64,000 bases of DNA, taken from contig DF237011.1 in assembly GCA_000708835.1 (NCBI GenBank), positions 62,001 through 126,000 of the forward strand, read 5' to 3'. Of this stretch, positions 1-64,000 are shown one piece after another; position 1 is the stretch's first letter, and every line of letters starts with the position of its first letter. Source of the stretch: Klebsormidium nitens (lineage: Eukaryota; Plantae; Klebsormidiophyceae). Below the pieces are notes generated by a model. The model was not told where the DNA came from and did not search any database. It saw only the letters and a program-made list of their open reading frames with translations. The position numbers and the translations under genes were made by a program.

Positions 1-625
1 CAGAGGCGATTGCCGCCGAAATGGCTCTTGTCCTTCAAGTGCGGAAGGCGCGACAAAGTTTCACTTTATGACGCAAACGCTCAGGAAATGCACTGAAAAA
101 GTCGTTGTTTCCCGTTCACACTTCGAAATCCAAGGTCGGTTCCGCCCTTGAAAGAACTCTGCAAGTTCCTTACTAAAGAAAACCGACGGTGGAACCGGCA
201 GTCACTTTCGCGCGCAAACGCTCAGCTTGCTCAGGCACCGAAAGCTGTCGTCCTCCTTTCGCAGTTCAAAAGTAAAGGCGGCTCCGCTCTGAAGGAGTAC
301 TGCGAGTTCCTGACCAAGGAAGATTGCCGCCGGAACCGGCAGTCGTTCTTCGCATGCGAGAAGGTCCACTTTCGGCGCATCATCATGCCGCACACTGACG
401 TCAACCTCGGCGACTGCTCCTTCCTGGACACGTGTCGCCACATGAAGGTGCGATGCTTTTACCGAATCTCGCCGCTCCTTCCTGGTCACGTGTTCCCACA
501 AGAAAGCGTGCTGCCTTTAGCGCTAAGGTCGCCTCTTCTCATCACCTATTTCACACCAAGGTGCGCTGCTTTAATCTCAGTCGCTTCTTCCTGGTTACCG
601 TGTTTCCACATGGAGATGTGTTGCT
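1..625 (+). repeat. Decayed copies of both ends of MTA exon 265-447
   Basis: ~120-230 echoes the exon start (LKELCKFLTKENRRWNRQS vs [19 protein letters not shown]), with a weaker copy at 1-60. ~470-515 and ~580-625 echo the exon end plus donor (ctccttcctggtcacgtgttcccacaagaaag vs ctccttcctggacacgtgtcgccacatgaag). Confidence 0.8.
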
Positions 626-3600
626 TGAGTTGTCACATCCTGTACCCCTCGTCCTTAAAGCCTTTCTGCGTTGTCATTGCGGTGCGTGACACCCGTTGCT
701 GTCTCCAAACGGCACGAGGTGCGCACAGTGGGCAAGATTGATAGATGTCGCGTCTGTTAAACTAACAGAGCTCCCGATCAGTCGGAGGACGTGCGTTTTG
801 AAGGATACAGCGACTAGACTGAAAACCTTCCGACGTCTCTCTGTTCAGAGGAGTAGCATTCAGCCCGTGTTTATCCTGCTCCTCAAGATTATTGGCAGTG
901 AAAGTCTTGCCCATCCTACAATTTCTCCACCGTCGAGACTGGGCGTTTTGATCTTTGCGTCCAATGCGTTTGACATTTTCGTATCAGCAGAACTTGGATC
1001 TTTTCATAACAGCAGAACTTGGGCACAACCAAGGGATTGAATGTCGACGTGAAAGAAGCATCAAAGATAATGATAACACTTGACATTCGGCAGCTTTCTC
1101 AACTTTCCCCTCAAACGCTGGATGTAACCCTTTCTTATTCGCTGAAATAAATTCCCTCTGGTTACGCGGCATCTGACTTCCGCTACTCATTGCAGACCTG
1201 TAAATACGTCCACTACGAGTTGGACCCCACCCCCGACGTCCCCCCCCACCCCAGCGTTGTTCCCCCCTCCTTGGGCGCCCCCCCGAAAAAGGGCGCCGAG
1301 TACTGCAGCCCCGAGGAGCTCGGCGAGCCGCAGTGGATCAACTGCGACATCCGGACGTTCAACTACCCGATCCTCGGAAAGGTCGGTATTCGGGCCACCA
1401 GATTTCAATAGGAGGAAGTTTTTGTATCCGTGATTCAGTCCCCGTATGTGTAATCCTAAGAGGCGGATTGGCAACGGCGTTCTCGGCAAGAGTCTCTGGC
1501 ACAATCTAATTTGAAGGAACTTCTGTGCGAATTTTTTGGCGGGGTGTTTCTGCAGACTTCTAGGTCGACTGTCGACCGTTCACAGCCCTTTTTCTGCTCT
1601 GCAGTTCGGTGTCACCATGGCAGTCCTTCCGGGGACCATTTGCGTGGATCTGTCGTTCCGATCAGGCTCAGACCATTACGTGTCGATTGTTCGACACTTC
1701 AAGTTCTTACCCAGCTAGACCCCCTCTTGCTTTGCAATCTGGTGTCACATGGCGGACCTCCCCTTGGACTTCCAGGTGGAGCTGCCATACCGATCAGGCT
1801 CACGTCTCAAATCTTTGACACTCCGGTTCGTAACCCGATCAGATCTAGTCTTGCTCTGCAGTTTGGTGTCATCATGGCGGATCCCCCCCCGAAACATCCA
1901 CACGGAACCGCCATACCAATGAGGCTTAGACCAGCTTGCGTCAGATAATTGACACTTAGGATTGTCAAAAGCCTAGAGCCCCTCTTGTTTTGCAGTTTGG
2001 TGTCATCATGGCGGACCCTCCGTGGGACATCCACATGGAGCTGCCGTACGGAACGATGGCCGACGACGAGATGCGCAACCTGAACGTGCCCGTACTGCAA
2101 GACGATGGCCTCATCTTTTTGTGGGTTACCGGACGGGCCATGGAGCTCGGTCGTGAATGGTAGGTTACCGCGCGGTTTGTATTTTCGATTTTGGGTTTGG
2201 TGCGTTTTGGAGCAAGTTTTGAGGCTGGCGAGTGGCAGGTGACCGCGACGTTTGGGTTTAGAACTAGGATTTATGAGACGCTCTTTCCGACATCCTCTCG
2301 TGGGGCAGTCAGCTGACCGGAAATGAGGTGTTGGCAATTTCACTAATGCGCAGTGAGATCAGGATCTGGAGCGTATAAGCAAGCGTTTGATCCAGGTTAA
2401 TGGAGGACCCTGCGGATTCTGGTGCACTTGTGTGTTTGGCTGCCTTAGCCATAGAATTAGTCTAGAAAGCCCCAATCGGTGTGGTGGTTGTTGAAAATGA
2501 TCTGCCGGCGCAAGCCCACGGCATCTGCTTCTAACGATGATTGTATTGACCACATCGAACGAGGTGGTTTTCTGGTTATTTGTTATCCATTGTCGGCTAA
2601 CCTGATTCTCTTTGCCTTAGTCTTTCGGCCTGAAGCTGTGGGGATTTAAGTGGGTTGAGGAGCTGACCCCCGGGTTAAGACAAAGCAGCTGCAGCGGATC
2701 ATCCAAAACCATGTCGGCTAACCAGAATCTGATTGAATTGATTAAATTGAAAACTTTGTCTTTTCAGCCTGGAGCTGTGGGGATAGAAGCCGGTTGAGGA
2801 GCTGATCTGGATTATAACTAACCAGCAGTAACGGATCACTCGAAACCATCTCGGCTGACCAGAATCCTTTGGGTTTTCTGTCCAGCCTGGAGCTGTGGGG
2901 ATACAAGCGGGTTGAGGAGCTGATCTGGGTTAAGACCAACCAGCTGCAGCGGATCATTCGAACGGGACGAACGGGACACTGGCTCAACCACAGCAAAGAG
3001 CACTGCCTAGTGAGCTGCTTTCCTTCTTTAGTTGCGAAATTTCGGGATAGATTACGAAGATATCGACCCTGGAAACGGTTCACCTGCCTCAAAACTTTCC
3101 TTGTCGGCATCCATGCTCCCCGCTCCCTCTTTCGCTCCCCTTCCAGTCAACCCAGGTTCCCTTCTCCTGATCTTCGATTACCGTCCTTGGTGGTTTGAAA
3201 ATCCGATGTCGACTCTTGAAGCCGTCGTCGGCGTCTCTTTGGATCATATGCGACGTACCTTTCCGATTCCATTTGCTTAAGGGTCCGGTCTTCATGAAGC
3301 ATTTGATCTGCTGCTTCGTTCGCAAGTACGTTCTTGCCGCGTCTTCTGCCCCTAAAAGCACCGTCCAAAGGCGTACATTCTACTGTACCTGGCTACTTAC
3401 TGAGACTTGTCGGCTGAGCATCTCCGTGCACTTGCCAGCTTCTGACGTCACAGAGCGATTCGTCTCTTACTTTCAAATCCCAAGTACGATTCCTCAGCAA
3501 AAGCCAGGGCGTCGGAACACTGCACATTCAGATCTGCGGAAGCGAAAGCAATTGGTCCTTTCTGATTAAAACGACTATGAAACCGCTTGCAGGTCGGCAT

Positions 3601-4024
3601 AAAGGGTAACCCGGTCCTAAACCGGAATATCGACTGCGACGTTTTGGTTGCGGAGGTCCGCGAGACGAGCCGAAAGCCGGACGAAATGTATCCTCTTTTG
3701 GAAAGGCTAAGCCCACGGACGCGAAAGATAGAGTTGTTCGCCCGTCCGCATAATGCCCACGCCGGGTGGATGTCGCTCGGGAACCAGTTAGACGGGGTTA
3801 GGATCGTAGACGAGGGGTTGAGGCAGCGGTTTAGGGCGAGTTATCCGGGGGTAGAGATCCAACCGGCGGACAAGGAAACAAGCGACCCGGTTTCGCCGTT
3901 GCTAAGTGATCAGAAGGAACGCCCAGGGACGCCCGCAGATGGGGTATCTGGGTCCATCGGAAGTAGCGCAGGGCTGACAGCAAAGGGTGTTGTGACCGAA
4001 GAGAGGTCCATGCAAAGCACTTGA
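265..4024 (+). CDS. MTA: mRNA m6A methyltransferase catalytic subunit (MT-A70 family, MTA/METTL3), 3' part; 5' exons lie upstream of the window
   Basis: Exons 265-447, 1196-1381, 1996-2159, 2886-3009, 3593-4024, all AG/GT bounded and in phase. They encode CCCH-type ...[20 protein letters not shown], the catalytic [21 protein letters not shown] motif, [40 protein letters not shown] and RETSRKPDE...KIELFAR. Confidence 0.97.
1590..2060 (+). repeat. Tandem ~130-bp acceptor-side echoes of the MTA DPPW exon
   Basis: Three degenerate units containing (t)gcagtt(t/c)ggtgtca(t)catggc precede the true acceptor at 1995. Confidence 0.9.
2610..2960 (+). repeat. Tandem acceptor-side echoes of MTA exon 2886-3009
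   Basis: Two clear units cctg(g/a)agctgtgggga...gttgaggagctga...cggatca...tcggct(a/g)acc, plus a weaker one near 2355-2420. Confidence 0.88.
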
Positions 4025-6086
4025 TATTGTATTCAATCGATCCTGAGTATCTTTTGAAGAGTGTCAAGCCCTTCCTCGTCTGAGCTCGGCCGGGCATGTC
4101 GTTCCCCGATCATTTCATCACTGTTACACTAGCTCCGAGTCTGTCATGTGATTTTTGTGCGGACAGTAGATGCCTGTCGGAAGAAGCCGCGTGGTGTTCC
4201 AACTGGTGTCAATCCATCGAGCTATGACAGTGACCTCCGGGGAACTTTTCGTCATGGCCCAATGGCGGGGTGTAACGTACTAACAATTGCACACCGTTGA
4301 AGAAGCTACTGTGACCTCTTCGAATCGTTTACTGCATGAGTCAATTAGTCACTGCACGATCCGTTATACCCGATAGCTACCGTCAGCCTGCCGCGGCTAG
4401 GTTCAAACCAGACAGCTGTATTGAATGATTGAAAAGCTATAAGAAGAGTGCAATCAATTGGTTATATTGTATACGCACGTCGCGGTCGGAGCCCGCCGGG
4501 CTGGCCCAAACCGGGCATATGTAGTGACATACGCATGGCGGCAATATGCCAGCGTGCTTACGCGGAGGCCCAATGCCATGCAGCAATCCGAAGGTAATTG
4601 GATATCTCAACATGCTTGACAATGATCTTTATATAGTAGCCTTGTTCCGGCAATCCGGGGGCGTTGCATTTCTCTACTAGTACGACCTCGCCGTATATCA
4701 GGACGTATATGGGGCTGCCAACTACGGCCTGGTAGGTGCGAAGTTGACTCACGCATCGTGTCAAAAACATGTGTCCGGGGGCGTCCGGAATTCCAGCAAT
4801 ACAACCGGCCACCAGCCCCCTCTCCTCTAAATGCACGAAAATTTACCTAGAGGAAAAATTGCCCGGCTGGTCAAAACGATGCATGATTTCGACCAATCTG
4901 AGAAGCTCCAAATCAGCACGCCACGGTTTGATGCATGAATACCATTTGTTCCTTTTCCTGGCCCGGCAGTGACACCGACGTGTTGAAAGTAATCTGCGTC
5001 ATGATGTGGTGCATGACACTGGCGGGATAGAAAAACAGCTCAGGACGAGTCGGCGATGGGCTTGGTTGGAAGACATGGCTGGTCCCTAATTGCAGGCATT
5101 CCCAAATTTACGAATCAACTCATATTAAGCAACTTCGAGTTCAATAAAGTTTGACGCCGCCAGCTCGCGTGGCTTTGAACACTTATGCCTAGCTAGATGC
5201 CTGGTTACGCCTAGCCTTGCACGCAGCTTTGTTGACTTACTGAACAATCCGCTTGCGAGCGTTCTATGAAGCCTTGATATTCAGTAACTGACTCACGGTC
5301 TAAGCGTTCCAACACGTGATCCACTATGCTGAGTATCTTTTGCCCTCAATATATATTTCTTCTTGCTGCGAAGAAGCTCTTCCCCACCTCTTCATGTCGA
5401 GGTCTGGATCGAAGGAAATTTATGAATGTAAACAAACACCCGGTCCTTGGCAGCTCATCGAAGGAATTGGATATCACCAGGGTGTGTACGTCCTCTCTAG
5501 TGCGATGGGAACCACGTCCTCATGCGTTAGCGTTCCAATGACTGTACGTCTGACGACTTAATGTTGAACATGGAGCTGCTTCTGTTGCGATCCGCTTAGA
5601 GCAGACAACGACCTTATCCGATACGCCACCTCGATTATCTTATCTGTTCCGCAACTTTCGTGATATATTTATATCAGTCCGACGACAGAACTTACCCGGT
5701 GTGGCATGCACTGGTAACCTCTTCAAAGCAGTGTCAAAGGGTTTTGACAAACTATTTGGACTCGGTTGAACCTGAGCTACCTGGCTCATCGGACTCGTTC
5801 AGTTGTCTTTCGAAGTTCGACCTGCGCAAATTTGACACCATGCCAGCTCGGACCGTTACTTCATCCGTTCCACATCTTCGTTGAACAAACCTCAGTACTC
5901 GTCTTCTCAAACAAGGTCAACGAGCAACGGAAGAGCGGGACTACACTGGTCCACTTGTGACGACCAGAGCTCAGCTCCAACCATCCCAGGATCTTACTCA
6001 CCGGCGGTGTCAACCCTGTTACTACACAGCGCTCATTCTTCAAGAGTAAGGGTGTTTGTTCAGAAACATTGGCCAGACGAGGCAGT

Positions 6087-7514
6087 ATGAGGATTGATGA
6101 AGAAGAGCAAGAGGGGGCCGGTCAGGATTCAGGAAATCCATTTGATCGCCTGCCTGTCGATCTTGTCAACAGAGTTCTTGGCTTGGACGACCGCCAAGGC
6201 TTCTCTCTTAGTGACTCTACTGTATATACAGTTTTGACACTTGAGCTGTCAAGGCACCTAATGAGTACTTGCAAGCTGTTTCACACTCTCGATTTGGAGG
6301 AGCGGATCCTGAGATGGGACTTCGAGGGAGCAGAAGATGCAACACGCTTCGTCAGGTTCATCTCCAGCAACCACAAGTTCTGTTGGAAGAAGATCTGGCT
6401 GAACGAATGCAACAAGAGTCTGCCAGATCTGAAGGTGGTTCTGTCAGCGCTATCGCCCTTTTTGGACTGCTTTGAGTCGATCGACATAGTCTCAGACACC
6501 TACTACTTCAGAGAACCTACAAGGGACCCAGTCAGCTGGGACGACGTCCTTGCAATGCTTCCCCAGTGCAGAAAGCTCAAAGAGGCGTCCCTTGTAGGTT
6601 ACCGTAAAGCCGGGGTTTCCCCATACGCCTTTGACCCGGCCAAGCCCCTACACGCCCTGACTACACTGAGCCTGGCCCACATAGTAATCTCCTCAGCTAA
6701 CCTTCGTAACATCCCAAACTTACAAGAGCTGAGTCTCAGCTTTACAGAGCTTGACAAACAGGAGATTTCTGTTCTGGAATCGACGACTCTCAAGAAACTG
6801 GCTTGGTACCATTTCAAGGACTTCTTAATGTGGTCCCAACCAGCAGCCAGTAGCAACAGATTTATCATCAACTCTCTCTCTCTGAAAACGTTGCACTTGC
6901 ACAGTGATCGGCTGATCACTCTGAGCACTCCGTCGCTGGAAGAGCTCTCATTCCGTGGCGAAGTGCGTCTGGACACTGCCCTCCCGATGCCACTCCTCAA
7001 AGACTTCAGTACCAACAAAGCTCCCGCTTGGACCAGAACGTTGAATATCCTGAAGGCTGCTCCAAATGTGGAAAGTTTGTATATTGGACAGTGGAAGGAA
7101 GATCGGCATCCATCGTTCCAGAGCATCGGCAAACTGTTCAAGAATGTTCGTCGGCTGCACCTAGGTTCCGTTGACGCTTGGTTTCCTCTGTGCTTAGCGA
7201 GCCGGGGCACCGCCCTAAAGCCGGAAGCCGAAACCCTAGTATGCTTCCCGGCACTCGAGAAGCTTCAGATTGATCTGGGATCGTTGAGACCAAGCACGAC
7301 GCAAGGGCTGCTGGAAAAGCTGAGGATCGGCGTCGCCGCGTGCGGAGAGGGCATTCAGCAAATCACGCTCAGTCTTTCCAACGAGGACGAACCGACAGAG
7401 AAAGTTTTGGCGATGATTCGAGCGCTTGGCAAGGAGCATCCTGGCATCTGGTTTGTTGTGGATAATTACTCAGGATACTATGAAAAGAGACGGAGGCTTT
7501 TTGCAGTCATGTAG
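6087..7514 (+). CDS. Intronless F-box-like / leucine-rich-repeat protein
   Basis: Uninterrupted ORF (track 6069-7514; first ATG 6087). N-terminal PFDRLPVDLVNRVL resembles an F-box start. It is followed by LxxLxL repeats (LTTLSL, LQELSL, LKTLHL, LEELSF, LEKLQI). Family call is from motif pattern only. Confidence 0.7.
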   Translation: MRIDEEEQEGAGQDSGNPFDRLPVDLVNRVLGLDDRQGFSLSDSTVYTVLTLELSRHLMSTCKLFHTLDLEERILRWDFEGAEDATRFVRFISSNHKFCWKKIWLNECNKSLPDLKVVLSALSPFLDCFESIDIVSDTYYFREPTRDPVSWDDVLAMLPQCRKLKEASLVGYRKAGVSPYAFDPAKPLHALTTLSLAHIVISSANLRNIPNLQELSLSFTELDKQEISVLESTTLKKLAWYHFKDFLMWSQPAASSNRFIINSLSLKTLHLHSDRLITLSTPSLEELSFRGEVRLDTALPMPLLKDFSTNKAPAWTRTLNILKAAPNVESLYIGQWKEDRHPSFQSIGKLFKNVRRLHLGSVDAWFPLCLASRGTALKPEAETLVCFPALEKLQIDLGSLRPSTTQGLLEKLRIGVAACGEGIQQITLSLSNEDEPTEKVLAMIRALGKEHPGIWFVVDNYSGYYEKRRRLFAVM

Positions 7515-8649
7515 AACAGGGTGATAAGGTATCAGAACTTCTTGAAAGGTTTGATTGCGAGGGTCAAGCAGTTGTTCGGGAATTGAATGCACAGATCCCA
7601 TAATACGGGTAATCCCGCGCCTTTATACATCGCTCGAGTTTGAGAGTGGTTGTCGTACAACGGGAAGACGTCAAGCATGGAAGCTTGCCATAAAGTAGTA
7701 GAGCCTTCTTAACAACTTGCTCACAGGCCCGGAGATATGGATTGACGTCTCGCCAATATAACGATATATCGATCTAAACCATTCTATACGGCCGGGCGGG
7801 CGGCTTAATTAGCCTGCGCACGTTGCTGCTGGACTGCACGTTAAACCTAAAACTAGAATCATTTGCTCAGCTTTTCGGACACATATATGCAAAAGTATTG
7901 AAAAGAGCTAGATCACATTGTCCGGGCACTTGTGAGCGGAGCCTGCGGCAAATTAAGTTCGTATGATAGATGCATGAATGATGAGCGCTATCCTGGCATT
8001 GATGTGGTGGTGTAAGGCTGTGCTCGGAGGTATCATATCAGGCGAGTGTCTAGGTTGATCTGGCATTATGGCGGGCGGCCATCATGGCAGTGCATGCTGA
8101 CGGCTATAATGAAAGCCATGAAGCGGCCTATCCTGTCAGGTAGCGGTCCCTGAAAAGTTTATCATGTGCATTTTACATTCTACTGCTCAATGGTCATTTC
8201 GGTGGTCGAGTCGGAGGGGACAAGCTGATTAATCGTACTGTATGTTTTGTTTGTCAATATTCTTGAGCCGACTCGGACACGGTTTTGCAAACGGACCTCG
8301 TCGCGCTATCACTAAGCTGCTGGACTGGAACGGCTCAATTTCGACACGCTACCCGCTAGCAAGGGTTGCGATCAAGGCAGCCGCGCACGAGCACTGCGGC
8401 TGAACATCTTTTCGTCGAAAGGTGCACCCGCGCAACATGTCTATATATACAAGATGATGCACAGATTCATCCATTGACGGCCTTTGGTGGTTGCGAGGTG
8501 ATTTATTTACGTCTCCAGCCCGCTCCTACGTTTGAAGCCCGGACCGACCTGCGCTTTCTGGGGCAACCAAAGCCCGTCCGACTATCGTATCTACTTGGTC
8601 ATGTGACCGAACAACATGAGTGCCAGGCATAGCCCCTCTCTAGTTATTG

Positions 8650-11600
8650 TCACTGCTCGACTCCCGCCCTAGCGGCTGCCGCGGCATCGCTTGCGGCGGC
8701 TGCCGCGTGGCCTTCCGCAATATGGGGGGCAGCGACTCCTGCCGGCCGGGCGGTGGACCGCTTCACCCAGCCTTGCAAAGATCGAACCGCCGACATATCC
8801 TGCGGAAGACGTAGGTGGAGAAAGATGTTCATTCGCAAGCTAGCGGGGACTCGCCAAGACTCGCAAGGTGACGGAACTCAATCAATGAAAAGAACCCGTC
8901 AAAACCAAAAGCTTTGACCTGACGTCCATTATGTTGGAACCTCACAAGCCTAGACGAGACACAGAGAGGCAGCGTTCTTCTGGAACGGTGCGCATGCCGC
9001 TCTCAAAGATCCAGCCTTTGCTCGGGATATCTGGGTGTGCGGATTGGCTTCGGAGAGCGAAAGAAACCAGTTCCGAATTGAATCTGGAACCAGAGTGCGA
9101 TCGAAAACGTTTCACCAGTTCTTGCAAAGTTCGACGCATCAGAAAGCGAGTTTGGTGTTTGTCAGTTGTCTCGTCATGCCTGTTTCTGAAAGCCTCTAGA
9201 GTGCGGCTCGCAGTTAGGTCCTAAGCAAGCTCAAGATTGCGTTTCAAGTACGACAGGCCTGTTTCCGACGGACCACCAAATCTACTTCCGATGACCAATT
9301 TGAGATACTTCCGCGCCGCTCCTCGGAACCTACCGCCAACTCTGAACTTTGGCATCCTCCGCGAAAAGCGCTCCAGAAAGCCTCAATTTCCGAGAGAAAG
9401 CTTCATCCTGAGACATCTGTTGAATCCAGCATGAACCGGGAAACAAAAGCGTCGGAGGGCGTACAAAGCCCCAGCCTTTCCAGGAGAACCTCGTTCCTGG
9501 CAGATATTTGCGTCCAGAAAGTTGGTACTGTGGAAGCATCGGAGGGCGTTGACTCACCTGGACCAGCCGCCGAGCGTTGGCCACTGCTTCCCGCGTGCTC
9601 GCGGCCGCCTGAGCCACAACTGGCTGGACCCCCGCCCGGTTGATGGTGGCACGATCCTGGAGCAAAGCTGCACGAGAGGAACGGACGAATAGAGACTGGG
9701 GGTTCCGAGACGACTTGGATCCCCTGCAAAGCTCCTTAAAAACCCCGTGGGAAACAATTGAAGGCATTCTCAGGTCTAAAGCCGCCTGATCTACAACCTG
9801 GCTGGACCCTCGCCCGGTTAATCCTGGCACGAGTTTGGAGCAAATTTGCGCCGAAGGAACAGAACGACGTCTAGTTTGGAAGGGGTGAAAGAACTTTGGC
9901 TCCCCGGAAAAACGTTGGAAGGAGGGAAAGTGAAAGGCGTCCTTAGACAAGGCTTCCCTCGAGTCAAGTACGGCACGCTCCTAAGAATAACGCTGTACCG
10001 AGAGCTAGAAGTCTTTCAATCCGGGGGGCTGCAAAGTAAGATTTTGTCCCACACAAGCTGTTTTTCTCGAAGAACTCCTTCTAGAAGAAAAGTTTCGAGG
10101 GACTGCCGAGTGTCTTTGCAGATGAAACTGAGGTATTAAGCGTGACGCCGGGGTGCTTGTGCAACAATTGAGCGATTCAGGGACAGAGGATGCGATGAGG
10201 ATGCGATGAAAGGCGTTCTAAGGGGAGGGCAACTACACGGTAGGGTCTTCTGAATCGGAAATATTAGAACGGGTCCTGTAGAAAAGTCGGTACGTGGCTG
10301 GTACGTGGGCTGAGATGCGAAGGTACGTGAAACACTGACAAAGCACCTAGTGAGCAACGACAAGGTGTCATCCGTTTGTAGCGTTCAAGAGGCAATCAAA
10401 TGAAATAACAACTCCCCAACCAGTAACTAACGGCTGTTCGAAAAGTAAGGAAAGGATACCTGGATAAACCTTCGGCGTTTGAAGAAGGATGAGCAGGAGC
10501 GACTCACTCAGGGTTTGATTTGCCGCAAAGTTGCCGACTCGCTTCAGACCGTCCTCCGCAGCTCGCATTGCCCGAGTCGAGCTCCGGATGCCATCGCTGA
10601 TGTCCGAACTACAAAGGCACACACGAAGCGACCGGTCAGAGCGCGCATCAGCACTTCAATGTTTGAGCGCCTAGCTTCATCAACTTTCATAACCGACGGA
10701 TTGTCAGATGCATAAAGTCGACCGAGAGAGCGCGCACTTTATCGCGACTACGTAAACTGTGTCCGGAAAAAAGTCGTGGGAAACATACTAAGCTCCTCAT
10801 TCTTGCGCTGATGTGTCCTGCGAATACACGCAAGGAGCGACCGGTCACGAGCAAGCGAGCAGGACCCTGTTTTTCGCATCCAATGCGTCCAGATGAACGT
10901 CCTTTTGTCGTACTGAGCTTCTCCTTCTTGTACCTCGCCCAACGCGGTTGAGTTCTATACCGTTCCTGCCAGACGGCTGATTCGGAAACATCTCCTCGAC
11001 CACGTTGTCACCAGAAATGGTCGTCTTTTATTCTCAACTAAAGATGGAGCCTCAACCTTTCCAGTTGATGCAGAACCATAATGCTCGTTCACCTGTGATA
11101 GGTTAGTAACGACGACTTGATTACTTCTACTTGCTGTATAAAAGTGGAAGAGACAGGACGCCAAAAACAGGACGCTGGCCGTAAGTCGCTCGGTTCCATG
11201 TTGGTGAGATCCCCAATCTTGTCGCAGACACGGCAGTCCTGCAACTCTGACTACGGCGATTGTTGCAACCAAACTGGCCTTCGAAAAGCTGTGCTCGTTA
11301 TAGGACGCTTAAATACGGCCTGGACTCTAGGACGACTCCACGACAATGTCGAGGAGCGAGTCTACGAAACTGTCGAGTCACCAGAGTTTTGAGACGCCCA
11401 AGGCTCACCTCAAGTCGCTCAGTTCCATGGTGAGGTCGCTGATCTCCATTCCGGACAAGCGGACGGCGGCCATCGTGGCGGGCAGCTCCTCCCGCGCCGT
11501 GTCCGCCAGCCGCTCCGCCGCACGTGCCGCCGCTGACACCGCCTGAAGATAACATCAAAAGTCAGACGTCTCATCTCAGATGTTTCTTTTTGATATGTTC

Positions 11601-13690
11601 CGAGTTTGTCTAGGACAATGCATTAATTGACGAATTTTGGAAATGAACTACGCATTGCTCGACGGCCGATAATTCTTTGAAAGAACGTTCGAACCGCGTC
11701 GTATCAGCTGTCACTGCGCAACGGGCCGCCGCCGCTGCCCCGCCTGCAGACAATGGAGAATTAAAAATCAGATGCGTCACATCTTTTGAAGGCGGATGGT
11801 TGTTGAAAGACGTAACCAAGCGAGTCGCTGCCGCGCCTTGATGGGTTGAAGCTCGCCACCATTGACATGCCACGGGGCACAATTCGTTGAAGAACGCTGC
11901 TTTGATATGCGAAACCCAAAGCGAGCGTCGCTCTCCCACCAAGGTTGCACGAGCGGCTGTCAGCACTTAGGGCCAAAATCAGTTACTTTTCGAGATACAA
12001 AACCACGAACAAGTGGTACTTGATAGCCTTAATAAAAACAGAGGAATGTGGAACTTAGTCAAGCGGTGTTCTTTTGCCACACAAGCGGCCCCCATCCGCG
12101 GCAGGCAGATCGACGATCTAATGCTAAGCCATAAAGCATTTATGACTGATCGAGTGGCAATATTCCCCTCAACTGAAATGGGCCCCGTAACATTGCCTCC
12201 AACAATCGAGAGACTTAACAAGAAGCAAGCAATTATGGGTCTAGTAATTGAACAGCCTGTTCGGGATGCGCGCTGCGCCAGCGGCACATTCAGTACAGTG
12301 GGTCCTCAGGTGCCGGTACTCACCCGGAGAGCTGGAACCGCGTGTGCTAGCAAGGCGACAATCCCGCTGACAACCTGAAACGCCAGAGGTAATTGTGTCA
12401 GCCGACGTCGTGTGTGCGTGGCGGCTTGGACTTCGCAAGTGCTGCCTTCTCGTTTCTATTGAAAGCGTGCAGAGGCTTAGAAGATGATAGCCGCGCCAGG
12501 ACAAAGAAGGATGCAGATCTCGCTTCTTAGCAAACGACCTGGATTCAAGATATACAGGTGCACTCCGCATTGCAGAGCTTCAGAGAGCCAATCAATGAAT
12601 AAAATTGACCTTAGCTGAGGGTGCCTTTGTTTAAACACGTTGGACAAGTCTATCGATCGATTTCCGGGGACACCATGAGGTCCATCTTGAGAACCCCTGG
12701 GAATAACGGGCGGGTAGCAACGCGCAGTTGAGGTGCAAAGAAACTCTTAAACTACACAGGCATATTCACGTCAGCTCAGAGTTGACAGCAAGAGTGGAAC
12801 TTGAGATTGCTGTGCCATTCTGAGCCCCCAAAGCTTTTGATTGCCGCCAACATCCTCAGGCTCTTCAATAATCAGAATTGATTGAACTCAAGATTCAATT
12901 TGTCCAGGAAGAAATAGACAGATATGAAGAAGAGAAAGCCCTGATCAAAGTCCACAACCCCATTTTCTTGCTGAGAGTACTGGCCTCTTACCGCTGCTGC
13001 CATGAGCCCCACCAACCACACCACCTGCGTCTCCGCAGGGACCCGCCATGCCGTTCTCCCCGCCGGAACCGCCACCGACGCTTGCATCGCCGCAGGGGGG
13101 GGCGCCGCTGCGACAGCAGGGACTGCCGCAACCGCAGGAACTGTTGCGCTAGCAGGAGCAGAGCTTTGGCGAGACGACAAGAGACCCGCTTCTCGGCAGG
13201 GGGGGGGTGAGGGGGAGTTTGGGGAAGGAGTGGGAATGTCGGAGACGCATGGGAGGCCGTAAAAGGTTGGGCGGTGCAGATCGGACACGTGATAGTCGGA
13301 CGCGGTCATGACGGCGTAGCGGACGTTGGTGGCTGGGGCAGCGGTGGAGTCGGTGAGAACTAGGGGCGGCTGGCTTTGCTGAGGGCTGGTGTGCCCTTGA
13401 GGGAAAGGCAAGGACGATTGTATGATGCTTCGATTTGCGCCGTGCCTACTTGTTTCCCGGTATACTCGCTGAGGTTTTTGTGGTCGAGGGAAAGGTGTGC
13501 CTAGTCCAGGAATGTTGGAGAAAGAAACCGCTTCGGGCCGCTTGCGAGAGCGCCAGGTTCCATATGCAACAGCCCGCACCCCACGTAAGGAGGGATTGGC
13601 GGTTGACCGGGAGAGCGAGTCGTGTGCACTTATGCTGATGTCAGCAGCCACCCTCATTGAGGTTGGCATTGCTTGGATCCCAGCAGTCAT
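8650..13690 (-). CDS. Conserved plant membrane protein with probable plastid transit peptide (At5g09995-like / DUF948-like, recalled from memory)
   Basis: Exons (minus) 13690-12992, 12374-12324, 11542-11409, 10608-10508, 9667-9558, 8799-8650 splice in phase. An S/A/P-rich N-terminus and hydrophobic VVWLVGLMAAA-VVSGIVALLAHAVPAL precede RLADTAREELPATMAAVRLSGMEISDLTMELSDLSSDISDGIRSSTRAM, a motif I recognise from plant homologues. Start codon is uncertain. Confidence 0.85.
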
Positions 13691-16637
13691 GACCTGGCAG
13701 AGATGGAACAGGTTTGATTTGTACGCTTTACTAGCGTGAATAGCTTCAGATCCTGATAAGACCAGGTAACAGGGGTATCTGTGCCTGATGGTTCTGAGGA
13801 AGACTCTGCTTCACGATAAAATTCTTGACACAGCTTTTGCAAGAGAAAAGTGCAAAGAGTGCCCCTATATCCCACAGCAGTTGAGAAAATATCATAAGGT
13901 GGTGGCAAACTGTTGAGGCACTGCCGTTGATAGCAAAGAAAGCACCACAGATCTTTCGAGTTTATGCATTCTCTTGAAAAAGTTCTTTCGTCACAACATC
14001 TCCATTGGCATCTGCTGCAAAGTATCTAACGGTCTTTGCCCTGAATTCAAAGCAGAAAATGACTTGCAACAAAACGGATGCTGGGGAGCTAATCAAAGCG
14101 AACCGATCAGGGCAATAAGGTAAGCGACTCTGCTGAGCACACGACTTCTTTGACAGCATTGGCACTGATCCAGATACACCACCGTTGGATCGCGCAAAAT
14201 CAAAAGATTTCTTACACACCAATCTCCTTTTCAAGGAAGCCACCTAGTATAATAAAAAAACGAATGCTGAGTGGTCACAATAAAATGCAACAGAAAACAG
14301 CTCTCCACCAGGTGAAGACTATCCAAAAACCAGATCTGAAGACCAGTAGGTGCTGCAGCAAAATCCAGGAACCACCTTACCATCTTCTGAGCCAGTAGTA
14401 GCTGAATCTAATTTCTTGAAGCAGGCGCTGTTGCCTAGTGAGAGAGAGTAGAGAAGAAGCCAATGCTCAGCATTGCTTTAATATGCTGCCAATTGAAGAC
14501 CACTGATGTAAATCCGTTGTGAACAATTACTGTTGAGCATCAGAAGGACTTCTTGCAGATTGTTTAGCAGTACAAGTATCGCTGGATGACCAGCTTCCAA
14601 TTGTTAGGAGGACTTAGCTACTTTGAGAGAATCCCCAGTCAAGTCTGAGATTTGCAGAAGACGTTACATATGTACATATGTAGAGATTGTGAAAGACATT
14701 GATGGAAAGAACTTTAAGAAGCGCCCAGATCTGAGAAATTGTGTTGTATACAGCGAGTCGTTCCGGAATCCGGCGGCGGAAGGGAAATGCTCGTGTCTCA
14801 CTTTGGCTCCTGCTGACATCCGCGTGAATCTTGCCTGCCCAGGACTCTCGTATCGGAATCGATTCTCTTTCAGCTTCCAGCCGATTCCGTATGCTTCGAC
14901 GATAAAAATCTGCGACTTTTCGCGCCAAAAATTCGAGAACATGATGCAGATAACTTGAATGTTCAATGCCAAACACATGCACAGCAGAGATGCACAGTTT
15001 TCACTGTTCAGCTCAATCGGATGAGCTCATCAGTAGTGACGAAAGGAAGGCGCTGTATTTCTGAAGGAGCAAGGAAGCCTGAGCCACTGGCCTCCACAAC
15101 AGGATCCTTTTGAGTCCAGTAGCTCCTGGTTCACCCGTGTGAAACGCAGTGGTATCAAGCAGACTGTGTAATGCAGCTTGTAATGTTGCCGCGTTGCCTC
15201 ACGCCCCATCGGCTTCGATTCTGAGGTGTAGAAGCTGCCTCGTCATCCGTCAACCAGGGACACACTTTGTTCGTCTTTCACTTAGGTGCCAACTCAGTAC
15301 CACGGTCAATTGCCGTAGAGGAGAGAGGAGTTGTAGGAGGTGGTGGTCTTGAAGTCACAGCAAGATGGCTGATGAGCAGGAGCAACCTCCGGGCCTTGCG
15401 AGCGGCCATGATGTGATGGACGAAGAGGGGCATTTCTTTGACTTCATTGCATTCTACAAGTGAGCAATGGCACATGCTGATTCTTTGCCCTGGTTCTTCG
15501 TCATTAAAACATGCCATCTGCTCTGGTCAATCGTGGTCACCGGCGCCACTTCCCATCGTTGTTTATAAGTATTCTGCCCTTGCACATGATTGATCTAACG
15601 CATGGTTGATTTCACCAGGTTGGCGGATGTGTTAGTCTGCTGGTCCTGACGGTGAATGAGTTTGGAGACTCTGTAAGAGGTTACTGGTACTCAACTTATG
15701 CGCTGAGATTAAGGCCCCATCAGCTAGCAGGAACCTTCACTTGCTTTCCAGCCTCAGCCCCAAGTAACTCAATCAACAGCTGATCAGAGACTCAGCAGGC
15801 TCGCTTACAACATCCTTCACTTGCCAAAACTTAAGGTTGGTCGAATAGAAAGTCTTTCACCACTTTGTGCTTCATTTCTGTTGCAGGAAGGTTGAGTTCT
15901 CTGACCGTGCCATCCGTCTTGAGATCCTGGAAGAAAGCAGGAGAGGTGAGCATGGAGTTGCTGGGTCTGTTTCAAGCAGGTTCTCCAGCTTCTTTCCAGC
16001 AACGTGCAAGTCAATGACAAAGTTCCATTTGTGTCACAGACCTCGGAGTTTGTAAATTATTGGGACGCCGCAAGAGAAGGCTGATAAGGAGTTGAATTCA
16101 GGCGTCTGATTGCTTTAGGACCCGCTTGATTTCTCTGTATCCAATGCTAGTCTGGAACTTCGTGAGTTCCTGAACTGTTTTGCCAGGCTCTCAACAAAAT
16201 CAACTGTGCGTTTGCTAGGTGGACATGGACCATCTGGTACTTCATACTTGTTCGAAAAGTCTCTCCAGTTCCTCTGGGTGCACTTTTCAACAAACAGCCA
16301 ATCCTTGCCCCTCTGATGCCATTTGAACCCTGATGTCAAACATCTGGCCCAACTAGAAATGGACTGTGTTCACCGGTGCTCAAGTTCAGCCCTTGGCCTG
16401 AGACGCATTGAGCATGTAAAGCAAGAAAATGTCTGGCTCTGCTTTGTACCCTGCAAGCCTCAGTCCCTTTCTTGAAGTATCTATTAATGCCCTTATTGGG
16501 AACGTAAAGAAGAAAAGAGGAATTCGTCTCTTCAAGAACAGATGGTGTGTCAGAATGGGAATGGGACGCATAGAGTTTCAGGGTAACTAACATCTGTCAG
16601 AGCCCTTGATGGTCAGCGTCAAGGCATACTGCAGGCC

Positions 16638-19218
16638 ATGCGGGGGATGAGAGAAGGGCAACGACATGGGCAACAATACATTTCTGGTTTGAACAATTTA
16701 TTTCGAGTTACCTCGTTCCTTTATCAAGCCATCTGCAAACAAGTGTTGAAGACGCACCCAGCCTTTTCGCAGACTTGGCGGCAGGCAACGAGCCGTCCAC
16801 GTCAGCAGCAACCGACGCGCGCCCTTCCTCCGGAGCTGAGGAGATTCCGGTCAACTCGATCGTGATTGCAGCCAAGAGCGCCGTGCTGCGGCAGATGCTC
16901 TCCAACGGGATGCGCGAGTCGGACAAGGGCGCGCCCGTCGTTCTGAAAGTCACCACTGAAGGTGAGGATTACTTGCGGGTGCAAGATGTTTGTCAAAGAG
17001 GGCGGAATTCCCAAGGTTTACCCGTGCATCTGAGTCCCAGGGGGAAAAACACTATCCGACGGCCCATATTCCATCTGGACGGTTGCCGTCGTCGACCAAG
17101 GTAAGCATCGTCAGTCACCATCTGGTCGCCGGAGGAGAAACGATTCCCTAGATGCCCTATCTAATGGAGCAAGGGGGAAAAGAGTTCCTGGAATCTGGAG
17201 GTTCGGGGAGGCTTTGAGGTGTCAGAGTTTCGGTGTTCTGGGGGCTTCAGGGTTCCAAGCAGATCACAAGGACGCACCCCACGTTTTTTGGGGTGAAAGA
17301 GGGGTATTTTGTGCTCGGCTGTCAAGCTACCCGGTTTGGGCTTGATCTTGAACTGGTTTCGACCCTCGAGGGGGTTTTTGAATGATGCTCGGAAACACCG
17401 ACACAGGAAGGATTGTCTGCTGACCAGGTTCGATAACCAAACTTTATTCTGGTTCTTCGACCAATAACCGCGTAATAGCCATGTTTAAAATCCGGTTACT
17501 AGACATTTAACCAGCTTCGAACCAGCCCATAACCGACTGTGGTTAACCGCCAGAAACCCTAGCGAAGAAGCTGAGCATTTCAGTGGCTAAAAGGGGGTGC
17601 TAGAGCCTGCAGTCTGTCAGCGACACTTTGGTTGCAATTACGCACAAACCCCTGCCGCAAATTGGATTGAGATGAACGGCCGAGAATTGTGTTAGCATTG
17701 AAATGTGCTTAATACAGTTCAATCCGCACTCCCCGAGGGCACAAAGTTGCAGACGTCCCCTTACAAAGTTTGCCGAGAGCTTCTCAGCATTTTGGAAGAG
17801 GCTCGGGAGGGCTAGGAGAATACTTGCGTTGCTCCAATGCTGAGGAACTACAACAGATCCACTGAGTGTCTCGTCTCTTTCTAAGTAGTGGACTGCGGTC
17901 AGATCCGACGCCTGTGCAGATGCTTGAAAGGGTCAACTTTCATTTCTCATCACCTAATACTGTTCGCTTATGTCGATACTCGATCAATCGAAGAAAGCAG
18001 GCAACTGTGTGAGTCATCGCATCTTATTCCATTTCATCCACAAAAGTCACGGGTTATTGTCGTCTTTGGACAGAGCTCTTTCATGCACTTAAGCATTTTC
18101 GGACAGAATATAACATCCGCTTCTCTTTTCGTGCAGAGAAAGAGGCCTTCAAGGAGATGCTCCACTTTCTCTACGCCGGCACGCTGTCCCCGCGCCTCTC
18201 CCAACCTGCGACCACCGTGCGCGAACTTTTAAACTGCCTCGTTGTCGGCGACAAGTTCGAGGTCCCTTCCTTCATGGGCGCTCTCGTCAAGTGTCTGAGC
18301 GAGCGCAAGCGGACGATCGCTGAGAGTGCGGAGCTCGTCGGGGCGCTGACGGGTCACTTGGGCCAAGCGCCGAAGTTGAAGGCGCTGGCGGACGAGGCGC
18401 GCGCGCACATCGTGAGCACGTTCTGTGACGTCAGTGGGACGTGGGCGTCGCCGGAGTTTTACGAAGTGGGTACGGACGTGATAGAGATCCTGCTGCAGTC
18501 GGAGGAACTAGAGGCGGACTGCGAAGAGGAGATCTGCCGGAAGGTGCTGAAGTGGGCAATACGGCGCTTTCAAACCGTAGAAGAGAGGACGGGAGCGCTG
18601 GCGACGCTGTTGCCTTTGATCAGGTTCAAGTGTATGACCGGGGACTATTTGGTGCGACTTCTGTCCGTGCCAGAACTGCAGTCGGGAGCTTCCAAGGAGC
18701 TGATAGATGAGGCGATTGAGTTCCAAGCCTACACGGATGACATGAAGCGGATGGTGGGGGGAGCAGCGGCTTGCGAAAGGAGAGGGGTGCAGGCAGTCCA
18801 TCTCGAGATCGTCGATTTCTTCGACTTCTCCGACAATCACTTGGAGTCGCGGTACGCCTTCTGGTTCGACAAAAACTGGCACCTGCATGTGACAAAAGGA
18901 CGAGACCAGGATCCTCCAACAGTCCAGATATTCCTGATTTGCGAGCAACTGCCGGTGGCCGAATCCGAGGGCGGACCGGTTTTGAGGCCGGATGATGTTG
19001 AGTTCCGGATTTACGTGAGAACATGGCCTGAAGGCTGGTGGAAATTGCTCCACAGCGATCGTGCAACTTACAAGGTCAATTCTGGGGCCCCACATGGCTA
19101 TGGGAAAGGGGATGCGTTCGGCCTTCCATGGGACGACGTACGGGACTCGCCCAAGTATTCGGATCATACTGGCCACGTAACTATTAAAGTGGTGGCTCGA
19201 CGTTACAGAAATAAATAG
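16638..19218 (+). CDS. BTB/POZ-BACK domain protein (POB1/LRB-like CUL3 adaptor)
   Basis: Exons 16638-16686 (tentative), 16773-16961, 18137-19218. BTB signature IPVNSIVIAAKSAVLRQMLSNGMRES...EKEAFKEMLHFLYAG, BACK-like LLQSEELEADCEEEICRKVLKW and LLPLIRF, and a beta-rich C-terminal domain. Confidence 0.85.
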
Positions 19219-20946
19219 CGCTTCCTGGCGGGACAGAATTGGACGTTTAAGAAACTTTTTGGTCGGTCGTTGAGTGTTACATAGTGAGTTGACTAAGGCG
19301 TGAGTTGGATTCTGCGGCCCGCGATTCGTATGGAGCTGACGGAATGCGCTGGCCGGAGCTAAGTCTAGCCTTGAAATGGGTGCCTGACATTGCCGCACTC
19401 AAATAATCGTGGTCTCATAATGCCTCATGTCGACTTGCATGGCCTCACTGGAGGACAGCTCTCTCGAGCTGAGAATATCTGGGCTACATGCGAAGGTAAT
19501 GCCGAGTTGGATCTGATCTTTTAAGTTGCATGAGCTCAGTGCACTTTTTATCTTTCGTGATGCTCTTGAAACCCCTACAAGCGAAATCACTCTCGAAGGA
19601 AACTTGGCAGGGAACGATGTAATGCGTAGCCTGGCAAGATTGGTCGAATTCAAATATCAACGAGCACAAATTTAGTACGAGTATGTCACGGTACTTCATC
19701 GGATTACAAGCCTGCATCAAATGCAATCATCGAACCGCGGTGGTACGCGTTTCAATGATCAATTTTGCCCGCCGAACTGCAATGGCTACATAACAATAAT
19801 GCACGTACGGTGCCAGCACAAAGCATGCACCTTACTGTAAAGTCAACGGGTTGCATGATGTGAACCGCTCGGAATGGCCGCGCAACTTGAACCGTCGTCA
19901 ATCTGAATGCAGCTCACATGAGAGCCATGGGTGCCAGATCTAGCTCAGGCCCTGATCGACATGTCAAGACTGGCACTGAGCGCGCACGTTCCCAAACGGT
20001 GATTGTCAAGCTTGGCTAAATCGCATGCTACTGTCGGGTCAAAAACTTTAGCACGAGGTTAGCTAGCTAGCATAACACCCTACCGATCTGTATCTCGATG
20101 TACAGCATGGATACTTCTCCGACTAGAGCATCAGGAATGTCGCGGTTCGGTTCATTTCCTCAATGATTGAATCACTTCATACGCAACCACTTTGATGCAA
20201 GATTTAACATTAAGCATGTCCAATTGCATCGCCAAGAGTCAAGAACCGCCCGCGAGGGAGCTCGGCCGCAGGCTTAATTCCTGGATCCTCCCTCTGTACG
20301 GTCACGTGCATGCGCGGGCGTGCGGCGGCCGCGACTTGGGCACCAACCGATCGATCTCGGCCGTGCGTTTGTGCCGATTTAGTTGGATCGGACGGTGCGA
20401 AGGATGGTACCGAGCTTAGCGCTTGTCCGTCCTCTCCGTAGACACCTTTTCTTGCGCGCCAGGCACTGACAATTTCGTGGCTGCTTCTGAACAAAGCTGA
20501 AGGAGACTCGCTGTCGGACCCGGTTTATGACTGCATGCACGTGTCACTCAGCCCGCACAACCCCCGATCCGCGTCAAGCCTAGCACGCGCTTTTTGACGA
20601 GTCAGCCTTGGGGTTCAGTCACGCCTTGTCAGACTTGCTGCGAGGAAGACATAATCTGGCATCGGCTTCTCGCAAGACGAGATTCCATTCGACAAACAAG
20701 CAAGCAGAGCCACAAATCTAGGGTTACGGAATCGCTGAAAGGTCTCTCGTTTCTTGGGCTTGTAGAAGGGTTCTAGTCAGATGGTCGAGCGCTCCCTACT
20801 TCGAAAGTCTTTAAAGTAGAACAGCTAGAATCGAAGCCCCTCGCAATCGCAACTGCTTCTTGCAATCTTCCAGCTCAAAGGCGCCGCACAAGATTCTTGG
20901 ACACTGCTCAGCTTCTCTCATTCTGCTCTTTTCCTGTGAGAGCGCC

Positions 20947-23172
20947 ATGGCTAAGCTGCTCAGAGGTTGCATAGTTGCGACACCTATGGCGGTGAAACAG
21001 GAAGTCCTCAGGAGACCTCTTGTCGCGAAACGAGCGACTCTCCCTGAGCTGCCAGAGAGCTTGCGACGCTTCTGGACCGACACCTTTGAACAACGCTTCC
21101 TGCTAGACTACGAGATCTCGGTTCCCAGCAAGCTCATCTCCGAAAACAAACCTTTCCGCGCCATCCTAGTTGCATCTCCTGAGGTTGCTGGTCAAAGGCT
21201 GCCCTTTGCAGGCGAGAAGTTCGTCGGCCTTGTGGAGATCGCCGGAGTGCAGTCGCGTCATTCTCACGTCATCAACGTCCTAGGCGCGGGGAACAAACGC
21301 GTGGTGCCAGCCTGCGACGGCCTCCAAGATCTGACGGTCGGCATGGCGTGGATTGACGTCAGCAACACGACGATCGACGGCCAGGAAGCGCCAGGGCAGC
21401 GGCGCTCTGGCAAGCTGGAATCAGATGCTGTCGCCGAAAGGTTTCGCTTCTTCCAAGGGAAAGGGCCGCTGACGTCACACGTGACGGTCTTCGTTAGCGT
21501 GCTGCTGCAACGAACGTATCTTGAGTGTGAGAGAAGTCGCGTCCGAATCCAACGGACGCCAGAATGGAAGCTTCTGAAGGAAGTCGAGCGCTCTGGAGAC
21601 GCCTTCTTCCGAGGGACGGTAAGTTATTGATGTAGCAGATCTTTCTCGGGGTCCAGAAGCAAACCTCCTATTAAGGTCATGCAAGTATACACTCCTGAAA
21701 GAGCAAATCGTAAAGCGCATCTTACGATTTGCCTCATAACTCGTGTCGAATTTTCAAAATGATCCGGGGTCTTGCTCGAAGCATGGTCTTAACTTTAGCA
21801 GAAGCAGGCACCTTCAGATTCAGCGTTCTGACATAATGGTTTTATATATTTACGGTCACATGGATATTTTTCAGAAAAAAAGTTTGTCCGATTGTGCTAA
21901 GCTTTTCTTTCATCCTAGCACTGGCTGGCGCCCTTGAATGACGCAATCGAGCCTTTTCTGTCTTTCCGAATCTGCTCTCGAATGCTAGCAGGTAGTCAAA
22001 CTACGAAACATCCGAACAAAATCGTAGCTTATAACTTCGCCGCTCCTTCTAAGTTGTTCTACCGTCTTGCAGTTGGCTCCTTCATTGTTAGCAGTCCGAG
22101 GTCTTCAGTTCGCTGCTGCAGAAAGCGATTTGAGGCCATGTATCAACTAATTTCTTCGCCGGTCTCTCTTTGCAACATCCCGGCTTTCTTTGAAGCACAG
22201 AATCACGATCAGCGGATGTCAAAAGCACGCATTTACACACGTCTCGAATTCAACTTGACGCCCACTTGGTAGCGTAATACTTTCAAACCAGCGAATTAGA
22301 AAAATTCGCGAGTCTACCCAAACCGCTTCTTTTTTCTGCGCAGGACGGCTCCACAATCTTTGCGCACTCCTCGGTGCTCGCGAGCGCTTCTTCCCACTTC
22401 CGAGCAGTGCTAGACAAGCGACCAAAACTCATCGGACGCTCCATATTGGGACTCCCGCTGCCAGTTTCTGCCGATGGCGACACGATTCGTGCGTTTCTGA
22501 AGTGCCTGTACGGAGTTCCCGTCCTTCTACTCGCGCTCGAGTACAGACGCCCAACGCTTGAGGTGAGTCACACCTAAGCATCATGAGTTAGTACTCTCGC
22601 TTCTCACCGAACGTGTATACTACTCAATCAGTTGCCTGCTTTGATGGAGGTTACAATTCAACAAAGGTACTGATCAAAGAAAAGCCTTTTGGAACTGCTT
22701 GTACGGATATCCCGTCCCTCTACCCGCGCTCGAGTATCGACGTCCAAAGCTCGAGGTGAGCTTCGAGGTTCTCAGTACATGCAATGATCTAATTTGAACA
22801 GCCTTTATCCCTTTTCAAGAAAGCCCTTGACGTAACGGCTTGCAGGGGAATCTCGGTCTATCGAACCAGAACAAAGATCCACAAACTTCGTTTCTTGTAG
22901 AGCCCAAATCAGGACTACTGTTCGATACGTAAGTCCTGCTTGTAACCAGCGCAGCTAACTCGACACCATTGAAAGCAAGCTCTGATCAACCCGACATCTC
23001 CCGGATGTCTCCATTAATGAACAACAGCATCGTTTCTAGAGTGAAATCATTGCCCTGGACTTTTCTCCTGCAGAGGCTGTATCGACTTGCGGACGCATGC
23101 GGCGCGCGGGGACACTGTCTTGAGATCTCGGACTGCCTGGGTGTGTCCGAAAACGACCTTGCGGACCGGTGA
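20947..23172 (+). CDS. Protein with an unrecognised ~220-aa N-terminal region and a C-terminal BTB/POZ domain
   Basis: Exons 20947-21618, 22344-22562, 23074-23172, all phase 0 with canonical sites. DGSTIFAHSSVLASASSHFRAVL...DTIRAFLKCLYG...LYRLAD is a BTB pattern. Confidence 0.72.
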
Positions 23173-24612
23173 CGGCTAGAGGCCCGTGCGCGGGCTAGCG
23201 AAGGCGTAATTGCGAGCTGAATGGACGGAACCGTCCGGCGGACCGGAACGGAACGGAAGCTAGCCGAACGAAAGGAAGCAGAACAGAACGGTGCTATCTG
23301 GTGCTGTCGAGAGGTTAATGCAGCTTGTGCCGAACGATAATAACACGGTTGCAAAGATCCTCTTGGCGACGTGCGCTTGTCCGGCAACAAGCCTAGTGTG
23401 ATCGATCTAAATTATCAACGAGTCAAATAACGTTGCTGCGATAGTCTAGTGGGGACTCAACCCTGACCCTAGAACAAGTCCGTCAGGTCTGGTGATTTAT
23501 CTGGTGGGGTAAGGCCGGGTGTGGATTGTTAAGTCAAGCAGAGTTTGCTGGAAACACCTGTATAGCGAACAGGTCTGAACAGCTAGCTAATCGATGCATG
23601 GTGGTCTTCAGTCGCTGGCCGTCCAGCTCGGCCCGGCCACAGTGAGGCCACTACGTATCTTGACTCTCGACGATTATGCCGCTGAATTCTGTGCAAGACT
23701 TTAGGAAGGCACATGATGCAACATTTCGTAAAGAGTGACAGTGACGACGGCATGGCCTGGCAGCCGGCCGGCGGCCATGATGATGATCAGTTGTCACCGT
23801 AAGCGTTTGGAAACCTTCCGGGCCGGCCAGTGATGATTGATCAGCGTATGTAAATCATGAGTTTTAAACCCTCACGAATCCGCGTTGGAATTCGCAAATT
23901 TAGTGCGCCGCGCGCGAAAACATGATTTCAGCACTTTCGATTCGACCGGCCGTACTCGAAAGTAAACTTCGTATGTTCCCTTCTGCTGGTGCGCGCGCGG
24001 CCGGTTGATCATAGCAGTGCATGCCAGCATTGATTATGATACTAAAAGCACTGCCAGCATGGTTTTTACACAAAAGCACGTAGCGCAAAACTAACACAAA
24101 AGCGCGCTCGAAGCTGTATTCAACATATGGCTGTGCCCATGACGGTCTAGCTCCACTGTCTCTGGTCCTAAAAACCGCAGAGACCAGGGCCGCGATGTTT
24201 ATATATTGTCAGTGTGCCGTGCACGGCATGCCATGGGACGGTAAGCGGATCAACTGAGGTCTATTTGCGTAACGGGATATTGCAAGGATTAATTGAATGA
24301 TCTATGCCAGACAGTTTTTCCGACCACTTGGCACTACGGTACGTCTGTGTGGCAGGCTACTGTGCATGGCCGATGTCAGCAGATTAGACAGTCCGAACTG
24401 TCGTCAAACTGCCTAGGGCACTGATCTAGCGCGCCAGGTACTGAGTCGGATCAGATGGAACCATCATGTTGCCACTCGGCGCTGCAAGCGCTGCATGAGT
24501 CTTACATGTGCAGTGACTGTTTCTGCATACAAAGCTTGGCGTTCGCTGGAGGTTCATGGATTGAAGTCAGTCCCGTGTCTTATCTTTGGTCTAATTTCCA
24601 TAATAACTTGAA

Positions 24613-27600
24613 TTAACCTTGGCGTCGCCTTTGCCGCCGTACGTAGACTTCCCACTGTTCGTGATTTAGGTTGCTAAGATCCTCCAACTCTGCAATTGCT
24701 AATAAGTAGTCCGTTAAGTGAAGCAGCTCTCGATCAGATGTTCGGTTAAAGTGGGCCTTTCGAAACGGCCGGATGATGAGCCCGTTCTGCGGATTCATGA
24801 CGAAGTTGTGCCGAATGTCGTCGAACATGATGGTGTTCTTTTCGCTGTAGTGCTGCACGGAAGATGAACAAGCGTCGTTCGCAAGGATTTGAAGTGACCC
24901 TGTTGAGACTGCACTCTTCAACACAGGATAAAATCCTTGCCTCCTTCTCCAGAACTTTTGTAATTGAGGGCAGGCCAATTCAAGTTCATTCTGAAATGTA
25001 AGAGATCGAGCCCTGATAATGATTAAGCAGACAAGCAATCCCGTTAGGATAAGTTGACCAAGAATGAGACTTGCCTGTCGACAAAGAGCAAGCATTTGCT
25101 CGTCTGTTCCTACTCAGGGAGTCCGGGTAAACCCGAGCCAAATTTCTTTGATGAGGGTAAGAAGAAATGAGAGAAGTACTCTGCTTCCAAAGAAATTCAA
25201 GCAATCTCCTTAGGCGGGGATAGGAGAGAAAAAGAAGCTGCAAACAATGAGAACAGAAGAAACAGTGTACTCCTCACCTCCGGGAACTTGCCCCAGATGA
25301 CACCGAGTGGTTTGCAGTCGAAGACGCGATTGCCGGAGCCGATGGTGATCATTGCGCCGTGGTCCATGAGCGCCGTGATCTTGTAACTAGGGTTGGCGAG
25401 AACGCCCAGCTCCTTCATCTTGACCTCCACCCATTTCATCCTGCAAAAGATAAACGTAATTCATTCCCACTTCTTCCGCCTTCTGCTTTCCCTGCTCGTA
25501 TAGTGTCGATTTTCCCCTCTCGAGATTCCCCCACGACATGCTGGCAGAAAACGAGACGGTTCGATGCGCGCTTTTTTCGTGTTCTGCTTGCAAGGTAACG
25601 AATTTTACTTCTCATCATCATCTTTCTCCCCGATCATACCAAGAGAAAGTTTGGCCCAAAATCTCCTGGGAAATATAAGGAACCCTCCGTCTGTCGCTGC
25701 TTGTGTCTAACGTACTCCTTTAATGAATGAATCTAGCAAGCACACGCGCAACTGAGCTTCGAAAAGAACGCAAATCTGTTCCTTCAAACAAGGCCGACTA
25801 CGAACGTCTCAAGCGAAGTTGTTTGTAAGGTCGCCACCTCACCCCGTCGCTGACCAGATGATGATGTCATACTCGCTGTACGCAGCTGCAAGGAACTCGT
25901 GCAGAACTGCGGGACGAACAAAGACGACACCCGTCAGAAAGAGCGCTTGGCAACCGAAAAACACGTATGGGAAACTCGTAATACCACGAAGCGCACATGT
26001 CGGCGTTTGCAGCGACATCGGAGCTGGTAACAGAGCCTGCATGTCGCCATGAAAGTCACGTGGACTTCTCGTGTCCAGGCCAAGGCAGCCTTTGCGACAT
26101 CAAAGAGCGACTCGGTGGTGGATGGAATTCGCCCTCTACTTAGAGAAGTGGTTTGAAGCGAAGAATCGTCGAGATTTCGTTGTTCAGTCGCCGGAGGACC
26201 ACGGGACACTTCGCCTATTTGACCGTTAAAACTAGGGAACTCGTTGGCCAAAAGTCAAGCGATCTCCCCAAGGTAGTTGCTTTACTGGACGGGCGTTCCG
26301 CCATTCGGCGGAGCTGAAAAGTGCTCTCTGTCCCCTCTTTTCACAGAAAGTGGAATGTTACAACCCCTCAACTGACGTTCAAGTATATTTTCCCATAATC
26401 GGGGTTGCGACTATCTTCGTGATGTCAAGTTCTTAGGACTGTTCCCTTCACGGAGCCCGGCAACAAGAAAAGATCTTGAGCTCACCCAGTACATAGAAGC
26501 AATAGTTAATCGATGAAAGACTCTTCATTTGGGAAAGAAGGGGGTTCTGAGTAACAAACCGTCAAATTTGGACGATACAGCACAATTATCGAGGGCGGAA
26601 ATCAGCGATTCTCAAGAATGCGTTTGATGAACGAACTTTCTTCGACAAACTTACAGGGGCGTTGAAGCTCCAGGGGCGTTTCCGCCACCGATCGATGGTC
26701 GAAGAGCGTGTAGTCGATGTCGAGGACTAGGAGCTTCTTTCCGGGCCGGGGCGGGTTCCGTATGACTAGCTGCATAGCGATCGAGAATCAGTGCCTCTTC
26801 AGACTCCGGAATGTCCCTTGAAGAGCGTCGAAAGGCTTTTCCTTTCCTTTTCCGAAGCTTAGACGCATACAAAGTGCGACAAACTTCATCGCTGTCTTGT
26901 GCCCTCGACACCTCCAGGTCTGCTGACCACATGTCCTAGTGCGGGTTCTCCCCTTGTTGGATCAGGCCCCAGGGTGCGAGCAGACACAACGCTTTGACGA
27001 CTTTTCAAATCGCAACGACAGTCTTGTGTAGCCGTTGAGGTTGGAACGATTCCTTCAGCTCAAGCAACGGGGCTCTGCTCGACTTCTTGGGGTGTCTGCA
27101 AAGCTCCTCCAAGTATGGCTTAGACCTTTTGAAAAGCAAAGCAGTCGCGCTCCCTGAAGAATAAGAGCTTTCAGAAGAAGAAAAAAGAGCAGATTGTCGG
27201 CTCACTTTGTACTGTACGATGCGCCGCCGCAGCTTAGCCAGGTTCTCGTCCCTATGCTGGATTGCCTTTTCCTCCTCGGCCGCGATCTCAAAGTCGTCCA
27301 AAATCTCTGGCACATCCTCAGGCTCCACCAACATTTCCTGCTCTGCAGTCCTGCAGCAGCGATCGAAGGCTGATAAGAGAAGGCTTCAGAAAAATGCCAA
27401 ATTGTTGCCGACCATATCTGGCGAGTTTGGATATCAATGGTGAAGATCTAGCATTCCTAACACGCCAGGTCAACAACTCCTTTTACGCAGTCCTGCGACC
27501 GCAGTCGAAGGGTGATGAGAGGATGAATTGAACCAAGAGAACAAGCCTAAAGATCAGACCAGGTTTGGCACGTCTGGATCAGTGATGGTGCACTTGTAGG

Positions 27601-28872
27601 TTCCTTAGTACGCCAGCTCATCAACTCCTTTTCCGCAGTTCTTTCAGCAGCAAGTCGAATGTTGTTTAGAAAGCGACTTAAACTGAAGAACAAGCATAAC
27701 AATCAGGTCAGACTTGGCGAGTCTGAATACCACATTATGGATCTTCGAATCCTTTCTTCACCAGGTTGGATTCCATGAGCGCTCCCAAAAGTTAGTTAGA
27801 TATGCTTGATGCCATGAAGCTGAGCTGTTTGCCACGTCAAGCAGTCGCCATAAATGGACTGTGAATCCTCCATGGAAGTAATCCGAGATGCGCCACCTGG
27901 AGTTTTCCACAGACTTGCCTGCAGGGCTTGCGCTTTGCCAACCGCTCGGTCACGACTTTTGACGGCACTCACTGTGAACATACGCCATTCGACGGCGCAA
28001 AAACATTCGAACAACCTGGAAGAGCAGACCCGTCAATCTTCGGGGTGGTTCTTTAAAACAACACTCCGAGCAAAAAGAAGGTCAGGACTTACCCCATCAT
28101 CATGATCTTGGCCCCTGGTTTTATGGCCAGGTCTGATATGCGGGTGCCATCGTGTGCAAGCTTGCCGGACGCTGCTTTCAATCCAAGCAGCTTCTGACGC
28201 TTGGCGAAGACGCTGGTCTGCAGGTTGATTCTCTCTTTTAGGTCGGCGACAGTTGCTCCACCTTCTATCAGGATCTGCAAAGAAGGAAGCAGTCAGTGAG
28301 CACTGTATAGCTGTCAGTCCGGAAACGACCAAGAGTATCAGAATCTTGTCCAAGGTAGTGGAAGAATGTTTCCAAAGCCTTGAGCATGTGTGGTGGCATC
28401 AATCAATCTTCAACTCTGTGCTTGTTCTGCAAGCAGGAAGAGGCTGGTCCGTCACAGAACTTCAAACCAACAACTTAAAATGTCAAATTCCATCAGCCAG
28501 GGCAAAACATTCATGTGTATACCACCGTGTATCACATGGAATCTGACGTGAGATAGATCGAATGAAGCTTTTGAAGGAGCTCAGATTCCAAGAGCTTCTG
28601 CAAGCTAAAACCTCGTCTCACATACGTTCCTCCCCTAAGTTTCCTCTTTGTGGTCAAAGGCATCCGAGGGGAGCTGCAAAATGACAAAGACCTACAACAT
28701 GCAGCAGTCCTACATTTTCCTCAAGTCAGAAAATGTGCTAAAACAACAATCGCACCGTGTACTCTTTCCCAGACCACTTTATGGTGAAGGCTACTTCGTC
28801 TGCGCCGGCAGTGCCACCCTCTAGCACCGCTGCAGCCATCCCTGAGGAACTGCTCGGTCCTGCATCCCCCAT
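24613..28872 (-). CDS. UBLCP1: Ubiquitin-like domain-containing CTD phosphatase 1
   Basis: Exons (minus) 28872-28756, 28274-28093, 27350-27206, 26769-26655, 25906-25843, 25440-25278, 24852-24613. UBL domain (IKWSGKEY...KRQKLLGL...KIMMMG), HAD motif [53 protein letters not shown]. Confidence 0.96.
27325..27775 (-). repeat. Three ~145-bp tandem units spanning the acceptor of UBLCP1 exon 3
   Basis: Recurrent plus-strand motifs caac(a/t)...gcagt(c/t)ct...cag...cgaa and (c/t)tggc(ga/ac)gt(t/c)tg(g/a)a recur at about 145-bp spacing. Confidence 0.75.
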
Positions 28873-29135
28873 GTCTAACGAGGACCGTGCTCGTGTATCC
28901 AGAAGTTGCCACCGCCTGGTCCTATTGCAAGTCTGCAGATTGATCACTACAAAATTCAAAGCACTAAATGCAGATCGCACTGTTAGAACGCGCAGATTGA
29001 GAGCTGAGCATGGGAAAAACAAATTCGGATATGAGCTGCTGCTTTGAAGAAGTTATTTCTGCTCTGCAGCTCAGCAGGCTACAGTACATATTACCTCCTT
29101 GCAGCTGCATTGCATGCAGATTACCTGGAAGGGTA

Positions 29136-29177
29136 TAGGGTTTGAACTTTGAACGTGCTTTTAGGGTTTGAACTTTG
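29136..29177 (-). promoter_or_regulatory. Two telo-box motifs (AAACCCTA) within a 17-bp direct repeat in the UBLCP1/CSP divergent promoter
   Basis: tagggtttgaactttga occurs at 29136 and 29162. The telo-box is an established plant promoter element, but the 8-mer also occurs elsewhere here (e.g. ~17555, ~7230), so function is unproven. Confidence 0.35.
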
Positions 29178-29530
29178 AGCTCCCCAACAAGATGCCCCCG
29201 GTAATGCTCACCGGCCTAGATGACTTAAAAGATCTCCCGGGGGAAGAACAGAATTTCCCTGAGCGCCCCCGAGCTTTCTGGAACCGGTTGCTAGCTGAAT
29301 CAGCCGGTTGAGTGCCCGGTTGAAAGAGATACTTCTGAGTTCTCTGGCGCGCCAGCCTGGATGCTCTTCTCGCGCAGTTTGAAATTGCAGCACCAGCTTC
29401 CAAGTCAAAACTTGAAGCTTGCTCCCTTGTGAGTTCTCTTCCGAAGCTTCCCACTTCAGCAGAGACGCCGGTCCTTACCGCCCGCCCCACCCTTCCTCCT
29501 TTCCTCCCTTCTCCTCCACACGCTCCCACC

Positions 29531-32419
29531 ATGGCTGACCAGGTCGCCCCGGTCGCCGCCAACGGCCCCAAGAAGACCGGCAAGGTCAAGTGGTTCAACT
29601 CGAGCAAGGGCTTCGGGTTCATTACCCCCGACGATGAGGGCGAGGATTTGTTCGTGCACCAGACGAGCATCCACGCAGAGGGCTTCCGGTCCCTGCGCGA
29701 GGCAGAGCCCGTAGAGTACACGGTCGAGACCTCCGACGACGGCCGGACAAAGGCTTTGGATGTCACCGGCCCCGGGGGGGTTCCAGTGCAGGGGGCTCCC
29801 CGCAGGGATGGTTACGGTGGGGGAGGCAGCCGTGGGGGCTTCGGGGGGGCCGCGGCAGGGGGGGTAGACGCGGGGGATTCGGCGGCGCACCCGGGGGGGG
29901 TGACCGTGCCTGCTACAATTGCGGGGAGCCAGGGCACATTGCCAGGGATTGCCAGAGCGAGCCCCAGCAGGGGGGCGGCGCTAGGTTCGGAGGAGGTGGC
30001 AGGTGAGGGCGTATGCCTGTGCAGCTCAACTGCTCTTTGCTTCTAGTGAATTCTGCTTGCACAACCCTGTCTCGCTGCTAACAGCTTGAGGTAAAGCTTT
30101 GTTTCTGGTTGGGGTGGCTGCGCTAAGTGGTATTTACGGGTTTGTTTCTTCTGAATGTACATTCTGTTCTCTGAGTGTATTGCTTGAATTCCATTCGCTG
30201 TCCTCATGAGGGGCTTCCTGAAAAGGCAGGTCATTTGGATCTGGTTGTTGCAAGAACAAATTCTCATCCTCTTGGAATGAGAATAGTGTGATAATGGTCT
30301 GCTTGGATTGGCCAACCAAGCTGCCTTGAAGTCCTGACAGTTCCTGACATGGTAATTCCCCTTTCTCATTACGGCACATTACCTTGGCATTTCCAAGGCT
30401 TCTGAGGCTTACATTCTGCTAATATGGATGCGAAAATGTTCTTACCTGTGCTTTAAGGTTAGGTACGTTGCCAATTCGACACAGTGCCTGTTTGCTGATC
30501 TGTCATTAGGATCACAAGCAAGAGCAATTTTGTGTACTGCCTCTTTAGGCTCACCTTTTCCAGTCACTTTTTGGTGGCCTTTACCATTACCAGAGAGCTC
30601 AGGGCTTTGAGACTCTTTGGTCAAAATACTGAAGATGCACCGTACATTTGGAGTCCTCATCTAGTTTTGGAACAGGCCGCCAGTTTTTGCTGAGGTCTGC
30701 TCAATTCTGCTAATCATGCTGAATTGACATAGACTAGTCATACTTCCAGTTGAATAGGAAGAATCCTTGTCAAACTACTTTGGAAGGGTCCGTTCATTTG
30801 TCTAGCGGTTAAGACTCTGGCTGCGTGGTAATGGTCTTTGCCGATGTTGAGCCGCTTGCTCTGAAGAAGCTTCTTAGTTGCTACCATTCTTCGCGTCAAC
30901 CTTGCCCGCTCCTTTGCCTGCAACAGCCAGTGAGCAGTCTTCAGCTTTATTCAATGGGCGTACCAATGATCAATTTGAACATTGTCTTCAATCCTGACAA
31001 TTGGTGGTTTGCTTTCAGTGGTCTGCTCTTGTTCACCCCTCATTGTGTAAACCTTCTCCTCACATCCACCGACAGTGCTCATTCTGTTTGCCTGGATTCA
31101 TCTGTCTCATTTTCCTTGGTCACACTGCCTCTTTTCCTTGGTCAGTCAATTGCAGAATTATGTTGCATCAGTCGTTCGCTTTGAGGTGTTCTTTTGCCCT
31201 GAGCTTTTGTGTGCCCTTCCCTACTCCTCTAACTTAGTGGGACAGTAGGTAATCTAGGGTCCCAGCAGATATCAGTGAGTTGTCGAACATGTCCAAACCC
31301 GGGTCAAACATATCCAAACCCGGGTCATAGCAAGTCACTAGCTACCGCGACTTGCCTTGGACCTGTCTGTCTTGGAAGGCGCTGCCAAATTTAGCGCAAT
31401 CAACCTGAGTTGTTCGCTCTTATTGTTGGTTGCAACAAATCGGGTTCGGTCTGGCTGGCTGCTCTTAACAATGCTTATGATGTGACGGACAGTTCAAGCA
31501 GAGCTCCCTCTCACGATCGTGGCTCTCGGAGTACCACATTGGCAGTATCTGTCTAGACACTCATTTGAGGATGTGAGCAAACAGGTAGAGCGAAGCTTGT
31601 GAGCTTAGAGCCATTTCATTGCTGTACCTTCAATTTGGCCTTTCCAAATCAATCTTGCAGAATAGTCTGTTTTAGCTCGCTGCGGGAGTGCGGGAAAGTG
31701 TTTTGTTTGCCCTGTCCTTCTGAAGCCCTTCAATCGACCTTGAAACAACGTGGATTTCACCCGACGACCTATGAACCTCAGCAAATTAGAATCTTTTGCT
31801 TTGTATCTTATTGCATCTGAACAAAGACTTTAGGTTAGGTCGGACTCATGGTGGAGTTATGACATGAGAAACTCAGCTGGCTTACGCCGTTTGTCTCTTT
31901 GGCGGAGAGAAGAAGGGCTCATTTATGGCTGTGAGACTCAGCAGTTACACTTACTGCAGTTTACACTTTCAGAGGTGCTTCGCAGAGCTGGTGGTTTGCC
32001 CAAGGGCTGGTGTGTGTGGTGCTCCTCGTCTCTTGTTTCGTCTTTGATTGGTTATTCCTTGTCTCTTGTTTCGTCTTTGGTTGGTCAAATTTCACCAATT
32101 GGGGGACATTGTTCCCTCCTGCTCATATGTTGCATCTCTTTGCGGTTGATCGCTCTTTCATGTTTCCGATTGTTGTTACTCGGCTCTCGAGTAATATGTT
32201 TCCATCTTCTTATCAACACTGTTGCAGGCTGATTGCTGATGCTCTCCCTATTCCATGCTCTCCACGCTCTTGACACTTCACTCATCACTCCTTGGTTGAA
32301 TCTGCCAGCCTCGCTGACATGGTGTCAATCCTTTTCGCAGGTCCGGCGGTTCCCGGGCTTGTTACAACTGCGGACAGGAGGGCCATCTCGCCCGCGACTG
32401 CCCCAACCCCACCCAGTAA
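29531..32419 (+). CDS. Cold-shock domain protein with Gly-rich linker and two CCHC zinc knuckles (plant CSP/GRP2 type); apparent 1-nt frameshift in a G run
   Basis: Exon 29531-30002: [20 protein letters not shown]...DLFVHQTSI (RNP1/RNP2), then after a frame change near 29843-29849 [14 protein letters not shown]. Exon 32341-32419: [14 protein letters not shown], then stop. Confidence 0.92.
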
Positions 32420-34187
32420 GGTGGCAATCGGGCCGATACGGAAAGCACCAACAGGAGGTTTGCAGGTTCTACCCGGACATTTCTGCCCGGGGAAAAGTCT
32501 TCGCATCAGGGGGAGGTGCACGGAAGGAGTTTGCTTTGCAGAAGGGGGGGTGGTCGCCCCCCTCTTGGTTTAGAAAAAGGGGGGGCAGTCGAGCCCTCCG
32601 GTAGCACTCGAAGCTTCACGGAAGGCCTTGTAGGTCGAGGTGGGCTTTGGTAATATGCGTTTGTTGTTGCTTTGCTAGAACTTCATCAGTTGGGCTTGGC
32701 CGCACCCCTGCGGCCGCGTAGGCCCCGAGAGCGTCCCAGGCAGCCTATCTCGTATGGGCTGCCGCGCTCTTATTTATCCTTTCTAAGGGGCCCCCGCTCG
32801 CAAGAGCAGGGGCAGCCGTGTGCAAGTGCAGACCTTTTATCGGAAGTGGTCGTCTTCGGAAGTGGGGCGCGGCTGCTTTTACCAAGGGCCTGCCATGTCG
32901 TCAAGTGATAACGGAGGAGGAGGCTGTAACAAGGACACGTTGAAATCTGATAAGTCGTCTTTTCAAAAAGCTTGGGACGGGTGTGAAGTCAATTTAAGTT
33001 CACTAGTTCACAAAGTCGCTTGCATGAATGGGGGCTGACATGCTTTCGGGCCGAGTTAAAGCTGGAAGTTGTTTGCCCGGCGTATTGTATGGCCGCACCA
33101 GCGCAAATCATTGAATATCTACCTGTCAATGTCAGTGCTGGCATGATTACGTCTCTGAATTATTCATCGCCGTAGTGTGGCATGCTTGTAGATGGTCATG
33201 CGCTTGTCTGTATGCTGCGCACGGTACTAATCGTTCAGCTTACTTATGCTTGCTGGCTGTATGTTCGAAACTTGTATAAGCATTGACACAGAAGATATAT
33301 GCACTTTTGGCACTGTGGGCCCGCGGCTGAATTATGTGACCACATCATGGCATGTTCACGCAGGCTGTGGGACGCAATTGCAGATCTGTGTAGTATATAA
33401 CGTGCAAATGATTGCAATGCCAGCTGGGAACGCAAAAAGACAATTCGAGCTGCAGCAGAGTCTACAACTGCCGCCCTAGGCTAATCGCCCGACAATCAGG
33501 GACACGTGGTAAGGCAATGGACAGTATTCAATGCAATATATCGATACGAATGGCAGAGCCGGAAGCATCCTCACCACTTGCGGTCCACAAGATAGCAAGA
33601 ACGATTCTATCTGAAGAACATGTCGGATACTTGTTCCGTCTTCCATGCTTCATAAATTAGCTCTTAGATATCAGGCATGGTGATCATACTATGAGAATCA
33701 TGATCAGATGATGCAAGTTGAAGCAGTCACTCACTGGCGGCCAACTTACTGCCGCTGCTTCATATCAAAGACGAGCCGCCCCGCTTCCATCAGTCCGACA
33801 CTAGTAAACTTGAGTGTGCATGGCGTAAATCATTCTGTGCTATACATACTTGCAGCAAAGACAATTGCATGTTGCTTGCCAACACCCATGTGAGTCCGAG
33901 GCTATTCTGTGACCACCACATTCCTTTGAAAAAGGATTGTTAGATCCATGAGAACAAGCTATGTGATTAAGCATTGGAAGTTGCAATTCAAAACGTCCAG
34001 ACTACACGTGCTCAGCAGGACATTGGCATCATTCACACTGTTCGTCAGAGCAGCAGCACAGCCCCCCGGGCTTTGCCAGCCTTGCAGCCCTTCGACAAGT
34101 ATGTTTTCACATTAAGCACGCGTTGACTATACCGATTGACTACCCACTCACTGAGCTTTGAATTCACTCTTCACACACGGCGACTGC

Positions 34188-37100
34188 CTAGTTTTCTCTA
34201 CGAGTGCGGCGCCTGGCAGGTGCCTCATCTTCCTCGACCTCCTTGACAGCCTCCTGCAGCTTCTCCTTGCCCTCAGGAGCGACGGCGGGCGCCACGTCAT
34301 CGGCGGTAGCCGCGTCTGTCTTCTTCTTCAGACCCTCGGCGGCCTGTATAGAGTGCAAGGGTCAGAGCCAAGTATTTCGCAGCCGGTCAGGTAATGGGGC
34401 AAGCTGGGCACAGCAGACAGGCTACTCAGAAGCACGAAAGGTTGCAAGAACTGGCAGTAAGCAGATTTGCTCTGTATCGGTGGCGCGACTTCGAGTCTGC
34501 TGATGATCAAACCGTTCCCTGTCTTCCTTTGGGCTCCGCGGGAAAGTGAAGATGACATCTCGTTCTTGGAGGTGCTTCATCACACACCAGCACTCGATGA
34601 TACGGAAAAGGAGGCAGTGGTACCCAGACTTCGCGTCACTGGTTGTCACACTACGTGCAACATTGGACAGATTCGAATCAACGGTCGGACTAACAAGAAA
34701 CCTGGACGAAGGTTTGAAGCGAAACCACGCACCTTGGTTGCTTTCTTCTTGCCCCCTACCAAGCAGAACATGAGGAGGAACGGGATGCCAGCCACCAAGG
34801 CCAGAGCAGAGACGAGAGCCGCCATCTCGTTCTGCTCGGCGAGATCCAAGGCTTGCTGCAGGGACAGAACATGACATGATTCAGCGTCAAAGTTGGAAAG
34901 ACAGTACGTGGTGACTCACACAGCCGATTATAACTTCCAGACAGGAGTCCAACAATCCCGAGTTGCCCAATCGTGCAACATTAACCTCCACCAGTCCTGA
35001 CCCTTGCCCAGAGATGAGACCTCAAACTTTCGGACGCTGCAAAGCCCTACCGATACAGGGTGTCGGGAGAACTCCACAGAGACCCAGGGAAGAGAGCAAC
35101 AGGAGCGACGACTTAGTTTCGACGCACTTAAAAGAAGGGGAAACATATGTGGCAATCAAACCAGCAGATCCTCAAAGTTTTACTGTCGCACAGTGAACGG
35201 AGTCAGAATGGGAGACTGCCTTATCATCTTCGAATCGGCGCAGGAATAATAGCCCGTACTGCCATGGGAAAGGCAACTGCAACACTTCAAGCGACCCCCC
35301 CTAAGAACAATCAATCCCGCAGCCTCGTCATCCATCCTCGTCGTTTGTGACCTGGCAGACGCTCCGCAACAACCCAACTTCCTCTCCGGCTGAACAATCT
35401 TGCGGATCCAGCCGTGAAAAATGCAGCTTCTGCTTCACCAAAGCGTATCTCTGAGCATATGCTATGGCATATGCTTGGGCGCGACTGCGTCCAAGTTCAC
35501 CAGCTGGCGCGCATATGCAGCCCTTCTCCTAAGTTTCAAAACACCTCTCACTCCAGAACCTTGGGGGATTAAGACCTTGAAAGGGGAAAAACAAAAATAT
35601 AGATTGCTCCTGCTCTAAGGTACGGCTTTACTGGCGCGAGCGCCTCCCCATCGGCCAGCTGGCGCGCCGTCTCCAGGATTCTTCTTGCCAGTAAGCGACA
35701 AAACCTCATAATCTGAAAGTTTGCCCCAATCTCCTTCGGGGAGCGAAGCACGGGGCAACTAGTCCGAAATCCTAAACAAGAAAAGCAGCATTGATGAGCC
35801 TTACTGTGAGGTACGGCTTGACGGACGCAAGCGCCTCCACGTCCGCCAGCTGGCGCGCCGTCTCCAGCACCTTCTGGAGGACCACGTTCTTGACCTTGCC
35901 CGACGCCGCCGCCTCGTCCGCTACCTCCTTCTCCTTCTCCTCCTCCGCCTTCTCCTCTGCGAGTTTCGCGCCCGACGTCGCCTCGGCAAAGGCCTTGGCG
36001 GCACCCAGGTCGTGGCCCAGGAGAATGTTGTCGAAGAGGAATCCGTCGTTCATGGTCCAGATCTCGATGGCGACGGCGGCGATGGGCTCCAGGGCGACCG
36101 ACTCGACCTCGTAAAAGGCGGGGTTGGGGATCTGCAGAAAGTGCGAAGGACGTCGGTGTTGAAGTGGAAGCACTCAAGCAGCTGAGAACTTCCTCTCTAT
36201 CTTCACGAACTATGCTTCGAAGGAGCAATTCACAGCGGACCAACTCAACTTATACTGGCTGCATTGTAATCCACAAAAGGTTGGGAACGTGTGGGTTCAG
36301 ATACAAGGGCACATTAGACATGCAAGAACAGCTCTTTAGATCTTGCAAATTGTGCACCTTGTATTCAACACGACATTACTAGCCAAGTTGCATACAGTAC
36401 TACCCGTCCACCCAGCGTGAAAAGTGCATTTCCGGCCGGCTAGTTTCCTCGAACAAAGTCGGCATGAAATGGCTCTCAATGGTGTTTCAGGCTTCGTCCC
36501 TGCCGTCTCCGGCCAAATTTTGATTGCCCTATCCAGTTTGCCTACTGAAGCCGCCAATTCTTCAGTCACGTCTCAAAGCTGCAGAATCACTGGCAGCAAA
36601 TGCTGTGAATCCCCAGAACCGACATCTTGTCAGGGCCGACGGTCGGAGAACCCGCTTTGATTACCCGAATATCAAGGTCCCCCAGCGAGTTCCTCAGTCA
36701 TCCTCTCGACCAAAAAAAAGCCCGAAGCCTTCTGAACTTTTCCGAGAAAACCCAGAATACGAATTGCCCCAGAATCACCTAAACTGCTCAAGATTTCTTT
36801 ACTCACCTTGCGAGGGGCCCAGACTCCCTTGTACTCCGGGTTGTCGATCAGCGGCGCGCTCCACTTGCCCTTGTAGTCAGGGTTCCGCTTCGTCGGGCGC
36901 TTCCACTCGCCGCACCCGGGGGCCTCTTCACACTTGGGGTTGTCAACCTTTGCGGGCTCCCACTCGCCATCCTCGTCGTCGTCCCAGTCCTCGGGCTTGG
37001 AAGCCTCGGGGTCGTCGACCTGGTCGGGCTCGTCGTCGAGCCACCCCTCGGGCTTCTCAGCGTCCTGCAGGTGCAAAAGGAAGAGTCAAAAGATGATTAC

Positions 37101-40100
37101 GAGGTTAGAATCTCTGCGAACTTTCAAAAGAAAGAAATCAGGTCGGATTGGGTCCGCTGGTACAGAGAGATCAGGAGGTGATATCGGATGCGAAACAGCC
37201 CCTTTCAATTGCGCCAACCAGATACTGCCCAAACCAGATCGGTGATGCAGTGATTGGGATTGTCATTGTAGGATTCCAGTTCAGGGTCCAAGACGAAAGG
37301 GCTTTGAAGATATTCACGGGGTGAGAATCATTACATGAAAGAGAGAGATGCGTGTAGAGTCGAGGACCAGTGCTAAGCCTCCCGTGCTCCGGCTTGTAGC
37401 CTTCGACCTGTCAGGCTCAATGGCGGATCACCCCTCATTGACTTTCTGATAATCTGGATGGATTTTGGTGCATCACAATGAACTTTGGAAAGAGTATCAC
37501 CTCTGTAAGAGCCTGTACAAAATTTAGGCTGAATCCTCTTTTGTCGAGGAAGTCCAAGCTTTAACTTCAAAGATGGTAGCAACCTTTTCTATGCTCCAAG
37601 GAAGTGAGTGGTGGTAATATGCTGCCTCGAATTTTTAAGCGACGGGCTTTATTGCAGCTGGAAATCATGGCCAATGCCCACCTTGCCCATAACCGAAGAG
37701 GGGAATGAGCGGGAGTGACTATTAGGCCTGAAATAAGGACTCCAAGCTTACCATATGTAGGCCACCCATATTGTAAGGCTTGTCCTTTTAGCGCCCTGCG
37801 ATAAGCGCGAGGTCGAGAGAGACCACTTGCAGAGTACCCAAACTGGATTTGAACCCGTTCTAAAACCCTGCCGGCGACGTGCCAGGGTATTTGTAACCCG
37901 CTACCGTTGCTCGGCTCCAATGTAAAACTTAGTCTAGCCCCATGACCCTTACTTATGACCCATGACCATGACCCGTACACATGACCCATGACTCATGACC
38001 CGTACCCATGACCCATAACCCATGACCCATAACCCATGACCCATGACCCATAAACCATGACCCATAAACCATGAACCATAAAGCATAACCTCAAAACTCA
38101 GCTTCCAGCGCGTACCTCATCAGGGATCTCCAGAGGTGCGTCCTCGTCCCAGTCCTCCGGCTTCGTGGCCTCAGGGTCCGGGATCTTGGCGACATCGACC
38201 CAGTCGGCGGGCTTCGTGTCCTCCGGGTCATCGATCTCCTCCTCTGGTTGGAACGGGGGCGTAAAGTCCTCCTTGAAGCTGGCGGACTTCTTCTCCTCAC
38301 CATCGATGAGGATGAGGACCTGCAAAAGAGACCTTTCTTATAAATCTCAGAAAGAATATGGTGGTCAGAACATTGAGGAGCCACAAATCCAATCTGCAGC
38401 ATGTGCTGAACTGGGGCCTGGTGGAAAGAGTAAGACGGGCTGAGAAAGCATGGATAGAAGAAGAGCGAAAGGGGTCCTGCGAAAGTTGCCCTTATGCTTC
38501 TGCTTCAATATAGCTGATCACAGCCACCACCCTAAGGTGGTAATCAAAGAAAGAACCTTTCAAGTCTCAAAGGGAGTCCTCTTCTGGTTGAGATAAATGC
38601 TATTCAGTGCAGAGAGCAGACTCTGTGTTGGAGAAAAGGCAAAGTTGACTAAAAGCCTTAAAAGCCTTTCCTCGATTCTGCAAACTGCTACTGCCACGGT
38701 CCTGGAGGTGCTGCGCTGCAGAAAGTTATTTTTTCCTGACCGCATTTCAAGTCTTCTATTGGAGATAGCGGCCGCCAGACACTTGACCTTTCCACTGGGG
38801 ACAATCAGCCTGGGGAGCAAAACAAAATGACCTGCACATAGCTTTAAACCGCAGAAACCCTCACTTCAACAATCAAAGTTGTGGCCGTAATGGTGCAAGA
38901 GTGCAGCTCAAAGGCCATCCTGTGCACCTGACATGCAGTTTAGCAACTCTCTTTGAATCAATACTTAATCAGGTTCCAATGATCAGCGTTTCAGCAGCTT
39001 GAAAAGCGTCTACTGTTGGCATCAATCCGTTTGTTTGAAGAACAAGAGTAACGAGGATACGCTAAATGCATATTCCCACCTTCTCCTCCTTGGGCTTGAT
39101 GACGGCGGTGTAAACATGCGTGTTCTTGTCATTGATGGGGAAGGGGGGGTTGTTGAGGTGATGCTCCACGTACTCTCCGGACACGGGGTTCTTCACGCGA
39201 ACAATGAAGTGGACCTTGTTGGTGGACCCGCACTTGTCAGGCCCGAACATGACGGAGTAGCCCGTGTTGTCCTTGAGGTCGGCAGCAGTCCACCCAGCCT
39301 CCTGCAAAGGAAGAAAGCGCCACAAGGTAAATGTAAGTCCAACAGAAGAAAGAAGATATTAAGATGCTGAACAAAATAGCACTTCACTTTCCTTATGTTC
39401 CCTGGCGTTGCCTGCACGAATCCGCTAACAAACTGATGAGAGTCCAGTTCTCCCTGCAAGTGTCAAAATTCAGGGCGCCTTTTCCTCTTTCTATCACTCA
39501 CAGCAAGTGAAAGTGATTGATGGAGATCTAGCGCCCTACTTTGGAGAAATGTGACTGGCTTCTGACATGGCAATTGGGAGATTGCAAGAGACTTCACCTC
39601 ACATACCAGGGTGGCAGGATTGGGGGGATGCAGAAGAGATGCAGCGAGGAAAAGGCCAGATGGTGCAGCATCAGAGCCTTGGCGGACAGGCCAAGGCTCT
39701 CTGATAATCATCAACAAAATGTGAAAGGTGGTGGCGCGACAGGCAATTAGTGCACTCAAGCTTTTCAAGCTGGATTGAATGGTTGGAAAGTGATTGAATC
39801 GCTGATGCGCAGCAATCAAGGTAGCGCTTTCTGCAGAATGCATTTTCCACGATCAAGCTAAAAGCACTCGATATAACAAAGTGAAGTTCCAAAGAAGATC
39901 AGTCCTGAGGGCTTCGGATTTGTTTGGTGGTAATAAGTCTTCCTTTTAGTTTGTGCAAACGAAAGCTCTGTTCAAAGCATGTCAAAGATGTTGCTGTCAA
40001 ACATTGTGCTTGTTTCTGCAAATTCTGAATAAGCAACAACACGGATCAGCTTCAGTTTGCCATCAACATTTGTGTGAGACAGCATGAAAGGCGTCGGACA

Positions 40101-41662
40101 TGAAACCTTTTACAATTCAGTGCTTACCAAGTGAAACCCTAAAAGGGAAAGGCGCTCTAGATCTATCGTGGCAAACATCGACCAGAAAAATGGCACAGTT
40201 TTGCAGTTTGATTGTAGTGTCAACGCTGCGAATCCGGATTATTGTTCTACAACTTATTCGTCGGCACTTCCCCTTCAATTGTGCTGTCATTGCTACAAGT
40301 CTTGTTGGGTGGATCACTTGCCAGTAGTGCGAACCATCTTTTTCACAACTTGAAGTCATCTTACCAAGCTCGCAGAAGAAATCGCAAAACCGAACCTGCT
40401 GAGCAGAATCATTGTTTGAACAAGACGCCTCACCTGAGGGTGCAAGAACTTGAGGTATGCGCCTCCACATTCGATCCCCTCCTGCAGCCGTACTTCATAC
40501 TGAATAACGGTGTCCTCGTCATTCAGGTCAACTGTCTCTGGGAGGTCCACCGCGATGCCGTACTTGCGAGCCTTCTCAGTGACCAGAAGACCGTAGTCGT
40601 CATGGCCTTTGCTCTTGGAATACTTCCATGGCCCTGCAGTGATGCACTGATTTCATGAGATGCTCATAATGCATTGTCAATTAGAATTGCTTGTTTCAGG
40701 AAAATAGAAGAGAGCCTTGGTCTGTGAAGGTAAGATTTCCAACCGCACGTGCCAGTTTACAGCTAAAGTCAGCAAATGTCTGTCTGATATTTGTCAGTCT
40801 GATCGCGCAAACTGCTGTGCACAATAGATTTGGAACTCTACGAAGGAGAGCAGCTAAAATTTGGAAAAAGGCATTTCTAAACACGCAAGTTACTTTATTG
40901 CAGATCCTCTTTCAGCACCATGCGCAGGGAGACTTTGATAAAATGAAACTGGAAATTCTCTTCGGAGCACCACGGTGGACACAAAAAGTGTATGAAATGA
41001 CTAGCTTCTTTCGTGCGCTGTTGTCCACTTGGATCCTGGAGGCAATGCAGGTAGAGAACCCAAGTGGTTGGAAAAATGGTCCTAAGCAATCACCAAATCT
41101 AGCTGAGATTTGAGATGCAGCACACCGTCACTCAACTAACCGGACAACTTGGACTCTCAATGCATACTTCTCCTAGTGAACTTATGAATCATGATTGCTG
41201 TCAAATTATGGTGCTGGTGATCCAAAAATAATCTCACCCTTGTAGTCATCCAAGTTGGATGGTATCCACCGCCCCTCCCAGTCGTCATCAAAGGTTTCGA
41301 CAAAGACGGATTTGTCCTTGATGTCAGCCTGCAAGCAGATTCATAACATTCTCAGATGCAACAGATCTTTGTCATCGACTTGCGGTGACAGAGCAGATTC
41401 CTCTCCCCTGCCTCGGTGACTTTTAAAGGAACACTTGCTGGGTGACAGACACCACTTTCACCATCAAGTACAACGACATGAGCAGCACCTCCCTAACAAG
41501 AGTCTCAATTTTAATACACAGCGTGCAGATGCACAAGAACTGCCGCATAAACCTTTGATGAAATTTGTGGACACTCACCACAGCGTCATCAGCTCTGACG
41601 AGGCCAGCAAGCAAACAAAGTGACGCAAACAGCATCACCGCCAAGGCGGCTGAGCGCGCCAT
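34188..41662 (-). CDS. CNX1: Calnexin
   Basis: Exons (minus) 41662-41579, 41328-41238, 40633-40434, 39301-39080, 38319-38116, 37064-36807, 36131-35805, 34855-34733, 34343-34188. Signal peptide, [28 protein letters not shown]-domain repeats ([28 protein letters not shown]), IEIWTM, a transmembrane helix and an acidic tail ending ARRRTRREN. Confidence 0.98.
37940..38090. repeat. Degenerate 7-bp minisatellite (CCCATGA/CCCATAA) in a calnexin intron
   Basis: About 150 bp of catgacc / cataacc / cataaac units abutting the donor of exon 38319-38116. Confidence 0.9.
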
Positions 41663-43049
41663 TCTGGCGGTTGTGAAGACAGTCCTTTTTTTGTCCCACC
41701 ACGGTCGACCTTCACCTAGCTTCCCCCCTGCGATCGCAGCACTTCAGAGCGCAGATCTATGATTCCTGCAGCCTCGTGACCTGCACTGGTGCACCAGGAG
41801 GAAAATCGGAAAGGAATGCAGTCCTCCCCGGCCGGCCCTTCTGCAAATTTGGAGAGTCAGTTGCTCCTGGAAATGTCATGCGAATCTGAGCCGTCCATCT
41901 GCCACAAGTTCCAGAGACCTGCACTTTTCACCCGCCGCCTTGGCAAGCGGTGACGTCGTCGCGCTCGTATCGTTCAACTTTTGTCCAGGTGGCATCAAGT
42001 CATTTGCTATGGTTTCTTACGAACCCTTCTCATTGGCTAAATGGACGTGTTTGTTGCAAGCCCTCAGCCGCATACTGACGCCGCCGCACTCCCGTAATCT
42101 GAGAGGGGCCCGGCTCAGCCCCGCGCTGTTTCTGGTAGCCGTCCGATTGCGGATGCTGAGTGCTGAACGGTTACCATTACAAGAAGCCACGGCTCCTACA
42201 AGACATAATTTATCAAGTTAAAAGGAGTTCATGTAAGTAGAATTTCATGTATCCTAGGACTAGTAATAGTTAATACAGTAGGCTAGCTTGCGTGTGAACT
42301 TGACAATTTCAGCAAGCCGTGTGAAATTTTGAATTACTGGCACCTGGGTATGCAGAGTGACTTTGGTGACACCATGTCATGAGCATCGTTGTTGCCTCGC
42401 CGCAGGAGGATCAAATCAACTTTAGTGGCAATGGTAACTTTAGCTAAGTAAGCTAACCCGAGCCATGCAGGGACATGAGCTGCCGGCCCAAATCCGCTAT
42501 CATGACTGAGACGGATCATGGGCCATGCACGTGACTGAAAGCAGGGCGTGTGAATGTCACTGCTGGCCCAGCATGGGCCGGTAACATTGGGACTCCGGGA
42601 GACCATTGTAGGAGCTTTTTGCACGTAAGAGTGGGGCCATCATTTGTACAAACATGAATGATGCCAAATGGTGAAACTTTCTAACCAGAGGCCGTGAATA
42701 AAACCCCGACCTCTACCTTGTGAACTATACCCGCGGCGCAATTTCTCTGGTCGAACCTTGCTCTTGCAAGAATGACCCTGCCCAGTTCCAAATAGGGCTC
42801 GACGGTAGCTACTCTTCAGCGCGAGTTGTCGCTGCAGCCATGGCATGGCATGGCATCACATATCCAGATATTTGCGGACACCATCACCGCGTGCATGTTC
42901 GCAACTTGGCCATCCTCCCCATATGCGGATCAAGATTAAAAGAGGTTTGCAATTGTTCGTAACAGACTGCAACGTCGGTGTTCATACACTCAAGACAAAC
43001 CACAATGATAAAGGGCAATTTATCGAAGTTTCTTCGAGGGCACTGTTTC

Positions 43050-46000
43050 TCAAAACTGTTTCCCAAGTTGTACCTTCTTGATTGCACTAGCTGCTTGGAA
43101 CAGGATCCCATCAACGATTCCAGCAACCTGCATTGACAAACACCGGCGTCAGTACCATCCAGGGATGTGGACGGATCTTTGAAAGCGGGCATCATGGATG
43201 CTGCAAGATTTCGACGCCAGTTTCACTCTGCTCTGTTCGCTTGCGTCACCTCTTCGAAAAACGTGGATCTATAAGCGGACCGCAGAAAACAACGAGCAGG
43301 CTGGGCCGCCCATTCCGCCTAACCTCTCTAATAACCATAACCCACTCACCGTAAACACTCCTCCGATGATGGCGCACACGTTCGTGATGAAGTGCGAGAA
43401 CGACCGGCTGTTTTCCGTGATCACGACTTGCATGGGGGACAGCTCGTAATGGAACTTCGCCACCGGGACCGCCGCCGAGTTGAAAACGTTGCTGTGCGCC
43501 GTGTAGTCGTAGCTCTGCACGTACTGGTGCGCCGGCAGCTTGAGCGGCTCCACTGACGTCAGCACTACTTGCAGGTAGTGCTCGTGCTGCAAACGAAAGT
43601 GGGCACCGTTAGATTGTTGCTGTGCAAGTGGAAGGAAAACCATCTCGTCCAGAGACGATGCAGAGCGAAAGCTGGTTGTGTGGCTCCATTGCGCTGGAAT
43701 GGAATATTCACGAGCGCTTACCGTCTGATCGCCGCTGTGCGGTGATAGATGGCCAATAACCGTCCAGACAAGGTGCCAACTGAAAGCTGACTCTAAACTT
43801 GATCGCTTACAGCATTGACCAGCAAAGTACGATCGCCTTGTCTTACCGTCAGCTTGTCGCTGTGCAAAAGTAGTTTACTATTCGCGTCAAGTAAAACAGG
43901 GAACTAAAGGGGCTTGCACAAGGACGTCCAGCAGCAAAAGCGACTGAAAGCCGCTGTGCCGCATCACCGTAAGGTTGCGATGTGCGAGTGGAACCAGCAA
44001 CTTACCATTCACACATCTTACAGAACAAGTGCTGCCTCCAGACACGCTTTTCAATCAGGAAGTAGCAAGAAACGACCTCTTCGTCTCACCCTCAAATTTC
44101 TGTGCGACTGCCAACAGCAGTTTAGTAATCACTTTGAGCGTGCAAGGAAAGCGAATTAGCTGGCAGACTAGCATCCGGGACAACAATCGAGGATCCTTGT
44201 GCCTTACCGTTGTCGCTGTGCGCCCTGTGAGGCGGTCCTCCTCAGCGCGGTAGTTCAAGCAGATTGCAAAGCGGAAGCGAACTCGAAGCTCGATCGCTTC
44301 AAACCGAAAAGCAGAGGTGTTAACCACCCTGTCTCACCATGATTCCGATGCTTTGCAAACATGAAGAGCGACTTACCGTCCAGATAAAGTGGTAAAATGA
44401 AGCCAACTCAAGTTCTCAATCGCGTTGACTTGAAGCACAAAAACAAACGCTGCTTTGTCTCACCGTAAGGTTGTCGCTGTGCGAGTGGAAGAGCAACCTG
44501 CCCGTCCAAACAGACTGCAAACCAGTTGCTGACTCGAGAAGTGACCCCTTTATACCAACCAGCAAAAAACAGCTTTCAAAACAAAATATCAGAAATAACG
44601 ATGACGTTGTCGCACCGTCAGGTTGTCGCTGTGCGAGTGGAAGTAGCGCCCGGTTAGGCGGTCCTCCCCGGCGCTCGGATGGTGGCTCCAGATGCGGTCG
44701 ATCTCGTGGTACTGCTTCAGCGTCGGCTTGCGCCCAAACGAGAACGAGTTGACGCTGTGGCTCATGTTCATCGTGGCTGGGTCGAACGAGTGGCCCGCGG
44801 AAACGGCCGCGACCTGCAGAGATACGAAATGAAAGTTTCATAACAACTTCAAAAGCGGTCGATCTCGTGGTACTGCTTCAGCGTCGGCTTGCGCCCGAAG
44901 GAGAACGAGTTGACGCAGTGGCTCATGTTCATCGTGGCCGGGTCAAATGAGTGACCCGCGGAAACGGCCGCAACCTGCGCAATGAATCGCGACTCTCAAA
45001 AACTGTGCTATTTTCAGAAACTCCGAGCGTTTTTCACTTGCTCTAGCACGCCTTCCCTGAAATGAGGATAGATGAAACGAGCCGACTCCGCCACAGTCCT
45101 TTTATGCGGAGGAAGCCCTCCATGTGGCACTCGAGAGGAAAGCCCGTCCCTTCTCTAGAACGCATGGATCAATGCAGCCTACCAAAACCCAGAAAAACTT
45201 TCCAACCATTACTTGTAGGTTCTCGGAAGATTCATTCACAAGAACGAGGCTCTTAATTCGGCACCCGGAGCTCTGGGGCGCATTCTTTCCATTTTGGAAA
45301 AGATATCAACATACCAAGGAAACAATTACAGCCATACCTGCAGGTTCCCACGGAAATAATCACAAGGACAAACCCTCGACCTGAGATTCGAACCGCTGAG
45401 GGGCTTTTTTTCCTTTCACGAAACACCAACAAACCGAGGAAGGAAATCAATCATACCTGAAGATTACCAGGGACCTTCTTTACGTGGACGAACCCCTCGA
45501 TCTGGCACCCGGAGCTCTGAACACTTCCTTCTCAAGTAAACACGCAAAGCAAAGGGAATTCAAGGACAGAAGACAAACGCCGCCGTACCTGCAAATTCAC
45601 GGGACCCTTCTTCACAAGGACAAACCCCTCAATTGGGCACCCGGCGCTTTGGGCGCTTCTTCACATTCTACAATTTCGCTCGAGTTCAAAACACTGACAA
45701 AAGAAAGAAACGTATTGCAACCATACCTGCAGATTCCCAGGGACCTTCTTCACGAGCACGAACCCCTCGATCTGGCACCCGGAGCTCTGGGGCGCTTTCG
45801 CGACCACGCGCAGAGCGCGCCCGTCCTTGCCCATCCAGGGGGGAACGACCTGCTGGGCGGTCGCGCCTGGGAGCGCATGCGCGCGCTGCTGGAGGCCGGT
45901 GGCCAGGTCGTCGGCGAACTAGAGAGAGGGGAGATGTAGAACAGGTCAGGAGCCGATTAGATATTGTGAAGTTCTAAGGGGGGGACTGCGCGGTCGCGCC

Positions 46001-49000
46001 TTGTAGCGCATGCGCGCAGGAGGCATTTAGCCAGGTCGTCGGCAAATAGAGAGGGGAGAAAAGGAGCGCGTCAGAAAACGACGGCTTGAGATTAACGATT
46101 CAAAGGAGTCAGGAAGACGACCTCCTGCGCGATCGTCCGATCTTGATAGGAAAGTGACGCGCGGCCCACTTGCACCCAGAAGCGCATGCGCGCGCCGCTG
46201 GATTCAATGGCCAGGTCGTCGGCGGCCAGAGAGGGGATCAGAAGGGACCCCTAAATAGCATGATGGCAACTCAACAATTGAGTTGTCAATAAGACAACAT
46301 GCTGTGTGGTTGCGCCCGAGCAACCAGTAGCCAGTTCGTCGGCAGACTGAGGAGAAGGGAAATGGAGCAGATCAAGGACTAGATTTGGCCAGGTCATGAG
46401 CGAACTGACAAAGTAAAGGAAGAAACGGATCAGCATACGCTGCTGGAATATGATGGCAAAGTCGTGCACAGCGGTGTCAAATGAAATTGGGTGGGTTTCA
46501 AGCCGGTTCAAAATGCCCCACGTAACTCTCGAGCGATGTATCCAAGCTTGGAGGATTCTCAAGTTGATCACAAACCGCAAAGTCGGCTACCGTGATAGCA
46601 GTTTCTCCACCCCCAACTTCTTCACTTGAGACCGACCTTCTCCTGACTATGTGAGAGAGGGTGATAAAGGGCAAGGCCTGGCCTGAAACTGCTTCCAGAT
46701 GATTATGGTCAACCATTTCAAGGGTTCAAGTCTCAGGATGTATTGCCCGCCTGATCATTTTTGCACACCTAGGGGATGGCCGAAGCGATCCCGACACAAG
46801 TAGAAACCACCGTCGCACCCAGACGACTGGCATTGACCGTCTCGGCATGTGTCATTAGTAGGCCTTACCTGCGTAATCGCAGCCTCCGTTCGGTCTCCAT
46901 AGTAGGACTCGTGATCGTGGTGCCCCTGTGCCGCTCGGACGTCCTGGCCGGAGCGGAAGATGCGGATGGACGGGAAACCTTGCACGTGGTGCCTGTGGTC
47001 AAAACGTCATCAGAGACAGGTTAAGAAATGGAGACGGGTTATGAGGACGGGTTAAGCATCGCAGGCTATGTTAGTCTTGTCGTCATCCGGAACCTCGAAT
47101 CTGCAGCGAAGCACAAGCTTTGCACCATCTTGATTGCGAGAGTCACGTTGGATGATGAGCATCGGCTGATGCCTCTGCGTGTAATCAGCGTTCCTATCAA
47201 ATTCGACACAGGTTTGTGGCACGGGGTAGAAGGCGACGTTCTGGCTCCACTCCGTCTAAGGACTGTGCAAAAGAGATTCGAAATCTGGACCTTCCAGCAT
47301 GAACAGGTTGACAGAACCTCGCCGTGATGTGCCCCTTATGCAACAAACGCTCTTTTGCCGAGTCTAGCTTCGCTGCTACGAGAGCCTATGTTCATGATAA
47401 AGTTGCTAGCAGTAAAGTTTGAAGTACGGAGTACAAAGCCAGCAACACTAAGAAAAGATGGAAGCAGAAACGGTGACCATCCTACTCAAGAGGAATCCTA
47501 GCATACAAATGTAGAAAGCAACTATTGTCAGCGAACTGCAAAGGAAGAGAAGAGGCCTTACTTCCGACAAAGGGCGACTTCAACTGTGCAGTCCACCTTG
47601 GCAAGCAGGATCTGCGGGTTGACATCAACATCGTACCTGCAACATGACAACACCATCCTCGTCAGACAAAGAAGATGAGATAAGTTGAGCAGAAGAATCA
47701 CGTAACTTCGACACGCAATTGATGGTTCACAAACACTGAAAGTTTCTTCCAAGGAAGAAGCAGCCCCGGTTTCGTTTGCGCACCATAAGCAAGGAGCAGC
47801 TGACGTAGTTTCAACAGAGGAACCAGGATCGAGCGATCACGTCGCGGTTGACAACAACATGTAAAGCACTCCTAACGACAATAAAAGACTTGAATTACGA
47901 ACCGTAAATAAAGATTGCCATGGAGACTTGAAACGCTGAGACTTCTCTGGACACAGACCAGTGTCAGTGCACTCAAAGCAACGAGCGTATACTCCAAAAT
48001 CGGGTCGAATTTCTGTTTAACCACAACCTTCTATTGGCACTCCTTCTTGTCGGCGCTTTTTTTCTCAGTCCAAAGTACCCCTGCAGCATACATAACTTCT
48101 AAGAGAGGACCCTAACCCGGTAGGAGACCTCTTCAAGACAAATGCGCCATAATTTAGGCAAGTAAGGCGAGGGAAAGGAAGCCATACTTCTTCAACATCG
48201 CCTTTGCAGAAGCTTCCCAGACTGGCTCCAGCCTCTGACTCCAGGGGCACCAGGGTGCGAAGAAGTTGACCATCACGATGGGGAAGGACCTGGTTCACGG
48301 CAGACGAAGGGTTCACGCAAAAGTTTTTTGACCAATTCTGCTTCTCGGCAATTCTGATCGTCTCACTACCCGTTGGGTCTGGTCTTCGAGGAAGAATGTA
48401 CAACCACGACTTGACGGCAAATCGTAATGGTATTACAGGATTTGACATTCTTCTTTGAATCCTTGCGGATGATCGAGCCGTGGATTACGTTGACAGGGTC
48501 ACCTGACAGGTTCCGCATTGAAGATAAGGCCCGAGTCGATGGTTGGAGGATTTGAGATTTATAAAGTTGACGTATCTTCTCGTGCTCAAAGTGAAAGGCT
48601 CAAAGGCAACAACTTCGACCTGGTAAACCGCATCTTTCCACCTTAACACGCTAAAGAATGATATGATATGAGATTCACCACAGTAGTTTTTCCTGTATTT
48701 GGGCTGGTTCTGAGCACCGATGCACTTTCAGATTGTGATTAAATCCCTGACCGCGTTGATTGCTTTCAGAAACCAAAAGCGACATCTCATGACTGCTTCA
48801 CATCCGGAGCTCACGCTATCCTACATATCCCCCAGGAGGAGCAGCTAGTAGCCTCACTCTTTGGTGATGGTGTCGAATGTGGCTTCGCTGAGAGGAAGGG
48901 CACCCCCGGGGTCCTTGATCGGAGGGGGATCCCCTTCCGGTGGCTGCCCCCCTTCTGCTAGCTGCCGCTCCTTGGCCTCCATCTCGGCGGCACCCTCGTC

Positions 49001-51834
49001 AATCGGATCAGGGGCCGGGTCGTCGTGCGCTGGCTCCCGGACCGTATGCGCGATGTGATCTGCATGACGGGAAGATACTCGGGCCAGTTTGAATGCGAAT
49101 TGGAAGGGAGTTGCTGAAGAGTTGCTGAAGAGGATGTTATGGATTGAAAACGGACAGGAGGCGATTATGTTGTAACGCCTGGCGTCAGCAGGGGCTAGCA
49201 AAAGCTGCCAACGATGCTGGACTGTTTGCTCGAGTGAAAGATGCCATTCTGGTCCACTGCAGGCTTATCATCCTTACGAGGGCAGGTGCACCGAGTAACA
49301 CTCAAAGTTAGACGATTCTATGTCGGAAACGACCGTTTCAAAGGTACGGTACGGTACAAACAATGCCCCATTAGGGCTGCTGGATTGCAAATATCGTTCC
49401 TTCAAAGTCTGCTGGCTGAAACACATCACCAGTTCACGGTTGGATGGAGCACCAAGTGCCTCAGTTTCTCTGTCCAACCAAAAGGCTAGGGCTGGAACCG
49501 AATTAACCACAGGGGAAAGGCACAAATAATGGGTTCAAAAGCACGCCAATGACTTGTCAAACAACTGCAGGCCTCCCACTGTGACGAGGCTACTCTACAC
49601 GACTCAAAGCCTGGGGTCAGGCTGCGCTCAACCGCAGTATGAATAAATACGAACTTGGTTTAAATACGTCATGGCTGGGGCTCACTTATCTTGTTCTTCA
49701 AGTAGGGACTGAGTGAAGAAGGGAAAACTTGCTTCTGAGAGCTCTGGTGCAATCCCTGGAGACAGCTCAAGTTCCTTGCCACTCTTTCAGAAGCATCAGA
49801 TTTGGAGCACCCTCCTCAATGTTAATTAAATCATTGAAGAATTACCATAGAAGAAATCATCAATATCTAGAGCGCCTGGGGCTTGGCAACCGACGGGGAT
49901 GTTACTCACGGAACTCAGGCCCAGTGATCCTCCCAGCATGGTCGATTGGGAACTTCCTGACGGTCTTGGACAGGTTTATGCGGTGCTGCAAGAAACAAGA
50001 GTAGAAGGCTTCAAACCTTCCGAAGCAATTGAAAAGCCACCCAGACTCTTGATGTTGGAAATTAGAGACTTGGTGGTGTCATTCATTTTCTGGTCTCAAA
50101 TCTTATCCATGGTGCACAAGCAAACACCCATTGCAACTGTAGGTGCGCCCTGAATTTTCAGGGTGGACCGGTCTCCTGCTTCTCTTGTCCTGAAATCGAC
50201 GCCACCTTACCACACAGCTTCCCTTTCTAGTGGTGGTCTTAGGAATCTTTCAAACTCAGTCACGCCTGCCTTCAACAGACAAGAGCTCTGACTCACCCAC
50301 TTGAGCCTGATCTGACAATTCTGACATCCTCTCTGTCACGATATTTGCCTTCTGAAAGACATAACTCACCGTTCCTAGGACGTCGCTGACATCAACCGAG
50401 GCAAACTCGCACGAGAGCGCAGGGAAGCTGAAGTTGAAGTTGATGCGCATGACATCCCCGTCCCTACTCCTGTCAATTATGACAGTGGTCGTGGCTGACG
50501 TTGTAAGATAAGCCTGGAGCTCCATCCCAAACAGCAGCACCATTGCGATGCTGGCAACAACGGACAGGGTGCCTCCAGCAAGGGTGGCCTCAGTCAAATC
50601 CCTAGGGATCCGCCTGCAGAGCAAAGTACCAATTGAATATCCACAGGAGGGGGTAATTGAAAGGGGGAAGTCGATGCATATGGATTAGGTTATGGATTAT
50701 ACTCGACCATCGCCGTATTATAGGGTGCACACTGAATCACAATACCAAGAAAGCATAACAAAGTCCCGACATAAAGAGTGGGTTAAGCAGAAAGGAAATT
50801 CAGATACAACTTCGATCTGGTCGCTCATGTACACAGGTTCCGAAACCACACCGTATCAAAAGGAACAGGGATTCGCCTGCAAGTCTAGAATACCAACGTA
50901 AGAGAGGGTTGAGCAACAGGTAAGACTAATGCATACACAACCTGCTCACTGATGTACGAGTGTTCTTAGACGACGACGTCATAAGGACACTCTTACAAAG
51001 AAAGAATGACAGAACGTATGAAGTAAGAGTGGCAGTCAAGTGGAGTGGTGGTCAATTCTGCATCAAGGAGTTCAGGTCAGGAAACAGGCTGGGTGAATGG
51101 GAGGGGCTCTGTTGGCTTCGATTTGAGAAAGGGTTGGGGCAACAGAAGGCAATACTCGGACCAGAGGACAACAAGGTAAGAGAAACACTCAGCGAGGTAT
51201 ATTGATCTTGCGCGTTTGTGAGGAATCATCTGGAATGTAAAATGAGCCCTTCCTTTACTATGCACAGTACAGTGCAGTTGCAATTATCCGGAGGGCTACC
51301 TGAAGTATCTAGGGTTGTCCAGTAGTAAACACTTGTTAACTGATTCAACCAGATGCACGAGAGCTGAAGTGACCATACAGAAATGGAGTATACACCTGCC
51401 TCAGGAACTTCCACAAAGCAGACCATTCAAGATCACGTCAAAACTGAGCAGCTCAGAGCAGTAACACAATGAGCGAACATGGCGTCGAGCAGATGCATAC
51501 ATTGATCCGAGCGAAGAGGAAAATCACTGGACACTCCTGCCATGACTTGGCTGAGAGTGTGTTCGCTCTCTGGCCAGCAGATACTCCAGCAGCGCCAAAA
51601 GCAATGTACCAATCCTTCACAAGCACCATTCAGAATCATACAAGCCATTCCATTCGTACAAAGCCGGGAAACTTTGAGCAATCAGCTGCCTAAATAGCGC
51701 CATGATTGGATCCTTTACAGGACCTCCTAAAACCCTGGGCCTAGGGATGTGCTCAGCGCCCAGAAGAAACGATCCCCGTCCAGATCTTACCTGTAGAAGT
51801 CTACCGACCTCAATCTCCCCAAAACCCGATTCAT
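43050..51834 (-). CDS. PDIL5-4: Membrane-bound PDI-like protein: ERGIC_N + thioredoxin + COPII/Erv46 C-domain (PDIL5-3/5-4 subfamily)
   Basis: Exons (minus) 51834-51791, 50613-50370, 49985-49910, 49059-48858, 48289-48188, 47636-47562, 46992-46869, 45918-45727, 44813-44616, 43586-43350, 43127-43050. LRSVDFYRRIPRDLTEA, FPALSCEFASVDVSD, active site NFFAPWCPWS (CxxS), GCQIEGFVLVKKVPGNL, FSHFITNVCAIIGGVFTVAG, C-terminus KKVQLGKQF. Confidence 0.95.
43715..44985 (-). repeat. Echo arrays on both sides of PDI exon 44813-44616
   Basis: Near-complete 120-nt copy of the exon start at 44855-44974. At least six donor-side copies of ...gcacagcgacaac...acg-GT(A/G)AG lie between 43715 and 44515. Confidence 0.9.
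45090..46420 (-). repeat. Echo arrays on both sides of PDI exon 45918-45727
   Basis: 4-5 donor-side units (~125 bp; plus strand (c/t)atacctg(c/a)ag...gaccttctt...gaacccctc...ggcacccgg) and about 4 acceptor-side units (gccaggtcgtcggc). Confidence 0.9.
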
Positions 51835-52513
51835 GATTGCTACTTGGTTGTGGTACTCTCAGTATCGCTCACTACAGAGATCAGCTAAAGTTTGGCAGCC
51901 TCATGAATCTCCACCTAGCTGACCTCAATCCTACTTCCGCAATCTAGACCTATTGAACCTCTGGGAATGCAATCGCAGCCACAAGCGCAGCGCTTCCCAC
52001 AGGTGAAAGCGCTGTGCGCCCTCAGGCTCGGGCTGAAAGAGAAGCAGCTTTGAGAACCATGAAAGTGAACTGAGTGACGCCTTTGAACACTGAAGTCTGA
52101 AGGCTGTTGGGGGAATGGCTAAAGCGAGCAGAAGCGAAGTGGTTAGGTTAACTGTTCTAAGTTTATATGAATTTACCGGCCAGAGTTCGATGACAGCGCT
52201 GGTGGATGTTTGCCAGCCCCACCCTTTCTTTTACGCCGTCGAAAGCGCTTTGGTTCGTCAGAATCTGCCAACCCAAGGTTAGCAAATTCCAATTAGGTAT
52301 TAAATAGCAGTTCGGCGGCAAAAGCTCTAGTCCTATAATACCGGTAGTACACAACCCTAGAATCGGTTTTACAACTTTCAGACGAGGAAGACGAAGGCAA
52401 GGCAAGGCAGTTTGCTGGTGACGTCTAGCCCCTTCTGCAGGCGAAGGCGTGGTTCTGACCAACCTGAACTTTTGGCAGGAAGGGCATCTGACCACTCAGT
52501 CTGAGGGGCTCCA

Positions 52514-55500
52514 ATGGCGGCAACCGCCCTGTCGCCCTCCCTGCGGCTGTCGGCCCACTCGTTTGCATCGTGCTCTGGACGCGCCGAGAGCCGGCCCAGT
52601 TCGCAGCCATGCGGGGCGTTCACACCTGCAAGGTTGTCAAACAGAAGTAGCATATTGTCCGTCTCAGGGCAGCAGGTAATCGCAGGCAGGGGTGTCGTTA
52701 CCAAGAGACGGGAAAATGGCTCCGGTGTCAGGGCGGCCTTTCCAGGGCTAGGGGATGACTATCTTATCCCAGGGGAGTATGACATCAGCAGCATTCCAAG
52801 CGAGTTCCGGAGGGAGAACTTGCCAGAAGAGTGTGAGTGGATGACCTGGGTCATGGCATTTTCGGGGCCCGAATTAGTTGCGGGTGTTTTTGAGCTGAGC
52901 AAACGTCTCTGAAGCGAGCTTCCGGGTGTTTTTCCTGCTTTGTGTGGGCATGCAGTCAATATTTAAGAGGGAGAAGATTTCCTGTTCCATAAAGGACAGG
53001 GTTTGCACGTTTTCGCAAACCTTGTCGCATGCCTTTCTGGATCAGAAGCGGTCTCCTTGATCAGAACCTCTCTCACTGGACCTTTTGACTCCCTCGTAGA
53101 CAGCAATTGATCACTTCCCGCATGTCACTGCGCTGCAAGTGTACCACACAAAAATCAGGGCATTGGAGTGGCCTCTCCAATGTTGCTGTTCTCTCTGCAA
53201 TTTTGGTTTCAGAGTTTGTGGAGATAATGAGAGAGTTGCTGCAATCTGTGATTGAAGAGATGTAGCTAGGACCCCCTCTGTACCGATCAAACACAGTGAT
53301 TTCACTCCCTCAAAGGTTGCTGTGGGTTTGGCCAACGTGTGCTGTCAGGGTGCAGAGATCGAACCTCTTGCGCTGTTTCACTGCTTTTGGCATCGTCGCT
53401 CTTAGATTGGTTGACAAGATGTCCCCATACCGATGTTCAAGGCATCGGGCCTTGAAGTCCAAGTGCGTGCTTCGATTTTCAAGTCAGCATCTGCTAAGCA
53501 TAAACGGTCTGCTCAAACCTCTCCCTCCGCTGACGTGCCTTTCTGTCTCCTAACATCAGTCGCGCTGGTTGAGATGCTTCTCCTTGCTATCCTTTCCTAG
53601 GTAGGATTCCTGTAGCACCGTCTTGAAGTCTTTCATAAGGTTGAGGGACGAAAGAACAGCCGTAACTCTACAAGAACGCTAGTTAGTCACCTTAAAATGC
53701 CTTGCAGCTAAGCAGAATTACTCAAATGTCTAGTTCGGTATTTTTGAATTCAGCGACAGAGAAGCTGTAATACCCCGAGAACGCTAATCAAACCACATGT
53801 TTTCCTGCTGCAGTGAAGCAGAACTACTCAAACGTGCCTTCCTCCATGTTTGGCTTGACCACCTCCCAGATGGATATGTTCATTGACGAGGACAGTGCAA
53901 TCTCGCGGACAAAGACTGACCCAGTGAGTTGGAGATGACCAGTTTCATTCTAACTTGTCTCTCTATTTTTGTGTTTTTTTTTTATGATGATTTTGAAAAA
54001 TCCTTTCATGTAGTTTGATTTCATGTTCAGGTCTCCTGATATTGCTTGCTCTATTGTTGGTATAGCCTGCAAGGGTTTTGGCAGGTCGCGTTAGGGTGTT
54101 GGTCATACGACTAGGATTGTGTGTCAAGTACTGTCACGCAATGCGACATGGGATAGTTCACAGTGTACTTCGTGCTCGCATCCCTCGTACGAAGAGAGTT
54201 GCAGAGGCTAGTTTGCTCACTCGCCCTGTCTTCAGAGCAGCACATGGTCAAGATTGAACACATTGCCTAGCAACACGCCGTTGCACTCCTCCTTATGCCC
54301 CCCTCACCCCCCCTTCAAAATTGCAGAGCAAGCTGAGGGCCAGCGCGTACTACAAAACAGGGGGAGCGTGGAGCCCCGAAATGGCAGCGGGGGGGGTGGT
54401 GAGGCCAAAGGCTAACATGGGGCTGTCTACCAACATGTACCGTGGCGGGGGGGGCTACGGAAGGCCCAAGACTGCGCCCCCCGATCTGCCGTCGCTCCTG
54501 CTGGGGGCTAGGATTTGCTACTTGGGGATGCCGGTAAGCTGTGCCTTACTTTGGCGGAGCTACTCTTTGGCGGGAACACGATTTTCGGCGGGAACATGAT
54601 TTTCTACAAGACCTTTCTTGACACCAACAAACTTAGATCGAAGTCACGACTTACCTGCTTACGGTGCCCATTTGCGATCCCCCGGGTTGTGATTGAACCT
54701 GGCGGGCTTGCTGTCGTCATTCAACAGGAAAGTGATGCCATATTGAGATATCTGACCCTTCCAGACGTCAAAGACCTGACAAGCTAGTGTTCCGCTCCTT
54801 TGAGGTGTCCAGGTTGTGCCAGCTGTGACAGTGCGGACTGAAGGAGCTACAGCATTTTCGGGGCAAGCTGCCCGGTTGCGATCGATAGATAGGGTCTATT
54901 TAGATACTAGATATCAGCTAAACTTTAGCTTTGCTGCGATGTCACCTAACATCTCCAGCCGGCGAGGTAGAAGAGGGGTGATCATCGAGCCGTAGAGGCT
55001 CTGGGCAGGATCCATCCGACGTGCGAATATCTTCCACGTCTCGAAATTGCGCACCAGGATGACGTCAACGAATCTGTGAACGCACCTAAACTTACACTAG
55101 ATTTTGCCTAAACCTAGGCTAAATAGACCCTATCTATCGATCGCAACCGGGCAGCTCGCTCCGAAACTGCTGTACAACTTGATACAACTTGACACCCGGA
55201 TGTTATAACTTACAAGTTAACGACTTTAGAGATCTGTCAAGCTAGTGATTTGCTCCCCTGGCATGTGCAGGTTGTGCCGGTTGTGATTGCGGTGCAGTTG
55301 CTGTCTTTCAGCACTCTGTATTGAAATCAAATCTTTGACACTTTTGAGGACTCCAACAAGCCACCCAAGTTCGCGCCCGCAGTGATGGAGCTAACACGAT
55401 GGAGCCTACTGTTATCCTAATCCTGGCACTTTGACGACTCCAAAGCCTGACAAACTAGTGTTTTGCTTCTGTGGCGTTCAGATCGTGCCTGCTGTGACGG

Positions 55501-58500
55501 AGCTGATTGTCGCAGAGCTGCTGTGGCTCAACTACGACAGCAAAGACAAGCCGATCTACTTTTACATCAACTCCCCCGGGACGCAGAACGAGCAGAAGGA
55601 GAGCATTGGCTTCGAGACCGAGGCATATGCAATCGCCGATACGCTGCTGGTAGGGTTTTAGTTCGTTTGCATTGTTTGAAGCTCAAAGTTGATATGCTGG
55701 TGTTTGAGCACGCATGCAAAGAGGCGAGCTGTATCAGAAGCGCAGCCAGCCGTTTCTTTCAGGTTGTACAAAAACGATTCTTGCTCGTTCTCAGAGAGCC
55801 ATTGTTCTCATATGTCATATGCCGGTGAAGCCCCCACTCTTTCAACCATTTGAAGAAGGCTCTTAAAGCATCTTTTGCTCTTTTCGTCAGCCTCTTTTGC
55901 TCTTTTCGTCAGTCGGCACTACCAACAACTGTCAAATCCGAGACACTAGTCCGGAGATTGCATTCTTCGCTTCCAGCACCGTCGCACCCGGAAATGCTGG
56001 ATTTTGGAAAACGAAAATTGCATGATCTGCTCTGGCAGTGCGAAAAACAAAAGATTCAAACACCTATGATTGGGCGCCGGGCCATGCTGCTCATGAAGGC
56101 TGACCCAAACGCAAATGCACGGTTTGGAAACCACTCACCTTCAGGTCCTTCCGCGCAGTGCAAGAAGCCTAAGATCCGCACGCTGCATCCGCTTGGGTGC
56201 TGTCGTTGGGCACCAAAAAGCGCGAATCCCAACGGACTTTGAAACCGAAAAAACTGTCTTTGCAATACATGAAGCCGAAGATAGTCACGCTGATCATTGG
56301 GCATGTGTTCGGGCAGGCTGCGATGCTGCTTCTGTTGCTCGATAACGTTTCAACTTCCTTCTTTCGAGACCCTAGAATCGTGAGTTAGGAAGTCGTACCT
56401 TTGCTTTTGCAGTATGTGAAGCCCACAATAGGCGTTTGCGCAGGGCGGAGTCCATGCTGCTCTACTGGGCACCAAAAGCAAGAAATCAAGAAGCGAGAAC
56501 CATCAAAACCCTGGTAGACAAAAAAGTCTCTTGCGTTATGTGAAGCCGAAAATCCACATGCTGGTGATCGTTTACGCGTTCGGGCAGGCGGCCATGCTGC
56601 TTTCGCTGGGCACCAGAGGAACAAAGCTCCAACCCCCCCCACACTTGGAGATTATTTAAAACTCTGAAAACAACATCTTTCTTTTGCAGTATGTCAAGCC
56701 AAAGATGCACACGCTGGTTATCGAGCACGCGTTTGGGCAGGCGGCGATGCTGCTCTCGCTTGGCACCAAAAGCACGATTTCTAGTAGATTTCAACCCTGA
56801 GGAAAGGATCAAAAACTTGAAGGATTCAAATTCTGAACAGACGAGACCTTGCTTTGCAGTATGTGAAGCCCAAGATTCACACGCTGGTGATTGGGCACGC
56901 GTTTGGGCAGGCGGCCATGCTGCTCTCGCTGGGCACCAAGGGCCACCGCTTCGCGCTGCCCAACTCGCGCATGAAGATCTACTCGCCCAAGGTCAACCGC
57001 TCCAGCGGGTCCGCCATTGACATGTGGATCAAGGTAGGGCGCTACATTACCTGGCTGGTTTCTCTACTGCTGAATTCAGATTGCGATTGGGGCTGATTGC
57101 TTATTATCATGCTCTTTTGGGTTTTGAATGCTGCTGGGATTGCGCTAGTTGCTTGTAGTTAATTCGGTCGCTTGATGCTGAGAGCTGTCATTTTCACGCT
57201 AAATCGACTCGGAAAGCTTTGCTTTCGTGTGTCCTGTTCTCCTCTGCTGGCAGACCTGTAGCTGATCGTTAGCAGCACCGGTTTCTAACAGAGGCTGGTT
57301 TGCCATATCCTGCTTACCGCAAGAGGTTTGGTGAGAAAATCCAGAGGATCTTTCTGCAGACGGCTTAGTTGCTAACAATTGGACTAGCGGCGAAAGCCTG
57401 AAAGAGCTCCCCATCTGGCTTTCAATGGCAGTGTTAGAGCTTTTGAGAAGGTGCTTAAGGTCACCCTTTCGTGCATGGCTTGTCGCATCAACGAGGTCAA
57501 ACTACGGATTCGTAACCAGAAGACGACCAGACGACCGTGCATTAAACTGCGGGTTAACCCTGAAGTTCAATTGGGTAACCCTGGTCCGCCCCATCTGATA
57601 GCTTGTTAATGATACAGGCCAAAGGGCTGGAAGCCAACACGAAATACGACACGTGGCTGCTGGCGTTTGGCACCAGGAAGAAGCCGGAGGTTCACTAGGC
57701 CGATGTTTCTCCTCTGAAAGCCACAGACTATCGAATGTTAGAAATCAGACCCTCTATCAAAAAACTATGTATGCAGGCCAAAGAGCTGGAAGCCAACACG
57801 AATACGACGTGGCTGCTGTCGTTTGGCACCGGGGAGAAGCCGGAGGATCTTCCAAAGACACTGCGCCCGAAATCCTCTCCTCTAAATGCCACAGACTTTC
57901 GAGTGTCAGAATCTAAACCCTCTATCAAAAAAACTCCGTATGCAGGCCAAAGAGCTGGAGGCTAACACCAAGTACTACATGCGGCCATTGGCGTTTTGGC
58001 ACTGGGAAGAAGTCTGAGCAGCTTCCAAAGATCAATACGCCGAGATTTCAGTGCCTGAAAGCCACAGACTGTCTGATGTCAGAGCCCAAACCTGAATTTT
58101 GAAATTTTTCACTACGCAGGCCAAAGAGCTGGAGGCCAATACTAAGTACTACACGCGTCTGCTCGCGTTCGGCACCGGGAAGAAGCCGGAGGAGGTGCGG
58201 GAAGACATCAAGCGCATCAAGTACTTTGACGCCAAAGAGGCCATCGAGTATGGTCTGGTAGACAAGGTGGTGGAAGACAGCAAGCTCCAGGCTGAGAAAA
58301 GGGTAAGGGTTCGCTTTCCATTTCATTCCTGTGAGACCCTCGGGTTCGGTTCATTGTCAAGCTTCTGCTTGGACATTGTTTTGAGGTTCATCTCTCTGTT
58401 TTGCCGGAGTGTTTTCTGGTAGGCAAGGTGGTAGAAGACAGCAAGCTGCAGGCTGAGGAGAGGGTCAGGATTCGTTGTTGCTTCTGTCTTTTCAATCTGT

Positions 58501-59510
58501 TAATCACTGGGTTTGGGAAACTTTCAAGCTTTTGCTTAGACGTTATGTCTGGATTCGGAGGTTCATCCTTCATATTCATGAGCTGTTGAGTACGCTCTGG
58601 TAGACAAGGTCGTGGAAGACAGCAAGCTGCAGGCGGAAGAGAGGTCGATTGTCGGTGAAACTTCGTTTCGCATCAATTTAAGCTTCGATAAAAGTTCGTG
58701 TTGTTTGCGCGGGTTTCGGTTTCGTTTACGGGTGGGTCTGACCTTGAGGCAATCGAGGATTACTTGTGGACAAGATCGTAAAAGAAAGCAATCAGCAGGC
58801 CGAGAAGAGGGTGCGCTTGATCCCGCTCTTGGATTCGGTCAGGATCTAGTTTTCTTTTGAATCAATTATGAGGCGATTGAGAACAGTCCTGTGGACAGTT
58901 CGTTGAAGATAGCACGCCTCAGGAGGAAGCGGGCGACTCTCGATGGATTCTGGTTTTGGATCGGTTAAGGTTCAGTTGTCTGAGTGGGTCAAGGTTGCAA
59001 AATACGCCTCAGGAAAGCACGGCCAGTGAGTACGGTCTGGTGACAAGGTCATGGTAGAAAGCTGCTTGCAGAGAAGAGGTACGTTAAGATTGCCAAGCGT
59101 TGCTTTGGGGGTTGGTGTGTGGGTCACACTAAACAGCTTTGGAGAACCTGTGTATTCTGGTCATGTCCCGAAACCCCGGCCCTTGTACTTTCTTCTCTTA
59201 ATCATATCTCATCAACAGCCCACATGACTCTGTTGAAAACTTCAAATGGGCTGTTGGTGATCGAACAACAGGTGTTGCAGGATAATATAATGTGGAGCTT
59301 AAGCAGGATGGTGCTCCTCACTTCCTTGAGTAAGCGTGCATTCCTGCAAAGGGAGGTCTGTCCTCATACCGTTTTGTTACTTTGCAGGATTACGATCAGA
59401 TGATGCTGGAGGGTAAGAAGATGCGTGGGGAGGTCGTCAAGCCGGGTCAGTCGAGCGGGCTGGTAAAGGCCAAGCCTTCTGGTCCCCGGCCTTCTCCGGC
59501 CGTTCGGTAG
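52514..59510 (+). CDS. CLPR1: Plastid Clp protease non-catalytic subunit ClpR1
   Basis: Exons 52514-52832, 53814-53923, 54327-54533, 55482-55649, 56860-57033, 58120-58302, 59388-59510. Transit peptide, RPKTAPPDLPSLLLGARICYLGMPIVPAVTELIVA, YINSPGTQNE...ETEAYAIAD, FGQAAMLLSLG, PKVNRSSGSAIDMWIKAKELEAN match the ClpR1 type. Confidence 0.93.
54850..55172. mobile_element. MITE, 323 bp, probable Tc1/mariner superfamily, in ClpR1 intron 3
   Basis: 54-bp terminal inverted repeats (54850-54903 and 55119-55172, 3 mismatches) beginning CAGCA and ending TGCTG. TA flanks both sides (54848-49, 55173-74). No internal ORF. Confidence 0.88.
55675..56940 (+). repeat. 6-7 tandem acceptor-side echoes of ClpR1 exon 56860-57033
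   Basis: Units start near 56040, 56160, 56266, 56413, 56537 and 56690 (YVKPK...FGQAAMLLSLGT-like), with a very decayed one near 55675. Confidence 0.92.
57605..59090 (+). repeat. Three upstream and five downstream echoes of ClpR1 exon 58120-58302
   Basis: caggccaaag(a/g)gctgga(a/g)gc units near 57615, 57775 and 57945 (~165-bp period). gacaagg...gaagacagcaagct-type units near 58415, 58590, 58750, 58870 and 59030. Confidence 0.92.
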
Positions 59511-61737
59511 GAATGCACAGATTGTGCCGTAATTCGATGTTGGATACCAAGATCATGACTGGAAGGTACTGGACAAACGCTCCCAGATCCTAGCCACAGC
59601 ATAAGCAAGCGGATCTCAGTGGTTGATAGAGAGCTTGCTCGACTTTCTGCTGACAACGCTGTACATTACAATTCTATCGTGCATTCCGATTCTATGCATG
59701 GTCCTTTCAAAATAGGTACCTACGATTCATCAGCCTGCCACCTGCTGCATGTATCACCGACAAGACAAGCTTACATAGGCGTTCCATGCCAGCATGTTGC
59801 CAGCATGTAATCGCCTGTTGAACACACGGACGCTGTCCATGCATGGATCATTAATTGGCCTTATATAAAGTAGTGTTTTCCGACAAGTAGTAGAGGACTG
59901 AGTCCGACAGGATCTAGCTGCCTAGTGGTGCCTGAGTGGGAGCTCAAGTCACGTTTCCACCAGGCTGCTACCCTTTGAAAGGCCGGGCCCGCATGCATGT
60001 CATGCATGGCATCATTGGCATTTTTTATCGCGAGTTATAAATTATAAGTTTAATCGATGCTATTTAACATCTGATTCGAACTTAACAATTAGTTGAAAGC
60101 CTGGACGGGGCGGGGCCGTGCTTTCAAGTTTCGAGAGACTCAGACGTCCGCGCGTGCATCACGGGCCATGTTGAGTCCGGCATAGCGTTGTAGAAGAACC
60201 CCGGGATGTATCCCCTAACGGCGCCCGGTTGCTCGACGCTGGAGTGACCGGGGCGATTTGGTGAATCCTAGATCGAACTGCCTACCCAGATTGAGTTTAC
60301 GGATAAGATCAAATGGGACACTGCCACGCGTACACATCAGGCCTCAGCCGTAAGCGGATGATGTCGCAGTCTTGGCTCGCGCGACGCCGAGTCGAAAATT
60401 TGAAAATGAAGTCTGAGTTTCGGTACTTCTCATCGACGGTCAAGGCCCCAGCCTAGAAGTGTACTCTTGACATCGTACGGTAAATCCAACATAGTTGGTA
60501 CTCAAAATGGTGTACAACTTACTTCGGTACCGTACCGGTTCCACGATGGCCTGCTCCATTCAGGCCCTAGGTCAGTCGGAAGTACGTGCCTGTTAACCTA
60601 CACTGAGGCTAGCTATCATCGGACGGTCTACTGGTGCCCTTGTAAACGTTCTACGGTCGCGATAACATAATTCACCGTCGACCGTAACTTTGTCGCATCA
60701 AATTTTACATGAAATATTTGCAGTATAATCGCTAGGACAAATTGACTCTATAAGCAGCTTGCACCTCAAGCAGGTGCTCAGCGAACCGTCGATTGAAAAT
60801 TGAACGATCGCGATTAGTCTTATCCGTAAAGAAAATCCAAATGCGCGATCTGGGTGATGGCCTGTATGGCCTCCATTTCGATCGGCGTTAGGGGCTACAT
60901 CCTGAGGTACTTCTACAACGCTATGCGGTACTGTAACTGGCGTATATGGGACGCACACGTCCTTAAGTTAGAGTCAATCAATTGCCTTCACTATAAGCCT
61001 GCGGCTAGGGATTGAACGCGTGCCATGGCCCAATCAAGGGGCCGGACGCGATCAATTTTTCGTTGTGAAGCACCACGTACGCATATGTTACTTCAACATT
61101 GTTATCACAAATAGTTCAGGGCCACAAGCGAATTTTCTGCGTGCACCGTGTGCTGTTGTCGAGCATGCAGTTACTATACTGAACATCAAGTTTGGCAGAC
61201 GGTTTCATTGCAGAGGTCGGCAGCAAGCTCGACATGGCCCAAATGTGTCACAAGTTGACTATAGTGAAGGCTGCTCGGGCTCAGGTCGAGACTGAACTTA
61301 GGGACTGGGCAGTTTGAAGTCATCGCAAGTGCTAGATCGAACTGGATCATGGATCAAGTGACCTAGCAGGATTCCGCACAGATGACAACTTAGCAACGGG
61401 CTTGGTAGCTCTATCATCAAAAGCCCCTCAACTCCATGCGTGTAGAACAGTCGGGGACGGAGCCTGCTGCCATGGTCAGAAGAGTAAGTTTCGCAGCATG
61501 TTCGCCGCTAGCCACGGTCCTAAGAGTCACCAAGTCTCCGGCTTGATCCCCCCAGTACAAACACTTATCCCCGGCCACAAATCTGCCCCGCAAATCTGCC
61601 CCTGTGACTCTCGTGACTCAAGTGAAACGCCCATCGGTTGCGTTCCTTCATCACTTGAATCCGATGACCTAACATAACCCAACCTATGACCTCTACAAAG
61701 CATGCGATGATCCATTATGAATCATAGCTGCCACGTG

Positions 61738-63993
61738 TCATCGCCTGGAGCGCTGCTCCTCTTGATCCCAATCGTCCCAGTTGTCGTCCCAACCCTGCGT
61801 CGACTCCTCGTCCGTCATAGTCCGGGGGCTCCGATCGGGGCCGTAACCGGAACTGTAACTGTTCAAGGCCATCCCCGCCCCTACCGGATGCTGCCCAAGA
61901 GCGCTCGACAGGTCCCCCTGAACATTCAGTAGTAAGCGCGGGGTTAGGTAGTAGATTAATAGATCATTTTGCGGACTGCGAGAGCTCGGGGGTGGATTAT
62001 ACGGATTTGGAAACGGGTGCATCGTCTTTTCTATTGCGTGAAAGCCTAATAAAATAGTCTTTAGATCTAAGTAAGAAGTTTCGGCCTTTTGGGATTCAGC
62101 CTCAAGGGGAAGCGCTTTTCGCCAGGGCTAGGCTCAGCCTATGGTTTAGGTTGATAGTCCAATGTAGGATCTGGTCATGGCCTGGCGAACGGGTGGGGTT
62201 ATTTTGGTGGTTAGGGTGGGTAAGGGTGCGGAGCGGGTGTATTTGTCCGTTTTGGGTTTAGGTTTTCAGATTTCATGTCCCCGGAGAATGTTACTATCCT
62301 ACCTAGGAACGATCCTACCTAGATTATAGGAAGATCCTGAACAAGAACTTTCTGATTATACCACTGGAAATTGTAATAAGTAGAATTTAGATTGTTTTGT
62401 TCTCACTGATTTGTAAGTTAGGTCCTGTCAGCCAGGAAAAATTAGCAACAACCATAATCGGATACATTGACGTCCGTTTCAGATCCCGTTTGCGACCTCT
62501 TCACCACTTACAGCCCGGATACATTCGGGCTTAACCGGGCTTGTCCAAGTGCGGCTGAACGACTGCGCTTGTCCTATTGAGAAATCAGGACCGAAACAGG
62601 TCGCATGCACAACGGACCTAAAGGCATACAGAACGGAAGGGGAAGTCCCAAATCCGGGAGACATCGTCCCTGGCACGCACTGAGTGCATCCCGAGAGCCT
62701 AAAACAGGTGTCTTTCCCCACGAGATTCTCGAACCCAACCACAAGCCAACCTCGGCCTTGACCGCAATGCTGACCTCAGTCTTAACCACGCACTAACCTG
62801 CATCTCCAGCTCCTTGTACTTGAACGTGGGCGATCATAACCAAAAGGCACCCTTGGCCTTAACCGCACGCTGACCTCATATTAACCACGCACTAACCTGC
62901 ATCTCCAGCTCCTTGTACGTGAAAGTGGGCGATCATAACCAAAAGGCACCCTTGGCCTTAACCGCATGCTGACCTCAATCTTAACCACGCACTAACCTGC
63001 ATCTCCAGCTCCTTGTACTTGAAACTGGACGCCCCGTGCCGCTGCTGTCGGCGCCGGCAAACATACCACGCCAACGCAGCCAGCCCGACAATCGTGGAAC
63101 CCACCTGGTGACGTCACGAAAACGTCAGCGTCTGGCAAGGCAGCCGTCATCGAACCGTTAGGATGTCTTGAAGCCGCGAAAGGAGAAAGAAAGAGATGAA
63201 AACAAGATTGCGAACGAGCAAGAAAGAAATCCAAGCGAGTGTTCCAACACAGAACCGCCACGAAACAGTTGCACCTGGTGGCGTCACAGAAAAACCGTGA
63301 TCGTCAGTCAAGGCAGCCGTCACTAAATTCTTTATAGCCGTCAGGGGGATGATTTGAAGTAAAACAACGATTTTCTTTCAACCCCCGAGACAGGACCGTC
63401 AGGAGCAGTTAGACCTTCTTATGTCACACACAACGTCAGCGGCTGTCCCGGCAGCCGTCATTGACTCGTCGAAAATCGTCAGGGAGGAAGATAACGGCAT
63501 GCCGATTGTCGAAGCGGAGCCGTCAGGAAACAACTGTTCGGCCATCCAAAAACAGAGAACGAACGGACCAGGATCGGTGAGTGATGCCACGGGCAAAGTC
63601 GCGGTGTTACATTCAGAGAAGCACCGACGTCGCTTTCCCAGCGCACATGTTCATTGCGCCTCCAATCACTCATCTTCACGAGCCCACACTGAGATACACC
63701 CCAACGACTATTCGACCTGACCCGCTGTGAAGAGCTACCTACAATCTTAGTGCAATCACAAACTATCTGTCAAGATTGTAATAGAACCTACTTTTTACAT
63801 TCCGAATCGTTTAAATCCTTACCGCAACCACCGCTGTGCTGCTGAGGCTCGAGCTTGGCAAGTTGTCGGTCCAGTCGGTTTTTCCGAGGGCCGCCCGTGT
63901 GATCTCGAAGTACTCGTCCCCTCCATTCGACTTAATTTGGATCCGCTCCGAGGAGCCTTTGAGCCCCTTCGGATCTAGAACCGTGATGCTTAT
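61738..63993 (-). CDS. Plant-specific single-pass membrane protein (At1g64385/At3g51580-like, recalled from memory), 3' part; 5' end is beyond the window
   Basis: Exons (minus) 63993-63823, 63104-62997, 61917-61738, all phase 0. TM TAVVAVGSTIVGLAALAWYVC, basic RRRQQR, KYKELEMQ and C-terminal GWDDNWDDWD are characteristic of this family as I recall it. Confidence 0.75.
62750..63025 (-). repeat. Young ~100-bp tandem triplication of an exon end plus donor site
   Basis: Units at ~62769, 62869 and 62968 are nearly identical. Each carries T(T/C)CA(A/C)GTACAAGGAGCTGGAGATGCAG|GTTAGT on the minus strand. Confidence 0.95.
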
Positions 63994-64000
63994 CTGCACG

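Follow-up and report, generated by a model that had tools for sequence, protein, structure and literature searches.

Intron growth, and the differences in intron length between lineages, are usually ascribed to transposons and small insertions. Introners, for example, are transposon-derived introns that form dispersed families and create new introns (PMC9860276). A different precedent is the minisatellite in intron 7 of the human F7 gene, whose first 37-bp element is reported to span the boundary between exon 7 and the intron, at a locus for which the authors argue that donor choice involves oriented scanning (PMC1557585). In the intron gain of potato RdRp (Rogers), a tandem duplication covered an intron's 3' end together with the 5' portion of the exon that follows it, and the parental splice signals were inherited. 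Finally, the small tandem duplications that arise from repair of staggered or paired breaks provide a plausible transposon-free source of a founding head-to-tail copy; the title and abstract of that report contain no preference for exon edges (PMC8355091).

Here, we describe arrays of exon-edge copies in the introns of Klebsormidium nitens, in a 64,000-nucleotide stretch of genomic DNA that we refer to as the window. The closest likeness is to F7, described as a tandem array whose first unit carries the exon end and donor, followed by a row of pseudo donor sites (PMC1557585); the same arrangement is found at the donor array of ClpR at position 58302 and at a second array, locus L006, with first-site use seen in ClpR only. 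Oriented scanning as argued for F7 (PMC1557585) would be consistent with the RNA of ClpR exon 4, in which the first donor is used. F7 as reported is, however, a single locus with a 37-bp unit and a donor-side array only (PMC1557585), whereas the Klebsormidium units are ~150 bp long, occur on both acceptor and donor sides and, by extrapolation, at hundreds to thousands of loci, and on the acceptor side it is the last site that is used. The potato duplication is a single case that created a new intron, while in Klebsormidium the phenomenon is pervasive and a copy is absorbed into an existing intron and then amplified; in ClpR no new intron lies between copies, each intron having one joint. A 6-nt microhomology at one founding joint is compatible with break-repair duplication as outlined in the abstract cited above (PMC8355091). 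Introners and the arrays are alike in adding intron sequence in bulk in certain algae (PMC9860276), but the Klebsormidium units lie only beside their own exon: two units searched across the 104-Mb genome matched nothing outside their own array, and they are therefore not transposons. Tandem exon duplication with mutually exclusive exons does not describe the arrays either, as no copy contains both exon ends and no RNA joint leads to a copy. What we find is junction-spanning tandem duplication, with same-strand, head-to-tail copies whose unit combines exon, splice site and intron. We found no published description of exon-edge copy arrays, and the Klebsormidium genome paper is silent on introns and repeats; exon-edge duplication as a common route of intron growth thus seems to be undescribed.

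Because Tandem Repeats Finder by itself recovered only two arrays, we used sensitive self-BLAST, which revealed ~19 strong arrays of local direct repeats within the window, all with a real exon edge inside them. One additional family, at 36974-38237 in calnexin, was rejected as an exon echo: it represents coding repeats of the calnexin protein. Direct HSPs within 4-kb tiles outnumber inverted ones by 72 to 3 in the window and by 163 to 3 across 254 kb of genome, and the repeats are confirmed as genuine and well above chance; an Rfam search gave no matches. Exon borders were taken from RNA joints in ClpR, from Pfam matches in MTA, calnexin, UBLCP1, BTB, ERV and Clp, and otherwise from a crude gene finder with a conservative model. 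This gene finder reproduces the RNA joints, misses genes with weak codon bias and fuses adjacent genes, so that absence of a predicted exon is not proof of intergenic DNA. Eight genes had been named from sequence as carrying junction copies, and self-comparison of the window finds at least one array in each: at four junctions in MTA, the ERGIC/ERV 'PDI' gene and ClpR, at two in the last gene, and at one in BTB2, the UBLCP1-like gene, calnexin and an unnamed gene at ~9.6 kb. BTB1 shows no array in the same comparison. The window also holds a cold-shock-domain gene, a single ORF with zero junctions. The arrays are:

61..344, plus strand, MTA (MT-A70): single upstream copy at 61-203 of intron end, CAG and ~110 nt of the exon starting near 235 (gene-finder exon); unit 141.
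416..626, plus strand, MTA: downstream copies at 474-522 and 583-626 of the last ~32 nt of the exon, GT and intron start; real donor 447/448.
1595..2052, plus strand, MTA: upstream copies from ~1595, 1718 and 1849 of intron end, AG and ~57 nt of the DPPW-motif exon that begins at 1996; period 124-134.
2593..2962, plus strand, MTA: upstream copies at 2628-2707 and 2756-2844 of the acceptor junction; exon start 2886.
9604..9863, minus strand, unnamed gene: upstream copy at 9781-9863, its AG changed to AA; putative exon ~9559-9672, read by eye.
22491..22760, plus strand, BTB2: copy at 22684-22760, downstream of the real donor 22562/22563, of the last 72-77 nt of the exon and GTGAG.
27329..27728, minus strand, UBLCP1-like gene: exon 27206-27350 has its acceptor junction copied twice upstream, with ~22 nt of exon; period 142-147.
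35477..35867, minus strand, calnexin: exon 35805-36107 has its donor junction copied downstream at 35613-35676 and, weakly, at 35477-35512.
43603..44643, minus strand, ERGIC/ERV ('PDI'): exon 44616-44813 has its donor junction copied five times downstream, and the copies occupy most of a 1029-nt intron.
44686..44978, minus strand, ERGIC/ERV ('PDI'): single upstream copy at 44847-44978 (91.7%), which reproduces the initial 129 nt of exon 44616-44813 and carries an acceptor of its own.
45183..45799, minus strand, ERGIC/ERV ('PDI'): exon 45727-45918 has its donor junction copied four times downstream, GT kept in all; period ~132.
45853..46406, minus strand, ERGIC/ERV ('PDI'): the acceptor junction of the same exon, 45727-45918, copied three to four times upstream.
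54764..55509, plus strand, ClpR: old copies at 54768-54840 and 55222-55286 of the acceptor junction of exon 55482-55649.
55662..56939, plus strand, ClpR: exon 56860-57033 has its acceptor junction copied 7-8 times upstream, and the copies fill the entire 1210-nt intron.
57612..58194, plus strand, ClpR: exon 58120-58302 has its acceptor junction copied three times upstream, with exon parts from 57618, 57777 and 57946 and CAG kept in all.
58246..59071, plus strand, ClpR: three to four downstream copies (58407, 58588, possibly 58758, and 59021) of the donor junction 58302/58303.
62730..63031, minus strand, last gene: three units that are 90-94% alike and ~100 nt long, each made up of ~28-35 nt of exon end, CAG/GTTAGT and ~70 nt of intron.
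63102..63484, minus strand, last gene: exon 62997-63104 has its acceptor and the adjoining intron end copied twice upstream; both copies are older, with the exon part degraded.

The polarity proposed for these copies holds. Exon-only queries of 120 nt were taken from 29 acceptors and 29 donors. Upstream, they recover exon 5' parts 22 times, at 7 of the acceptors; downstream, they recover exon 3' parts 18 times, at 6 of the donors; the opposite strand yields 0 copies. Eight wrong-side matches stem from exons too short for their 5' and 3' queries to be separate. At the 18 junctions that were read directly, the unit consists of an exon part (19-134 nt per copy), a splice site and an intron part, with the splice junction at a variable position between 15% and 80% of unit length, and the repeat period has a median of 150 bp (IQR 132-181). 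The largest number at one junction is the 7-8 copies upstream of the ClpR exon at 56860, in line with the earlier estimate of about seven. In the modelled genes copies occupy at least 20% of intron DNA and, at most, an entire 1.2-kb intron. The broader idea that introns are built of junction copies survives only in part: the arrays are real, but only ~22% of junctions have detectable copies, and introns at array-free junctions contain no decayed exon copies (same versus opposite strand, p=0.37), so that not every intron was built by copying. The sequence-only reading also overstated the youngest copies, none of which is near-identical. The top identity is 90-92% over at least 100 nt, in an assembly of the old short-read type (454 + Illumina) in which younger copies may have collapsed, and 'recent' is thus a relative term.

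RNA contigs from four studies span the entire ClpR introns and are base-for-base identical, with 0 differences. They show four GT..AG joints only, at an exon depth of ~1000 and an intron depth of ~10, with one joint per intron from real donor to real acceptor. Each is the junction that leaves the complete exon, which for ClpR agrees with the claim that one complete exon is always left. The site used is the last acceptor on the acceptor side and the first donor at the donor array of exon 4. No joint to a copy, and no extra exon or intron, appears in the ClpR contigs of the four data sets; contigs are blind to rare isoforms, and low-level or NMD-degraded use of decoys is compatible with these data. 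Splice dinucleotides are retained in 26 of 31 copies, which we regard as near the ~67% that a per-site identity of 82% predicts.

The number of copies had been read as a record of many independent events, and the structure of the arrays does not support this. Copies in the ClpR exon 3 array have their joints in common, the last-gene array has an identical 12 nt at both joints, and the five units of L006 have identical borders and five CAG/GTTGGT sites. Within each of two species, distal copies are the closest relatives of each other, with copy pairs W1-W2 and A1-A2 each 87% alike and 64-70% alike across species. Since joints are mostly shared and distal copies are closest kin, arrays grow by amplification of a founding unit, not by repeated junction events. 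The nearer copy is the more similar to the real exon in 32 of 42 pairs. Homologous arrays occur in two other species, the same junctions being array-bearing in all three, and the sister species shares 7 of 8 arrays of two genes, so that arrays are old yet turning over. Copy numbers differ between species (7-8 vs 3; 5 vs 0), the ERGIC/ERV donor array at 43603..44643 having five copies here and none in the sister species. Apparent differences in breakpoints at ClpR exon 4 were rejected, as full alignment revealed homologous units.

With the exception of 44847-44978, the copies diverge between species at the neutral rate. Mismatches at codon positions 1, 2 and 3 are 10.5%, 12.0% and 26.7%, and 56% of single-change codons are synonymous; changes in the real-exon lineage are counted once per copy in these figures and exon GC3 is 0.85, and we reject them as evidence of coding constraint for all copies but 44847-44978. 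This copy is shared with the sister species and carries three private changes in 129 nt since the species split, where ~15-19 are expected, suggesting that it may be conserved; use of its acceptor would leave the reading frame open for 43 codons, up to a stop.

Placement of the arrays bears on how they are founded. With arrays collapsed and segments of observed size placed at random in the modelled genes, 24% straddle one edge and 63% are wholly intronic, making wholly intronic placements ~73% of tolerated events. The arrays in these genes contain an edge in 16 of 16 cases and are wholly intronic in 0 of 16, a result with a probability of 0.27^16 (~1e-9), or ~1e-6 if edge arrays are detectable twice as long. 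Equal density in mid-intron and intergenic DNA, which the sequence-only reading had named as the observation that would refute junction targeting, is not found, as ~19 kb of intergenic DNA holds one weak family only. The intron control weakens if array-free introns were much shorter at founding; the intergenic control is unaffected. In the 254-kb sample (64 kb with good models and 190 kb with the crude gene finder), there are 53 families, 36 of them in contact with a predicted exon edge, compared with 16.1 +/- 2.9 under random shifts (z ~7), and at least four of eight unclassified families inspected are edges that the gene finder overlooked. The founding step is strongly biased to exon edges.

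Two explanations had been put forward, a high uniform duplication rate filtered by selection and a mechanism targeted to junctions, and this interpretation is supported in part. If ~150-bp duplications occurred uniformly everywhere and a filter removed events within an exon or covering a whole exon, polarity and the surviving exon would follow by logic alone, the wandering position of the junction in the unit would be what random straddling predicts, exon and intron lengths could partly set the size range, and the link to junctions would be only apparent. Because selection forces polarity and a single intact exon, these features are uninformative on mechanism, and wholly intronic and intergenic events, which this model tolerates equally, are missing (0/16 against 73% expected, the nearly empty intergenic DNA and the edge excess); we consider it improbable. 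Since uniform duplication with a filter fails this control, junction targeting is favoured for the founding events, although a tie to the splice site as such is not borne out. Breaks linked to co-transcriptional splicing or to a positioned nucleosome, cutting on either side of the splice site, with a nucleosome-sized piece duplicated each time, would explain the anchoring at exon edges, the period and the recurrence of array-bearing junctions in three species. Yet the splice site has no fixed position in the unit, a spread that fits a start in or beside exons equally with aim at junctions; serial copies share joints and are mostly amplified, not newly made; inheritance, not recurrence, accounts for most of the arrays found also in the sister species, one of which has the same joint in both; and selection may shape the size range. 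A mechanism aimed at splice junctions as such is therefore doubtful.

The arrays might instead be functional, with extra sites that bind U1/U2 factors, tune splicing, intron retention or premature termination, or yield truncated isoforms. That most copies keep their AG or GT speaks for such a role, as does the possibly conserved copy 44847-44978 with its in-frame acceptor and stop; set against this are dinucleotide retention near neutral expectation, neutral divergence of the other copies, copy numbers that differ between sister species and the lack of any decoy joint in the four RNA data sets, and we judge a functional role very improbable. The chance that the arrays are artefacts of short-read assembly is negligible: independent contigs from four RNA studies refute this for the ClpR arrays, and homologous arrays exist in two other species.

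We propose, with a probability of roughly 0.6, that the arrays are by-products and not a device: duplication of DNA, starting at exon edges, leaves them behind unused, and they are amplified and decay neutrally. A tandem duplication of ~100-200 bp that reaches from within an exon into the adjoining intron, or the reverse, would found an array. Splicing would stay with the site beside the complete exon, that is the last acceptor or first donor, as it does in ClpR, and the extra copy would be absorbed into the intron despite its intact-looking splice site; exon definition, if it operates here, would select sites in just this way. Misaligned exchange or slippage would then amplify and lose the founding unit, in keeping with the shared joints and copy relationships, leaving the youngest copies tending to adjoin the real junction, and copies would decay at about the neutral rate observed. 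Our best guess is that initiating lesions lie in or adjoining exons, where GC3 is high, with selection purging wholly exonic events. More tentatively, an exon-edge mutational process, possibly coupled to transcription, splicing or chromatin and measuring about one nucleosome, may repeatedly seed junction copies and add substantial intron length, with dozens of intact decoys per gene tolerated.

These arrays constitute a natural experiment in splice-site choice, with rows of intact, near-consensus donors and acceptors beside the real one and a single product in four RNA data sets, and they allow the rule of site selection to be tested directly in a relative of land plants that diverged early. 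The copying of intron borders represents a third route of intron lengthening, visible in action. If the edge bias is mutational, it would point to an undescribed exon-linked process of DNA damage or repair.

Chance cannot produce the excess of direct repeats in the window: a sensitive self-comparison in 4-kb tiles returned 72 direct and only 3 inverted local matches, and the matches form about 20 families with a spacing of 100-210 bp. Exon-only queries detected copies at 7 of 29 acceptors (22 upstream copies of an exon's 5' part) and at 6 of 29 donors (18 downstream copies of an exon's 3' part), with no copies of exon edges on the opposite strand. The eight genes that the sequence-only reading named as carrying junction copies are all affected (8/8). 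That reading had also described intron end plus exon start as copied upstream, and exon end plus intron start as copied downstream, a layout that reading the sequences confirms. The MTA exon with the DPPW motif (start at 1996) is preceded by three copies, each with a polypyrimidine tract, CAG, ~57 nt of exon and ~70 nt of intron; the BTB2 donor has one downstream copy, consisting of the final ~75 exon bases and GTGAG. Most of the proposed gene names likewise agree with Pfam matches on open frames: MT-A70 (MTA), BTB/BACK, ubiquitin and NIF (a UBLCP1-like gene), a cold-shock domain, the calreticulin family (calnexin) and Clp protease (ClpR/ClpP). The gene that had been named PDI5 matches ERGIC_N and COPII-coated ERV, and is called the ERV gene here. 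Separately, T strongly exceeds A on the plus strand across a ~4-kb stretch at 30300-34200 (AT skew -0.2), which matches nothing in Pfam and gives no convincing sign of coding.

To examine splicing, contigs from four runs, each of a different study, were aligned to the ClpR region (54500-60400). Because their depth is ~1000 over exons versus ~10 over introns, these contigs represent RNA. Single contigs of 1143-1269 nt run through entire ClpR introns and are identical to the window there, and these independent data rule out an assembly artefact as the source of the arrays. The contigs contain only four GT..AG joints:

ClpR introns defined by RNA joints
54534-55481, intron, GT..AG
55650-56859, intron, GT..AG
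57034-58119, intron, GT..AG
58303-59387, intron, GT..AG

At each joint, the site used is the array's last acceptor or first donor, adjoining the complete exon. Rare forms drop out of contigs, so low-level use of decoys (the extra splice sites inside copies) may still occur. ClpR intron 1 also holds a 56-nt inverted repeat (94.6%; arms 54848-54903 and 55119-55174), and one low-depth RNA contig omits 54860-55149 with ends GG..CC, more like a template-switch artefact than a splicing event. In the untranscribed stretch past ClpR, inverted-repeat arms at 60165-60223 and 60883-60941 (81%, ~700 bp apart) may be the termini of a small mobile element.

If a duplication straddled an acceptor, splicing at the downstream copy of the site would restore the normal mRNA and leave the extra copy as upstream intron; a donor-straddling duplication would behave as the mirror image. 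Since normal mRNA needs the site beside the complete exon, selection must leave both the observed polarity and one complete exon, and these features are uninformative on mechanism.

The sequence-only reading offered two explanations, uniform duplication filtered by selection or a mechanism targeted to splice junctions. Duplications lying wholly in introns or between genes should be as harmless as junction-straddling ones. We modelled genes with a simple purpose-built gene finder, which recovers every ClpR exon defined by RNA as well as the calnexin exons in their Pfam order, collapsed the arrays, and dropped segments with the lengths observed at random positions: 24% straddled one edge and 63% fell wholly within introns, whereas all 16 observed arrays contain an edge. 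Array-free introns in these genes are long (400-1900 nt) and carry no weak same-strand signal of exon edges, so room for intronic events exists. In the ~19 kb of the window that is intergenic by rough gene bounds, a single weak family occurs (66% over 82 nt), and both of its copies have acceptor-like motifs. In a wider sample of 254 kb, made by adding 19 more 10-kb genome pieces to the window, 36 of 53 families touch a predicted exon edge, whereas random shifts gave 16.1 +/- 2.9 (never above 24 in 500); at least 4 of 8 unclassified families inspected by eye are exon edges that the gene finder missed. Founding events thus favour exon edges, and the scarcity of intronic and intergenic arrays relative to random placement disfavours a uniform rate plus filter. 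Targeting survives loosely for the founding step, as an exon-edge bias; most serial copies are products of ordinary array amplification.

The median array period is 150 bp, the interquartile range is 132-181, and a second hump lies at double length. The exon portion of a unit is 19-134 nt (15-80%), the splice site has no fixed position within it, and the sample has 23 acceptor arrays to 13 donor arrays. A whole-genome search with two units returned only the array of each; they are not mobile elements. Copies belonging to one array have a common exon-to-intron joint: this holds for ClpR exon 3, for the last-gene array, with an identical 12 bases at both joints, and for locus L006, where five units have identical borders. 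At ClpR exon 4, the window's two most distal copies are 87% alike, as are the two most distal copies of a sister species, yet likeness between the species is only 64-70%. Common joints and within-species likeness show growth to be mainly amplification inside the array, separately in each lineage. Exchange with the real junction contributes too, as the copy nearer the exon resembles the real exon more in 32 of 42 comparisons across arrays.

Orthologous loci from Logan assemblies of two other organisms, the sister species (SRR23617307; third-codon-position mismatch to the window 23.5%) and SRR14092358-60 (44%), bear on the arrays' age. The ClpR exon 3 and exon 4 acceptor arrays occur in both, and 7 of 8 ClpR and ERV gene arrays occur in the closer species. 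The closer species lacks the five-copy donor array at 43603-44491 in the ERV gene, where its intron measures 567 nt against 1029 nt in the window, and its ClpR exon 3 has 3 copies versus 7-8. Shared arrays with unequal numbers show that arrays predate this split and that turnover continues. Copies reach at most ~92% identity over 100 nt in the 254 kb, which means that the process has slowed or that the youngest copies collapsed in the short-read assembly. Outside arrays, intron interiors compared with sister-species loci L001 and L024 gave no alignment despite 23.5% third-position mismatch, and seem to turn over fast through insertions and deletions.

Splice dinucleotides are intact in 26 of 31 copies reached by alignment, not far from the ~67% that per-site identity predicts. 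Third codon positions hold most mismatches between copies and real exon, because each change in the real exon's lineage is counted once per copy. Copies are mostly dead relics. One that stands out is 44847-44978 (minus strand) in the ERV gene. This 129-nt copy has the same joint in the closer species, has gained 3 private changes since the split (~15-19 expected; 13-14 in its sister-species counterpart), and lacks the real exon's four private changes. From its acceptor the frame would stay open for 43 codons before a stop; perhaps splicing does use it as an alternative site, with a truncated ERV-domain protein as the product.

Other repeat types occur alongside the arrays. A calnexin intron holds ~20 degenerate 7-bp units (CCCATGA / CCATAAA; 37939-38090), loosely like the reverse complement of the plant telomere repeat. 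Two further, different types lie elsewhere in the genome: 82-bp units, each perhaps one whole tiny exon with both splice sites (locus L014, 7200-7409), and an in-frame 84-bp (28-codon) repeat within a 2-kb exon (locus L020, 7732-8611).

The literature searched yielded no published account of a genome-wide, exon-edge-anchored, ~150-bp array process. Single cases are known: in human F7, the minisatellite of intron 7 begins with a unit that crosses the exon border (PMC1557585), and in potato a gene gained an intron from a duplicated intron end and exon start (PMC4974935). Small tandem duplications can arise through staggered-break repair (PMC8355091). Of the 24.1 kb of intron in the modelled genes, alignable copies account for 19.5%, a lower bound, ranging from 0% in BTB1 and 1% in calnexin to 39% in ClpR. 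Extrapolating from the 53 families in 254 kb, a small and non-random sample, gives roughly 20,000 arrays genome-wide.
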